A stretch of DNA of 61,720 nucleotides, filler included, from Hausera hauseri (lineage: Eukaryota): NCBI GenBank assembly GCA_046269625.1. It is 9 parts of 9 records of this genome, joined end to end, with 100 filler letters (N's around TTAATTAATTAA, not from the genome) between each part and the next. Parts side by side here need not be neighbours in the genome. Positions count along the whole stretch, not along the records: positions 24,657 to 30,811 come from JBJURY010133205.1; positions 30,912 to 35,193 come from JBJURY010659663.1; positions 35,294 to 41,976 come from JBJURY010075660.1; positions 42,077 to 46,287 come from JBJURY010698104.1; positions 46,388 to 51,092 come from JBJURY010468578.1; positions 51,193 to 55,315 come from JBJURY010747654.1; positions 55,416 to 61,720 come from JBJURY010114987.1; 2 more parts are not named here. One strand, given 5' to 3'. The stretch's first letter is position 1, and the number at the start of each line of letters is the position of its first letter. Below are positions 1 to 61,720 of this stretch, piece by piece. A program made the position numbers and the translations under genes. The notes under the pieces were generated by a model. It made no database searches. It saw only the letters and a list, made by a program, of their open reading frames with translations, and was not told the origin of the DNA.

Positions 1-607
1 ATTGGATCATAGTGGCCTCTTCTGGTAACTATGGGAATAATGGAAGTTTTTTTTTTTAAATCATAAATAACTGCTTAAAATAAAATTTAAATAAATTATA
101 CAAAATTGATTTCTGCATATTTTGGATGACTGTTGTCTTTTTAATGATCACTCACTGCGCATAATTAGAGATGGATTTTTTTGTTCCTTTAGGAAATCAT
201 ATGGTGATCTCTTGTCTCCCAGCTCGGAGCCCTCACTTGCCCTCAGCTCTCGCAACCTTCTCCCCAGTGTTTTGTGTCATGTAGGTTAATCTTTATCATC
301 TCAGTAGGTGGCTTTGACGTGATGAAAGCAACCACTGCGCCTTCATTATCACAGTGGCAGCGTTTTCACGAAGAATCCATTAGCGAAAGTTTCTTCGTGT
401 TCATTAGTTTTTATACATTATTATGTCATTACTTTTTCCTGGTTCTTTTTTTCTTTTGTCATTTTAAGAGAGCTTAATTTGAAAAACTGCTGGGGGTTTT
501 TTTTGTGTGGTTTTAAGAGTTTAATTTGTAAATTTGTCATAGCATTTGGTTGTTTTAGGTTTTAAATTACTGGTTCTTTTTTTTGTGGTTTTCAAAGCAA
601 AAATGTA

Positions 608-1779
608 CCGTATTTTTCGCCGTATACGCACCCAATTTTAAAGGAGGCAAATCTAGAAAAAAAAGATTATGAACCAAATTCTGTAGTAAAATATTTTATA
701 TCAACTGTATAAAGTTAACAGCAGTTTAAGAAAAATTTTATGTCAACCATGTAACATACTAAGAGCTATCTTTACTCTCATAAACAGTCAGCAAACAGTG
801 AAAGCAACAAAAATAAGGCTGTCATGTTTTTATTCTAACCCCAAGAATTCCTCTTCTTCGCTGCTATCAGAAATGAGGAAGGACAGATCCACGCAGTCAT
901 TGTCATCACTTTCTTCCTCACTGGTGTCAAATAAGACGTCGTCTTCTGTTCCATCCAAGGCATTACTAATGCCACACTTCTTGAATGATTTTACAACAAT
1001 GTCTTTCATAGAAAGGCCAGATCTCTTCATAAATCTATAGCACCACGATGGTGATCCGGTGAAATCCTGAATGCCTTTCTCCACAGCAATGCGTTTGGCC
1101 TCATAGATTATCATTTTTGTTGAGACAGAAAGTCCATTTTGCCGGTGACGTGTGATCCACTCCTTTACTTCTACCTCTAACTCTGGCCACTTTGCAGTTG
1201 GTCCACGCAAGGTGTGCTTGCTTTTATCCAACTTTTGGAGCTGATCCTCCTTTTTCCTCCACTTTCTTATCATTTTCTCAGTTGGAGGTGGCCCAAAGTG
1301 TCTCTCCGCTGCTCTGTTTCCATGCTCCTTAGCAAATTTTATTACTTCCAGCTTGAAAGCAACTTTATATGCCAGTCTCTTCTGCTTCGACATCTTGATG
1401 GGGTGGTATGAAATATGATATATTTCATTCAGATATACCATACTACATATATCACAGCTCACAGCTATCCGCGCCTCCGCTTGCTCCCGCACTGCTATTA
1501 GCTGAGCGCAGAGACGCGTGCCTTCACCCGCTCCCGCGCTGGCTTACGAGACTCTAAAAAGTGCACAAAGCAGCGCGAGGAAGAGACCGTCCAAATACAG
1601 TGCGAGGCAGAGCGGGGCTTCCTGGTCTCAGACGGCGCCAAGAGGTGGAAGGGAACGGAGTGGCCGAGTATTCCTGCGGTTATGTATGTATGCAGAGGTG
1701 GAGGGGCAGCGGAGGGCTTTTGTATTTGCCGTATAAGACGCAGGCACTTTTTTCCCACCGATTTTGGCGAAAAATACGG
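608..1779 (-). mobile_element. pogo/Tigger-like DNA transposon, internally deleted (non-autonomous)
   Basis: 14-bp TIRs CCGTATTTTTCGCC (608-621) and GGCGAAAAATACGG (1766-1779), flanked by TA at 606-607 and 1780-1781; contains a transposase-derived ORF. Confidence 0.9.
830..1492 (-). CDS. Truncated pogo-family transposase: Brinker-type DNA-binding domain + CENP-B/Tc5 HTH joined in frame to the acidic C-terminus; DDE domain missing
   Basis: YKVAFKLEVIKFAKEHGNRAAERHF (BrkDBD-like), KWPELE..WI..HRQNGLSVS..F.GS.SWCYRFMKR.GLS (HTH_Tnp_Tc5-like), then directly IVVKSFKKCGISNALDGTEDD, the usual pogo C-terminus. The likely start is MSKQKR. Confidence 0.85.
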   Translation of the reverse strand: MREQAEARIAVSCDICSMVYLNEIYHISYHPIKMSKQKRLAYKVAFKLEVIKFAKEHGNRAAERHFGPPPTEKMIRKWRKKEDQLQKLDKSKHTLRGPTAKWPELEVEVKEWITRHRQNGLSVSTKMIIYEAKRIAVEKGIQDFTGSPSWCYRFMKRSGLSMKDIVVKSFKKCGISNALDGTEDDVLFDTSEEESDDNDCVDLSFLISDSSEEEEFLGLE

Positions 1780-2660
1780 TAGTTTCATAGTTCCAAGGCA
1801 GTACGTAAGAGCAGTTAGTATGTCCGAATACATAGTTTACACACAGAAAACAGTGAAAAATACCCAAATGTCCTGCTTCATGAGTGTGCTGGGAAAAAGT
1901 AGGTCCGTTTATATTCCAGCAGCTTTAGAAAACAACGGTTTTAAGCTGCCAAAATAATTACAAATCAGCCTTAATGTTTGTTTTCCCCATTAATGTCCAA
2001 TAGAAAAGCTAAAAAATCTGGCAACACTGACTGGAGCCAACAGATGGTGAGAAGCTAAGAGTCGGCTGTTTACAAGTGTGAGTAAGACAAAAACTAAAAA
2101 TCACTATTGAGTTTAATCCTAAGGATTGTTTTTAGCAGCTCTGTAAACAATGACAGAGAATAAATTAGATAAATTTATTACTGCAATTTAATGTCATGCA
2201 TCACTGAGGTAAAATGATGGACGCAGGACGCCTGAAGCTGCTTACTGAGCAGCACATATCTCAAACCTACAACGTACTGCTTAACTAAGCAAATTTAAAC
2301 AAGCTTCTGATTATCTTGCTGAAAGCTCAGAGATAAAAACGTATCTGTTTATGTCAAGGATGGGTTCATACTCAAGTCACTGGATAAGTTGATCCAAATT
2401 AAAGTTGAATACAAATGATTCCTTTACAGATGTGGAATCTCTGTTTTAATAATCAGTGTGCAGAAACTGAAAGGGCTGCCACTGTTACTTAGCAACCATT
2501 GGTCAAAAGTGTGCTACAGGTATGGCGTACAAATAAAACATATAGAAGATTATTCAATGAATCCGATTCCAATTGGAATTACCCGTTACTGGGATAATAC
2601 CAGGTCTAAATCCAAATATTTCAGAATATATAAGTGAAAAGCATTAGTAAGTAAATATCA

Positions 2661-2825
<165 letters not shown>

Positions 2826-3189
2826 CTGATCATACAATACAAGAAAGTAAATCTATTTTTTGTCCACACTATTACCCTCTTGCTTTTACATTCCTGGCAA
2901 TGTTGACCGAAACCCTGTAGAATGTGTAGAGAGAATGGTCAGAATGATGAACTCCATCATTTCAATGATGAAGGCCATTCTGAATCTTGTCTAGTCACTG
3001 GTAATTCCTTCTGGCGAGTCGTCCCAATTCACACATTAGACCTCTATTACACATCTGGCAATAGCATTGATTCCAAACATTTGCTGCCAGGTTTGTTTTT
3101 TGTAACGTCATATTGTTACAAAATATCATACATCATATGACATTCACAACAGGCATTGGTATTTCATGCATGAAAGTGAAATTGTTGGC

Positions 3190-4290
3190 AATGACAGAGG
3201 TCAAACATTTCCTGTATGTCTTCACCAGGTTAGCACACACTGTAGCTGGTATTTGGGATAATTCCTCCATGCACAGCTCCTCTAGAGCAGTGATGTTTTG
3301 GGCAGTGACTTTAAACTTCCTTCACACATTTTCTCTGGGGTTAAGTTCTGGAGACTGGCTCTCTAGGACCTCACATTGCTTTTTATGAAGCCACTCTTTC
3401 ATTGCCTGAGTGGTGTGTTTGGGATCATTGTCATGCTGGAAGAAGCAGCCGTTCTTCCAGCATCTTCAATGCACTCAATGACAGAAGGAAGTTTTAACTT
3501 TAAATCTCACACTAAATGGCACTGTTCGTTCTTCCCTTAACACGGATCAGTCGTGCTGTTCCCTTTGCAGAAAAACAACCCCAGAACATGATGTTCCCAC
3601 CCTCATGCTTCACAGTAAATATGGTCTTCTTCTCAGCATTCTTCTTCCTCCTAACACGACAAGTCGAGTTTTTACCATCAAGTTCTATTGTGGTTTTATC
3701 TGATTACATGATATTCTCCCAATCCTCTTCTAGATCATCCATATGCTCCAGACAGGCCTCGACATGCGCTGGTTTAAGCAGGGGGACACGTCTGGCACTG
3801 CAGGATTTGAGTCTCTCCCAGTGTAGTGTGTTACTAATGGTAGTCTTTGTTACTTTGGTCCCAGCTCTCTGCAGGTCATTTATCAGGTCCTTCCATGTAG
3901 TTCTGGGATCTTACAATTGCTCCCACAATTGATTTATAAACACCAACCTGCTTGCCCATTGTAAATTCACACTTCCCAGACTGGTGCAGGTCTACAATTT
4001 TCTTCCTGGTGACCTTTGACCGCTCTTTGTTCTTGAGTTGAATTGAGTTTGGAGTCTGACTGTTTGAGGTCTTTTATACAAATAATGAGGTCAAACAAGT
4101 GCCATTAATACAGGTAACAGAACCTGTACAGTGAAGTACAGAACAACTTATTAAAACATGATTGTGGGTGCCCAAATACTTATTTTTCACCATAATTTAC
4201 AAATAAAGTTGATGAAATGTGATTTCTTGGATTTTTTTCTCTCATAATTGAAATGTACCTATGATGGAAATTACAGCCCTCTCTCATCTT
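3190..4290 (-). mobile_element. Decayed fish Tc1-like transposon in an EML5 intron
   Basis: Minus strand shows Tc1 transposase remnants: FQHDNDPKH-type (gggatcattgtcatgctggaa), [11 protein letters not shown] (gggttaagttctggagactggct), [18 protein letters not shown]. Many indels; boundaries approximate. Confidence 0.75.
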
Positions 4291-4774
4291 TCTAATTGTT
4301 TCTAATGTATTTTTCTTTTTATTTTCTGTCTACACATATGGACAGATTTATTGAGCTAGTTGATGTAAATCTTGCAGTTTATTTTACTTTACATGCACAT
4401 AATTTACACGCACAGCAAAGACTCCAGATTCACAAACTTACTTACAGAGGCATTTCTTCTTACAATAAATAAAAGAACACTCCGTGTGGCTAGCTTGGCA
4501 AAAAAGACTGTGATTGATTTCTAACATGCTTCATTGCTGACTAAAACATTTGCATTTTATTGTCTAAAGTAGCCATCTTGATCACTAATCTATATTTATA
4601 CTGACCTGGAAATAATTCTAGTGAAACACTTTGGGAAATGAAAATAGAGTTTACCAATTCCTAAGTAGTGAAAGCATTTATTTGTAGGATTGAACAAACC
4701 AACATGAGAGCTTCCTAATTATAGCTACTGAAATAGGTATTAAATATATGTATATATATATCTTTACTGCATCA

Positions 4775-5011
<237 letters not shown>

Positions 5012-5014
5012 TCA

Positions 5015-5203
<189 letters not shown>

Positions 5204-5269
5204 TCATGACCTGTATGTTGTTTTTAAGCTTTAATACTTCGACAGTGGCGTTTAGCATTCATGCGATCA

Positions 5270-5656
<387 letters not shown>

Positions 5657-7489
5657 TCAGAAAGACTGGGTTCACTATCAGATCAAAGAGTACTTGTGTA
5701 ACTCTTATTAAACATTTTTCATCTGATGGTCACCAACTGGATTACGTTACACAACCCTCTCTGTCCATTAATATTTTAGGTCAAAGTGGATTCACAGCCA
5801 GTTTTGCCTGTATGTAGAAGCTCGACTGGCTGCTAGCACCACCAATTCAAACTGTGTATCCTATCGGTAACAGGCCAGCATAGCTTATCTCAGCACTACC
5901 GGAGCACCATCATCATTATTCTGAGCTAGAGTTCCTAAAGCTGAAAGTCTGTTTATGCAACATCCGATTTAAACATTTGAACCAATCAAAGCATTTGCCA
6001 GGCATGATTACATGGAAAAACTACAATCTCTTCTAAATAATCAGCTTACATCATTTTATTCACCACACTGTTCTAAACATGACGATAAACAGTGTAGAAC
6101 TATGACTGCAGGCACTCGTGTTGTAAATGCACTCTTTACTTGTTTTAAAGCAATCAAGACACGTTTTTGGTTTGAAAGTACCACAAAGCTTAATCATGGG
6201 GCTTGTTTTGCTTACATATCATACAAACAATAATTTGTAGTAAAGTTATTCTGTTTGTTGATAAGACTGTCTTAAACTATGCATTTAATATCATAATTTC
6301 TTCCAAAAAATGTTGTGAGTGGTGCACAAGTTATAAAACTGAGCACAAGCATCTTGGAATTTTGAATGATGTTAAAATAATACCCAAGAGTGGTGTCTTT
6401 ATTGGAATAAAACTTGCTTTCATTTATAATGTAGTAAGGTGCTTATTAGGACAATAATTTGTTTATCCCTCTGTAAGTAAGATTTATTACCGTGTACTCA
6501 TCAGTGTAAGTTGTGTGCTAAGGAAGAGTGGTCCTCTCTCTCTCTCGGTACGGCTTATGCTCTTGAGAGGAACAGCAGTAATTTACAGTAGTCTGCTGGT
6601 GCTGGGATTCAGGGTTCAAATCACTAGTGCACTATTATATGTCTATACAAAACACGACTGGCTACCAGTAGTGGCTGCTGGTGTTTTAAAGAGAGGAAGC
6701 TCATAGTCAATTTACATCATAACATGTGTCAATTCAGTTATACTAAATGGCCTGTGATCCAATTATAGCAAGTCGGCGATACTATGAGAATAGTAAATGT
6801 TTTATGAACAATGCAAATGGTGAAGTCATTTCAGAAAGCTAATACCAAGAAACAAGTTGCCGTTGGTCTTTGGACTTCACTTGCAAAATCCACAATGAGA
6901 CAAACTCCCAGTGATTAAGTGACCGTATCGATCTCAAAATAGCTGTCAATCAAAATGGGATTCAGACTTTCAACTGATCCTCCAAACATCTTGCAGAAAG
7001 TCTGCATCCAGACCCGCCCACAGCTCCATTCAACCCCAAAGATGCTCAGTGTTCAGGGGTGTGTTAAAAACATGGCATTTATACAACGACCGGCGATAAA
7101 GAAACGATTCCACACAGTCCTGTTGATTCGATGCTCAGCTTCTACAGGCAAACATGTTCATGCTCCAGAAATTAATGAAAAGTTAACAAAATCAGTCAAT
7201 TTATTATAAGCAGCTGATTCTGAATGATCTTGTCTTCAAGATGAGCGTGTTATAACGTATATGGAGTTATTTGTAATGAAATGTTAACACAATCGCACAT
7301 AGTTTGATCTTAAATGTCAAATTAAATGGTCAAATGAGCTTCGCTTTCAGTCTTCGAGAAATCACACCTGCTGGCTACATTGCCTTGTGATGGACTGGCA
7401 TCCTGTGATGTGATACTGTTCGGTCACCCTGACCAGGATAAAATGGTGGTGAAACTATTTTTACCCCTTTCCTTTAATTATGTATTTTA

Positions 7490-7801
<312 letters not shown>

Positions 7802-9241
7802 TTACACCCTGAACCAATCGCACCAAAGTTTATTACAGCATATAAGTTATTGGTGAGCCTGTGCTTACTGGTACAGTATGGAATTTTGCTCCTGGCTGGA
7901 AAGAGTTAAACCAAATGTGATCTTTGGTCTTTTTTTGTTTGATGTGTTGTTGTATTCTGCAATGTTGCTCACAGCATGTTATATATTTATTTTCCTCATC
8001 AACTCAACCTCAACTTACTGCTCATCATCTTATCATGATGCAAAACCGTAGTGACCATTTTAGACAAAACATGACCGGCCACATGATGGACTGGCCTCTG
8101 ATGTCTGAGGTGTGTTGCTGCTGGAACATTCGGTGTTAACTGTTAACCATTTCTGATGTATTAAATCCAGCCTGTCGGACATCCAGACCGATGCCACAAC
8201 CCATGCCACTATTAAGTTATACGGTGCTGCTGCAACATAACTGGCTAATTGAATAGTTCCAAAAATAAGCAGGTGTCCAGACGCTTCGATTAAATTCCCA
8301 TCATGCATGGATGACCACTTTAAAGACTTTTCTGTACAGCTCGGTCAGGGCTGATTTTAAATCTTAATAGTATGTTCTTCTAGCGTAAAATGACACTAAA
8401 TGAAGCTGCTCGGTGTCATAACAGGGACAGTAGAAGTATAAACCCTGGCTGTAATTAAGCTGTCTGCAGTGCTTTTTTTATAGCTCGAGTTCCAGCTGCC
8501 AACGCAGCAGCATGGACCTGAAAGCAGACAGTGTTGCCTCACACTCTGTATCAGGCTTGTCACAGACTGGCGAAGCGCTGAGCAATAGCTGCGCTCTGCC
8601 AGTGTCTATTTTCATCCATCCGCCTCTAAACCCTCAGCCCAGGCCAAACAAGCACTTTAATTCTGAGCTCAGACCCCACCGGGCTGATCCAACATTCCAA
8701 GCAGAGCATGTAAACTGTTAATGAACACGTTACAGACGAATCATTTAACTGTACGGTTAGTTTTCAAGCACAAGTTACAATAGTTAAAGAAATAAAAGTG
8801 TAAAGATGACTAGCAGGTTATTTCATGTGATAATGGCTCGTGCGAAAGTACTTATCAGCTCTCATTATCCATCATGTGAGTGAGAGAGAGAGAGAGCACA
8901 GATGATGAAGCAGCCAGTTAACCAGCCAACTGCTGCATTAATAACCATGCCTGAATGAGACAAGTTAATCGCATTACGTTCTGCCAGATGTAGCTTCAGT
9001 AACTGCAGTTCTTTTAAAAAGATAGATGGAGAAGAGCAGGCACTAAACGAAGCATTTAATCCATACACTATCCCTGTAAATTACTGACTAAAATATAACT
9101 AAAAGTTACCTGAATGAAATATTTGTTGTAGTAACATCCAGCATTTGAAAATCACAGTTCTTAAGACCAAGATGATTCGGATTCTCGGTCATAACACAGA
9201 TTATTTTAGGGAAACTGACCACGTTCGTTCAAATCAACTTA

Positions 9242-9394
<153 letters not shown>

Positions 9395-9819
9395 TTATCA
9401 TGTGCCTCTCATGGTAAGATGTCACCTGAAATACATTGTGACTGTAACTAAAGGTGTGAAAAATAGAGCATTGTTGTAAAAATAAGATTTTACAGTTTAA
9501 ACAAGACACATCTAGCCGAAGAATAAGATTTAATGCTTAACTGACAACCATGGAGACATTTTTTTCTCAGCATTTAAACCAGATATTCTCCTCCTCCGGT
9601 GTACTCAGAGTCTTCTTCTATTTTCAGCCAGCAGTCAGGCATTAGAAAGCCAACACTAACAAGTACAGATAAAAGCATGATAAAGGAAAAACACAGGTAC
9701 ATATAGGAAGGCGTTACCTGACATGTTTGGGTGATGGAGAAAGTGGATAGAAAATGATTCCCCAAAACTAACTTTCAGAAAATGGCATGCAGTTATGAAT
9801 GAGATATGCTGCACAGTAC

Positions 9820-9925
9820 CTGAGAAGTCAAGTGCACACACTCCAAACTGATGGCAACCTTTGAGAACTGAGAGGGGCTTCAAAAACTCGCTTTCCCAGA
9901 CGTGTATAGAAGAGTCTCTTCCAAC
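9820..9925 (-). CDS. EML5: EML5 exon (VGRDSSIHVW...ALDFS)
   Basis: AG/GT boundaries, 106 bp. Confidence 0.92.
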
Positions 9926-10055
9926 CTGTTTGTAAAGAGAAACGCATGTGTTTGAATTCAGATGATTTCAACTGGAGATTGAACACAAGACAAAAACAAC
10001 CGAAAGGCTGCACTCAGATGAACAATATCTAATCTGCCTTTTGGATGGGAATAGA

Positions 10056-10243
10056 TTACATTACATTACATTGCATTTAGCTGACGCTTTTATCCAAAGC
10101 GACTTACAAACAGGCCCCTGGAGCACACGGGGTTGAGGGTCTTGCTCAAGAACCCGACAGTGGCTGCATAGCAGAGCCGGGATTTGAATCCCCAATCTCT
10201 GGTTGATAGTCCAAAGCTCTACCCACTAGGCTACCACCGTCCC
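10056..10243 (-). mobile_element. tRNA-derived fish SINE
   Basis: Minus-strand head with A box (TGGTAGCCTAGTGG) and B box (GGATTCAAATCC); tail aagtcgctttggataaaagcgtcagctaaatg followed by (TGTAA)n. Confidence 0.7.
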
Positions 10244-10284
10244 AATAGAAATATTAAGGTTAGAATAAATTAGCTTCTTCTTCA

Positions 10285-10536
<252 letters not shown>

Positions 10537-10631
10537 TTATGGGCCGTGGTACCAAGTGTAGAGATGAAATAAAGTTCATTACTTTAACAGAGAATCGTGT
10601 TTAGTGGTGAACAAGATTCTGCTTGATCTTA

Positions 10632-11102
<471 letters not shown>

Positions 11103-11759
11103 TCAATGTATCTAGTGTTCTGATTATAAATCTAGTTAGTTCATGTTCCTGGTCCAGGTTCTGTGTTTCCTGTTGTACTGATCTCCTGTAATTGACCTTA
11201 TAAATATTAATTATTCATACAGTTCATAATATATATTCATATTCCATTGGATGCTGCTAAAATAAAAAAAATAAAAACCCTCCTCAGTCCACCCAGCAAT
11301 ACAAAATTCTTTTTCAAATAAAATAAATGAGAGAATTGAGCATGGTTGCAAAAACAAACTTGATCATTTCCTTGAATTTTGAGGAAGCCTTGTGGAGGTA
11401 TTATTAAAAATCTTCAAAAGATGTAGCTCTTCTTAAATAGCAATAATTTCATTCACAGCATTTTATTTAGAGAGGGCACACACCTCTACAACCCACACCT
11501 CTAATCTCATTTCATTTACAAGAACACCTGGCACCTTTCACAAACAACAAAGCTACACAGCACCCTACTACAGATATCACAGCATGCACTACAATAAGGT
11601 ATTCTCTAAATTGGAATGAGATGAACATTTAAATAAAAGAAATGTTCTTTACGGCTCCCATTGCATGAAATATTAAGATAGGACAAGAAGAAACCATTAA
11701 TACTATTGGTCAAAACATTTTATGAATACACACAATGATTAATTACAACCTGAGATTTA

Positions 11760-11990
<231 letters not shown>

Positions 11991-12225
11991 TTATAGTCGG
12001 ATATGCTGATGGTGAGAAAGAGCACTGCCAAGATAAGCTGGAAAAGTTTCATTACAAATCTTAACTGCTGTGCATCATGCTGCGCTGCCAAACGTGCAAA
12101 AAAAAAAACAAGCATGGTGCATTTCATTAATTGCGACGGAGAGCTTTAGCTGATTAGGTCATTAAAATCCTCCGGAGCTTTCTTTTGGACCCTACAGATT
12201 ATGACTTCAACAGCGAGGACATTTA

Positions 12226-12719
<494 letters not shown>

Positions 12720-12838
12720 CTAAACAACAAATCATACACAACAAGACATCTCATGACACCAATCAAAAACAACTACTGTTAGATTTGACTCAAGCCTGCT
12801 TGAATTAAGCTTGAATATGCACTCGGGCCATAAAGCTA

Positions 12839-13153
<315 letters not shown>

Positions 13154-14875
13154 TCATTGTAAATGTCAGAAAGTTTCCAATATTAATATACTTGTTTGCT
13201 CCTATTTGTGTGATTTGTATTCATATAAGCACAGAATACATGGTTTCTATACCTCATGAGCGATCCCTGGTAGGGAAAAAAAGATGTTTTAATGTAGTAG
13301 AAATGTACTTTATTTTTAGCTGTACTATTTTGCAAATACATTTCAAGAACATAATTGTTTTGTGTACTAAATATAATGTATTTCATTTCCCGCATACTAA
13401 TAATAATAAATTAAAAGACAAATCATGACCATGTTTTCTTTTATTACTCTTCAATAAAATACTGTGTTTGTGACTATTGTTTATTTATCTAAATAATAAA
13501 AGCCTTTTTATTTCAAATTATGCCAAATAATGCTGCACATTTCCCTTATTGTGTAAAAAAACCAAAATTAAATTTAAAAACAAATCTAACATTTAATAAA
13601 GAAAGGAATAATACAAATAAAGCAAGGGTCATTAACCAGGTGAGATAAATAGCACCAGTGCCCTCTGATCTTTAAAGTGAATATTGATTCATCTAGAATG
13701 AATTACTCATTTGAATTGTAGCACGTGCATACCAATTTTTAACTCTCGTGTGGTGCATCATTACACCCCTATAGTTAACCAAAGAGACTTACAATCACAA
13801 TATACAGTCTGAGCTATTTAGGGTTAAAATGACCTTGCTTAAAAGCCCCAAAAGCAGCCAACCAACCTTCTAATTACTAGACCGATACTTCGACCAGTAG
13901 GCTACAGTTATTATAAAAAGGAAGAAACATCAGATGTGTAATGCTTACAGACCAGCCTGGATTTCAATGAAACCTAGCCTGGAACTACAGATTAAAAATA
14001 ATGAATGCTTTCTTTTAACTGCTGATGTTAGCAGTTGCCAAAGCTATCTGCATATGTGAGTTGGAATAGCTTGTACGTCTGATGCCTTTCCAGTTGTAAC
14101 CAGATGTGTATCATGGCTAAAGTGTAGTACTATGGGTGTCCTGATATGCGTGCTCCATAATGGCTTTTTGTTAGCCCAGGTTGGGATTTGAACCCCCAGA
14201 ACTCAGACTTTGCATGGCTTTTACAATAAACAACATATAAAGTGAGCTCACTACACTCACAGTTTGCTGATATGTAGTCTGGACCCATCCAGTCACTTTT
14301 CCACAAATAACAAAATTCAGCACACTTTAATGCACCATGGACTGTTTATTTGCTGAATTTAATAGATCATAATACAGGCCCTACCATGAAACTCTTATCA
14401 TAAACCATCAAATGAGCAGGTTCCCATGTTAAAGCTTTCAAGTATCCCACGTTTACTGGTTGATCTGCTGTATGAGCAATCCTACAATAATTCAGTCAGC
14501 AATTGGTTAGTCAAAATTTCCAACCTGTCAAAATCTAAAGCAGCTGAATTACGACTTGGGTAATGGAATATAATAAACTCAACCAATTTCGGGGATGCAG
14601 AGAGGGCGGTGACAAAATATGGATGAGAATTTTCAAAACACAAAGCCATTCAGTTGCTGAATGTTCTAGGTCTACATTCAACCGTAAAGGTCGGCTGCTT
14701 AATTAATTCAGCCCCTCTGTCTGCGCCTCCTCATAATGATTGCTCAATAAAGCTAATGATCCACAGGTGGATCCTTCAGCGGAGACTAATTTGGTTTGAT
14801 TTAGCTCGTCCATGCTTATTGCTGAAACTAAGCACATTTAGTGTGTGCTTGGGTCTTTATTATAGTAAATGATTA

Positions 14876-15356
<481 letters not shown>

Positions 15357-15697
15357 TTAGTCATTAAGGGCATCACTGAAGTCATCAAGGAAGACGCTTA
15401 GTGGAGACAAACGGTAACGATTGGCAGGAGTGAAGAAACAGACAGGATATAATAACTGGATGTACTGGAAGCTTGATCATGCGTGTCGGCAGTTACAAAT
15501 CTGCAGGGATGCCAGTTCCGCGCATAACACAGTGGGATTGTTTAAATGTGGGAGCCTTGATGCACCTCTAGAGTTTTCAGTCCTAGCTACTGGATGAGCC
15601 AAAGCAAATGTGACACAATAAAAGAAGAAAAAGCCAAAGTTAACAATAAAATATTGCATAATGAGTACCACTTAATGGTTTTTGTTATACCAGCTCA

Positions 15698-16183
<486 letters not shown>

Positions 16184-16774
16184 TCAATCATAAGAATTGT
16201 TCTAGGCTCTGAAATAGCAAAAGCATCACCACATCATTTGACAGTCGGTATTATTTTCTCATCGTGAAATGCTTTCTTAATCATTTGTTGACTAGGAACA
16301 TGTCAGAATACACCACAATAACTGTAAATAATAATTGTTTGAGGTTAAAATGAGCACTTAGTGAACAAACTCACAGCTAGCAGGACAGAATACCGACCAT
16401 GAAAAAAACACACAGGTTTCCAGGCATCTTCAAACCATTGAAATGTAACATGTTACTGGTTTATCCAGGTGGTGCAGCGGAAGTTTCCTCTAGCACATCA
16501 GCGCAGAACTCCACAGTTCCAAACCAGGCATTGCCAATGCTTGACTTGACGGCACCCTAGCAACTATGCTGCACAGACCAGTGCATTGTAGTGCCGGTCC
16601 CAACCCAAGATCAAAAGGAAGGTTGTGTCAGGAAGGGCATCCAGTGTACAAAAAAAAAAAACGAAGCCAAATCAATAATGTAGACCCCATCGGGAGCAGC
16701 CGAAAGGATTCACATTTGTTTAGCTCACACGGTACTCATTAAAGCTTGTGGAAAACAGTGCTACCAATGGTTCA

Positions 16775-17002
<228 letters not shown>

Positions 17003-17210
17003 CTAAAAAGGAATGAGAAAAACTGAGGGTTCAAAACGATAAAATAATTACAATTAAAAAATAACTGTAAAACAGTGTCTACAGTGCACACAGCTTATAT
17101 GAGATATGTTTTCTGTTTGTTTGTGACAATTGAAATGTCAAAAGTATATGGTCACTGTCTGATAAAAAAAACATCAGAACATTGGGAATACAACAATATG
17201 ACTTTGTTCC

Positions 17211-17280
17211 AGCCGTGGCCTGGTGGTTAGAGGACTGGGCTTGTGATTGGAAGGTGGCCAGTTCAATTCCCAGAGCTGAC
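17211..17280 (+). mobile_element. tRNA-like SINE head fragment
   Basis: GTGGCCTGGTGGTTAG (A box) ... AGTTCAATTCCC (B box). Confidence 0.5.
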
Positions 17281-19764
17281 ATGATCTAAACGATATCCAA
17301 GATATTAAAAGAGAGAACTGGCATTGTGCAGTTTATTATTGATGTCTCATTCTTTCCATATTCTAGATTTCTATATGAGCATGTTTCAGGTCTTGTGGTG
17401 TCGATTGTAGGTTTAATTCTCTATCATTGGATAAAAGTAAAGATAAACATGACCATTAAAAAGACCATGCAATCTGTGTAATGAGTATATTAATTGGCTG
17501 CTAGACATGTTCATCAAAACCGCATCTCCTCCCCTTCCCTTACAGTAGTGTGTTTACAATGGGATGGCTTGAATTATTTAGATTTTTTATCACATTTTGT
17601 AAATATGTAATGAAGCTTTGGCAACCTGAATGTCCCTATTTAATCATGCCAATAAAGCTTTGTTGGATTTCGGCTGAAAGAGGCCAAACTAGTTTGCTGC
17701 ATCCAAGTTATGTTAAAGCCTTCTGCTTCTTTTTAAAATAATCACTTTGGCTTCAAAAAGATGCCATCATAACAACAGTATTATATATATATTATAAATA
17801 TTCAGTATATTTATCACAACCATAGTATCTGACTGCATCATTTCATCATCACAAGGTAAATTAATATGCAGAACAGCTTTGTGAACAGAGAGCCACGTCC
17901 TGTCCACAGGCTTAAACCATTTTTAAAACCTGCACCAAAATTGTAACAGTGGTGTATTTTAGGTCTTGATACTATATCGACACTTTCAGTATGAAGAACC
18001 ACAGATCTGTACTTCGAATCAAAACTAAAATAAGCCAACAGCTGTGGAAAATGTTAATTTTTAATGACTCTTTAAATCAACAGCTGTTAATCAACATTCA
18101 TGCTATTCATCATAAAGTGATTAAAACTGGTTATTTTCTCCCTTTCACCCATATCTTGTCCATGTGAGAAGAGAATGCAGATACGGTTTAGTTTAGCTTA
18201 GCTGATAATAAAAACATAAGGTAGTTAGTGGGAGTTTGGCATCAAGGCTGTTTGAAGGCTATTTTCATGGTGTGAACATTTGTGTGGGAACAGATTTGTT
18301 GTGTACTGTATGCTTGTGTTTGTTTTGGGGTGAAATTTAGACATGTGGTGTTTTTTTTACCTCTACATCATTAATCACATTAGTGTGGTTGAATATTTCC
18401 TCTATAATTGGTTGTGTTTAGTTTCCATCTCTTGTTTTAGACACTCCGTTAGCTGATGTTTAATTATGTGCAGAGGAACTTACATAGACTAGGTGTCTCT
18501 TTGGGTATTAAAAAAACATGTGTTGGTTCCTCCGATTTACAATACAACATTTAATATACCCATGTTATTAATGTGAGTTATCTTCTTACCACATCTTACC
18601 TTCTTACAAATTGACCCGTATTAGGGTTTCAAAGTCAGTATTAAACCATGATCGGTGAGACCTAAAAACACTGCACTAAATATTGAATGATTTTTTTGAT
18701 AATGGAGTTCAAGTTGAGATAAATAATGACTAAAATGTAAATGCTAATGTAAAAAAGAAACAGTACAGTATAATATGCCAGAGCCAGACGGTGTTGGAGC
18801 CCAGAGGAAAGAATTATGCCAGCACAGGAAGAAGCATCACTGACTCACAAATCTTGGGACAGTAAAGTCTGCTCTATAAGAAAAGCTTTTAATGTAATCA
18901 AAATGAATCGCTGCTTGGGTGCAGAGACATGACAGATAAAGAACAAACACACTGACGACCACTAGCTCTCAACTAGCTCAACTCAACCCCTAGACAACCT
19001 TTCTACAGTACATACACAGAACACCCAACACACCTCCAGGATCAGTTTTTGGTCCAGTGTTTTTCATTCCTCCAGCATGAAACTGAATTGACTCTTATGA
19101 TATTATAATATAATATGATGAGAATAAAATGGTTTTGCATAACTCTGTGAGTCTAATTTTGCATGCACTTTGTCTTATGATTGTGTAATTTCAACTGGTG
19201 CAACCCACCGAGCAACAATAACAGCACAGTGATCTTTTATGTCTCACTAAGGAAAGATCAATCAGGTAGAATGTTGGCTTTAGTGATTGCAAAGCTATAA
19301 TAATAATTTAATATAATGTGCTACGTTTTTCAAAAACCAAATTATCAAATGTTTGTAAATACTGCAAAGCTAAAAGTTACACAATTAATCACAAAGATCT
19401 TGGAATACTGTGTTCCTGAGCAAGTTAAGTTAGGGGGCATCATGTATGGAATGGACCTGTTGCTTTTCTTTAACACCGAGCCCTTGAAAACCATATCATT
19501 ACGTCACACAGTTTGTTTTTAAAATAAATACATTTCAAAATGTATTAATAGTTGAATGGACTAATTTATTAATCAAAAATGTCTTTAGCAGCAGTCCTAT
19601 TTCACGCCTACAAATAACTGTGAGTAGAATTAAATAGCTTAAAGGTATCTGACTAAACAGTGTTAAGAGACGGTCTCACTGTCTGCAGCCGCTCTGATAG
19701 TAATTACAGCATGGAAGAAAAGCCTGTTTCCTAAAGCCTCTGTGCTCGACCTTAGATTACTATC

Positions 19765-19862
19765 AGAAAGAGATAGATAGAGAGAAGAAAGACAAGAGAG
19801 AGAGAGAGGGAGAGAAAGAGGAGATAGAGAGAGATAAGAGGGGGAGAGAGAGAGAGAGAGAG
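19765..19862. repeat. Imperfect (GA)n microsatellite
   Basis: Visible purine run agagagag... Confidence 0.9.
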
Positions 19863-20214
19863 CTTTTGCCTTCACTGTCCCACGTGACATTACAATGAGA
19901 ATTACAGGTGAAATTAAAACCCACCTGCTCAACAACGCTGTATGGGTGCAAGCCTTGTATGACAAAGTTTAAGACAGCGTCATCAACACTCTTCGAGCTT
20001 CTCCTAATTTAAGCTGCTTGGATGATGGACCCACATCTAAGCCGGATGGTCTTTTGCTTGCAGATGCAGTCAGCTTTTTGTACCTTTCCAAATGATTCAC
20101 GTGCTTCCTCTATGTGCGCCAAAGACACACACTAAAAACTGGCCAGTGTTGTCTACATATGCTGTTGTAATGTACCGCTAATTTGTTTTTAGTGTTAGTG
20201 AGTGGAAGAGATTA

Positions 20215-20314
20215 NNNNNNNNNNNNNNNNNNNNNNNNNNNNNNNNNNNNNNNNNNNNTTAATTAATTAANNNNNNNNNNNNNNNNNNNNNNNNNNNNNN
20301 NNNNNNNNNNNNNN
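20215..20314. other. Artificial contig spacer N44-TTAATTAATTAA-N44
   Basis: The same 100-bp spacer recurs at 24557-24656, 30812-30911, 35194-35293, 41977-42076, 46288-46387, 51093-51192 and 55316-55415; TTAATTAATTAA puts TAA in all six frames. Confidence 0.98.
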
Positions 20315-20959
20315 GGAGTCGCAGCGGAAACTGCAGCTCCTGATGACGACCACAACAACGCGAATTTGATGTTTGTCGCTTTCCCTTTTTTGAAAAGTTA
20401 AACTCTCTACTGATCTGTGAATTTAAACAAACGGGTTTAAATACACAGGTTTTTTAATGATTATGCCTATGGGCGATTTCGTGATTTTTTATTTTTTGTT
20501 TGTAAAGCAAGGCTTTATAATACTCCCCCGTTATTTTGAAATGTCGAGTTAATAGGGGTTGAATGACTTTTTGTAGATATTTAATGTGATGTGGGAAAAG
20601 TAATGGAAAGTGCAAAAATTAATACTTTTCGATTTTGGGAATATGGAATAAGTCCCAAAAATTTTTTTAATTGTTTTAAGATTTTTACTGCCACATATCT
20701 CATTAAAATCATAATTGATTTCCAGAAATAATATTACAGATTATTAAACATGTTTGGGAAGGAAAATTACCTCTGTTATGTTGCATTTTTAACGCAGCCT
20801 ACAAAGATTTACAAATAATAGAATTTCGTAAAACTTTTATAATAAACCATTGTAATTATAACATTTTAATTTGTTCACAAATCGATAGTTTTTGATATAA
20901 AGGACAAGAAAGTAAGAGCCGATGCAAGTATGAATCATGAAAACTGCGCGTGTAAAGAT

Positions 20960-22350
20960 CTAATCACTGACCCAATTGTATAGGATCACCGGCTAACACA
21001 ATCTGTCCCGAATTTGGAGCAGTAAATCCCAAAGGTATCATGACTTCCGGTTCAGAAGCTTGACCAGCTTTCAGACCTAACTGATAGAGTGCCACTAGAA
21101 AGACAGGTTGATATTATAATGCGATGCATTGCAATTTCGGGCAGATCATCAAAACATTTACAATACGGTAAAATTTTGGTGGAATTGGGTCTTTATCTGA
21201 CATTTCCGACAATATCGTTCGTCTGTACGCATTCATTCGTACCATTTCACCAGTGTCAACAATTTCCGATTCATGCAATCGGAGACAAAGCAAATCAGCA
21301 GCGCTATTTGACGGAGCACAAAGCAAAATTCTACTCAATGCGACATTTTTATAAACTTGCAATACGGCCTCAACGAGAGTAACCGTTTTACCGGTACCCG
21401 GTGGACCGAATAGAATATACGGCAGCGGTCTGCAGTAACCGTGGACAATTCGAATAACAGCAACTCGCTACAGTTCGTTTAGATTTTGATTGTAAAATTT
21501 CAAATGAAACAAATTCGACAATTCTTCCTTTACGAAATTCATCGCCGACAATTCATTGACACCGATTCGAGACAATCGGACGCATTGCGACGATTTTTTT
21601 CAACGGATACCGGGAATATAATATCGTCACCGAGATTACCGCATGCTGTGTCAATACCGAGATGCATACGTCGAAATGGCAATGGGGAATGTTGGAACGT
21701 GACGATACACAATTCGTTCGTGTATGTTGCATGGAAATTCGGATGGAATTTAACAAAGATACAGTCACAGAGTATTTCCTCAATTGATCCGGAACAGACC
21801 GCCGATCCTTTGGAATTGATTTGCAGCTGGACTTTATCGCCCAATACCAATGACAGTCGGCCTTCACTCAATCTCGGCACTTCGATACAAAACGTATCCC
21901 GACGATTCAACAATCGAACATCTCCCAAAATGAATTGTTTCATTTCCTCTTTGGTGTTGATTTCTTCCAAATGGACGAGTAATTTCATTTTATTCGAATA
22001 GTTCACCGGTGTTAACGGTTCTTTCAAAATCGGATACAAACTCTTCATATCTTCTTTGTTGTGCAAATCAGACGACCAGATACAGCTGTACATCATTCAC
22101 TGTGCCTCACTGATGTGCCGAAATTATTCATCTGTTAAATTGATCTTGAACAGTTTATGATTAAAATCATCTGGAGGCCATTTTCCGATTGCTGCTCAGT
22201 TCCGGTTTTTCTGGTTTATTATGTAAATTCAAAAGTAACTTTGTTTACGAAAAATCGGTTCATAGAGGAATCCGAAAACTGTTCGAAAATCAACAAATCT
22301 ATCAAGTCTATCTTCATTATACTCCTCGTCGTGTATGCCGATTTATTATC
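20960..22350 (-). pseudogene. MOV10/Armitage-like SF1 RNA helicase, decayed and truncated after motif III
   Basis: LKEPLTPVNY..KMKLLVHLEEI; IEVPRLSEGRLSLVLGD; Walker [23 protein letters not shown] (about 21365-21430); [14 protein letters not shown]; [14 protein letters not shown]; [11 protein letters not shown]. Several frameshifts and deletions. Confidence 0.85.
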
Positions 22351-22744
22351 AAAATATTCGCTTTAAATTACCAAAGTTTTTTTCTCTGCATACAGCTGAT
22401 ATCGCAAATAGTTATGAGAAGAAAATCGATTATTGTCGTGCAAATAGACATCGGTACTTGTGTCATATCTTCCAAACAAAGTATACATAACTAGGAAATT
22501 ACTAATATAATAATTGTTACAACAAACATATTTTGGTTAAATTTACCTTTTTAAATATAATGAATTCAATAAAATGTATTACTTTGATTTTAATTAAATT
22601 ATTATATTTTCCAATTATCTTCTAAAAAATAAATCAAAACGAACATAATTTAACATTTCAGAAACTAAACTATATAGTTTTCAAAAAAGGATTTAACTGT
22701 TTAAAATTCACAAATTCACAATCAACATCAATAATAATTAACTG

Positions 22745-23110
22745 AAACCTGTTTCGGAGCATGCTGTTTGCAATAATAATTGAATTCGTTACGGAATATT
22801 CCCAACGCACCATTCTGGAAACCACACGCCAAGTGAAACGACCGACGACACGTCGGAATGCAACATCCAACGCCTGCTCGGCCTTGTTTACAAATACAAC
22901 ATTTCAATCTATCTATTCGGCGTATTTCTTTTGTAATGTCGCTGATAATAAATCCCAATAAAAATCCCGTTTTGTTCTTTTCCGGATCAAAAAACTGTAC
23001 AATTTTAGGACTGAAGAGCAGGCAATTTTCATGGAGAAATAAATCACCAGATGAATGAATTGGACCCAATTATTCATTTGAATTACATTTTACGCAGAAG
23101 GAACAATTTT
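22745..23110 (-). CDS. PHF7/G2E3/pineapple-eye-type extended PHD (zf-HC5HC2H) exon
   Basis: HENCLLFS...GF.ISDI.KEIRR..RLKCCICKQGRAGVGCCIPTCRRSFHLACG..NGA...F...F.YYCKQHAPKQ followed by a GT donor; the start of the region is disrupted. Confidence 0.8.
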
Positions 23111-24656
23111 TTTGAACTATCCTTAACTTTGCCAGTCTTTTCAATCTCAGTTAACTTTCGTTTCAAGTTCATTTTTTTCTGAGAATTTCGATTTCTAAAT
23201 CTTGAAAAAGTGTTGTAAAAATGGATAATTCTCATACTGGAATAAATTACAAAATTATAATGTAACTACTGCTATTAGCACAAAAACATTGTAATATTGG
23301 AAATGAATCGGGAAATTAATTGTTGATTTTGTTATATAGCGTTTTACACTTTAAGAGCGGCCTAATCTGATATTTTATTGGGTATCAAGTTTGGTAGCAG
23401 ACACAATACTTCCTAATTTTGGACGATAATTGTTTTCTAAATTTATACTAGAAAAGGGTATGTTTTTGCGGATTATTCAGTATTAACTAATTGTTTTTAT
23501 ATGGCTCAATTTATGAATTCATTTTGATGTTCGTTAATTTCAACTAATTACCAAAAGGCGTATATCAAAAGATTCGGAAATTGTGCACACGTTTCCAAAT
23601 TCTTCATCTATACGCGGGTTTAGTATTTTTCTGATTCCTTTGCGATTCGTTCAATTTTATATTAACACAGGTTTGCTCGAATAGATCTTTCACAAAAGTT
23701 TGATTTGTATTATATGAATTGTAAAATATAAACTATATAACTCTATGCATTAGAAATACACACTGTACATTTGTTAATTACGTTAGATAGTGTCTAACTT
23801 TTATTGGCTGATTCTAAAAATAACTTTATTTTCTTCCCTTTTTTGAGACATTTACCTCAATTGTTTTTTATTGTTTGCAATAAACTATATTTTGGTTTGC
23901 GCTGCCAAAGATTATTTGTGTTATATGATCGTTGATATTTTTATTAGAGTTTATGGTTTTGTTGCCTTAGTATATCGTACAGTACAGCTATATTTACATT
24001 GGTATTTGATTTACTCGGATAATGACTGCTGTGTAATTGATGATAATAAAGTTATCGTATTTTAGCGAATATAATCCGCGTGTTTCGCATGCTCGATTGA
24101 TTTTTTTGCGTCAAAAGTTGACAGCGAAATGAGGCCACAAAGGGTTGTGCATAATGCAACTTCGTAGTGGGCCAACGGTTGTGGACCAACTTGGTAACCT
24201 TGTCGAGTCGAAACCGAGAATCGGTACATTGTTCGGCGAGTTTTTAATGCGTCATAGTAGATGGCATTTTGAACTCTCGATTTTCTGTTATGTTCAATCT
24301 GTTGCGTCTTTAAAGGTGACTGCGTATTGTTCACCAATAAAACGTCCGGTTGATGCTTTTAAAAGCAAAACGGCACCATTTGGACGACCTAGATGGATCG
24401 TAATATGTGTAATTAGCTATCACATTAACGTTCTAATAAAAGACGTCCAAGCTGGTGCGATCTATTTGGATCCTACACATCTTACGGATGTTGACGGGAT
24501 GACTGATTATTGGTCAATTTTGTTGATTTAGTACTGTAATTTATTTGAAAGTGACGNNNNNNNNNNNNNNNNNNNNNNNNNNNNNNNNNNNNNNNNNNNN
24601 TTAATTAATTAANNNNNNNNNNNNNNNNNNNNNNNNNNNNNNNNNNNNNNNNNNNN

Positions 24657-25493
24657 TAATAAATTTTAACCCGTGTACATCTGATATTAATATCGTCGGT
24701 GTGGATTGTTCTATTACATCTTCCCTTGATCTGGTATTAGTATGTAAATTGCTCGAATAACGCTTCCCAGTGGTCTCATTGAACTTTAACTCTTTGATTT
24801 TGATGAAATTGCAATCTTTCTTGGAGGGTGGCTTCCATACGATAACCGAACTTCGGAACGTACAAGCACCATTATGAATATGACATTTCTGATTTTCGGT
24901 GAATAGTTTGGTAACGCTATGAAACATCGCTTTTAAGGATCTTAACTCGGTTTTATAAAAATCTACGACTACTATTCCTCCTTCTTTTCCTTTCCCTATG
25001 TCATATTCTCCTCCGACGCAGTAACCAGTGTGCATGTTTTATTTTCCAACTGCTCTACTTATTTTTCCTTCTTGGGCTTCCAACTCCATACCGTCCCAAA
25101 CCATTTTACCGGTTATCCAGGCTCCTAAACAGTGTTGCCTATCTACGTTCATTTGGATCATGGGTGTAGTTGGTTTGATTATTAAAGAATGGTCGTGCAT
25201 ATTACCACAATGAAGTATTCTGCGGGATCTGCGTATCATGCATTCCACTGCATCCATTGCAATTAATTCGCGCTGTTGATATATAATATATTTTTTTCTA
25301 TTGTCTCGAGCTTATGCGGTCTCGCATCCTCACATGTTTCTAAGTCCATCAAGGAATATTTCTGACCCACCTTGAATTTGTCACAGTCGTATATGGAGAC
25401 TGCTCCTATCTGTTTTACTAACATCATTATTGTTAGGAAGTTGATTAACCAGCTGGATTCGTTTCCTTTCTTCGGGGAGATATTTCGTACCAT
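24657..25493 (-). pseudogene. Chuvirus-like envelope glycoprotein, N-terminal part
   Basis: Signal-like WLINFLTIMMLVKQIGA then VSIYDC..SLMDLETC, ECMIRRSRRILHCGNMHDHSLI, C.F....IVWKPP..DC. Confidence 0.75.
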
Positions 25494-25499
25494 ATCATC

Positions 25500-28400
25500 T
25501 AAATTACTGGTCCCTTTGCATTGTCCACTTTTCGAATAATTTCGTACATTTTATTTCTTTAGGTACCTTTTTCGCAGCTTTTCTAGCTAACCCAATTGTC
25601 TTGTTGAATTCATTTTCCCGGCGAGGGTTAGTTCTTACGGCTAAATATATCAACACCTTCCTTAATTCTTCCATCGTATTGTCTGTCGTGATTCTATCAA
25701 TTACTCTTTCATCAGGGAGGGTGCTTTTAGATAAATTGAATCGCGAAGTCTTCATCGTTCGGGCTATGCTATATATGAGTCTCTCTTTCTCGGATAATAT
25801 GTCGCCTTGAAGTCCGGTATAATTGACAATCCTTATTAAATCTTTCATTAGCTCAATTAATTCTTCGTTATCTAAACTAGGGGTTGGTATTGATAGTTGT
25901 CTCAGTTCCCTTATCAGGTCTGCATTATAGTCTATTACTTTCATTTTTCTTGGCCTTCCGACCGGTCGTTTCGGTTTCATCGGTAGTAAGGTTTCGCTTA
26001 GGGAGGGCTAGGTTTCTATTGTATTGCAGTTTATCATCATCCGTCTTCAAATATTCGAAGTACATTCGGCATCCTCAATACCCATGATTCTTCCGACGCA
26101 ATGCTCTGTATGCGCCTTCCTCATTGCTTCATCTTTGGTTTGCTCCCTAACAATTATTGCTATTATTCGATTTTCTTCGCGGGGTATAATCCCCACGTCT
26201 ATTAAGGATTCTAACTCATCTAAAATCTTGCCTCTGAAATAAAGTTGGTAGTTAACTCCTTCCTTGCCATATTTATCCATTCGGATGATACTTTCACTTT
26301 AATTTCCGTTTCAGGTTTGTTTCTCAATCGTTTAGCGTATTCTCTTATTAGAAGCTTGGGGACCGCTCTGTATGCGGTGTTTTCACTGGACAGCTTAGTC
26401 AAGGTTGGGATCAATTTCCTTAATCTATCTTCACTTATGTTTATTTTCACTACACTGCTCAGTTCCTTCTCAGCTAGTGTAGGATCAAGTAGCATTTGTA
26501 TGTCAAATTTCGTTTTCTGGGTACCAATGGGTGACTCAGATTTGTATAGGAGTTCTTTGACTCTGCTCGTTTAAACCTTGGAGGTATTCATCCCACTCGG
26601 CATCATTATATGCATCAGGTAATTCGCATTTCATTACTGCTGCGTGTTCTACTTGGACTCTTTCACGTATTTCTCTTATTTGCGGTTGCAATGTTTTCAC
26701 TATGGATACTCTAAATCCGTCTCCGTTTCCGCAAGCTTGTTGCATCAATGTTATTATTCAGCACATTTCTTCTGGTTGTATCAAGGCTTTCTCTTGGTAG
26801 CTGGTCAACTCCGCGATTCTGTCTCTTTGCCATCTCTGTATGAATTCTGTTTTGTCGTTCATTTCAGATTCCGTAAAGGAATACTTGTTTTTGTAGACTT
26901 CTGCTTCTCTCAATAATTCGCTTAGTTCGCGCTGTCTTTTCTCGGAGCGTAACCGGGTTTCTTTTATCAAACGTATGCGATGTATCAGTCGTCTGGCTAC
27001 TGTTTCTTCAATTCTTGCCATTTCTGTTAATAGTATGATTAATTTATGTGTTTGGTTTAATACTTCGTGTCCGGATCTATTGCGTCTATTAGCCTGCCTA
27101 TGAACTTGGCTTCGTCGCTCGTCAAATGAAGATCCTTCCTAATTTCCGTTAGTTCGGTATGGCAATGTAGATTGAAACCTGGTGTCCATTCGGCTGGATT
27201 CTGTAAATTTTGTAATGTTTGTGCCAGGGCGATTCGGTGATCGTTACATACTTCTAATGTTTCAATTTCCTGTGCGGATATTTCCTTCAGCGGTTTCTGC
27301 ATTAGGCCCTGTATCCCTTCCCAACGGATGTTCGCTAGACTTCGCTGAAGATCACTTAGTTTGTTTCTTTTTCGATCGATTTCCTTTCCCTCAATAACAC
27401 TATATATCTCTGTTAGTGTTGTTTGATCTTGATTACTACTCATAAATTCGAGATCTCGAAATGATTCGAATTTAATTCGCAATTTTGCTTCACCTTCCAT
27501 TGTGCCGATATCCAGAAACATTTCTTCTAATTGGTGTCTCATTATAGTCTCAACCACAGCGAATTCTCTTAGTCTTTCATTCATTATTTCTGCTATGGAA
27601 GGTAACAAGTCTATCCACTTCCTTATTTGTTTGGTTAACGCTGGTTTAGTGTAAATTATTTCGTCTAGCGTCCCAAGAGCTTCCTTTAGTTCATGATCAG
27701 GGCCCCTTACAAATTCCATGATATGTTTAATATAGTTGAATCCTTCTTTATACTCCTCTAGTTTAAGAAGACAAGCGCATATTATTCTCTGTGCTTCTGC
27801 TTTTTAGGGTGAACTACACCGCTCCTACAGTTGTTGACTTTGGTTCGTATTTCATTTTCTTTTTCAGTACCTATTTTTAAATCTAGATACCTCCGAGGGT
27901 TATCCTTTATCAGGTTGCACATTGCTATTAACTGGGAAATGTTCATTGGGTCTATGCCTAATGTTTCTAATTCGGCCTCTGTTAGTTCCTGCACTGGCTT
28001 GATATGACGATAATAAATTATCGCTTCTTCGATCCCATATACCAATCTTTTTAAATTGCGTATTACACGTTTCCGTTTTGGGTTCTGTTTTAGTGCCTTT
28101 AGTAGTCCTTGTGCTTGGTTTACTTCATCGAGAAACGGCTCGTATCTATTACCCAGTATTTTCGTAAAATCGATCTCACTCTTCATCCACAGTTCTAATT
28201 TATTTTGCCAACTGTTTATTAAATCTTGCGGCATTTGCTCATCTGTTGAAGACTTTGGAGATTCTAATTTAGTCTTCCGGGATCATTCAATGCCTCTCTT
28301 ATTTCAATTAGTTCATTTGCATTTTTCCGAGATTTTCTGATCTTTCCAAACTCAATGGGTGTTTCTTCTTCTGATTCCTCTTCACTAGGCAGTAATGGGT

Positions 28401-28900
28401 ATATTTCATTAATTTCATCAATATTTGAAATACTTATTGCTTCCTGAACGTCTTGGATTATAACAGGAGTATGTAACTCTGTTTCATCTCTTAAAACGAT
28501 AATGAAGTCTTCCGCTTTTTCTAAATCTTTTGTAATAGGGGATAGTGAACGAGTTCGTCACCTTCTCCTAAGTGAAAGGCTTCTACCCCTATTTTTCGTT
28601 ATTTTGACTATTAGTAGGCCAATGAATTCGCTGTCGACCTCGTCTGTAGTTTTGTCCTTCTCTTGGGACTCGACCTCGGTCTCTGCGTCCAGATCCACGC
28701 TTGAAGACTTAGTCGGCCTTTCCTCTTTCGCTGCTTGATTTAGGTTTCTTTTCCTGGCCATATTAGTGTTTCGGAGTGCTATAGCATTTTCGTATTCCGT
28801 TTTTGTTTCTCTTAACCCACGGTAAACTAGCATTAGCTGCAAATTTTCTTCGTACTCTTTCCTGGCCTTGATTATTTGTGGATTATTAGATTCACCCATA
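25500..28900 (-). pseudogene. ORF X: long Glu/Lys/Arg-rich helical region of unknown function with a ubiquitin-like segment and AT-hook; frameshifted
   Basis: Consecutive same-strand ORF fragments, each with a homologous segment in the same order at 56450-59920. Confidence 0.7.
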
Positions 28901-30300
28901 TTTTTATATGCCTTCGTAGATCTTGCATTTCGATAATCATGTTTATATCCCCTCGTTTTCCATATATACGTTCCAAATTATCCTTTATCGTGCTAGCCTT
29001 AGTAGTCTCTGAAAATGATACGCTTCGCGGATTAGGAAATGATCTAGCTATATGTCCTTCCTTGCCACATGAATAACAAATCAGATTCTCGTCTCGGCCG
29101 ATCCTTTGTCGTCCGTCTTCGTTCACTGGTGATTTGGGTCTGCCTGTTATTTTGTTTTGAATGGGTTGAGCTTTATTTCTATTTTCGAAACTTCGACAAT
29201 CTATATATCGGTTCTTGTTACCTCGGTCATTATTTTGGCTTCTGTCCGGATTATAACTTGTTTTGTATGTGTTCCTATTATCGCCAAAGTTTCTATTATC
29301 ATATCTCTTACTGCGATTAGTGGCATTCTGAGCTCTATTCTCATAGCCTCGGTCTTTATTATTATCATTAGATATTCTATTGTTTCGGTTTCTATCCCGA
29401 TTATCGCGATCATTATTTTGCTCATATCTATCACTCTGTCTAATGTATCTATCTAGTGCCATTTCTAAGTTCTGCGCTAACTGTAATGCAGTATCAAAAT
29501 TGTTTGGTCGAGCTAAAATTAGTTGTTTAACTAAGTCTCTGGACCATATACCATATTAACTGAGTTGTCATTTTGACATCTAAATCCGGTGGACTAGCCT
29601 TCTATGCCGCTTCGTTTTCCGCGCCTTTCTTTGCCTTTGCCACATTAGCTATCCTTAACATGCTCACGTAACTATTAGCAAGCTTCTTTAGTGCGAATGC
29701 AAATTGATTGACCGACTTACCCTTTTGTTGCGTTCTGTTTTGGAAGGCCATAAGCTTTTGTTGTAGGGTCACCGCTGGCAACAATTTACGATTCATGGAT
29801 CCTACTACGGCGGACCATGATTTCTTCTCGTCATTGGTGATTTCACTATAGGCGTATGCAGCCAGATTTTTTAAGTATAATGACAGTCGTTTAATCATAA
29901 CTTCGGGCGCAAGACTGGAACCTTCTGCGTGCAATTAATAAGTGCTTAAAAAATCATTTAACCCATCCGGGTCACAGTCATATGCCGTTATGTTCAAAAA
30001 ATCGAACGTAAAAATATCAAGTTTCTGTGCTATAGCGGGGTTGTCTGCTACCATCTTTATTTTATTCGGTTTATATGCTTTATGTCTTTTAGGAGGAGCT
30101 TTGAATTCTTTAACGAAGGTTAATTCAGTGTGGGATAAACAATGCTTGTCTATTGCCTTGCATTTAGTATAGAGTTTAATCCGCGTTTCCCTTTGATTAA
30201 GTTTCTCTATACCGTTTACTAATAAGTTTTGACACGAGTTGATAATCTCAATGTTTACTCTCGGATTAATCTTTACTTAATTCCCCTCTAACCACTTATG
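28900..30300 (-). pseudogene. Gag (capsid-like region, Asn/Arg-rich spacer, CCHC knuckle), frameshifted
   Basis: AYDCDPDGLNDF, LSLYLKNLAAYAYSEI, RTQQKGKSVNQFAFALKKLA (retrotransposon gag Q..ESV..F pattern), CYSCGKEGHIARS[F] at 29037-29078. Confidence 0.8.
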
Positions 30301-30416
30301 ATCCCAAGTTTAGACTCTTAACTCGTATTGTATAACAATTATTTGATGTATATTACGCTATTCGGCCGTATGTCTTTAATTGACTCTCGAAAGTACTGTC
30401 TAGCGAGGTACAAACT

Positions 30417-30434
30417 ATCCTGCTAGGGTCGCCA
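30417..30434 (-). promoter_or_regulatory. Primer-binding site TGGCGACCCTAGCAGGAT (tRNA-Arg-like)
   Basis: TGG start right after the LTR end; resembles the complement of tRNA-Arg 3' ends (...GGTCG-CCA). Confidence 0.75.
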
Positions 30435-30436
30435 AA

Positions 30437-30811
30437 TGTTATAGTTGGGGTGACCCTTATCGTCTCACACTGTAACAATAATTAAAGTCGATTTAAAAGG
30501 TTTTCTAAGCAGGTTAGAACTACTCGTGCTCGAATAGTTGGCTTGTACCCTAAGAGTTATCAGATACGTGAAGTGATGATGGTAGTGCTTGCAATGACAA
30601 AATGCTTGCCTCAATTTACCAATTCTTGTCCTAGCTATAGATTTCACGTTGATTTTACCCTTAGAGTAGTCAAATCGTCGTTAAGAGACGATGCGAAACT
30701 ATATAGGGATTTTAACAAAAGAAATTCAAATAACCTTTATTACTGCAAAATGACTACAAAAATTCAAGACAATCAATCAACGAATAAGTTGAGTTCAGAT
30801 CACTTGTAATA
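30437..30811 (-). repeat. Partial 5' LTR (R/U5) of copy A
   Basis: Ends in ...ACTATAACA two nt before the PBS; AATAAA at 30736-30741 (minus); alignable by eye with 55416-55752. Confidence 0.75.
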
Positions 30812-31476
30812 NNNNNNNNNNNNNNNNNNNNNNNNNNNNNNNNNNNNNNNNNNNNTTAATTAATTAANNNNNNNNNNNNNNNNNNNNNNNNNNNNNNNNN
30901 NNNNNNNNNNNGCTTTACATACCTTAAATAATAATACGAAACACAAATTAAAAAAAGGTAGCAGAAAGACGAATAAAATTGTCCCTTTTTAAAAAATAAT
31001 AAATTCAAACAATAATATTATTCAAATAATATAATTTACAATTTCGTTCAGATCATGTATTTCATTGTCTTCCTTTACAAAGCACTGTGAAATGTCTGAA
31101 TTTGCTTTATGATTTTACAGAACACTATTCAATACTTTCCATGTATACTCTACTATGCTTGATTTTTTTTCCAAAAAAAAAACATCTATTAAGCCTACAA
31201 AGAAAGAAGAGTGGTGTAGTCTCAGTGTCTGGATCACAAAATACACAGAAGCCTACTTGGTATCAATGTTTAATTTATTTTGCAAATGTCATAACAAGGG
31301 TAAAATTAATTAAAGTTTGAAATTCTCTTTTGTGAGAGTCGAAAAGAAGGTCTAATTTTTAAAATATATAATTTCTATCCAATTGATTGTTTTCTTCTCA
31401 GTGTTGATGGAAACTCAAAGTTATCGTTCTGAGTTGGTTATAATTTTTTGTGTAGGCAGTCACAGCCATTAATGAT

Positions 31477-31660
31477 CAATGGTGGAATGTAACAAAGTAC
31501 AAGTACTTTGTTGCTGTACTTAAATACATTTTTCATGTATCTGGACCTTACTTAAGTAGATTTTATCATGGGTACTTTTGACTTTTACTCCACTACATTT
31601 TACATTAAGTATCTGTACTTTCTACTGCACTACATTTCTGTAATGCGTTGAATTACAAAT
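31477..31660 (+). mobile_element. Terminus of a fish non-autonomous DNA transposon (hAT-like)
   Basis: caatggtggaatgtaacaaagtacaagtact...gtacttaa...acttttactccactacattt, resembling common teleost repeat ends; partner end not found. Confidence 0.45.
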
Positions 31661-34241
31661 TACATTCATGTCACATTGCATTACTTTTTATTACTTTTTT
31701 TTGTATTTTAGTATGAAAGTAATCAGTGGTGATTGGGAATTGCTGTAATTGGTCCATTGAGCCAATGCAATCACCTGCTGGAGCAGCAGCAGCAGCAGCA
31801 GCACTGCCAAAATGGACCATGGAGGATGTACCACTGATAGCCTTACTTAACTTATTCAAGTTAAGTGATTCCAAAAACAACTGGTTGAGCTTTGATAGAG
31901 GAGGTTGGTGGAGAATTTACAGCTTCTGTAGCTGTTGTCACAATGTCTGAGGATGCACAAAATCACCTGTCCAAGTGTGAACAGCTGTCACAAAGGGTTA
32001 ACAAAAACATGCATTATCTGCACCCTTGTTCAGTGAAATAGTACCATTTATGTATTAAAAATTTACATACAGAAGGCACACCTTATCATTTGAGTATGAT
32101 GGCAGGTTACCATTCATTGTTTCAAAATTGATCATATTTAAACACCCTTGCAGACCATAATAAGTCCTATTAAAACCAATGAGATATAGTCTAGAGGTAC
32201 TGAATTTTGTCTGAATATGTAGACAGAGAAATGGACCATCTGCTGAAATGTTGGCCTTTCATTCCTTCTCCAGAGACTGTCCATGCTGAGAAAGCTCTCC
32301 AGAGATCAATGAATACTTCAGCAACAATTAACAGACAGTGCGGTTAATTGTTAAAGCTGAATGTGTTAAGACAAAGTCAGAACATCACTGAAACTCAGTG
32401 TGATATTGACAACCATTGTTTTTTATTTGATCTGTAGTGTAGCAATAAAGATGAGTCATTTTTATCATGACCTCTCAACCCCACAGGTCATGATTCCTCC
32501 TGAAGTGAACTCTGTTCTTAAAAAGTGTTCTTACAGTCAAATTATAGGCCTGTATTTTCCATTAATCTGTCCTTGTTCTGCAGATTATGCTGACATGACT
32601 GGGTAATCTTTCTTTGAATCATCGTATTAAAAAAAGTCATATTTTTGTGACTTGATTTTCCTTTTTAAATGTATTTCATTTTAAGTGTGTATTCTGCAAC
32701 CTGAATATTTATCTGAGCTGTCATTTATTTTAATATCCAGTGTTGTTCAAAATGGTATGTCTGAATAAACAAGAATGCACTGTATTTCTTCTTTAAAACT
32801 TTATTTTCAATCATCTGACTCCAATCAGGTTCATACAATCAGCAGGCCTCATTGTAAGACCTTAGGCTGAACCAAAACAAAGACATCTGCTCTGCTCTGA
32901 GCAGAGATACTGCAAAACACAGAATTCTCTCTACTATAATAATGAATGCGGCTTATAATGTTCATCTCTTTATGGTTACAGCCCCAGAGGTGTTACGTTA
33001 ACGTTCCTCATTTTTTTTAGACTAAAGAAAGAACAACTAAGACACACACCAACTCTTTGTCTGCTGTAACCATACAGGCTGAAAGGATCAAAATGTATAA
33101 AATACAATACTGCATTTAATACTATAAATAGTTTACAAAATTTCCATCAGTACCCTGTTTGTTATCGAACAGTTTCTTTTCTTTCTCTCATGAAGCAGGT
33201 AAAATGCTGCATGTGTGTGTGTTAAAGCCATCCTGTTGAACATGTTAACAAAATATCTTCACTCCAAGAGATTACTTTTGCTATAAGCAGCAGTGACCCT
33301 AAAATATAATTCATTTGGTTATGTTTTTGACTACAACTCCCAAGGTGAATGCAAAAAAGACGAAGAATTCAGTTGTGAATCATATTCAGTAAACCATCAG
33401 TGAACAGCAAATATGTAGTGCAGAGCAGAACTAGTATGACCCTTTCTGGTTCTCCCCCATTTCTAACTTCGTAAATGTGAACTTAGTAAATGTGATCCTA
33501 TTTAAGAAATGCTGCTAGTACACATCTACAATGAAGAAATTTTCAAACAATAATTTTTTAGTAGCATAGCAGTTTTAATTTTGTCACAGAAAAATTATTT
33601 ACAATATTTAAGAATGTGCTACGAATTTTCAACCTGAAATAAAAACATACATGTACAATAGAACATGAGGAAATTTATTAATTTTTTTGGAGACAATTTT
33701 ATTTTAAACTTTATATTCCATCCAAATTATTCTCCCATAGAATGTCAGGGAAAAAAATGAGGAACAAGCCATTTAGAAAACTAAATTATTACTTAAATCG
33801 AACTGAAAGTATAACAATCTATGCGTTATCTTTTATATACATTGACAGATTGTCTTTGACAAGATGGCATTGCACTTGTACCACAGTTAACTACTTCTGA
33901 AAGTGGGCATGTTGCCTTTATTTTATATAACCTACCTCACTGGTTAAAACATAGGAACTCTGAATATATTTATATATAAACATTTAACAGGTTAACAGCC
34001 ACAGAATATTTCTAAATTTGCTAAAGTGAGGAAATGATGCCATGTAAAAATTAAGTAAGTCAATAGAGCCATAGCAAAGGGGAAAATAGTAAATGTATAT
34101 AATTTTTAAACACATTAACTTATACAAATACACAAATTGAAAGTTTTATGCTTTTCTCCAAAAACAAACAAATGTATGTAATGCACTGCAAAAAACATGT
34201 AAACAAAATATGAAACAAAAAGCAATTAATATGAAGTGCTT

Positions 34242-35193
34242 TCAGAACTGACAGTCCAGGCAGTGGCCAGGTGTACCGTCAATGTAGTAGCGGTTGTACT
34301 CCCCTAGTCTTCCATTTCCTGTGAAGCCCACACAGTCTTTGTACAATTGGTTGCAGGAAGAACATGTTATCACAGCAAAGGGTTTTCGGTTTCTGTCCTG
34401 AAAGATGCTGAGAATTTACTCCAGTTGATCTCCCCTGTAAATGATCATTTAAAAAAGTTACGTAAAATGTAATTTCATGTTTTAAATGAGAACAAGTCAA
34501 ACATCATTACCATCCAGCCATGCAAAGTGGGCCTTCTTCCTGAAAACTGGATCAGACACCAAAGATTTAAACCGCTTGCAGGTCAATGCCAAAGTGAGGT
34601 AAGCAGCATCTCCTTCTGTTAGGACCACCTCTTGGAGCACAGCCTCAAGTACATGCAAAGGCATCTGAAAAACAACCCAAATGTGAATTGTAAGCGTGTC
34701 AGAGAACGAACAACAATATGTATAAGAATTATTCTTACCTGTAAAATTGGTGGCATTTGTTGCACCTAAAAAGAGAAGACCACAAAAAAAAAACAGACAT
34801 AATACAGCATCAACACACATTTACATCTGAAACACACAAGGAAGTGACAATTCTTAATTATGGATAGTGTGACAAACCTCAAGGTCTGGCTTGGTTGTTC
34901 ATGCATAGGTGTGGTCCTCAGCACAATGACTCTGACAAAATATATATTTATACAATGTTTCTTAAAAACTAAAAGACAAAAACAGTCGGGTAATGTACAA
35001 AAACATAATTGATTCAATACTTGATTGTTGGATCATGATTGTCTGTCAAACACAAACCTAGTGCAAATGAGCACTGCAAATACACATAACAACAAAGAGA
35101 TTATTTAAAACTATATCTTACCTTACATTTTCTCCTTGCTTCAACCATTTCATCATCTCTCTTCCGCTTTCTCTCTCGTCGTAGTTCTTCTTT
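34242..35193 (-). pseudogene. Small spliced gene: basic coiled coil + F-box-like motif + two CxxC pairs; 1-bp frameshift in the last exon
   Basis: GT-AG exons 35122-35193 (partial), 34739-34765, 34511-34664, 34242-34434; ILQMPLHVLEAVLQEV...LALTCKRFKSLVSD; TCSSC...HCLDC. Confidence 0.6.
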
Positions 35194-35508
35194 NNNNNNN
35201 NNNNNNNNNNNNNNNNNNNNNNNNNNNNNNNNNNNNNTTAATTAATTAANNNNNNNNNNNNNNNNNNNNNNNNNNNNNNNNNNNNNNNNNNNNTATTAGT
35301 AATAATTAATTAAATGTGCAGCCAAAATGTACTTGATTTTGTTGAAATATATATTTATATCAACAATAGATTTATTCGGAATTAACGTTGTGTAAATAGA
35401 AAATAGGTGCAGGATAGCCCTCGTGGTAACTGAACAACCACACGAACTCACAGCGAGAAAAGTTTCACTAGCGCAACTTCCATAAATAAAATGTTAACAA
35501 AAACCAAA

Positions 35509-36110
35509 ACAGAACCAACAATCCTTAAAGATTGTAATGCAAGTTTAGAAGAACCAATGTTTAGAAGTAGTGAAACAGATGGGGTAAGATTGCCAAATGG
35601 AGGTATTACTGCAGCTCCAAATAAACTAACACAAACAAATCTCGCAAAAGGGATTACCGATGATAAGTTTCGTCAAAGGGCATATATAGGCATAAGGAAA
35701 TTAAAGCCTTTAGACAATTTCTCGCTTTTCCGCGACAGCGGATACACAAATTAAATCGAGCCATAGACTCCGTACTAAATGATACTCGATATCAAGCTAA
35801 ATGGGAATCATTTCTTGGTGTAAACAATTACCAGCGAGTAACCACAGAAATATTGTACAAAATTTGGGAAGATTTTTAATTTTTGACAAGCCGAATCTGG
35901 ATTTTTAGCAATCTATTTCCTATTACAAATAATTAAGGCCGTCATCCAAGCAGTAATATATGGCAATGAAATATGTACATTGACCGGATTTTCGTGTAAA
36001 ATATTGACCTCAATCATAACGTCTTTTGCAAAGTTTTTGAAAGCCTACGAAGAAAATAGATGGAAATCGGACGTAAAACGTCATGTCGGTTATCATAATC
36101 GTAAATGAAA
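35509..36110 (+). pseudogene. C-terminal part of the chuvirus-like glycoprotein, including membrane anchor region
   Basis: PTILKDC...PMFR.SETD.V.LPNGG; GIYRHKEIKAFRQFLAFP; FLAIYFLLQIIKAVIQAVIYG..ICTLTGFS; matches copy C. Confidence 0.8.
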
Positions 36111-36697
36111 AGAAACACCTATGTTCTTGTACAAGCGAAAATTTACAAAATCTAATACTCGAAGAAATAATTCAGATGATGACGAGCCTAAAGGAGGAGA
36201 AGTACTTTTAAGAACAGACAGACGTAAGTCGTAATCCGTCAGTAAAGCACCATTGCCTATGATATCCCCTACTTCTCCAGTCTATGAAGAATGTGACAAA
36301 CGGTCAATGAGCTCTTATCAGACAGAAATCTATAAAAAGACAATTAGTTTGGACGACCGCTACGAAGGAACGAGACGCTATGGAGTCATACTAAAAATGT
36401 GTTATCGACAGCCCATGGATGACCCCAGAATATTGTATTCCCCGAGAGAACCTTGGAATATAGAAACTAGATTGCCTGTCTGGGAAAATCCAAGGTTAAA
36501 AACCTTCCAAAATATAGAACCACACACTAACAATCGAGAACCATTAACTGAACATCAAAAACAATAAATTATATCCAAACGGAGAATTAAGACAATTATC
36601 AGAAAGCACAGTATCCTCCCCGGAAATTTGAATCAACGGACATAAAATATCGGCGACTAAACGCCCAAAAGTTGCATAAAACTGTTTTTGAACAGTA

Positions 36698-39600
36698 ATG
36701 GAAGGGAGACCCTTCTCCAAAATCATTATTGAAGACTGGGAAGTTTATGCGTTAATCGATACAGGTTCTGAGATGTCGTATATTAAAAACGATTCTATAC
36801 CTCAAACTCTAGGAGGACAGTTATACCAACCATCTACAAAGGATCCAGGAAGTACAGGAGCTTTTGGCCAAATGTTAAAACCCATGTTCAAATGGGACCC
36901 AGAAGTTCAAATAGTTAGACAGTTTTTCCGTCACGAATTTGAAGTTATGGAACAATTAACTGACGACGTAGTTCTAGGGTGTACTCTACTCAAGAGACTA
37001 CCAAATATAGCGATTGACTTGCAGACAGGAAAATTAATAGAAATCAGACCAAATAAAAGCGTAAGAAACTCTAAGGATAGAAAATTTGGAGAGGTGTGTA
37101 TACCAGTAGATGAAAATATTCCACCGAGAAAAGATAATAATTTACGCGCAAATTCAACAAGATGACGATCAACCAGTATATTTCGAATCAAAAGAGACAT
37201 TAAATCCGAATATAATACTTAGTAATATACTGACCAGAGTGCACTCCGGTCTTGTACCGATCAGAATAGCAAATAATGCACCGACTTCCATCAAGCTTTA
37301 TGTTTATACCACTCTAGGAAATATTTATAGAGGGTCGTCCATAACTATTAAAGAAAAGCCTTATAAGTATGCCGAATTCTCACTTCATGTCGAAGCTATG
37401 TTTTCCCCGGAATCTTACTGTCGATTCTATGAATTATTATGTCGCTATAAATGGATTATTGCTAAGGACGATGAGGATATTGGTAGGACGAAAGCATTAA
37501 AATTAACTATCCCGCTTAAAAAAGCCTAGTTCAAACGAAGAAATAAATCTTGAGGATCAGAAGATATCGAAATGGTATCCTCCACCTGATTCACTAAAAC
37601 CCGAGATAACAAAGGCGTTCAAACGGATGCTTAATCCGATATAATTAAGCCGAGCTATAGATCTTGGTATTCACCAATCTTCATGGTTAAAAAGAAAGGT
37701 ACTACGAAACATCGATTCTGCATTGACTACAGAGCGTTAAATAATCCTATGATGAAAGATTTCCCATTGCCATCAGTAAAAGAGGCTCTAGACAAACTCT
37801 CCAGAGAAAAATGGTTTACCACTCTGGATTTACAATCGGGATATTGACAGGTACAAATCGAGGACGAAGACCGATATAAAACAGCGTTCAAGATACATGA
37901 TGGTGTTTATGAATTTAATGTCATGCCATTCGGTATTACTACCGGACCAGCCATATTTAAAAGACTAATGAATAAAATGTTGGTGTAATAAGACCATGCT
38001 TTTGCATATTTAGACAATGTAATGATAGCGTCAGAGGAACACNNNNNNNNNNCAAAATATCAGATTGCGTGGAACCACAAAATCGGAAAAAGCTAAGACA
38101 CTGGCTACGTTTATGTGGATATTATGACACTTATGTACCGAACAACTCGAAAATAAATGTACCGTTATATCACCTTCTTAAAAAAGGAATTAAATGGAAA
38201 TGGACAGACGTCTAACTGAAAGCTTTCGACGATATGAAAAAGATATTAACAAGTGCACCAGTTTTTCAATACACAGACTTTAATTTACCTTTTATAATCA
38301 AGACAGATGCCAGTAAAAAAGATATTGGCCATAAATTAGTGCAGAAAGGAGAAGATGAAGAATTAAAATACCCAAATGCTTATGTAGGACGATCCTTGAA
38401 GAAGGCCCAGAAAAATTATTCTGCTACCAAATTAGAAACTCTAGCCGTAAAATTTGCGCTTCGACACTTCAACGTTTACGTGTACGGGCAGAAAATTGTA
38501 ATTGTCAGTGATCACAAAGCCGTTACGACTTTAAAAGGCCCACAAATAACCCAACATGCAGACTTAACAGATGGATCGAAGAAATCTCTAGATACAATAT
38601 TGAATTCTAGTATAAGCCAGGAAATAAACATGTAGATGCCGATGCACTATAAAGACTAAAGACCAAACAAGTGCAATCACTGTAATGAAGAAAAGTCAGC
38701 CTGAAGAAATAATAGATCGCCAACGTGCCTTAACGACGGATGAAGCGATTAAAATCTCAACCGAACAAAGAAAGAATAGAATTATCCAACAGATTATAGA
38801 ATTTGCTGAGAAGGACATAGTACCAAAAGGACGAAAATTATAAAAATATCTACGTAGACACGGACACAAATATTGCGTTTTGAACAACAAGGGTCTCGAA
38901 AACCTTCTATATTATGAGCGAAAAGAAAAAAAGCTGATAATTATTCCGAAAAACTTACGAATTAAGGTTTTTATGTCGGAACATGACTCATACTTAGCCG
39001 GACACATGTAGTGGAAAAAGATGTTACAGATAATACTGAATAAATACTTTCGGCTCAGTATCTATATTGATGTGAAAAATTGAGTAAATGCTTGTGAAGT
39101 ATATGCCACTAAACAAAAAAGACAAAGAATTATATAGCAAAATTAAAACCAGTCAATGGATATCGTAGGACCGCTTCCTACGACCCACAGAAACAATAAA
39201 TATAGATTAACTTGTATTGATCGACTAACTCATTTTGTCGAATTGATAACGTTAATTGATCAAAAGGCGGAAACTTTGGCAGAAGCTGTAGTAAGAATCA
39301 TTTGCCGATATGGACCTCCAGACCAAATATTAACAGATCGAGGAAGAAATTTTATAAGTGAACTATTTGAGAAGATTATCAAAATATTTGAAATCGAATG
39401 GGTAACTAATATCGCGTATCACCCTCAGTGTAATGGAATGGTTAAACGAATGAATGCAATTGTCATACGCATACTATCAACAGTAGTAGCTAAGGACCAA
39501 AAAGATTGGGACAAATTTTTAGAAGGAAATCAGTTTGCAATCAATACCACGCCACATCTATCAACAGGATTTACACCATATTTTATGATGTATGGACGCG

Positions 39601-39990
39601 AAGATATGTTGCGAACAGACTTAGGAATGACGCCATACACAGTCAATCCCGAAGATTTAGAACAAAACTTCGCAGAAGTATTACAAACGCGACTACAAAA
39701 ATGTTGAGAAATCACCAAGGAGTTATCCCAAGAATATCAAGAACAGTTCAAAAAGTAATACGATGAGAAAGTGAAACCGCATGATTTAGAACCAGGAAAT
39801 TGGGTTTATGTACATTATCCAGTTGCCAAGAAAGGCACGTTATTAAAACTGACTCGTACAGGCACAGGACCGTACGAAGTGACTAGAGTCACGCTAACTA
39901 CCAAGTACATTAACAAAAATGGGAAGGAAGAAGTCTTATCAATACAAAGAGTTGTTAAGACGGATATACGTCCCAATAAACGTTACAATT
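36698..39990 (+). pseudogene. pol: Ty3/Gypsy pol: aspartic protease, RT, RNase H, integrase with GPY/F module; many stops and frameshifts
   Basis: ALIDTGSEMSYI; SPIFMVKKK..RFCIDYRALN..PLP..LDLQSGY*Q..KTAF..YEFNVMPFG..AYLDN; TDAS..YSATKLETLAV..SDHK; HDSYLAGH..C; DIVGPLP..TDRGRNF..YHPQCNG; GPYEV. Confidence 0.95.
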
Positions 39991-41438
39991 TACATCAACG
40001 CGAGATAAAAACTTTCTCAATAATTGGTAGACCGTTATCATATCTTCAGATAGTTTTAGCACGATCACTAATTGCTTCTAATATTCCAAGAACACAAACT
40101 CAATGGTGGGACGATGAAACCATGTTAGAAGACTTATATGGAATTCGGAAGAGCGGATCAAAGCCGAAAAGTATTATAACGAAAAAGTAAACAACGGCCG
40201 AAGAGATCCAAAAACGAGAAGACACTATTTTGTTACAATCAATGAAGGTTCATTACTTTTCGCCCGACTCTCTGTGTGTTGGATTTAAAACTTAGAGACC
40301 ATATCACGATTTCGGAAGATTTCAAGTTGTACTATATGATGTGACAACAAAATAAGTAAAAAATTGCGATTTTTAACCCGGAGATTATACACAGTGCTGT
40401 GACAGATTTTGGACATATTTACATCCTTACTTATCGACTATACTTACTAGACTCATCAGAAGTCTATATCAAAGTAAACTCACAACTTCAATTGGTCATT
40501 CTCACTTGGCCTAGACGATTCGAAGTGAAACCCAAAGAAAGGCTACAATTCACTGACCCAAATATAAGGCTGTTAGATGAAAACATCAAAAGGATCTCAG
40601 TAAACCAGGGAAAACAATGCATCTAAGTAGATGGTTGAACAGGATTAACTCTTAGTCAAAAAATTAGTATTGTTTTCGAAGCAGTAAACGGAAAAGCTCC
40701 GAACATGAAATACTGTTCTCTTCATGCCGGTGTGTAACACCCATGTTGTAAGCTATCAGTAAACCAAGAATTCAAAATAAAATTTTATCTATATGAAGTA
40801 CGACGGGATAAACCGAGCAAACATTTGCAAACCTATTACCCATAGAATAGAATATGGCGGATTCCAGTATAAACGACAACCGAAAAACCGACAACTCGAG
40901 TTAGTGCTAATACCAGACCCGTTATATCAAGCAGTGTGCCTAAAAGAGAATTTGGAAGTGTACATACTAAATATTCGGCACATCGATTTAAAATTGTGTT
41001 CTTTGTAGAAAAACTAAATTACGACATACATATAAGCTGTCGAACAACGTATAATAATCAAATTGGAAAACTACTTAAGAACACTCAGAAGACGGAATGC
41101 AATTTGTTAAAACCACAATCCGATTACATAGTACAAGTATATGCAAAGAATAAACAAAATCAATTACATTGCGTACCTTAAACGAAATTCGTGAAGAATC
41201 GCATGTATACGAAAACATAGACGACGAAGTCACAACTCCATTCACCATACAAGCCCAAATGAGATTAACCGCTTTACCAATCATATCGATTTTCGTACTA
41301 CCAACGTTTGTTCTCATTATATTAATTGCGATTTTTCGGTTAGTTGCCAAAAATTGTCAGTCTAAGCGTCCTAAAACTATAGAATTGGAAATTGGGGAAT
41401 TGGCACCCCCTACTGACCCGTATGGTAAAATAACCTGA
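39990..41438 (+). pseudogene. Putative second type-I membrane protein with an FN3-like domain downstream of integrase; fragmented
   Basis: Hydrophobic signal-like FSIIGRPLSYLQIVLARSLIA after IN; CNLLKPQSDYIVQVYAKN (41098-41151); TM LTALPIISIFVLPTFVLIILIAIF; short tail ending at 41438. Confidence 0.55.
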
Positions 41439-41519
41439 CAACTACAGAGCGGGTTATTCTATCATCTAACTAAGAATTTGTTTCATTTTAAGACCACCCT
41501 TTGTTGTAAGATTAACCCT

Positions 41520-41976
41520 TACTGTTTATTTCTTAGACTGATGAGTAAAGAGAGAGTTATTAAAACGGGTACTGGACGACCTATGATCGACGAATCGCGA
41601 TCTATCCAAGAACGAGAACGATGTAGTATCGATAAATCACCAAAACGCCGACTTAGTATCGACGAGTTTCTGCAGAATTACGCTACCGTCTTTCTTCCAA
41701 ATTCAAAATCCATATATCTAGAAATTCATAACGAATGGCATGAGAAAACCTTCATGAAGTATGATCAGACCAGCATAATTCCTAATAATTTAAAGGGTAT
41801 AACGGAGGAAAATAGGATTGTTTACCTTTACGCCATGAGAAAAGAAAAGGATGCCCGAGCATACTCACTCAAACAGATGATCAAGTACGAACATCATCAG
41901 AATATTTATATCCACCTGGTAGATGGTGATATATACTATCGGTTCAAAAATCAAGAAGGCAATAGGGACTTAGTAC
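41520..41976 (+). CDS. Hypothetical ORF, open to the contig end, probably part of the retroelement
   Basis: Over 150 uninterrupted codons from MSKERVIK; same strand and composition as the element; no motif recognised. Confidence 0.45.
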
Positions 41977-42829
41977 NNNNNNNNNNNNNNNNNNNNNNNN
42001 NNNNNNNNNNNNNNNNNNNNTTAATTAATTAANNNNNNNNNNNNNNNNNNNNNNNNNNNNNNNNNNNNNNNNNNNNTATTATTTCACTTGGACACTTGTT
42101 TTGAATTTGGTTATGTTTATGTATACAAATCAATAATTGAGGTTATTTGAGTAAACTGAATTAATGAAGAAAAAATTACCAGTAATATGTTTCATTATGG
42201 GTGCGTGGAAAATATATGCTATTTAATATACACAGGGTGTGGTATTTTGAAATATGGCATTTGTTTTTCAAAAATCTCTACTAACTTTTGTACCTTCTAT
42301 CAGTACTGACATACATGCAAAATTTGGGATGATCCATTTAGCCGTTAAAATGTACTAGCATTTTAAAGTTCAAAATTGTATATTTTCCGGAAAATGTAAT
42401 TAATACCTTGGCTGCTGAACACTAGACTGAGCTACATTAGGATCAAAAGTAAAATTTTATTCGTCTACATTCATTATTTTAACTTATTATCATTTTCTTA
42501 TTCTCCATAACTCAGTGTCAAAATATGTAAAAATCCAAAATCGATATTTTGATGGTTTTAGAATGTGTATGTCCCATTAAATAAAGAAACTTTCTTGCAC
42601 GTGGTTATATTTACGTAATGTTATAAAAATGTTAAAAAAACGAGCTTTTAATAATCAATTTTTTGTCAGCCGTGATAAGTCGAAATAGACGAATTTTCAT
42701 CAAATTTTGAAAAATAGGAACTTCAATTTCTTACCCACATTTCTGAATCGTATTCTTCTTTCTAGTGTGCCCCAAACGTTTTCCATTGGTTTTAAGTCAT
42801 AACTACATACTGGTCAATCCAATATTGTA

Positions 42830-44138
42830 CAGCGTTGTTCAAATTAACGTTTCTACCCTGTGCATTAATGTGTTCATGTACATTTGCACTCTCTTTCTCC
42901 CTCTCTCTCGCATACAATGTTTATTATTTTATGCGTTCTGATGCTTGCCTGTATCCATCATGTAGTTGCACACCTGCATGTTGTATGAGTCATGCACACC
43001 TGCACTGCAAGTCAATAATTAATTTTAATCATTTGTCAGTATTAAAAGCGAGCATCAACTGCGTTTAAAAATTGAAACTCTTCTACGACATACCAGCAAG
43101 AGTAATCGTGAGATAGCCCGCGATCTTTGTGTATCTCTCACAGGTTAACAACGTGAAAAAAAAGCAACTCAGTGCAACAGGAAGTGCTTTACCAAGAAGA
43201 ATCCAAAGGTGTGGTCACAAACCTTTTCTTGGTGCCAGTGCTCAGTGCCTTATTGTTTGCAGGCCAAGCTCCATCCCAAAGTAATATCAAGAGAAATACA
43301 TCAATCCGCATAAGCTGTCTTTGAACATGTCAGTGGTAGCACCATCAGACGTATTCTGCGCCAGAACGGAATGAAAGCATACAGACCCATCAAGTGTCCT
43401 GTCCTCACAAAAACACATTAACGTTGGCGTTACAAATGGTCACTCCAACATTTGCAGTCTTCATCTACTCAGTGGAAGAAAGTTATTTTCTCCGATGAAT
43501 CTTGCTTTGAGGTAAGAGAACCATGGTCTAAGTATGTCCGTCGACAGAAGGCAAGCTGCTTCAACGTGATCACTTCAACGAACAAAGTGGTTGCCTTTGA
43601 AGGTAATGGTATGGGGTTGCATGTCCTTTTATAAGACCTCTGAGTTGCACATTGTCGACGGTACAGTAGATAGTGATAAGTACATCTCTATTTTGAAGGA
43701 GTACCTTTTACCTAAGGTGTAGGAATGGTTTGGTAAATCGAGCTGGATTTAACAGCAAGATAATGCTCGCAGTCATACCAACAAGTACTATAAAGAAGCT
43801 CCAGCAAAACAACATTGAAGTGCTTTCTTGGCCAAGTTGTAGCCCTGGTTTTAATTGCATCGGAAACCTCTGGGGCATTATGAAGCAGGAGGTCTACCAG
43901 ACCATAAATTAGAGTACGCGACATCTCACTGAGAAAATTAAGATTGCGTGGAACAGAGACAAAGTGCAAAGTATGTGTGCTAAATTTGTTTTACCCATGC
44001 CATCACCTGTTAACTGTATCAAGATTGTTAAAGATGGTCACACTTCATATTGATTTATGGTAAATAAAACTTACTTTTGGAAATTTGTGTAATTTTTCTT
44101 CATTTTTGTGGATGGAAACGTTAATTTGAACAACCCTG
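42830..44138 (+). mobile_element. Full-length but decayed Tc1-like transposon
   Basis: TIRs CAGCGTTGTTCAAATTAACGTTTC / GAAACGTTAATTTGAACAACCCTG, TA on both sides; transposase remnants WKKVIFSDESCF, VMVWGC, QQDNARSH, WPSCSPGFNCIGNLW. Confidence 0.92.
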
Positions 44139-44435
44139 TACATTTCTCACTCGTTCAGTCTCAACAATAATGTTTATGAATAGTGAACTTTTACAAATTG
44201 TATTTATGGTAATATTCTTTTTTATATTTCTTCAGATGTATAAGTTGTTATAAAAAAATGTCGTTCTTCTGCTATTAGGTAGCATTGCGTATTAGATCCT
44301 TCGAGACATTTTTTGAAGTGTTAATTTGTTTTAACGAAATAAAGTGCAATTACAACTTGTCAGTTTGATGTATGAATTTTCTTGGAATTTGAATAGTATT
44401 TGATTGTTTTGTAGTAAAAATAACGGTAGAGTCAA

Positions 44436-45452
44436 ATGGAAATTAATGCAAAAAATGCTAATTTAATCATTGAAAAGTTGAGAAGGAACAATTATAAGAG
44501 CACGGATATACACAGATTACTGACAATGGCCTGGGGTGATGAGGTGACAAGCGTTAGACAAGTTCAAATAATATCGAAAGAATATGAAGACGGTAATTGA
44601 GTTGATTTTAAAAGGAAGCCAGGCAGCGGAAAAAAAGACGAAAATCACAAAAAAGTAGTACGTTTAGTTGAGCAACAAATGCAGCAAAACCATAAGTTGA
44701 CTACAAAAGAATTGGCGGAGATTGCCGGTGTATCTAACTACCTTGTATACAAAATATTAACGAAGGGTTTGATGTGGAAATGTTTGTCGGACAAGTGGGT
44801 GCCGCATACTTTAACGGACGGACATAAATCTGAACGCGTGTAGTGTTGTGAGAACTTGTTGCAGACTTTCACCAGGCACAGAAATAGTAAACGATACTTA
44901 ATTGTAACCTACGAGAAGTGGTTCTACGGCAAACCTTTAGGTAACTTTGTTACCAGAAAATCTTGGGTTCCACCTGCTGGAGACGGATGCGAAGTTGCTA
45001 AGAGGATGACTGTTGAAATGAAATGTTTTGTTCTGGTTGCTGTAAGTTTTGGAAGTCTCTATCAGTTTAAGGTTTTAAATCGGTGTGAAACAGTAAACTT
45101 TGAGTTATGAGCTTAGAGTGCACAGAAGATCCGTGTCATTGGATACGTGCATCCTTATGCACGACAATGCTACGCCTCATACATCTCTCTTTGCCACACA
45201 ATTCCTTCAAGACAAAGGCTGCACCTTGATTCGACAACCACCATACTCTCCAGATGTCAGCATTTGTGACCGCATGGTCTTCCGAAAGGTAGAAATGAAA
45301 AGATCCGGAATAACATTTCATGAAGCGAACGATGTCGTAGATTTTCTTCATGAGGAATTTCAGACTTTAACTGAACAGGTGATGAATCATGAATTTGACA
45401 TGCTTACCTTCACTTACGAAATGTTATAGACAATAATGGTAATTACGTTTAA
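44436..45452 (+). mobile_element. Decayed mariner-type (DD34D-like) transposase
   Basis: KWVPHTLT, IVTYEKWFY, LMHDNATPHTS, QPPYSPDVSICD; stops and frameshifts; TIRs not identified. Confidence 0.88.
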
Positions 45453-46387
45453 CTGAACTCGTTTTATATTATACTGTTATTATCACAAATTTGTAATTTT
45501 TCAGAAAAACTACTTTAAAACGACTTTTTTTTTTGATAACAATCTATACCATGTTTCATGATAATCTGTCAGTCTGAAAATGTATTTGTTTAATTATCGT
45601 TTATATATTCCATCATGTATAAATTTTTTGGCGACGCACATGACGGACCACAAAAATACATTTGATGGATAATTCATAATATCATGTATTCCATCGTGTA
45701 TAAATTTTTTTGGCTACCATCATCATGATCATGATCATCATAATCAGTATTATCATCAACATCAACCGCAACAGCTATAACTTTTAAAGATTGAGTGAAA
45801 AACAATATTTGTTGTAGTAACGCGGATTTACAGTAAAATTCGTTATTATATTACCCTACAGTGGTCTGCACAGTTATACACACTTGATTAACATAGAACG
45901 GTGCTCAATATGTTCCCGTCGTCATTCTTATGGTAATACATTTCGTGAGATTATCATGATAACACATTATCATGAGATGCACATATACATATATTAGGGT
46001 TATAACCTTTTAACATGTTTCTGTAGCATGATTCAATGAACTTTAGGTGACAAGAGTAATGAAAATAGCTTTTGTTTCAATTTAGGTTTTTCAAAGGTCA
46101 CCCTCAAAAGATTATTCTATTATTCTACATCTAATTTTATTATACTACTTTTCGTATGATTTTAAAATTTTCTTGTTGGGTGTACCGTTTTGAGGAATAA
46201 ACAAATTAAATCCTCCTTTCATTGTTTTTTTTTGACTAGACGTTCATCGATTTATGGTACAGGAAATCAGATATTTTACATATGCATNNNNNNNNNNNNN
46301 NNNNNNNNNNNNNNNNNNNNNNNNNNNNNNNTTAATTAATTAANNNNNNNNNNNNNNNNNNNNNNNNNNNNNNNNNNNNNNNNNNNN

Positions 46388-49300
46388 CAAGATCTAAAGC
46401 ATGGTTCAACAATACATGTAATATTCCGACTAAGAGGGGGAAGTGAATAGCTGTAGACGAACTCGAGGATCGGATTGCAGAGAGGCGAAAACATAAATGA
46501 CTTGGCAACCATTCGACGAAAATTGATGGAAATGAATTTGAACGAGCAAGAATATAGTCTGTTCCAACAAAGGTACGAGAAAACCTTTTCAGAGCTACAG
46601 AAGAATTTGGGGATGTTAGCAGCTGCTGAAAGGAAATTAAAAAGAAAAGAAAATGTTACCCTACTGGAAAATGAAACGGAAAAATTGGATGAACAAAACG
46701 AGAAAATCAATGCGATTATTTATAGAAGAAGTCTACGGGAAAGTAAACCAGCAATTAATGTAACAAGAGGTACGGATAGTAGTGAAAAGAAAAAGTCATA
46801 TTGCCGAAATTACAAAAATTGGAACTCCCGAAATTCGGCAGTATTGTCACAGAATTCGACAAGTGGAAGAGAACGTTCGACACTTGCGTTCATAAAACAC
46901 AAATGTCCGATATTCATAAACAATTGCAATTAAATCAATGTCTTTACGGAGAACCGAAGAGGTTAATTGAGAATTTTGATCTATCAGAAGAGGGCTATAA
47001 AGCCGCAATGGAAAAACTTAAATCTTATTACGGAGGGGAACAACGGTGTTACGCCGCCTTTTTGACCGAGGTGATGGGCTTCAAACCAATTAGAGAAGAA
47101 GATATCGTAGGTCTAGATCGGTTTTTCGCATTGATAGATGGTATAGTAGTAAGGTTACAAAATTTGGGGAGGAAAGAAGAGTTAGGTGGAGGACTGTTGT
47201 ATCAAAGTTTAATGGAAAAACTCCCAGAGTCTATAGTATTGTTATGGGAAAGAAATGTTGCTGAAAAAAGGTCAAATCGAACAGTTGAGCAGTTAAAATT
47301 ATGGGTAGAGTTGGAAGCAAGTGTCCGAGGAAATACAATCGAAAGAGTCAGGCATAAATACCTTTAATCCAGGAAGAGATTATGAGTCTAATCGGATATA
47401 TGATGAAAATAAGTTGATAGTTCGAAAACGATTTCTTACTCATAATAAAAATCATATACCTTCTAAAGGGCATGAGTTTCAAAGAAAATCGCAAAGAAGT
47501 TTTTACGTAGACAAAGATGTCAACAGGAAGGAGGCACCAATTCGTAGCAAAACGGAAAAAGATAACAGTATTAAATCAAGGAATAAAACCGAAAACCAAA
47601 TATGCTGGGAGTTTGAGAAAGGTGGAGATTGCAAATTTGGAAAGAAATGTAAATATCTGCATATTAGTGAGGGAAATAGTAAAATGCAAGTTTGTAAGTA
47701 TTATCTGAAATGAAATTTCAAATATGGAGAAAATGTCGTTATGCTCATGAACCGCCGTCAAAGAAAAATACATCTAAAAACCAACAAAGAACATTTTACA
47801 CTATACAAGGTGATGAAGGTGAATGCGGAGATAAAGCTACGGAAGCACCAATCAACTCTTATATAACTCGGCGATCAGAAGAGACTCCAACAGGAAATAA
47901 GATAGCCTTACGTACTGTGGATGTGTGGTTGGAGAACGGAGAGCGAAAAGTAAAAGTGTGTATGTTATTGGACGACGCGAGCATGGAATGTTTTGCAAAA
48001 CGCTCTGTTGTTGAACAATTACAATTAGACGGCAGTCAGGAAAGTGTATGTTATGGTGGTAGGTGGGGAAACAACAAAGTCAATAATGGGACGGGTAAAA
48101 ATGAATCTACGAAGTAAGAATGGAAAAGTTAACATCCTATTTGAGGCATTAGTTCTCCATTATCCAACTGGGAAAATGATGGCTGTGAATTGAAAAATTG
48201 AGAAGAACAAATGGCCACATTTGAGAAATATAAAGTTTGCCGTTCAAAAATCGCCGAAATCAGTCAATAGAATAATCGGTGCGAACTACATGCATCTACA
48301 TAGATCTATAAAAGAAATAGCGGGAAATATAAACGAACCGGTAGCCAGATTGACTCCACTCGGATGGACGTGCGTTGGGATAATCGGAGATGAAAAGAAA
48401 AAGGCAAGAACCAATTTCATTAGAACATTCTGGAGTACAACCGATGAAGTACAAGAAGATTGGAACAGACTATGGGAAGCAGAACAGGGATTCCTGTGTT
48501 GAATAGCTCGGATGTCAAATTATTAAAGAAAGTGACGAGCGGAATAAAATATGAAAAAGAAAGGTTTGATGTTAAGTTACCTCGGAAGACAGAGAAACAT
48601 CCATACGTCAGTAATCTTGATTCATCATGGATGGCGAAAAGAAGATTGAATCTATTAATAAAGAAACTGGATAAAGATATTACAGTGAAAGAGGAGTATA
48701 ATAAGGTCGCGATACCACAAAAATTCGGATAGTATTTGACGCAGCTGCAAAGAGTAAAGGAAAATGTCTAAATGACTTCTTGGAGGTCGGCCCAAAATTA
48801 CAACTTGACGTAGTTGACATTTTACTCCGAATGCGTCGCAACATGTATGTTTTAATCTGTGATATACATGAAATGTTTCTCCAAATTTTAGTAGATCCAA
48901 CAGATAAAAAATACTTACGTTTTTTATAGAAAAAGAATGATACGAATTCAACAGATTGGTGTACGGATTAAACAGTTCTCCTTTTTCAGCGCAGTTGGTG
49001 TCCAGATTAAACGTGGAAAAATTTGAAAATGTGTATCCGAAAGCAACAGAAACTATAAAACACTCTACGTATATGGACGAATGCATAGATTCAGCTCCAA
49101 CAGAAGAATAGATAGTTGAATTGTAGCACGGATTAAATGTGATATGGAACAATGCAGGAATGGCTCCACACAAATGGACAACGAACTCAGAACAACTTAT
49201 CGCCGATATCCCATGTGACAAAAGATCGAAGGAGTATAGCGTATCAGAGAAAAACACATTGGCCACAAAGACGTTGGGAATGAAATGGAAGGTAAAGGAG

Positions 49301-49775
49301 GACAAATACGTATTTTATAAAAGAGATGCTAGCGAACAAACAATAACGAAAAGGACCTTACTAAGCGCAGTCCTTAAAATGTACGATCCCCTGGGATTTT
49401 TAAGTTGCTATACTATAATCGGAAAAATGATAATGCAAGAATTGTGGATCGGGAACTATGAATGGGATCAAAAACTCCCGGACCAAATATCAAACAGGAT
49501 AAAATCATGGATGGAGGAAGCTCATCTACTAGACGAAATAGGAATTGAAATGTACCTAAGATTAGACAAAGATGAGAACTGGGAACTACATATCTTTTGT
49601 GACGCCTCGAGACTAGGTTACGGCGCAGTGGGTTATCAGAACAAGGAAAAAGAATGGGAACTTTTTCAAAACATTGGTAGTTGCTAAAGCGAAAGTAGAT
49701 CCAGTCAAATCGATAGCGATACCAAGATTGGAGTTATTGGCGGCTTGTGTGGGAGTCAAACTGAATGAAAGACGA
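46388..49775 (+). mobile_element. BEL/Pao LTR retrotransposon gag-pol fragment, decayed, truncated before integrase
   Basis: LPKLQKLELPKF..EFDKW..F..K..L..CL.GEPKRLI (DUF1759-like Gag); MLLDDAS protease; PVARLTPLGW; YMDE RT motif; TKTLGMKW, TKRTLLS..YDPLGFL; LHIFCDAS..YGAV; AKAKVDP..IPRLELLAA. Confidence 0.92.
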
Positions 49776-50089
49776 GGACGTAATAGAATTGGTAGCAATC
49801 TGGTGCCACTGTAGCTTACCAAATGTCTCAAGGCCACCATGTACAAGTCCATTACCTGTTTTATCTGCCTGTTAAAACTGGTTTATATGATTCATCTTGT
49901 TTTTCTTTTCTCTCAATCTGAACAAACAATGTAGGAAAAAAAAAAGGTGAAGAAGAAATAGGGACACCTGAAAAGATTTGTGAAGTTTGGAAATTTCAAG
50001 GATTGAATTAGTGATGTGATATTATGTTTATGTTTCCACTATAGTTGAACACATGTTCTTCTTTATCTCCTAACGTAGGGCATTAGTGT

Positions 50090-50300
50090 ACTTTCTTCAA
50101 GCACATTTGACATGAGCACGCCAGGCCGGTTCACTCCAGGTCTTAACAGTCTATATCTGTTCTCTCTCGAGGTCTATATAGGTTGTCTTCTTGCTCTCTT
50201 CCCTTCTGGCTTCCACATTAAGGCAGTTCATGTGTCTGATTTTTTTTTTTATTTTTAATATGTGGCTCAGTCATTTCGATTTCCTTTTATGAACAAAGAT
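50090..50300 (-). mobile_element. 3' remnant of an RTE-like LINE
   Basis: Minus strand IKRKSK*LSHI...TALMWKPEGKRARRQP.*T resembles the W.GH...ALxWxPxGKR.RGRP..TW tail of non-LTR ORF2. Confidence 0.55.
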
Positions 50301-50393
50301 GTTACATAGATGTTATTGCTTTTGAAAATGCCATGGACAACGAAGAGAACTATTGATGGTTTAGTGCTCGAAGCTGAAATAGAAACATTATAC

Positions 50394-51092
50394 CTTCAAA
50401 CTGGGCAAGATGACACTCAGACACACTTCTCCGCCTGCCTTCTTTAAATGCTGTTTTCCTTAACGTCTTTTGGTAAAGTGACCGTGACCTTGTTAATTTA
50501 CCGCCATCTCCACAAATGATGTTTGTTTCAACTTGTGAGCTGACACTACTGCGTGCTGAGAAGGAAGGCGCCCGGAGCATAGAGTCTTTTAAGTCAAGAA
50601 GCTTATACGTGGAAATAGAAGATACTCCCGAGTTCGTTGCTAGAGGATTCTCAGGCGACGACAAATCGACACAGTTGGATGGAGATCGTTGGTTTGATGA
50701 ATCAGATGTCTTATATTTTGCAAGAGAAGGAACTTGGTATTCTGAGACTGACGAATAATGATGTCCAGAAATAGTGGCGGGAAATTCTTGTAAATTGAAA
50801 GTTGGTGAATCAGCATTCATTACCATCGAACAATTGGACAACTGGGAGACAGGGGTTTGTGAGTCATTTTCAAACATCTGGAAACTAGAGGTTGGTGAAT
50901 CAGCAAGTTTGAGCGTGGAAGAAGGCGATTTGGGGGTTTTTGATGTTGGTGAATCATGAAGCATGGGCATTGCAATAGGGAAAGTATGAACACTTGATGC
51001 TGGTGAATCAAGAAGTGTGGGAGTTGTAACAGAGAATATACCGGGCTTATAACTTGCTAAACTGGCATGTTTGAGTGCGGCACAAGGCGATA
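50394..51092 (-). CDS. Probable exon of a host gene; Ser/Pro/Thr-rich disordered region with repeated DSP(T/A) motifs
   Basis: Open frame from the contig end to a GT donor after ...RRRSVSECHLAQFE; no domain recognised. Confidence 0.5.
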
Positions 51093-51469
51093 NNNNNNNN
51101 NNNNNNNNNNNNNNNNNNNNNNNNNNNNNNNNNNNNTTAATTAATTAANNNNNNNNNNNNNNNNNNNNNNNNNNNNNNNNNNNNNNNNNNNNAGCTTCTA
51201 TACAGGGATTTGTAGTTATATATATATTAGAGTTATGACTATAAAATTTTTATCTAAATTTAAAGATTCTCATATCAGAAGTTGATGAACTTTTGTAAAG
51301 TTTCCAAAAAAGTAGTAGTCGAAATATTTTTTAAAAGAAACTTCTAAATCTAATGTTTGGACCTTAAAGTTTTTTTTTCGGTTGTTTAAAGTTCTTCAAT
51401 ATGTTTTTTGCAAAAGAATAATAAATATTAGGCGATTTGCCGGATTATCCAAAGTAGTGATCAAGTGCA

Positions 51470-52500
51470 CGCTTAAACACTGACCAAAATATGGTGTTTA
51501 CGTCCGATATATATACTGGTTTGTCGAATCCGCAGTCTTGAAATTTGTGTTGCAATAGCATGACAACACCATTTTTTCTTCCACTGTTGGTAACCGTTGT
51601 ATCACATACAATCGTATTTGCTTAAAACACTTTGCGTTTGCGATACTTTGAGATTTAGCATCTGGTAAAACTAGTACACAAGCCTAATTTTTTGTTTTCC
51701 TTTTTAAACACTACCACTTGATGATCTTTGTTACTGATCAATTTTCCATCAAAATGTAAGGACCAATTTTCATTCTCGAAACGCTTAACGTATAACTCTT
51801 GTACCTGGTTTGCTTATTTGTAAACTTCTTTATAGATTCCCGACCGTCATAGTGTTGCCAATTGAGGATTACTATCGTTAAGAATGTTCCAACAGTGCAG
51901 GCTTTATCAGATGACAGTTTACCACATCTTACAAACTTTCTGGCACTTTTAGTACTCTTATAGAATTTTGTCTTCTTTGACAACGCTCCACGCTCATGGC
52001 TGGAATAACTTTCTACTTCGGTTAAATTGCCTTCAGTTTCACTGCTATCAACTGATGTTTTCTGAAGATGTGAAAATTTACTTGTGGTTTGCTTCGCAAG
52101 ACTTTAGACTGCAGATGCACATAATACAAGTTTTGTCTTGTGTACAAAGCCATTCTCCGTCTGATTTTGTTACATCACATAAATTTGAAAAAGACTTTTC
52201 TATTTCGGTTGTTGACTTTCTCAAAAAATTACCGTTTTTGTTAATAGTGCTAGTAACTTTTCTCTCTACAGTAATTTAGTTACAAATTAGTTTTATTCGT
52301 AGTTCTTTCGATTTCTCAGCTATATATCGACCTACAATAATCACTTTCTTGGGCAGCTTACAAAGAATTTTTAGTGAATCTAAAATATATCCAAACTTGT
52401 GCTGACGCTTCCTTAGTGATTGACTGATTGTTGTGAGATTTATTTTCCATGCCCGCTGATTTGCTGATACAGCTTTGACTGATTTCCGGAAATACATTTG
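51470..52500 (-). mobile_element. Highly decayed hAT-like (hATm-type) transposase
   Basis: WSLHFDGK (about 51743-51766), IVCDTTVTNSGRKNGVV, YIGRKHHIL matching the LxFDG / DTTxxNTG / CxxH pattern. Confidence 0.6.
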
Positions 52501-53918
52501 ACGCAATAAAATAATAATTTCTCCAATAAAAAATTATATAATTGAAACTTGAATCAGATTAATCTACAAAATACAACAAACATATTTTATAGCAACTTCA
52601 TATGTAATAAATTTAAATTTTCAAACATTAGTTACGCATTGTAATAATAGGTTAATATAGATTTCTCACCCATTTGAGTTTGGTGGTTGGTGGGTGAAGT
52701 TTTTTCAAGAAAATTAGAAACAATTGCGGTTTTCTTATTTTATATGCAAATGTTAACCAAATGCGCCTATGGGGTTTTATTTTTAAAAGTTATAACTCTC
52801 ATATGTATATATGTATGCATGCATGATCAAAAAATTTAGGTCATGAAATCAGCTGATATAAGGAAGGTGCAATATTTGGTTTAATCACTGTTTTTATTTG
52901 CACAAAAAATTAAGGTTAATAACGACCCATAAGTAATCAGCAAAAATCGGATATTTGTATGGGCTATTTACACTTAAATTATTCGTGTTGTAAACAAATT
53001 ATTGTACTAACCAACCGTTACTAGACGCATCATATTTGAAATCGATATAATCAACACAGTTTTTACTTTATATTAACCTTTATTTGTTTTCACTTTAAAC
53101 AAAGTTACCTATGGCACAGTTTTCCATCACCACTAAATTTTTATAAGGACGACATACTATAAATCTTTGTTACAAAAATATCACAATAATGCCTTTTTCT
53201 ATTAAAGTTATTGCACTTAAAAACACAATTAAAGTATTAGTGGCTTATATAATCAATGAACGGTTGCTAGGTAAATTCGATAACATAAATGTAATCCCAA
53301 AATGAAATTGCAGAGATTACAATTATCCTACCTAAACGATAACCGAAATAACTTCCTCCGTGCCGTGAGAATAAAGTCTTCGAAAAGTAGAAACGTAAAG
53401 TTTTATAAGTAATGTGTTAATTATAAAACTTCAGTTGTTTTGTTAGATTTATTATTCAAAATTAGTAAGACTATTCATTCAAACAAGAAACCATAGTGTG
53501 CCACATTTAATATAAATTTATAAAATAGATTAAGAATTAACGAAAACCAATAATTTTTTCTTGTCTAAAATGACTTAATATTCGTGGAGAATTCAATTGA
53601 AAAAGTATTATAATAATGAAGGCATTTAAGATGTTTATATCGATTTTTGTACAGACGCATTATGGATTGAATGTATGAATTTTTGAATATACAAACAATC
53701 CCATGCCAAAATTAACAAAACTTACAAGGGATATTCGCAAACTTATGCATTCCAAATTTTCAAAATCTTTGTCAGAAAAAATTTTAAAGACATTTGGAGT
53801 AAAATTAATAAAAACCGATGTTAGTGAATCTCAAACGAGAGACAGCAGCGGTGACAACAATGTGAAAATCCGACATTGAGAGGGTCAATTAGTGGAAGTT
53901 GTAAAACGCTATGATGAG

Positions 53919-54880
53919 TAAGGTGGACCTAAAGAATTTTTTTCGAATCTGAAAAACGTCTAGATTTTAGAAGTTGTCATTAGGTACGCGGATGATACAC
54001 TAAAAGTTTTGCGCCCCGCAACAATGTCTTCAGGTTTCGCAAGGAGCCTAAAGTTGGCCAAAAACGAAAAAAAAAAATGAAAATTTTTACATTTTTCTAT
54101 TAATTTCTAGACAATATTAATCATTGCAGTGTATGAAACTTATTTTCTAACATGGCTAAAATACTCAAAACAACATTCACAGCTCAATTGTGTATATTGG
54201 GGCCCTCAGAAGATTGTCAAAAATTCACAAATTAACTCCAATTTTCATCAATTTTACTAGAAAGTTCATTCACTTGCAACAATTGCACGACGCTCATTTA
54301 ATGCAGTATGAAACTGTGACTTGTGCTCAAACACCGGCATCGTTTCTCTGGATTTCAATTTGGCCCTAATAAAACCATCTCGAGCTTCAGCGCCAGAGTC
54401 GTTCAGCCGCCTCAGTCACCAGCTTCACGCAGCATTCAATCGCCTGTGTGTGACAGAGATATTTGCAGAAATCCCAGTCGTGAGCTATCTCATCACGATT
54501 TACAAGAAGCGTTCTCAGGAAATCTGTGCTAACACTGGCTATGATGGGAGGTGAAGTGACCTCAGTGGAATTCCAGTCAATTACTTCTACGTAATCGGAC
54601 GCATTGAAATTAAGTTTTGGTAATTCAAATGAACGGATTTCGCTGACCCCATCTGCCGCAGCTTGCCTGGCTTTCAAAATTCTCCGAATTCCCATCTCCC
54701 TTATGTGCGATCTCTCGTTGGCTATCATTTTCAATAACATTATCTTGATGAGTGAAAAATGCATTTCTTGCCATAACTTGGTTAACTACCCTCAAAAGAT
54801 TGGAGTTCATATATCTGGAGTTGCGGATGATTTGCCAGACGTGTCTCGTACCATTTTTCACGGAGCTTTTCATCTTGATT
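53919..54880 (-). mobile_element. 3' part of a hAT-like (hATm-type) transposon
   Basis: RNAFFTHQDN, RRILKAR, RSFELPKLNFNASDYVEVIDW, SPP, CHTQAIECCVKLVTEA, RDGFIRAKL.SR..MP.FE.K; candidate terminus TAAGGTGGACC at 53919. Confidence 0.75.
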
Positions 54881-54989
54881 TAGAACCACCCGGGGACGTA
54901 CACTCTCAGTATCAAATCGACGAGACGTTGCAGTTGATGAGTTTCCGCTGTTTAGGGTGTAGATATTATTTCTCGCATCTACACTCAGA

Positions 54990-55315
54990 TAACATTATTT
55001 GCATCTATCATGCAAAATTTGGATCTAAAGCTAGGAATTGTATTTTAGGCTGTGACTATAAAATTAACCATAACTACACGACTGATAGACGTTCCAGTCT
55101 CTTTAGTAATAACCGTCCTAACTCACCAATCCAAAAAACTGATTTCTCCGCCAGTATTCACGGCAGAATCTGGCAAAGGGAAATTAACCAATTCTTCTTG
55201 CCGACACACTTATTTTGCAGTCTTTACACTAAAAGCTGCTATATCCTCTCCTAATATTCAATCCATAGACTTTCTCATAGCCACCGGTGCAGCTATCTCA
55301 TTACTACCACATTCC
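54990..55315 (+). mobile_element. Ty3/Gypsy gag-protease junction remnant (separate family)
   Basis: CIYHAKFGSKARNC..GC (CxYHxxFGxxAxxC gag motif), then FLIATGAAISLLP (decayed DTGA protease motif). Confidence 0.7.
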
Positions 55316-55415
55316 NNNNNNNNNNNNNNNNNNNNNNNNNNNNNNNNNNNNNNNNNNNNTTAATTAATTAANNNNNNNNNNNNNNNNNNNNNNNNNNNNN
55401 NNNNNNNNNNNNNNN

Positions 55416-55752
55416 ACTTGCCATCTTATTCTTATCGATTGATATTCTTGCAATTGTAACGTACGGTATTATTTAGTTGTTAATAAACTTGTATTTAAAA
55501 TTCTTGATAGCTTTTTCGTCGCTCCTTACGAGGGACTGGTACCACATTAAGTATTAAAATTTCGTATAAAATCTAGTTAAGTCGAGATCCATTTAAACTC
55601 TGCAAAGGACACGCACGCAGTTCGTACATCATAAATTAGTGCAAACATTCTAACGAGAATGTTAGAACGTACCTGCCAAATAAATATCTCTAATTGAAAT
55701 TAATTCATTGTTATAGTTGGGTGTTGGATAGGGCCACCTTCAACTACTAACA
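55416..55752 (+). repeat. Partial 5' LTR (R/U5) of copy C
   Basis: AATAAA at 55482-55487; ends ...CTAACA two nt before the PBS. Confidence 0.75.
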
Positions 55753-55754
55753 AT

Positions 55755-55772
55755 TGGCGACCCTAAAAGGAC
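55755..55772 (+). promoter_or_regulatory. Primer-binding site TGGCGACCCTAAAAGGAC (tRNA-Arg-like)
   Basis: Same position and near-identical sequence to the copy A PBS. Confidence 0.75.
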
Positions 55773-55899
55773 AGTTTGTACTTGCTAGACTTGACTTTTA
55801 GCGAAAAGTAACGACATATCAGCGATCAGCGCTACCACATCGAATAATTTANNNNNNNNNNGTGATCTTGAAATTCGGGATTGATAAGAAACCTTAGTA

Positions 55900-58800
55900 T
55901 TATAACGACATACTATTGAATTCAGAACGAATATTGACAGGCATAAGTCGGACATTAGTTTAAATTTAGTCCCAGACGATAAAGAAAATATTAACATACG
56001 CGAAATACGCAACAAAGTATATACATAAGGTAAGACGTTGAGCAGACGCACCTTATCTGAAACGAATTTAGCTAATATTAAAACTAATAATTTAGACGCT
56101 GTCGAACAACTTATTGAATTTATAATCCCCGATAAACGAATTAAAACTCGTAAGCTAATTAAGCAAAGTCTAATAAATGTAGAAAACATGATTGAGAATC
56201 AAGCAGTTCCGCAGAAGTTGGATATCTTTAAATTTGACTCTGAATCTGCCGGCGTACGACGGAGACCCGGACGGATTTAATGAATTCTTAAGAACTTATA
56301 AGTTGCATGCAGAAAGTGCTGGACTTGCATGTAACGTAATGATTAAACGTTTATCATTATATTTGAAAAATTTGGCCGCTGATGCTCATAGTGAACTCAC
56401 TGATGATGAGAAGAAATCCTGGTCCTCTCTCGTAGGGTCATGTCCAAATCCACAAAGCGTTTCGTTTGTTGAGCCTAGTAAAACTAATGTAGTTAGGAAT
56501 AAAAATTTAGAAGCCGTTTATGGCATCCGTAAAGACAAAGGTATGATCATAGACATACAAGATTTACGACATCTCCTAAAAGCTCAATCTGATACCAGTG
56601 ATCTAAAAGTCTTAATGGCCAAGAATGGGTATGAGCACAAGTTACGATTGTTAGAAGTATATCATGGCCTACGCAAACCAGAAACGGAATACGAACTTTC
56701 TATTGCCCCGCCAAAGCTTACCGATATGGCATGTAAAAAGAATGTTCGAGCGGTTCATAAAGAAGCAGGGGAAACGGAAAATCCTGAGACTCCGGATGAA
56801 GTAGACTTAGACGCAGAAGCGGAATATATGATAGAAAAAGTAGACAAAACCATAGAAGTTGACGAAGAAAAAGAATTTATGGAACCACTAATACTCAAAA
56901 TTACGAAGAATAGAGGCCGTAGTCCATCATTGAAGTGGAAACGTAAAGATCGTTCACAATCTTCAATGAATAAAGAAAAGTCGCGCAGGGCAAAAGAAAC
57001 CGAAAATGCTCTAGAAAGCGACGTAGAGTTCAATTTGAATACCCCGGAAACCGGGCTAGTTACCCTTGTCGGAATAGAAAAATTAATAAATGAAATAAAT
57101 GATATGTCGATTGCTTATTAGTGAAGAAGAGGCAGACCAAAGTGAGGAATTCGATCGTAAAAAGTGAAAAATCGGACGTTCATGGAAAAACACTGATGAA
57201 TTAAAATGAGGATTATTTGTCACGATCCAGACGAACTGCAGCAGAATCTAGAAAAACTTAAAGAAATGAGCGAACAAGTAGACATTTCCAGTAAGAAGCA
57301 GCAGTTCGTACAGAGATTGTACAAGAAAATGAAGTTAAGGAAAGTTAATTGAAGCTATGGATCTAGAACAACCTGCGGAGGTATCCCCGAACACAATAGC
57401 GAAAGAAAACATGAATTAGAAATGTGGATGAAAAGTGGAGTAAAATTACCGGAAGCATAAGACAAAACCACTGAAGACATTGAAGTAAAAATAAATAAAG
57501 CTCAAACATTATTGACTACGTTAAAAGCCAACCGAAAACTAAAGAGAGCAACACGTAACCTAGAACGTGTCATGAATGAAATTAGATTCGAAGTAGTTGA
57601 ACGACTCAAAGAAAAACCGGCCCAGGAAAGAAATGAAACTGACTTAGACATGCTGGGTATATACTCAATAGATATTCCGCTCTTAGTGGAAATGATAAAA
57701 ATCGCTTCCACTGCATCAAAACAATATACTAGCCTGGAAAATCGTATTAAGATTGAAACCGAAAAACTGTCGCAAATATACAGCTTGAGGAATATGATTA
57801 TGAATGTGAATAATGAGGAAACACAAAACGTAATTAAGGCTTGTATCCTTGAACTCGAAGAGTACAAAGATGAGTTTAATTATGCCAAATGATTATTGGT
57901 TTTATTAAATGTCCGGATGATGAATGGGAAGACGCCTACAAAATACTAGATGAAGCAATACTGGCAAAACCCATGATTGCTAATCAGTTAATGAATGATC
58001 CCGACTAATAATGAGACTGAGTGAACTAGTAGAGTGCCGTATAAAAGAATTTCTCGAAAGTGAGCCTACATTACAGAAGCAATTATAAGAAAATGCACGA
58101 AACCTAGATACAGTGAGAGCGGAAATAGACATTAGAACTCAATTTGATGCATTACGCCAATTACAATTTATGAAAACCAAACAAGAAATGACGATACTGG
58201 ACAACATATATAAAATGATCGAAGAAACGAACTTTACAGAGAAGTAGAACATGATCTGTAACTTCCATCCGAGATTAAAGAATGTTCGCTTGGAAGGAAT
58301 CCAGCATTTGACATCTAAACATATCAATGAGATCTCAATTCGGGATGTCGAAACTTTAAATGTTTGTGCGGAACATCGATCAGATATACAAGAGGCAATA
58401 GAATTACTACACAAACCCCAAGAGTGGATGATCGTAACAGATCAAAGGTGTCATACGAACTGACCAAAATAAGAAATGACCAGCACCTCAGCTTTGATGA
58501 CGTGAAGTTTGTAAAGAGGTTGCTCGATGTTATAGATCCAGACTCGAAAATTATTCATGAGATGTATGAATTAGCATTACTAATGGTGGAAATGGCAGAA
58601 ATTAGTGATGAAAAAATAAGACAATTGATGCCTCAGATACGGCGAGTCGAAGAAACTTTTATTAAAACCAAACAGAGAGCGATAAGATTAGACGACCTGG
58701 TTAAAGAAAGACATTGTTTTCGAACAACACAAATGAATAAAATGCAACGGAAATTTAGCGAATTAAGAGGATCAACACGGGATGCGGAAGCGGCTCAGCT

Positions 58801-59920
58801 ACTGGACAGGCTAACACTTGATTACAGACCTCCAGATAGTGAAAACGAACCAGAATGGGATGCATACTTAGACGCAATGATTGCTGAGAATCCGAAAACC
58901 ACGGGATCGGAGATTTAGTGTGGAAATGCTTTTAGATTCAGCGCAAACTGAAAAGGACTTAATTAAGTTAATTAATGTAAATCTTACCGAATCTCAATTA
59001 AAACAGCTAGTTTCTACCCTAACTTCTAATAAAGGAATATGCTAAAGTATTAAGGACCACATCCGAATACACAGTTAAAGTAAAAATATCGTCTGACCGG
59101 ATGGACGAGAAAGAGCAAGAGTATACTAAGCGCTCTGTCGTAAGAGACGTGGTACAGTGGCTAATGAATAATGGTTGCGCAAGTGAAATGGACTATAAAC
59201 TTTACTTTAGCCGTTGAATATTAGACGAACTGGAACAATTAATTGACGTCAGAATTATCCCAGGTGAAACGAATCGAATAGTATTGACGGTCGCTACGGA
59301 GGAGACAAAAAAGAGGCCACAAGGACGGCTAAAGCAGATCATTGTGCAGGACGAATCGTGGGAGTTCGAGATATAGCAATGTACTTTAAATACTTGCAAA
59401 CGGACGAAGGCAAAGAACAATTTGATAAGAATTTAGTGCCATCTAGCGAGACCGCACCAGTTATAGCAAATCAGAAGCGTCTTGTTGGTAGACCGCGACA
59501 GGCTCGAGAAGAGACTGATTTTAATGGGATTTAATTAGGGATTTGAGGCAAATGTCCATACCAACACTTAGTCCAGAAAACGAAGAGCTGAATGAACTTA
59601 TGAAAAACTTGATACGCATAGTAAACCACTCTAGTCTCTGTGGCGATATATTAGATGAAAAAGAGAAATCTATAAACCATGCAGCCAAGACAATGAGTAA
59701 TTTACGATGTAAATCATCTAGGAGCACATTAAGCAACGAATCGGTGATCGAAAAGATAACGGTAGAAAACACTATAAAAGAGTTAAGAAAGGTGTGACTA
59801 TATTGAGCCATTAAAACAAACCCTGCCAGAGAAGATGAACTTAACAAGGCCACTAGTCTAGCGCGAAGGGCTGCCAGAAAGCTACCCCGAGACGTAAGCT
59901 GGTCTTTAGTAATAGTAGAT
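55900..59920 (+). pseudogene. Gag (internally deleted) continuing in frame into ORF X
   Basis: PAYDGDPDGFNEFL..LSLYLKNLAADA..W; ORF 56192-57121 runs from Gag into ORF X without a stop; later fragments match copy A. Confidence 0.75.
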
Positions 59921-59928
59921 TCGAAGAT

Positions 59929-61720
59929 ATGTTACGAAATTTAACTGGGAATAATCGGGGAAATGAATCAAACTGGCTAATTAATTTTCTAACTGCGATG
60001 ATGTTAATAAGACAAATAGGAGCGGTTACAATATATGACTGTGCCAAATTCAGACTTGGCCAAAGATATTCATTAATGGATTTGGAAATGTGCGAAAATG
60101 TGAGACCACATAAATTAGAAACAAAAGAAGAAAGATATGTACTGTATCAGCAACGACAGTTAGTCTCATTGGATGAAATAGAATGTATGTTGCGACGATC
60201 TCGCAGTATTTTTCATTGTGGATTAATACACGTACATTCATCTATAATCAAGCCGACGACCCCACTAATTCCAATGAACTTAGAACTCCAGCATTGTAAG
60301 CAGGCTAGAGAGACAGACAGGCTGAAGTTGAACGTCATGGAATTAGAAATGCAGCAAGGGAAAATAATCAGAACATACAAAGTAGCAGCAGGAAGATTAG
60401 ACATGCATACGAGTCACTATAACGGTGCAGAATACGATACTGGAAAGGGATTGCAGTCAAACATAGTGGTTGTGGATTTCTACGAAACCGAGATGCGCAC
60501 ACAAAAAGTGATGTTTCATAGTGTTACTAAGCTCTATACGGAAAACCAAAAGTGATACATCCAAGACAGCACCTGTTCTTTTAGGATTTCAGTAGTAATT
60601 TGAAACCTCCAGACAAGACCGATTGCAATTTCATTAAAATTAAAGAACTGAAGTTTAACGAAACGACAGGAAAACGCTACGTAAGTAATACGGATAAAAA
60701 CTCAAAAATGCGAGAGGATGTAGCGGAACGGCATACACCTACCATATTAATTTCCGATACTCACGGATTAAAGTTTGTGAAGAAAGACGTACTCACAAGG
60801 TGTGATGTATTAATGTACGCCACCAGTTATGAAGCATTCTTTGTAGCTGAAACCGAGGTAAATACCAGAACGTTCAGGCTTGAGACTCAAGATATTCGAA
60901 TTGAAGATTATTTGAAGAATAGAGACGATTATTTCTACTACAAGGGATAGGCCGGAATTACTGAGTTATACCATAAGATGAAAACGGATGACTGTAAACT
61001 AGACTTAGAAGCCATAAGAACCAAACTGGCTTTAATATATGCCAATCCCGAGCTAGCGTCACCAATAATTCCGATAAAAGAAGGCGTTTTTGGACGAGTG
61101 ACGGGAGAAGTTCTGCTGACCTACGAATGCGAGAAGAAGGATGTACCTATTAATGTGGAAGAGAAAAGGTGCATTCAAGAACTTCCAGTGATATATCAGG
61201 ACGTACCGAGATTGGTAACGCCGATTACGACAGTATTACTGGCAAACTCTATATAACCGACGATTCTGAACGATTGTAAGACCAGTTTGGGAGAACCAAT
61301 GTTTAGACATAGCGAAACCGATTGGGTAAGTTTACCGAATGGTGGGATAATTACGCCGCCCACCAAGTTAACAGGAACAAATTTAATAAGCGGAATAATT
61401 GATGATAAGTTTCAAGATGCTGAAGCAAAAGTTACTTATCGGCTAAAAGAAGTAGAGGCATTTAGACAATTTCTCGCTTTCCCACGCCACCGTACGCATG
61501 AATCAAACAGCGCGATGCATACAATACTAGAGGATTCACGTTACCAAGCGAAATGGGAAACGTTACTTGGTGTTAACTACTATCAAAAGGTGACTACTGA
61601 AATATTGTATAAAATTTTGGGAAGGTTTCTGATATTCGGCCGAGCCTCATCAGTATTCCTAGCAATTTATTTCGAAATTCAAATGGTTAAAGCGATAATT
61701 CAAGCGGTAATAAATGGATA
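59929..61720 (+). pseudogene. Chuvirus-like envelope glycoprotein, nearly complete, with a few stops
   Basis: IYDC..SLMDLEMC; LYQQ..IEC.LRRSRSIFHCG..HSSII; GEVLLTYEC..DV..RCIQELPVIY..LVTPIT.VL; DC..PMF; FRQFLAFP; hydrophobic C-terminus FLIFGRASSVFLAIYF. Confidence 0.8.

Follow-up and report, generated by a model that had tools for sequence, protein, structure and literature searches.

Three contigs in the window (the whole 61,720-nucleotide stretch analyzed, composed of nine contigs joined with N spacers between them) carry parts of what appears to be a single Ty3/Gypsy family, which raises the question of whether its envelope gene (env) lies between gag and pol. The original prediction had proposed this arrangement, giving the order as gag, a spacer (X), env, pol, and an extra membrane protein. 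The three copies, A (24657 to 30811, minus strand), B (35294 to 41976, plus strand), and C (55416 to 61720, plus strand), are all decayed, with stops and frame changes (Table 1). They are probably remnants of a multicopy env-first Ty3/Gypsy family, likely a flatworm GAG-ENV-POL errantivirus with a second membrane protein, and likely derived from a single-polyprotein ancestor. The host is probably a flatworm.

Table 1. Features of the three copies, with positions counted along the window
Feature	Positions	Strand	Basis or remark
Copy A, putative 3′ part of 5′ LTR	30437..30811	-	Ends ...TAACA
Copy A, PBS, tRNA-Arg-like	30417..30434	-	Starts TGGCGACCC
Copy A, gag, one CCHC-type knuckle (29043-29078), stops and frameshift	28980..30276	-	Domain matches, translation
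Copy A, broken spacer X of about 1,130 codons	25500..28980	-	Collinear with C
Copy A, N-terminal part of env with a signal-like hydrophobic stretch at 25448, truncated at the contig end	24657..25493	-	PF24664, E 1.4e-6; hydropathy
Copy B, env C terminus, membrane anchor near 35890, broken	35390..36030	+	Nucleotide match to C; tblastn with relatives' env; hydropathy
Copy B, coding linker from env anchor to protease, no LTR or gag	36030..36690	+	Open env frame; tiled by diverged contigs
Copy B, broken pol with GPY motif (PR-RT-RNase H-IN), interrupted by a 10-N gap at 38043-38052	36692..39900	+	Ty3/Gypsy order
Copy B, post-integrase membrane protein, broken	39990..41438	+	Starts in IN frame; multicopy
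Copy B, further open frame, 145 codons, ATG to contig end	41541..41976	+	No family match
Copy C, putative LTR end (to 55752) and PBS (55755-55772)	55416..55772	+	Sequence; alignment with A
Copy C, gag, internal deletion of ~755 nt at 56440	55862..56500	+	Alignment with A
Copy C, spacer X, broken	56500..59925	+	Collinear with A
Copy C, broken env, signal-like stretch to membrane anchor, truncated at the window end	59929..61720	+	PF24664

Copies A and C align collinearly from the region preceding the PBS through env and share, as had been claimed, a 5′ layout of LTR-like end, PBS, gag, about 3.4 kb of coding spacer without pol, and a chuvirus/gB-type env. The window holds no second LTR or long direct repeat, only 5′ ends, so “LTR” here denotes a -CA end, an adjoining PBS, and homology between A and C. 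In both copies, the ...TAACA end is followed by a PBS starting with TGGCGACCC, the complement of which ends in GGGTCGCCA and matches tRNA-Arg 3′ ends given in supplementary file 1 of PMC13524379; the LTR-like end of A aligns with 55421 to 55850 of C over about 450 nt. As in other Ty3/Gypsy elements, a gag with a CCHC knuckle is found 3′ of the PBS in copy A (zf-CCHC, E = 1.3e-4; a weak Retrotrans_gag match, E = 0.015). Copy C has lost the knuckle together with the sequence corresponding to A 29797 to 29042; the original prediction did not mention this internal loss of gag. The predicted absence of PR, RT, and IN from A and C was confirmed by tblastn with 55 integrase-bearing pol proteins as queries, which gave no matches there versus 155 in B.

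The spacers of A and C are 29 to 62% identical at the amino acid level, and over 792 codons they differ at 40, 29, and 57% of codon positions 1, 2, and 3, respectively. The product is helical and charged in copy A, where an AT-hook-like GRPR motif lies near 25960. Searches of Pfam and NCBIfam with X gave no family above the cutoff, the Bcl-2-like pre-env regions of relatives (see below) did not match it, and no description of such a spacer was met in the available passages of PMC13524379. Its Atlas neighbors, unnamed bacterial helical or TPR-like clusters, were dropped as leads on account of low recognition.

The env of copy C matches the Monjiviricetes fusion glycoprotein (PF24664) in three pieces (E = 9.1e-12, 1.3e-11, and 6.8e-10) and at an E value of 1e-28 when two stops are read as X residues, which places it among class III proteins of the gB/chuvirus type. 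Copy B opens with the C terminus of the same glycoprotein, as predicted (69.8% nucleotide identity to C over 463 nt; E = 9e-53); across env, identity is 70% between B and C and 65% between A and C. Word-indexed protein searches with env returned nothing, and unindexed phmmer over 1.84 billion representatives returned 251 relatives. A sequence search of solved structures with env gave no match. Scanning loci of metagenome and viral contigs found no env and, for IN, one distant 1.8-kb contig (29%), which is uninformative.

Thirteen long or top env matches were scanned: 10 have a protease domain after env (E ≤ 0.001), 5 of these also RT, and none of the 13 has pol before env. The cluster mates P0212 (4,844 amino acids) and P0215 (3,003 amino acids) are likewise env-first. 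In the nearest relatives, gag, env, pol, and a second membrane protein form one chain encoded by a single ORF. The relatives carry variable cargo (Bcl-2-like, ankyrin, and extra proteases), and their env sequences are only about 30% identical.

Copy B supplies the other half of the element. Consistent with the original prediction, it runs from the env C terminus through the linker into PR-RT-RH-IN, after which the coding sequence continues for about 2 kb and includes the membrane-protein ORF. Within the linker, the env frame has 3 stops in 200 codons versus 13.7 expected (P = 0.0015), and the other frames have 10 and 19. The pol domains are of the gypsy type (RVP, E = 4.8e-5; RVT_1, E = 2.1e-21; RT_RNaseH_2, E = 1.7e-28; rve, E = 8e-13), with the GPY motif in the IN tail. 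It had been suggested that the env-pol junction might be a chimera present in one copy. Contigs of one public run, mostly under 95% alike, were aligned to copy B, with 8,241 and 10,142 falling on its two halves and 30 of 30 bins covered in each; listed pieces at 36049 to 36349, 36200 to 36533, 36243 to 36748, and 36642 to 36926 tile the junction. This junction is multicopy in diverged contigs and so is no one-copy chimera; nested insertion and misassembly were rejected as well. The junction between IN and the post-IN ORF is similarly tiled by listed pieces (39790 to 40109, 40028 to 40357, and 40162 to 40507), and no listed piece of the run covers gag to IN.

We take the stitched order to be real, since pieces of diverged copies overlap across both junctions and the closest env relatives carry gag, env, and pol, in that order, in one polyprotein: gag-env is found in A and C, env-pol in B, and the whole order in the relatives. 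No single contig covers gag to IN, and the element length of at least 13.6 kb, in line with the predicted >13 kb, is a sum over the three copies. The internal region, likewise summed and with the 3′ end not reached, is at least 12.9 kb, and the coding ORFs sum to 10.8 to 12.2 kb across copies. B and C differ by 30% and could represent different subfamilies.

The RT sequences agree with an env-first affiliation in part. The window RT has its six best full matches among these env-first proteins and a cluster mate (48 to 53%), but RT, IN, and combined RT+IN trees (39 proteins with both RT and IN, six near-duplicates omitted, the IN tree in a quick version) did not resolve its placement; in the RT and IN trees, the window copy lies outside the env-first group on a long branch. 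A single clade of the window copy and that group was not rejected (p-AU = 0.245).

The post-integrase ORF of copy B has 6 stops in 437 codons in the IN frame versus 35 and 24 in the other frames, and its layout comprises a likely fibronectin-III-like ectodomain, a Thr-rich stretch, a transmembrane helix at 41259, and a short tail. Its fn3 match (E = 0.024) is below the Pfam cutoff, and no second signal in B exceeds the hydropathy threshold. The open frame beyond it is covered by 27 to 49 diverged contigs at the listed sites. All five env-first relatives that extend past IN end in a signal, an ectodomain, and a transmembrane helix; two or more later hydrophobic helices follow IN in 5 of 5 env-first proteins versus 0 of 55 IN-search matches. 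A fibronectin-III-like motif is present in four of the five ectodomains. A profile of the domain from these four relatives, anchored on the motif already spotted in the window, ranks window positions 40873 to 41178 at the top of 1,894 fragments (E = 2.9e-4; next, 0.68). Of 10 rows of language-model neighbors for the relative P0214 (residues 302 to 575), 9 are fn3 clusters; the Atlas fn3 scores are 0.80 to 0.82, and a third of shuffled proteins reach 0.8. Overall, these comparisons suggest that the second protein is likely of the fibronectin type and similar to the relatives' module. In the main text of PMC13524379, as available, the words “fibronectin” and “polyprotein” are absent, and chromodomains alone are named after integrase. 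No description of a second post-IN membrane protein in such elements was met in literature searches; it thus seems undescribed and might aid the attachment of particles to cells.

Anakin is a mosquito BEL/Pao element with a chuvirus glycoprotein, and in Oikopleura Tor env follows pol, unlike in the window family, where it precedes pol. The mosquito elements (Dezordi 2020, cited in PMC13524379) share the glycoprotein family of the window but have a BEL/Pao pol. A BEL/Pao origin was rejected, as DUF1759 and Peptidase_A17 are absent from A, B, and C. A separate contig of the window carries BEL/Pao-type pol domains (46786 to 49684).

Closer parallels exist among gB/chuvirus-type GAG-ENV-POL Ty3/gypsy elements, which are known in Nematoda, Bryozoa, and Platyhelminthes (Chary and Hayashi 2026, PMC13524379), and in planarian Burro, whose env is inserted in frame after gag and ahead of pol (Arkhipova and Yushenova 2019, PMC6431247). 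With this order already published, the window family does not represent an undescribed enveloped lineage, as had been thought possible. Smed_errantivirus_5 and _6 resemble it in their Ty3/gypsy pol, gB/chuvirus-type env, gag-env-pol order, and multicopy state, and, by eye, in the motifs of env domains I and II (PMC13524379). Their spans of 16.9 and 18.0 kb, apparently with 3-kb flanks, imply ORFs of 11 to 12 kb, close to the summed value for the window. The Schmidtea copies are intact, whereas those of the window are decayed, and no PBS is assigned to the Schmidtea elements in the available parts of that source, which labels the Schmidtea-Prostheceraeus RT/IN clade E/Y and the Platyhelminthes env group C1a. 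A word search of the 230-row env table found YATNY/YETNY/TNYKG/MRF only in the six Schmidtea rows, and the window env has a similar pattern (TPTILIS..GLKFVKK..C..MYATSY); judged by eye, it appears closest to the env of the Schmidtea elements. Non-canonical ERVs of nematodes (Sacco et al. 2022, cited in PMC13524379) share the flipped env and pol and an RNA virus-type glycoprotein, but the 19 nematode env rows compared lack the motifs common to Schmidtea and the window.

Burro/GYPSM1 resembles the window family in the position of env between gag and pol (in frame in Burro and in the relatives) and in long extra coding sequence between gag and env, and the relatives also carry cargo domains, as Burro does (PMC6431247). 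However, Burro is 25 to 30 kb long (internal region up to 25 kb) with two to three knuckles, and the window family has one. The Burro cargo (MATH, Ubl, Bcl-2, BIR, and ankyrin) was not found in the 31 window pieces scanned, in which decay lowers sensitivity. Identity with Burro was rejected. Its env is called gypsy-Env/mononegavirus-like, so the fusogen class may differ, and a second membrane protein is unmentioned in the available parts of that paper.

In the ancestor, all parts likely belonged to one polyprotein, which would thread the ER membrane twice. Gag-X would be made in the cytosol, an internal signal would send Env into the ER, and the Env anchor would return the chain to the cytosol, so that Pol would hang on the Env tail and reach the particle with no need for a Gag-Pol fusion. 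After integrase, a second internal signal would export the fibronectin-III-like ectodomain with its own anchor, and signal peptidase and the element's protease would separate Gag, the fusogen, Pol, and the second surface protein. Env would mediate the membrane fusion needed to spread from cell to cell, and the second protein, displayed by those same particles or cells, would most likely be an attachment or host-modulating protein. A bolder and, on balance, doubtful extension is that in a clade of env-first elements entry depends on two proteins, a gB-type fusogen and a type I membrane protein with fibronectin-III fold class that binds receptors or mimics those of the host, both cut from one polyprotein with four ER crossings and Pol tethered between the two.

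Env and protease lie in different frames in these copies, and the frame changes before env in A and C; a single ORF in the window family is thus something we infer. The same order could have been read in separate frames, with a conserved Met as the separate start of env and a -1 ribosomal frameshift at the linker end giving access to pol. In both A and C, a Met does precede the env hydrophobic stretch by about 15 codons, with a frame change just upstream, copy B has a heptamer in slippery register (A-AAT-TTG, 36624 to 36630) only a few codons short of the end of the env frame, and Chary and Hayashi describe three ORFs (PMC13524379). However, the frame changes of A and C are opposite in direction and two among many in these copies, a stop closes the -1 frame of B ahead of the protease, and the nearest relatives are single ORFs, which leaves this reading quite improbable. 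Still less credible, and in our view very unlikely, is a stitched element that never existed, in which B would belong to an env-pol lineage, A and C to a pol-less gag-X-env lineage, and env would have been shared by recombination. The two junctions never occur on one contig, A and C break off within env, and C lacks part of gag; but the B-C env identity is comparable to that of A-C, the relatives hold all parts in one chain, and a search of 1,894 fragments with the spacer of one of them, P0062, ranks X of copy A first (E = 0.031) and X of copy C second (E = 0.49).

The post-integrase protein might also be unrelated cargo captured independently in each lineage and without a role in particles. 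Pairwise similarity among the five ectodomains is only marginal (best E = 0.001), that of P0078 lacks the motif, and variable cargo is frequent in these elements. Set against this, the slot and the signal-ectodomain-anchor layout are the same in five of five relatives, and leave-one-out profiles find the omitted domain at E values of 3.5e-4 to 0.11 in about 3,100 pieces. Independent capture is therefore unlikely, and a shared second membrane protein in an env-first polyprotein is preferred.

As the gene order is already known, the env-first arrangement adds only another family. The second membrane protein carries more weight as a candidate for how gB-bearing retroelements choose target cells. 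Herpesvirus gB-type fusogens need partner proteins for attachment and triggering, and the signal-ectodomain-anchor module has been kept after integrase across relatives with so low an env identity. The proposal amounts to a testable model in which capsid, envelope, and enzymes come from one polyprotein. Two-protein entry, if true, would be a retroelement parallel of the split between attachment and fusion in herpesviruses and paramyxoviruses.

Stops and frameshifts are numerous in the three copies (A, B, and C) of the Ty3/Gypsy family in the window, and A and C can be aligned from their first bases up to env. Together, the three copies represent a real multi-copy family that has decayed. The window consists of nine contigs with N spacers between them, and adjacent contigs are possibly not genomic neighbors and possibly come from different organisms. 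The element is at least 13.6 kb long, a sum of A from its LTR end to env, env of C, the remainder of B, two LTRs, and ~150 nt added for sequence missing at the RT gap.

Copies of the family and features downstream of integrase in copy B
Feature	Position	Strand	Remarks
Copy A	24657-30811	minus
Copy B	35294-41976	plus
Copy C	55416-61720	plus
Weakly fn3-like piece	B, beyond IN tail	plus	E 0.024
Transmembrane helix	41259	plus	Copy B
Open frame, 145 codons	41541-41976, to contig end	plus	Copy B; no family match

In both A and C, a PBS beginning TGGCGACCC comes after an LTR-like end (...TAACA), and the complement of this PBS resembles tRNA-Arg 3' ends as tabulated in PMC13524379. The gag region of A matches gag weakly and includes a single zinc knuckle; in C, ~755 nt of gag, including the knuckle, are gone. 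Downstream of gag in both copies lies spacer X (~3.4 kb), in which codon positions 1, 2, and 3 differ between A and C by 40, 29, and 57% (792 aligned codons), the substitution pattern expected of a once-selected protein. When the spacer of P0062, a relative from the protein database, was used as a query, the homologous pieces of X from A and C ranked 1 and 2 of 1,894 fragments (E 0.031 and 0.49). A GRP-basic motif precedes env in four relatives and likewise in A, and part of X is echoed in relatives. X exceeds the spacers of most relatives (210 to 600 aa in those with a knuckle to mark the start); that of relative P0075 is similar in size.

X is followed in A and C by a hydrophobic signal-like stretch and then a PF24664 glycoprotein. 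As originally noted, no pol lies between gag and env in these copies: none of 55 pol proteins matches either one, and all 55 match B. Copy B starts with the env C terminus (70% nucleotide identity to C), and past the membrane anchor the env frame stays open for ~200 codons (3 stops versus 13.7 expected) before PR, RT, RNase H, and IN. Contigs from X1, one public sequencing run that is possibly from the source sample, fill 30 of 30 bins on both B 35294-38040 (8,241 contigs) and B 38053-41976 (10,142 contigs). Most are <95% alike to B, and by this measure they are mostly other copies of the family. Among the pieces listed, those ~80 to 87% alike form two overlapping series, one that starts at 36049, crosses the linker, and reaches the protease, and one that extends from 39790 in the IN tail to 40507, although no listed piece covers either junction in full. 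Variant sites 36010 and 36076 are >60 bases inside contigs, thus linking the anchor region to the tiles from 36049 onward. Given these overlapping diverged pieces across both junctions, a chimera or nested insertion peculiar to B is unlikely.

A phmmer search with the C-terminal half of C env (with the letter X placed at two stops) matched 251 proteins, the best of them at 27 to 34% identity and in long single chains. P0062 (2,627 aa) has the order knuckle, env, PR, RT, RNase H, and IN. Env is also ahead of pol in P0064, P0078, P0089, P0069, and the cluster mates P0212 (4,844 aa) and P0215, and the protease lies downstream of env in 10 of 13 scanned matches. The best matches of the window RT are env-first proteins (48 to 53%). 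The RT and IN trees do not resolve the decayed window copy, which has a long branch (p-AU 0.245 in the one-clade test for RT), and two non-env proteins are nearest to it by path in the IN tree. P0062 (NCBI HBK71150.1) is catalogued as a Flavobacteriaceae MAG protein, a filing that likely reflects eukaryotic contamination of the bin. The polyproteins P0212, P0064, and P0070 each have several aspartic-protease-like motifs, and ankyrin and C2H2 domains also occur among them; P0212 has five such motifs, two of them downstream of integrase.

In B, the IN frame runs on beyond the integrase tail. In all five env-first proteins that extend past IN, a signal-like helix is followed by an ectodomain of ~230 to 400 aa and, close to the end of the chain, by another helix; at the same threshold, 0 of 55 IN-search matches have a helix after IN. 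A C-x(17-20)-C-x2-L-x-P-x-T-like spacing occurs in four of the five ectodomains, and a profile of those four, not blind in that its anchor motif was picked after being sighted in the window, places window 40873-41178 (E 2.9e-4; runner-up, 0.68) at the top of 1,894 fragments from six-frame translation. Leave-one-out profiles retrieve the omitted member (E 3.5e-4 to 0.11). The post-IN slot and its signal-ectodomain-helix topology are well supported. Of the 10 language-model neighbor rows for the ectodomain of relative P0214, 9 are fibronectin-III clusters, with lead-level scores, and a fibronectin-III fold is likely. No description of a conserved post-integrase membrane protein was found in the literature searched, which included the main text, figures aside, of Chary and Hayashi 2026 (PMC13524379). 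The terminal open frame of B is unbroken though the rest of the copy is decayed, and it is multi-copy in X1.

By analogy with the intact relatives, the family would encode a single polyprotein, threaded into the ER from the env signal and back out at the env anchor, with Pol carried in the cytosol until a second ER entry after IN. Pol would be recruited via the Env tail and not by Gag-Pol fusion, Env may act as a class III fusogen in spreading from cell to cell, and the last protein may serve in attachment or as a decoy. Separate frames rather than a single ORF would fit the change of frame that A and C each show upstream of the env Met, as well as the slippery-like heptamer at 36624 in B, although decay of the copies blurs the distinction from a single polyprotein.

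Other contigs of the window differ in content. A 4.2-kb AT-rich contig (20315-24556, minus) encodes a zf-HC5HC2H PHD-like zinc finger (E 1.9e-17) and then MOV10 helicase domains, with short interruptions; the two may be fused as PHD-MOV10 or may be closely spaced neighbors. A decayed BEL/Pao element (46457-49700, plus) has DUF1759 and Peptidase_A17; where its gag ends, near 47600-47750, the cysteines show a CCCH-like spacing. A Mariner-like DDE remnant (45097-45426) and an F-box fragment (34500-34820) are also found. Positions 1-20214 contain a minus-strand multi-exon gene, and a remnant of a Tc5/pogo transposon lies at 833-1543; the gene appears similar to vertebrate EML5/6, which suggests that the assembly mixes a fish with an invertebrate.

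The family does not represent an undescribed enveloped lineage, as had been considered possible, since its architecture is published: Chary and Hayashi 2026 (PMC13524379) describe gB-type env as GAG-ENV-POL in nematode, bryozoan, and flatworm elements, cite Sacco 2022 for those of nematodes, and tie this glycoprotein to chuviruses. By eye, their six Schmidtea env rows share the run TP..L.S...G(M/L)(R/K)F..K...C...Y.T.Y with the window, whereas the nematode, bryozoan, and branchiopod rows compared are unlike it. YATNY, YETNY, TNYKG, and MRF occur only in the six Schmidtea rows of 230 in that source. The family was not filed as Burro because the Burro cargo domains were not found in the window pieces scanned. 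In the screen of the same source, five free-living flatworms have many ENV-POL matches, against almost none in the 24 parasite rows listed; thus, a parasitic host, if true, would be a range extension.

Follow-up and report, generated by a model that had tools for sequence, protein, structure and literature searches.

A decayed gene for a predicted tandem FN3-like membrane protein directly after the integrase of a probable gag-env-pol retroelement

The window (the whole stretch of DNA analysed, 61,720 nucleotides) consists of nine contigs of the Hausera hauseri assembly joined by spacers of 44 N, 12 bases and a further 44 N, and the finding described here lies within one of them, c5 (35294-41976, JBJURY010075660.1). 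On its plus strand this contig carries, in order, the 3' end of env, PR, RT, RNase H, IN and two further reading frames, ORF4 and ORF5, the latter extending to the contig end, while the 5' halves of two related elements are located on contigs c9 and c3. The features are as follows.

35473..36060, plus strand: chuvirus/gB-type fusogen (env), 3' part, upstream of pol; PF24664 Monjiviricetes_fusion
36692..40000, plus strand: decayed Ty3/gypsy pol, order PR-RT-RNase H-IN
40023..41438, plus strand: ORF4, pseudogenised gene for a predicted type I membrane protein, ~470 codons; collinear tblastn alignment with P0016 and P0017
40023..40100, plus strand: signal-peptide-like segment, matching P0016 residues 10-35
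40242..40460 (approximate), plus strand: FN3-like domain 1 (D1; Cys, Cys, Cys-Cys), with a frameshift inside; beta-sandwich at P0016 77-153
40582..40866 (approximate), plus strand: FN3-like domain 2 (D2; Cys, Cys, Cys-Cys); P0016 191-282, structural matches at Z ~7
40873..40941, plus strand: Thr/Ser-rich linker, 43% T+S
40942..41180, plus strand: FN3-like domain 3 (D3), with LxPxSxYxVxVxAxN at 41107-41151; Pfam fn3 E 0.024
41265..41336, plus strand: predicted transmembrane helix, 24 aa; best 19-residue Kyte-Doolittle (KD) mean 3.07
41337..41438, plus strand: predicted cytoplasmic tail, 33 aa, stop at 41436-41438; YxxI-T end in all three sequences of the family
41541..41975, plus strand: ORF5, starting with a Met and open for 145 codons up to where the contig stops, of element-like composition
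55416..61720, plus strand: related element on c9, 5' half (LTR end, PBS-like TGGCG near 55755, gag, long ORF, env)
24657..30811, minus strand: third related element, on c3, 5' half (LTR end, gag with CCHC knuckle, long ORF, env start)

The c5 element appears to be a gag-env-pol Ty3/gypsy errantivirus with a chuvirus/gB-type fusogen, an architecture that has already been published. Its pol gave profile matches to RVP (E 4.8e-05), RVT_1 (E 2.9e-21), RT_RNaseH_2 (E 1.7e-28) and rve (E 8e-13), and a search with the integrase core returned 15 generic gypsy pols at 32-44% identity, so that even the best pol relative, at 44%, is not a close one. Troyka LTR retrotransposons, which according to the available text of PMC12440569 are without an envelope gene and without a GPF/Y motif in integrase, were rejected as an assignment since env is present in c5 and a GPY motif occurs near 39867. 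An earlier reading of the window, made from the sequence alone, had referred to an upstream fusogen, and this was upheld by the PF24664 match on the same contig at 35473-36000 (E 2.7e-06; 26.1 bits, slightly below the cut-off of 27). The env of c9, which shares 70% nt identity with that of c5, matches the same profile at E ~1e-11, and PF24664 env proteins have relatives among RNA viruses. Between the env TM region and the protease (36060-36640, plus strand) lie approximately 190 Ser/Pro/charge-rich codons without a family match, which belong either to an extended tail of env or to an additional short ORF. The c3, c9 and c5 elements are 65-74% identical where aligned (between c3 and c9, or with c5), the c9 element being a different family member from that of c5 and located on a separate contig; c3 and c9 have a common LTR end and TGGCG PBS-like site. 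In c3, env is preceded by a zf-CCHC match (E 1.3e-04), while c5 itself begins inside env and ends at 41976 inside another ORF, and both c3 and c9 end within env. The gag-env interval of these two copies (57100-59800, plus strand, and 25500-28900, minus strand) is occupied by a charged, probably helical ORF of approximately 900 codons, which is 31-62% conserved between copies and gave no convincing family match among the pieces scanned.

With regard to the source of the DNA, the observed/expected CpG ratio is depleted in the contigs at 1-20214 and 30912-35193 (0.42 and 0.23, respectively), and lies between 0.82 and 1.38 in the other seven contigs, with a value of 1.13 for c5. A decayed element that still holds its CpGs is unlikely to stem from a methylated vertebrate genome, which points to an invertebrate source, and the assembly probably combines two organisms, invertebrate and vertebrate-like DNA, with the two CpG-depleted contigs making up the vertebrate-like set. 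Contig 1 (1-20214) carries WD40 exons, which we take to be EML5/6-like. The host-type control was a compact gene for a MOV10-like helicase, preceded by a PHD-like zinc finger (21114-23069, minus strand). Additionally, the window holds a decayed BEL/Pao element (46388-50300, plus strand; DUF1759, Peptidase_A17) and Tc5/pogo-like and Tc1/mariner-like transposase remnants at 830-1543 (minus strand), 43200-43980 (plus strand) and 45097-45429 (plus strand), the second of which was assigned by eye and the other two by family search. Four ORFs of the window had no exact match in the protein collection.

The end of the c5 integrase (KRYNLHQR, at 39978) is followed in the same frame by a hydrophobic stretch at 40023-40100, and further downstream by the 24-aa helix and the 33-aa tail, all where the sequence-only reading had put them; the peptides it had quoted, SAHRFKIVFF..YDIHISC..TECNLLKPQSDYIVQVYAKN, were likewise found, within ORF 40873-41181. 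Any single frame across 40023-41438 contains 21-32 stops. A phmmer search with the middle frame (40432-41178, with X at stops) against 1.84 billion representatives produced three matches at E<=0.001, two of which are strong, namely P0016, an intact protein of 479 aa (E 1.1e-37, 33% identity), and P0017, a partial, 189-aa C-terminal piece (E 9.5e-20, 47% identity). The third, P0018 (E 5.5e-04), aligned over 40 residues only, in 7 stretches, and was set aside as a probable chance match. Residues 10-129, 131-411 and 393-479 of P0016 align with 40023-40403, 40405-41217 and 41157-41435, respectively, with alternating frames, and as this alignment is collinear over three frame segments, 40023-41438 represents one gene with two frameshifts. 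The frame changes fall within ~40404-40431 and 41157-41178, nine in-frame stops are present (40188, 40293, 40353, 40374, 40624, 40636, 40735, 40843 and 40870), and the initiator Met is absent from the c5 copy.

P0016 and P0017 are single records, and the ORF4 family comprises three sequences (33-47% identity). In a word-index search with alignment A1, P0016 was the only match among 4768 candidates, while none of 23 candidates was confirmed when domain 3 was searched against longer proteins, and A1 had no match among PDB sequences. P0016 had no PHROGs match and one weak NCBIfam match far below its cut-off; ORF4 had no match among phages, and none of its 84 pattern matches in prokaryotic genomes was confirmed. 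No sequence-level cellular relative of ORF4 was thus obtained by phmmer, word-index or PDB sequence searches, and no donor gene can therefore be named. The earlier description of the protein as host-like holds for its fold and not for its sequence.

Judged from the sequences and the P0016 model, the ORF4 family is predicted to encode a type I membrane protein with a putative signal peptide, three tandem FN3-like domains, a Thr-rich linker, a transmembrane helix and a tail. The sequence-only reading had proposed this signal/FN3-like/TM/tail layout, and homology to P0016 and P0017 together with the model supported it, except that three FN3-like domains were found rather than one. The signal-like segment, doubtful when considered alone, displays a basic n-region, a best 11-residue KD mean of 2.3 and, ahead of the site where cleavage is likely, small residues, and it falls in the best-conserved part of the ORF4/P0016 alignment: residues 10-52 of P0016 are 62% identical to this region over ~42-43 residues, a score reached by 0 of 2000 shuffles. 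The Thr/Ser-rich linker is a possible O-glycosylated spacer. The transmembrane segment occurs at the same position in P0016 (KD19 2.26; helix 432-460 in the model) and P0017 (KD19 2.95). The tail is short, carries no catalytic domain and ends in YGKIT, YDRIT or YGRIT in the three sequences, a YxxI end that is a candidate sorting signal of the YxxPhi class. An [LV]ExxYGxR motif was also observed at the N-terminus of ORF4 (40125, plus strand) and directly after gag in c9 (56507, plus strand) and c3 (28976, minus strand); it was set aside as not significant in a shuffle test (15 and 20 of 100 shuffles).

AlphaFold2, run on P0016 with alignment A1 (five rows, two to three deep per column), yielded a model with three beta-strand domains at residues 77-153, 191-282 and 328-398 (mean pLDDT 52, pTM 0.27). 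Block pLDDT was 64-81 in D2 and 57-78 in D3, and in D1 it stood at 47-69 before dropping under 50 at residue 132; a single-sequence model of ORF4's own middle frame reached 36.8. D1 and D2 are internal repeats (0 of 1000 shuffles), with D3 more distant (20 of 1000 against D2). Foldseek returned 283 PDB matches to the P0016 model at E<=0.001, the top ones all being tandem FN3 fragments (fibronectin at E 2.9e-09, gp130, contactin-1), and D3 was superimposed on fibronectin FN3-6 with Z 9.1 and an rmsd of 2.0 A over 76 aligned residues. D1 and D2 scored Z ~7, with Ig-like sandwiches tying with FN3. In a wide structure search Z 8 was reached by only 3 of 48,161 chains, and the Z of 7-9 of the ORF4-family domains is close to common-fold level; given the few chains at Z 8 and the tie with Ig-like sandwiches, 'FN3-like' is a safe designation, unlike any claim that the domains derive from one particular receptor. 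The model thus supports a seven-stranded FN3-type beta-sandwich fold for these domains.

By profile the FN3 assignment is weak, the Pfam fn3 (PF00041) matches of D3 in ORF4 (15.3 bits) and of P0017 (13 bits) both being below the gathering score of 25, and P0016 giving no match in the same scan. The signature given by the sequence-only reading, L-x-P-x-[TS]-x-Y-x-V-x-V-x-A-x-N, has a single match in the six frames of the whole window, at 41107. The Leu-x-Pro...Tyr motif (tyrosine corner) before strand F is a feature of FN3 domains and is present in D3 of all three sequences while being degenerate in D1 and D2; a further FN3 feature, the conserved Trp with which strand B ends, was not seen by eye in alignment A1, where Phe or Val takes its place. 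Feature neighbours of D3 in the ESM Atlas were mostly fn3 membrane proteins (0.83-0.85, with all scores <0.9), which serve as a lead only. Cytokine-receptor ectodomains (gp130, IL-9R, IL-22R1, IFNAR and OSMR) are among the structural matches to the P0016 model, with scores that do not exceed those of fibronectin, tenascin or designed sandwiches. No WSxWS or RGD motif occurs in the ORF4 family, and membership of the class I/II cytokine receptors is not supported, with WSxWS absent and an Interfer-bind match (E 0.07, 13.8 bits) below its cut-off of 21. Neither a class II fusion fold nor Gn homology (Phenuivirus-like Gn/Gc) featured among the fold matches listed, the model being one of three separate sandwiches, and viral structure matches were limited to generic FN3/Ig chains at 7-13% identity.

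We consider it likely that the element itself carried ORF4, in the interval that separates integrase from the 3' LTR, and hence that it has a second membrane-protein gene, as the sequence-only reading had proposed. The pol-ORF4 junction is known from one locus in the window and c5 ends without a 3' LTR, and it could be argued on these grounds that ORF4 is a neighbouring host gene or retrocopy beside a 3'-truncated element, both having since decayed; an FN3 fold, moreover, is typical for surface proteins of a host, and the intact P0016 could itself be a host gene. This explanation is unlikely, since ORF4 begins ~30 nt past the end of integrase on the same strand and resembles pol in both its decay and its composition. 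Stop density is 9 per 465 codons in ORF4 and 13 per 701 in the stretches of pol aligned to P0002 (Fisher p=1.0), and fourfold-degenerate third positions (A/C/G/T) are 80/23/29/45 in ORF4 and 131/43/49/73 in pol (p=0.97), as opposed to 47/29/43/43 in the host-type MOV10/PHD exons, which differ from ORF4 (p=0.01). The BEL element is similarly A-rich (third-position A 0.45), so this bias marks retroelement cargo generally and not the c5 element alone; by 3-mer profile, the five segments closest to ORF4 out of 134 all lie within the c5 element. Furthermore, the 1.4 kb of ORF4/P0016 alignment contain no intron-sized gap, whereas the MOV10-like gene of the neighbouring contig is split across separate ORFs, and the spread of the three ORF4 family members resembles that among the three elements. 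No LTR was detected between integrase and ORF4: the LTR ends of c3 and c9 scored 21 and 24 against the sequence after integrase (null maxima 29 and 31) and 72 against each other, a comparison that is a weak test because those LTRs come from diverged copies.

It is improbable, furthermore, that ORF4 and ORF5 together represent a fragment of some other virus or mobile element that became nested in the c5 copy alone, or was joined to that copy alone by recombination. Such an origin would accommodate a second orphan ORF following ORF4, with 145 open codons and better preserved than the sequence beside it (P=0.06 under the pooled rate of decay), and env itself has RNA-virus relatives; however, no junction repeat was seen, ORF4 decays like pol, and neither the generic viral structure matches nor the phage and prokaryotic searches provide a source. 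ORF5, for which Pfam, PHROGs, NCBIfam, PDB sequences and phages gave no match, is probably part of the same element as ORF4. That ORF4 might instead be the C-terminal part of a pol polyprotein, released by signal peptidase, is suggested by ORF 39759-40190, which runs from the integrase C-terminus to the signal segment without a stop in the c5 copy, and by the Burro (PMC6431247) and Atlas (PMC9094657) elements, which are described as holding env inside a polyprotein. The in-frame position noted by the sequence-only reading is therefore correct for this copy, while fusion is highly improbable: P0016 is a free-standing protein whose own Met, which ORF4 lacks, precedes the signal region by nine residues, its first residues do not match the integrase frame, and fn3 was found in 0 of the 15 pol-like matches to the c5 integrase. 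A two-residue match to P0016 in another frame slightly upstream is a weak hint of damage at the ORF4 start in c5. From the free-standing P0016 with its Met, and from this hint, a separate gene is much likelier than a pol fusion.

As to function, ORF4 may have partnered the gB-type fusogen by providing attachment or tropism, a reading that we favour tentatively and that falls somewhat short of probable. From the anatomy of the gene, ORF4 would be translated from its own start codon, probably via a spliced or subgenomic RNA, and its product would enter the ER and be displayed as a single-pass protein, with the tail sorting it in the endosomal or plasma-membrane system. It would then join budding particles beside the gB-type fusogen, where the distal, presumably disulphide-bonded D1-D2 pair, extended by the Thr-rich linker and D3, could bind a cell-surface or matrix ligand, such that ORF4 would handle attachment and tropism while env performs fusion. 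Provided that ORF4 belongs to the element, particle uptake of its product together with ligand binding by D1-D2 is, in our estimation, evenly balanced. Herpesviruses likewise place binding and fusion on separate proteins. The published survey bases its definition of errantiviruses on gag, pol and env alone, and many of these elements are multicopy, so that, on the evidence of the survey as far as its available text extends, an ORF4-like partner is not required (PMC13524379). An element-borne ORF4 could alternatively act in the producer cell, where it might dampen host defence or exclude superinfection by serving as a receptor decoy, by soaking up a ligand or by down-regulating a receptor, its YxxI tail drawing a bound host protein into endosomes. 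This possibility, which we regard as doubtful, draws on the same membership evidence as the attachment reading and is consistent with the cytokine-receptor ectodomains among the structural matches, the weak Interfer-bind match, the short tail with its conserved YxxI end and no catalytic domain, and the host-modulating domains described for giant planarian gypsy elements (PMC6431247). It is countered by the absence of WSxWS, by cytokine receptors matching no better than other sandwiches, and by the phmmer and word-index searches, in which no host paralog to mimic was found.

Retrotransposons of invertebrates that bear env are regarded as having three genes, with a single env doing everything. 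The c5 backbone is of a known kind, and the apparent novelty is the tandem-FN3 membrane gene, of which a prior description is possible: no report of an FN3 accessory gene in an LTR element appeared among the papers listed by the literature searches. With a second surface protein of cell-derived appearance, the c5 element would count as a complex, retrovirus-like one and would offer a handle on tropism or host manipulation; P0016 is an intact natural homolog that can be expressed, the c5 copy of ORF4 itself being dead. More speculatively, and with a rather low likelihood in our view, a gag-env-pol lineage would have evolved a two-component, herpesvirus-like entry system, pairing a class III fusogen of gB type encoded upstream of pol with a receptor-binding tandem-FN3 protein that was captured separately and is encoded after integrase.

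ORF4 also draws attention to the sequence that follows pol in the gag-env-pol elements already published. Among the bryozoan and nematode gag-env-pol rows in the available part of PMC13524379 (10/10 and 15/36, respectively, 25 in total), 15 have an LTR, as does one of nine flatworm rows; assuming that the 3000-nt flank applies, 12 of those 15 have at least 1 kb after pol, and six of them at least 1.4 kb. The interval from the pol stop to the 3' LTR thus apparently measures 1-2 kb in many of these elements and is unannotated in that paper, which constitutes room for accessory genes and no evidence of them. This interval may be an overlooked slot for accessory surface genes.

The viral capture of cellular receptors has precedents in v-mpl, a retroviral capture of a cytokine receptor, and in viral receptor decoys. 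ORF4 resembles tandem-FN3 proteins (fibronectin, gp130, Tie2, contactins and class II cytokine receptors) in its predicted tandem seven-stranded beta-sandwiches and single TM, while the family is 6-17% identical to such cell-surface proteins and is devoid of WSxWS, RGD and a catalytic tail. With respect to its backbone, the c5 element is like the GAG-ENV-POL errantiviruses (PMC13524379), sharing the Ty3/gypsy pol order, a gB-type fusogen ahead of pol, with gag before env in the related copies, and a similar size (at least 12 kb here, summed from two different copies); such errantiviruses with HSV/gB-type env are known from Nematoda, Bryozoa and Platyhelminthes (Chary and Hayashi, PMC13524379, citing Sacco et al. 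2022). They have three ORFs, to which the c5 type appears to add ORF4 and ORF5 after integrase and a long gag-env ORF, and the main text of PMC13524379 contains no occurrence of 'fibronectin', 'FN3' or 'accessory'. The giant planarian gypsy elements Burro and GYPSM1 (PMC6431247) similarly display env homology between gag and pol and carry many accessory domains, although Burro is a single polyprotein of ~4,900 aa whose accessory domains (BIR, MATH, BCL2) are intracellular, and 'fibronectin' does not occur in the available text of that review. The LTR elements of bdelloid rotifers also hold captured non-env ORFs downstream of pol, some with TM; their ORF3s (GDSL, DEDDy and small TM proteins) replace env, whereas ORF4 is FN3-like and additional to the fusogen (PMC5408684). 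The closest functional precedent is Atlas virus, an LTR belpaovirus whose two envelope glycoproteins serve attachment (by homology) and fusion, respectively, as described in PMC9094657. It differs from c5 in its BEL/Pao pol and in its Gn and Gc, which are cut from one phlebovirus-like precursor, and its FN3-like fold belongs to a class II fusogen, of which it forms domain III; in the c5 element, by contrast, the two membrane-protein genes are separate and unrelated, and flank pol.

Follow-up and report, generated by a model that had tools for sequence, protein, structure and literature searches.

A likely ubiquitin-like domain in the gag-env accessory region of a decayed, enveloped Gypsy-type element from Hausera hauseri

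The window analysed here, 61,720 nucleotides of Hausera hauseri DNA, consists of nine contigs joined by N-linkers, and its last contig (55416-61720) carries on the plus strand a broken reading frame at 59068-59292 that we propose to encode an integral ubiquitin-like domain. We explain this frame as a decayed copy of a conserved segment, likely beta-grasp, in the gag-env accessory region of an enveloped Gypsy-type element, where the domain would serve to dock a partner protein and would not itself be conjugated. As an overall account, a ubiquitin-like docking module in a gag-env accessory region is the best explanation and probably correct.

Self-comparison of the window identified three copies, A, B and C, as pieces of one element family, with the following features:

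24657-30500, minus strand: copy A, with gag, region X and the start of env on a contig of its own; broken, 61% identical to copy C
35473-39704, plus strand: copy B, on a third contig, with the env tail and, behind it, protease, RT, RNase H and integrase
35473-35964, plus strand: env tail of copy B, 70% identical to the env tail of copy C over 463 nt
55690-61720, plus strand: copy C, with gag, region X and env, running off the window
55749-55764, plus strand: likely LTR end (CA) of copy C with a putative primer-binding site for a tRNA; the motif recurs in copy A
55963-56440, plus strand: capsid part of the copy C gag, from self-comparison and the Pfam match of copy A
56441-58918, plus strand: first part of region X in copy C, an acidic stretch and then one that by eye is likely helical or coiled-coil
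59478-59501, plus strand: AT-hook-like GRP motif, also at about 25968 in copy A (Pfam AT_hook E 0.086, below cut-off)
59519-59896, plus strand: final block of region X, conserved, with 58-59% identity to copy A
59950-61720, plus strand: env of class III fusion glycoprotein type (PF24664), broken, with a signal-like stretch from 59974

Stops and frame changes were found in all three copies. By blastn the area of the LTR end and primer site of copy C (55692-55818) matches copy A at 30369-30493. The gag of copy A matches the Pfam families Retrotrans_gag (E 0.015) and zf-CCHC (E 1.3e-4), and the distance from gag start to env is about 4.8 kb in this copy. The copy C gag lacks 757 nt, which in copy A hold the remaining capsid region and the CCHC knuckle; the gap is located at 56436 of copy C, corresponding to 29044-29801 of copy A, and the copy C frame is still open over the joint. 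In copies A and C gag is separated from env by the roughly 3.5 kb of region X, which is devoid of Pfam family matches. The first part of this region, for which the Pfam scan gave no family above cut-off, contains two blocks that are 34-40% identical between copies C and A, and the last block matched neither a Pfam family nor a PDB entry. Env of copies A and C matches PF24664 (E 9e-12, 1e-11 and 7e-10), and the pol of copy B matches RVP, RT_RNaseH and rve, with RT motifs being recognised by eye.

The element order is likely gag-X-env-pol, Gypsy type, as read from the sequences of three contigs, copies A and C giving gag-X-env and copy B giving env tail-pol. The family combines a Gypsy-type gag and a PR-RT-RH-IN pol, as in a GAG-ENV-POL Ty3/gypsy errantivirus, with a gB-type env between gag and pol in this assembled order. 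The reading as a pol-less element was dropped because pol domains are present behind the env tail in copy B. The family is present in many copies, as 7,801 contigs of one sequencing run, which may itself be the source of the window, align on copy C at a sequence identity of at least 80%.

The domain frame and its counterparts in copy A comprise the following features:

59068-59292, plus strand: likely integral ubiquitin-like domain of copy C, broken; based on the 75-codon read, selection and profile tests
59215-59217, plus strand: in-frame TGA at codon 50 of the domain, private to copy C
26152-26256, minus strand: second half of the domain in copy A, with the ubiquitin-like motif and all of the statistical signal
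26283-26312, minus strand: domain strand 1 in copy A, behind which 67 nt are lost and the frame changes

The translation of 59068-59292 agrees exactly with the one quoted in the original prediction, including its single stop, the TGA at codon 50. Another letter is present at this site in 19 contigs that make up 92% of the aligned depth, demonstrating that the TGA is private to copy C. Both pieces quoted for copy A were located as well (26283-26312 and 26152-26256). The stretch of copy A that had been given as an ellipsis, however, is a loss of 67 nt (matching copy C 59094) with a shifted frame, so that strand 2 and/or most of the helix are gone. Due to this loss copy A backs strand 1 and the second half, and neither the helix nor strand 2. 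A skip of 109 nt, resembling the loss in copy A, was observed in one contig of run X1. As anticipated, the Gly-Gly that would characterise a type I modifier is absent after the domain in both copies A and C.

Having located the frame, we asked if it is coding and aligned 90 contigs from run X1 to 59040-59320, among which every indel stayed below 10%. From the 40 listed of 50 variant places we left out the stop site and divided the remaining 39 at a share of 0.75, a threshold of our own choice, into 28 shared and 11 private variants. Sixteen of the 28 shared variants are synonymous in the domain frame, as compared to 7.7 under a null that preserves the type of change (P 0.0004), and the other two frames yielded 5 and 5, whereas among the private variants 2 of 11 are synonymous with 2.4 being expected. 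Based on this excess in the shared and its lack in the private variants, the sequences indicate that the domain frame has been under purifying selection in the family and has decayed neutrally in copy C. At 11 of the 13 positions taken as core from the proposed alignment no amino-acid variant occurs among the 39 listed variants, and the other two stay hydrophobic. The second half of the domain has 64% identity in copies A and C over 33 codons (pN 0.21, pS 0.81); in the same comparison the env blocks reach 61% and 75% and the two upstream region X blocks 34% and 40%. The pN and pS values between the copies, the lack of common indels and the synonymous bias in one frame thus argue that 59068-59292 is coding and not a chance frame. 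As to the type of variant, G to A on the sense strand is common in run X1 over 59040-59320 (18 of 50 places), and over the whole of copy C there are 384 G to A and 339 A to G variants.

The likeness to ubiquitin was examined with directed tests, which were chosen after ubiquitin had already been proposed. With a profile of 94 ubiquitins the second half of copy A ranks first of 2,466 six-frame tiles of the window, at an E of 6.3, and copy C is outside the top 10 tiles. With a profile of 31 archaeal ubiquitin-like domains and 8 ubiquitins the same half is again first of 2,466 (9.3 bits, E 0.18), the next unrelated tile having 5.0 bits (E 4.3) and copy C 2.3 bits. In hhalign a 35-residue piece of copy A gave a score of 19.9 (probability 35%, P 4e-4) that none of 200 shuffles reached. 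An alignment of the two copies gave 15.8 (probability 3%, P 0.013), with all 8 decoy blocks and 149 of 150 shuffles scoring lower, and the comparison with canonical ubiquitins resulted in a probability of 0.8%. The claim that the segment aligns with ubiquitin along its length is not borne out statistically, as the hhalign signal is confined to 22 columns in the second half of copy A and copy C alone, with 10.5 versus a shuffle mean of 9.6, is at chance level. Copy A contains the motif of strands 3-4 and the short helix with hydrophobic core positions, and two residues of the proposed strand 2 are polar where the aligned ubiquitins have hydrophobic ones. The tile scan of region X revealed a single ubiquitin-like site and no tandem second one. 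A candidate for such a tandem domain, seen by eye just upstream (copy A 26322-26570), was rejected because 45 of 100 shuffles equalled its score.

The Atlas search, which is free of a hypothesis, returned ubiquitin/Rad60-SLD in four of the six listed rows with a Pfam family and CLU_N, which we take to be ubiquitin-like, in one, at scores of 0.76-0.78. For the 44-residue part the top three named clusters were PF00240/PF11976 (0.78-0.79), which we treat as a lead, since Atlas scores are below 0.9 and one third of shuffled proteins also yield ten matches of the same clan. Searches with the broken copies as queries gave no Pfam family of the ubiquitin clan (PF00240, PF11976 and others) at E up to 1 or 5, and the PDB sequences yielded no ubiquitin match up to an E of 10. 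No relative of the domain, of the last X block or of env was detected in protein collections by word searches of longer proteins, none was obtained in a scan of 1.84 billion protein representatives, and viral and metagenome contigs contained no related locus.

Structure prediction, which had been suggested as a check together with Foldseek, was carried out with AlphaFold using the natural rows with X at the stop. The longer model has a pLDDT of 36 and strands 1-2 are missing. The domain-only model (E4-9, E17-22, H26-36, E45-47, H54-60, E63-65, E73-75) shows, at a low pLDDT of 49.8, the element order of the beta-grasp (strand, strand, helix, strand, helix, strand, strand). A beta-grasp match was not obtained: with this poor model Foldseek gave nothing at E 0.001 and FAF1-UBX only at rank 33 (E 3.7). 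In a wide fold search the best match was a designed protein (Z 5.2, rmsd 2.8, 73 aligned), the top rows being designed Top7-like and R3H-type folds with Z of at most 5.2, and no ubiquitin-family chain occurred among the best 50 rows.

These data bear on the alternative that the conserved domain, although real, has a fold other than the beta-grasp, and that its second-half motif is a small alpha/beta fold resembling ubiquitin by chance. The missing Pfam, PDB and fold matches, the polar strand 2 and the restriction of the signal to 22 columns of one copy would fit such a domain; however, these 22 columns come out on top in the window and score above all shuffles, Atlas and the predicted element order concur, the planarian Burro elements provide a precedent at this position, and the fold searches relied on poor models, so we regard this alternative as rather unlikely. 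Since the directed profile tests, Atlas, the predicted strand-helix order and the Burro precedent all point in the same direction, an integral, non-conjugated ubiquitin-like (beta-grasp) domain is the most likely reading of the segment, and we hold it with reasonable confidence. The original proposal of an integral domain is thus supported by directed profiles, Atlas and precedent, but was not confirmed by the unbiased family and fold searches.

As to function, region X would be made together with Gag and released by the protease of the element. The domain lies about 680 nt upstream of the signal-like stretch of Env and, as it precedes this stretch, would stay on the cytoplasmic or nuclear side. 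The lack of Gly-Gly and the conserved sequence continuing on both sides suggest that it is neither conjugated nor cut like ubiquitin. From the cargo of the Burro elements one may guess that the partner is a host protein of the ubiquitin/SUMO pathway, a suggestion we make tentatively, and a role in the assembly of the element itself is nearly as likely as such host-pathway docking.

In the latter case the domain would be ubiquitin-like and serve the element, providing Gag, the RNA or the Env leader with a scaffold or partner site in particle assembly, comparable to the integral Ubl domains of coronavirus nsp3. Consistent with this, Gly-Gly is missing, the domain is as conserved as Env, and both copies have a tyrosine at position 44, which is part of the surface patch in ubiquitin, so that canonical ubiquitin readers may not bind. 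The neighbouring cargo of Burro (MATH, BIR, RING, BCL-2), however, suggests host pathways, and as a separate explanation we consider this one possible but not probable. Much less likely is a bolder version of the host-directed role, in which a protein comprising the domain and the AT-hook, as retained Burro-type cargo, would go to chromatin as a SUMO mimic and blunt the SUMO-dependent silencing of transposons; Rad60 SLDs bind Ubc9. If true, compact gag-env-pol elements would encode a transposon anti-silencing factor.

The original prediction had also speculated on processing and budding. The sense frames of gag-X contain no PTAP or PPxY, and the single in-frame YPxL of copy A has no equivalent in copy C, so that no late-domain motif is common to both copies and a substitute recruiting ESCRT is conceivable; the position ahead of the Env signal-like stretch would likewise suit cleavage by a host deubiquitinase, by which the ubiquitin inserts of pestiviruses are cut, but the Gly-Gly required for ubiquitin-style processing is missing in both copies, the frame continues into conserved sequence and the surface patch is altered, rendering a processing or budding signal very improbable. 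We prefer the docking module.

Several further observations were made in the window and in the reference sequences. Downstream of the copy B integrase, about 1.9 kb of coding-like DNA (40095-41975, plus strand) with a hydrophobic stretch at 41259 and no Pfam match may, from its sequence, be a further accessory gene of copy B. The spacer between protease and RT of copy B (37080-37390, plus strand) resembles by eye the dUTPase-like piece of Burro, and a Pfam search of it gave no match. A BEL/Pao relic (46457-49687, plus strand) with DUF1759 and Peptidase_A17 has a CCCH-type zinc finger in gag. Other pieces in the window are:

833-1543, minus strand: Tc5-type transposase piece
5270-5656, minus strand: EML beta-propeller gene piece
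21542-22096, minus strand: MOV-10 helicase piece
45097-45426, plus strand: DDE_3 transposase piece

Among the reference sequences, near-canonical ubiquitin occurs in about 100 prokaryotic genome records (loci L001-L121), many with a signal-peptide-like end before and a tail without Gly-Gly after it (Ruminococcus, Verrucomicrobiota, Flavobacterium and the complete Paenibacillus chromosome L079), and some being polyubiquitin on short contigs that look like contamination (L018, L041, L046). Many archaeal genomes of the sampled phylum (L136-L159) encode ubiquitin-like proteins of about 80 aa ending in Gly-Gly, and some archaeal frames of 1,800-2,100 aa end in a ubiquitin-like domain (L130, L145, L146, L152).

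Finally, we compared the segment and its element with known systems. Integral (type II) ubiquitin-like domains (PF00240, PF11976 Rad60-SLD, UBX) share with it the second-half motif, the predicted order and the lack of Gly-Gly, whereas the segment scores below every curated cut-off, has two loops with two extra residues and a polar strand 2. Anakin, a BEL/Pao element with a chuvirus glycoprotein (PMC7642597), has captured a glycoprotein of the same class as the present env, but it is not a Gypsy element, and its description in the accessible part of that paper includes no ubiquitin-like domain. GAG-ENV-POL errantiviruses with HSV/gB-type Env are reported from Platyhelminthes, Nematoda and Bryozoa, with listed spans of 14.5-18 kb (Chary and Hayashi, PMC13524379); gene order and Env type are alike, and by eye the present Env resembles the Platyhelminthes_C1a rows in the accessible material, which would make a flatworm the probable host. 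As neither 'ubiquitin' nor 'SUMO' occurs in the main text of PMC13524379, the domain is not described there. General background is given in the accessible parts of PMC12440569 and PMC11410931. A literature search for a SUMO-like or ubiquitin-like domain with a gypsy gag polyprotein gave no match, and subscription papers or Repbase entries may describe the domain of this family.

The closest counterpart is Burro, a giant Gypsy-like LTR element of planarians with Gag, a Smc/midasin-like region, MATH, a Ubi2/SUMO-like motif (PF11976) and BCL-2, followed by an Env of mononegavirus-like type, which sits in frame between gag and pol, and then by PR, dUTPase and RT (Arkhipova and Yushenova 2019, PMC6431247). 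The earlier statement that no standard ubiquitin-like module is known in LTR-element polyproteins is contradicted by this motif, and the novelty claim fails because a Ubi2/SUMO-like domain between Gag and Env has been published for Burro elements. The Burro cargo has been suggested to interfere with host apoptosis and ubiquitination (PMC6431247), and the accessible part of PMC13465017 cites a tested anti-apoptotic role for the RING-BIR cargo of Burro1, not for the ubiquitin-like domain. Pfam searches of the scanned region X pieces gave no match to MATH, BIR, RING, ankyrin or BCL-2, the last also being sought after the ubiquitin-like domain; the final X block may hold a diverged BCL-2. As the other cargo of Burro was not found, we do not class the element as Burro proper, which has one in-frame ORF of about 4,900-5,100 aa. 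The present element is also far more compact, the start of gag and env in copy A being about 4.8 kb apart, and has the AT-hook-like motif after the domain. The two domains are likened by description and position. Burro/GYPSM1 and the present element have in common a Gag with retrotrans_gag and CCHC, an accessory region with a Ubi2/SUMO-like motif (a probable one in the present element), a mononegavirus-like fusion glycoprotein and pol. The layout is already published, so the element is a further example and not a new kind, and copy C is dead. If the fold holds, the ubiquitin-like module of Burro persists in a much smaller element without the other cargo of Burro and under selection as strong as that on Env. 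The module would then belong to the core accessory kit of these enveloped elements and offer a small target on which structure and partners could be studied.

Follow-up and report, generated by a model that had tools for sequence, protein, structure and literature searches.

The window analysed here, a stretch of 61,720 nucleotides, is made up of nine contigs joined by eight identical 100-nt spacers of the form N44-TTAATTAATTAA-N44 (between 20215 and 55415), and since these spacers part separate contigs, adjacency in the window does not mean neighbourhood in the genome. One element family occupies three of the contigs, as copy A (24657-30811, minus strand), copy B (35294-41976, plus strand) and copy C (55416-61720, plus strand), and all three copies are broken, dead relics (Table 1). 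CpG observed/expected across the contigs splits into 0.23-0.42 and 0.8-1.4, by which the window mixes at least two organisms.

Table 1. Parts of the three element copies, with positions along the window and the basis of each assignment
Copy	Feature	Positions	Strand	Basis
A	env N-terminal part, broken, ending at contig end	24658-25469	-	PF24664, E 1.4e-6
A	spacer region X	25500-28979	-	colinear with copy C
A	gag, capsid-like part and CCHC zinc knuckle	28980-30060	-	zf-CCHC, E 1.3e-4 (above cut-off)
A	PBS-like motif behind LTR end	30423-30434	-	second of only two TGGCGACC sites in window
B	env C-terminal quarter with membrane anchor and tail, broken	35476-36108	+	PF24664, E 3.8e-9
B	pol, PR-RT-RNase H-IN(GPY), broken	36692-39900	+	Pfam matches in Gypsy order
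B	post-integrase module, broken: FN3-like piece (40873-41178), then transmembrane segment (~41280-41336)	40873-41438	+	profile, hydropathy
C	likely 3' part of 5' LTR, ending ..ACA	55416-55752	+	two bases before PBS, as in copy A; junction common to A and C
C	tRNA PBS-like TGGCGACC motif	55755-55766	+	found only here and at 30434 (-) in window
C	gag remnant	56179-56500	+	73% amino-acid identity to copy A gag
C	spacer region X between gag and env, ~3.4 kb, broken	56504-59900	+	similarity to copy A
C	env, gB-type Monjiviricetes/chuvirus-like class III fusogen (predicted)	59929-61720	+	PF24664, AlphaFold2 model, Foldseek

The remaining contigs carry a mixed content. On the CpG-poor contig 1-20214, which we take to be fish by recognition and from no database result, exons of an EML-family (EML5/6-like) gene (4000-16200, minus strand) lie with transposon pieces, and a Tc5/pogo-type DNA-binding piece is found at 830-1543 (minus strand); a CpG-poor contig also holds an F-box piece (34497-34820, minus strand). 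A CpG-rich contig bears a decayed, apparently intron-poor MOV10L1-like helicase piece (20950-22096, minus strand) and a PHD-like zinc finger (zf-HC5HC2H) piece (22728-23069, minus strand), which may be captured or retrocopied host-gene scraps; the helicase piece gave only generic matches of 49-74%, with no close relative, and does not name the host. Two decayed Tc1/mariner-type transposase pieces were located at 43400-45430 (plus strand; weak DDE_3 match at 45097-45429), and a broken BEL/Pao element with DUF1759 and Peptidase_A17 occupies its own contig (46457-49687, plus strand), followed 3' by an ORF rich in Ser and Pro that contains a 54-nt repeat and has no Pfam family (50350-51090, minus strand).

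The analysis of the copy C env bears out the series of glycoprotein motifs, in the order that the first-pass annotation of this DNA had claimed. A signal-like stretch (~59974-60027) is followed by YDC-x9-SL-x-D-x3-C starting at 60034, by C-x5-R-x-IFHCG and then HS (with a looser spacing than originally written), by GEV..EC (61104-61130) and C.QELPV.Y (61170-61196), and by FR..L.FP (61461-61484), while the GIY element of the series is present only in copy B (35679). A decayed C-terminal hydrophobic stretch begins at ~61600, and the membrane anchor is cut by the end of the window. The gene is interrupted by stops at 60553-60555, 60948-60950 and 61254-61256, the first of them closely followed by a frame change. 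Both halves nevertheless match the Pfam family PF24664 (Monjiviricetes_fusion) above its curated cut-off, with E 6.6e-12 for the N half (59929-60555) and E 1e-28 for the C half (60585-61718, its two stops replaced by X), which shows that the motif series is more than chance.

These matches were extended by a predicted structure. An AlphaFold2 monomer model of the C half, built from a 50-row alignment, reached a mean pLDDT of 83.9, and its top viral match in Foldseek was, as the first-pass annotation had expected, a chuvirus glycoprotein (Tacheng tick virus 4 G, E 1.3e-12, TM 0.48), followed by G proteins of other chu-like viruses and of xinmo-, nyami- and bornaviruses. A PDB sequence search returned 0 matches; all 11 PDB matches of the model at E<=0.001 were herpesvirus gB (best E 2.8e-4). 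The TM-scores are modest for a half-protein model, at 0.48 to chuvirus G and about 0.3 to gB. No F-type family or fold, as in baculovirus F or the F-type errantivirus Env, emerged from these comparisons; the matches were to PF24664 in both halves and to the class III fold. By family and predicted fold, the copy C env is thus a chuvirus-like, gB-type class III glycoprotein, with a predicted function in membrane fusion. It shares PF24664, the class III gB-like fold, conserved cysteines and the GEV motif with the G proteins of Chuviridae/Jingchuvirales (Tacheng tick virus 4, Wenling fish chu-like virus), but is only 18-25% identical to them and falls outside their clade; among the ORFs scanned, neither an N nor an L gene of viral type was seen.

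Upstream of env, copies A and C are organized alike. Their TGGCGACC motif resembles PBS rows assigned to tRNA-Arg/Asn in supplement 1 of PMC13524379; as the window contains no second LTR, the 5' end of copy C is a presumptive LTR, and the contig ends explain why neither an LTR pair nor a TSD is seen. The copy C gag lacks ~750 nt present in copy A gag, including the zinc knuckle part, with tblastx blocks jumping from A 29797 to A 29042 at C 56440; the copy A gag matches Retrotrans_gag below cut-off (E 0.015). Region X is 29-59% identical at the amino-acid level between C and A in three blocks and ends in copy C with an AT-hook-like GRP motif. No Pfam family reaches its cut-off in the region X pieces, whose broken state lowers sensitivity, and one copy A piece gave no family and low recognition in an atlas search. 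Against the copy C env, amino-acid identity is 56-76% for copy A (four blocks) and 67-71% for copy B.

Copy B supplies the enzymes. Its pol yields Pfam matches to RVP (4.8e-5), RT_RNaseH_2 (1.7e-28) and rve (8e-13), along with RVT_1 on a short piece (7e-4, below cut-off), and carries RFCIDYRALN (37713), YEFNVMPFG (37908) and GPY (39867). The protease DTG motif lies 650 nt 3' of the env tail, with no assembly gap from env to RT (first N run at 38043). Judged by its PR-RT-RNase H-IN order, RT_RNaseH_2, rve and GPY, the carrier is of Ty3/Gypsy type, and Pao-type families (DUF1759, Peptidase_A17) were found neither in the pieces of A, B and C nor in the 23 relatives scanned. The earlier assignment to Gypsy rather than BEL/Pao is upheld by these matches and by the Gypsy-type enzymes of the relatives. 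Its statement that Gypsy RT and IN are linked to the env is correct as to the motifs, but these stand in copy B, on another contig; neither RT nor IN is visible beside the copy C env, the pol of copy C being outside the window. The Gypsy link of env is therefore direct for copy B and inferred for copy C. Gag-X-env is found in copies A and C and env-pol only in copy B, with no single contig holding gag, env and pol, so that the order gag-X-env-pol is a composite, likely that of the family, pieced from separate contigs. The position of env upstream of pol, absent from the first-pass annotation, is the more distinctive point.

Relatives of the env were recovered by an exhaustive phmmer search with its C half (248 matches at E<=0.001, 12 at 1e-30, 150 of them listed), although word-index protein searches with the same half had returned no near or longer match. 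Among 20 of the 150 listed matches scanned against Pfam, env stood 5' of protease and/or RT in one ORF in 10, the pol-env order occurred in one (a thrips protein with integrase before env), and a Pao family in none. Two cluster members, of 4,844 and 3,003 aa, display the full env-PR-RT-RH-IN order. Because all copies in the window are broken, the evidence for a single gag-env-pol reading frame comes from relatives, P0002 and P0028 among them. The copy B RT is 45-61% identical to the RT of env-pol relatives, none of which is matched by the Pao pieces of the window. A TP..T[NDS]Y signature occurs in copy C and in 12 of the 15 clade members but in none of the 84 other matches of >=550 aa, and is shared, by eye and with motifs picked afterwards, by six published Schmidtea ENV rows (PMC13524379, supplement 2). 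No similarity could be detected between region X and the relatives' spacers. Some relatives do bear cargo of the Burro type: before env, P0007 has a Bcl-2-like stretch (E 1e-3, below cut-off), and ankyrin occurs in P0152.

Further observations concern the relatives themselves. Several aspartic-protease-like domains per polyprotein, plus ankyrin and C2H2 pieces, were seen in P0152, P0010 and P0004, and DTG-type motifs number seven in P0152 and five in P0010. The best relative, P0002 (HBK71150.1), is deposited as a Flavobacteriaceae MAG protein; as it is a eukaryote-type env-pol retroelement polyprotein, it is probably a contaminant of that bin.

Overall, we consider with a probability of about 0.88 that the env stretch is the broken env of a Ty3/Gypsy element of the planarian Burro/GAG-ENV-POL type, encoding a chuvirus-like gB-type glycoprotein, and that the element likely formed membrane-fusing particles when active. 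Base composition bears on where this element resided. CpG observed/expected is 1.05 in A, 1.13 in B and 1.17 in C, against 0.42 and 0.23 in the fish-like contigs 1-20214 and 30912-35193, and the dinucleotide distances are 44-57 among A, B and C but 150-194 from them to the fish-like contigs. This points to a second, non-vertebrate organism mixed with the fish contigs as the source of A, B and C. Given the planarian affinity of the env, a flatworm is the best guess; the host is likely a flatworm, possibly a parasitic one, whose DNA was sequenced along with that of a fish. It is unlikely that the element resides in the fish genome itself, a reading that would bring vertebrates into the host range of gB-type Gypsy elements. 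One public run (X1) does contain both the fish-like contig and copy C, the depth of exact pieces on copy C (6.5-7.3) is near half that of the fish-like contig (9-11.6), as for a one-haplotype insertion, and the survey in PMC13524379 searched invertebrates only; however, contig depth carries little weight as a measure, CpG should be depleted in elements that decay within a methylated vertebrate genome, and both the CpG values and the dinucleotide pattern set A, B and C apart from the fish-like contigs.

The first-pass annotation had read the env as a new and independent capture from a chuvirus, and this is the claim that did not survive. That idea once looked open, with PMC10084718 reporting no clear Gypsy capture in arthropods, and it draws on the chuvirus-type G proteins at the top of the Foldseek list and on the PF24664 matches. 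Against it, Gypsy-polyprotein relatives score E 1e-43 to 1e-54, whereas the Wenling fish chu-like virus G, from one of four named clusters among 30 proteins looked up, reaches only E 2e-11 at 25% identity. Trees were built from the C half of env, using matches with 420-800 aligned residues and dropping near-copies. In a 111-row FastTree, the copy C env, which is <=32% identical to any relative and sits on a long branch, falls within an env-pol group, and in a 25-row IQ-TREE it lies inside this group with support of 100/99, the 25 rows having been hand-picked from the larger tree so that the group was named after the first tree had been seen. Forcing it together with the four-row clade of the Wenling G lowers the log-likelihood by 80 units (p-AU 1.1e-8), a rejection that applies to a chuvirus clade with one named member, in trees that have few named rows and do not include Anakin sequences. 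Together with the relatives that carry env in frame 5' of PR-RT-RH-IN, this argues for an old retroelement env lineage rather than a fresh chuvirus capture. The unrooted tree does not give the direction of transfer between donor and recipient and, with few named rows, speaks neither for nor against an ancient donor among other virus families. That this Gypsy lineage recently and independently captured a chuvirus glycoprotein is accordingly very improbable, and the pairing had in any case been published. Least probable of all is an env that stands alone as an endogenous viral gene, or comes from a BEL/Pao element, with the Gypsy pol as a mere neighbour: the window does include a BEL/Pao piece and copy C lacks a pol within it, but that piece is on another contig, copy B env runs gaplessly into Gypsy PR-RT, PBS and gag precede env in A and C, and the 10 relatives with fused enzymes have them of Gypsy type, against 0 of 20 with Pao.

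The comparison of copies points to past purifying selection on the env of this Gypsy element. In ungapped tblastx blocks, pN and pS of env were 0.19 and 0.88 between A and C (254 codons) and 0.16 and 0.75 between B and C (116 codons); for gag they were 0.13 and 0.72 (66 codons), while region X was freer (pN 0.36). Picking blocks by tblastx biases the comparison towards conserved sequence. Silent sites have reached saturation, so that dN/dS, the measure proposed for comparing the copies, is not computable for A-C; pN is nonetheless far below pS in env in both comparisons. With amino-acid changes far fewer than silent ones, env appears to have been under constraint while the subfamilies diverged, and decay came later. 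In run X1, the one public run containing copy C, 6,325 contigs align to C at >=85% across all identity bands, which indicates many diverged copies of the family; depth is not a copy count here, and X1 may be the source sample. The public run search listed no RNA run as containing copy C.

Among described elements, the closest in design are Burro/GYPSM1, the giant gypsy-like elements of planarians, which combine a CCHC Gag, a long cargo region, env and then PR, RT, RH and IN in many copies; in Burro, env has matches to mononegavirus fusion glycoproteins and lies between gag and pol in one frame with them (Arkhipova and Yushenova 2019, PMC6431247). The same source reports decayed copies from Dugesia japonica, a likeness to the decayed A, B and C. 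There are also differences. The internal region here would be ~13 kb, if A/C and B share one design, against up to 25 kb in Burro, whose polyprotein of near 4,900 aa carries BIR, MATH, BCL2 and ankyrin cargo, none of the four being found in region X; section 7 of PMC6431247 does not mention a post-integrase FN3-like membrane module for Burro; and the host of A, B and C is probably not a planarian. With a region X that resembles neither the relatives' spacers nor Burro cargo, the family is Burro-like only, short of strict Burro membership.

A comparable likeness links the family to the GAG-ENV-POL "ancient errantiviruses" (HSV/gB-type ENV, Platyhelminthes C1a, Smed_errantivirus_1-6) of Chary and Hayashi (2026, PMC13524379), with their Ty3/Gypsy pol, Chuviridae-G-like gB-type ENV and env 5' of pol, and the copy C env shares with Smed_errantivirus_1-6 a domain I-II signature recognized by eye; those elements are intact, whereas A, B and C are broken. 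That survey describes 114 Gypsy elements with chuvirus-like G in arthropods, as well as GAG-ENV-POL elements in nematodes, bryozoans and flatworms. Its supplement 6 lists 55 flatworm genomes, of which 50 are parasitic and show 0-1 ENV-POL env matches (1 in 3 genomes) and no annotated element, and five are free-living with 5-253 such matches. The Anakin elements of mosquitoes (Dezordi 2020, PMC7642597) carry the same glycoprotein superfamily on an LTR element but have a BEL/Pao pol and insect hosts, in contrast to A, B and C, which are without Pao families. Non-canonical nematode ERVs (Sacco et al. 2022, PMID 35550022) can be likened by description only, as metaviruses with an RNA-virus-type glycoprotein and flipped env/pol in nematode hosts. 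Cer1 was dropped as a comparison, its extra ORF being 3' of pol and not an envelope (PMC10309623). Gypsy elements with a chuvirus-like gB-type Env, the env-before-pol order included, have thus been in print since 2019 and were widely surveyed in 2026, and the copies described here are a new example, not a new capture.

The region behind the integrase of copy B was found to hold a putative second membrane module. Its FN3-like piece scores E 0.024 with Pfam fn3 (15 bits against a cut-off of 25), and a single-sequence model of it, all-beta with a pLDDT of 49 and a best Z of 4.8 to unrelated folds, was not of usable quality; with a weak score and a failed fold test, the FN3 identity is only a hint. 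A C..L.P.T.Y-type motif occurs in four of the five relatives with a long post-integrase region (P0018 being the exception) and, in the window, only at 40873-41178 of copy B. When a local motif profile of the four relatives' pieces was run against 1416 six-frame ORFs, copy B ranked best (E 0.0012; next 1.2), a result that is partly circular because the motif was chosen after the sequences, copy B included, had been seen. One background match of the motif arose in 240,165 residues, probably in P0154, a near-copy of P0155; P0154 has no fn3 match. A profile of the whole post-integrase regions of the five relatives gave nothing significant in copy B (best E 0.61). A hydrophobic segment is present in the long post-integrase region of each of the five relatives; in copy B, hydropathy revealed no signal-like segment ahead of the FN3-like piece. 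After the transmembrane segment of copy B, an open frame of 179 aa (41439-41975, plus strand), which matches neither a Pfam family nor the relatives, is either cargo or unrelated. Full-text search found no second FN3-like membrane module in print, and "fibronectin" is absent from the main text of PMC6431247 and PMC13524379; figures, further supplements, Repbase, Sacco 2022 and Grohme 2018 may describe one.

The hydropathy of the relatives, with alternating hydrophobic segments on either side of Env and after integrase, plus a further one near the end in three of them, fits a polyprotein threaded through the ER membrane, from which we infer the following topology. By analogy with alphavirus or flavivirus polyproteins, one chain would cross the membrane repeatedly: Gag and spacer X would remain cytosolic, an internal signal sequence would direct the ectodomain of Env to the lumen, and the anchor of Env would bring the chain back to the cytosol. 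Pol, which would be made on the Env tail, could be drawn with Env into budding particles and later released by the protease. A signal-like segment after integrase would then export the second, FN3-like type I membrane protein, possibly for attachment. The fullest form of this proposal, in which each polyprotein provides two surface proteins, a gB-type fusogen before Pol and an FN3-like type I membrane protein after integrase as the attachment or trigger partner otherwise missing from gB-type retroelement Envs, and in which many copies reside in a parasitic flatworm of fish, is tentative and on balance doubtful.

These findings may extend the host range of such elements to parasitic flatworms, in which the survey of PMC13524379 annotated none. 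Moreover, the candidate second membrane protein behind the integrase bears on a question raised in that study, namely how a gB-type Env would work without the herpesvirus partners gD, gH and gL.
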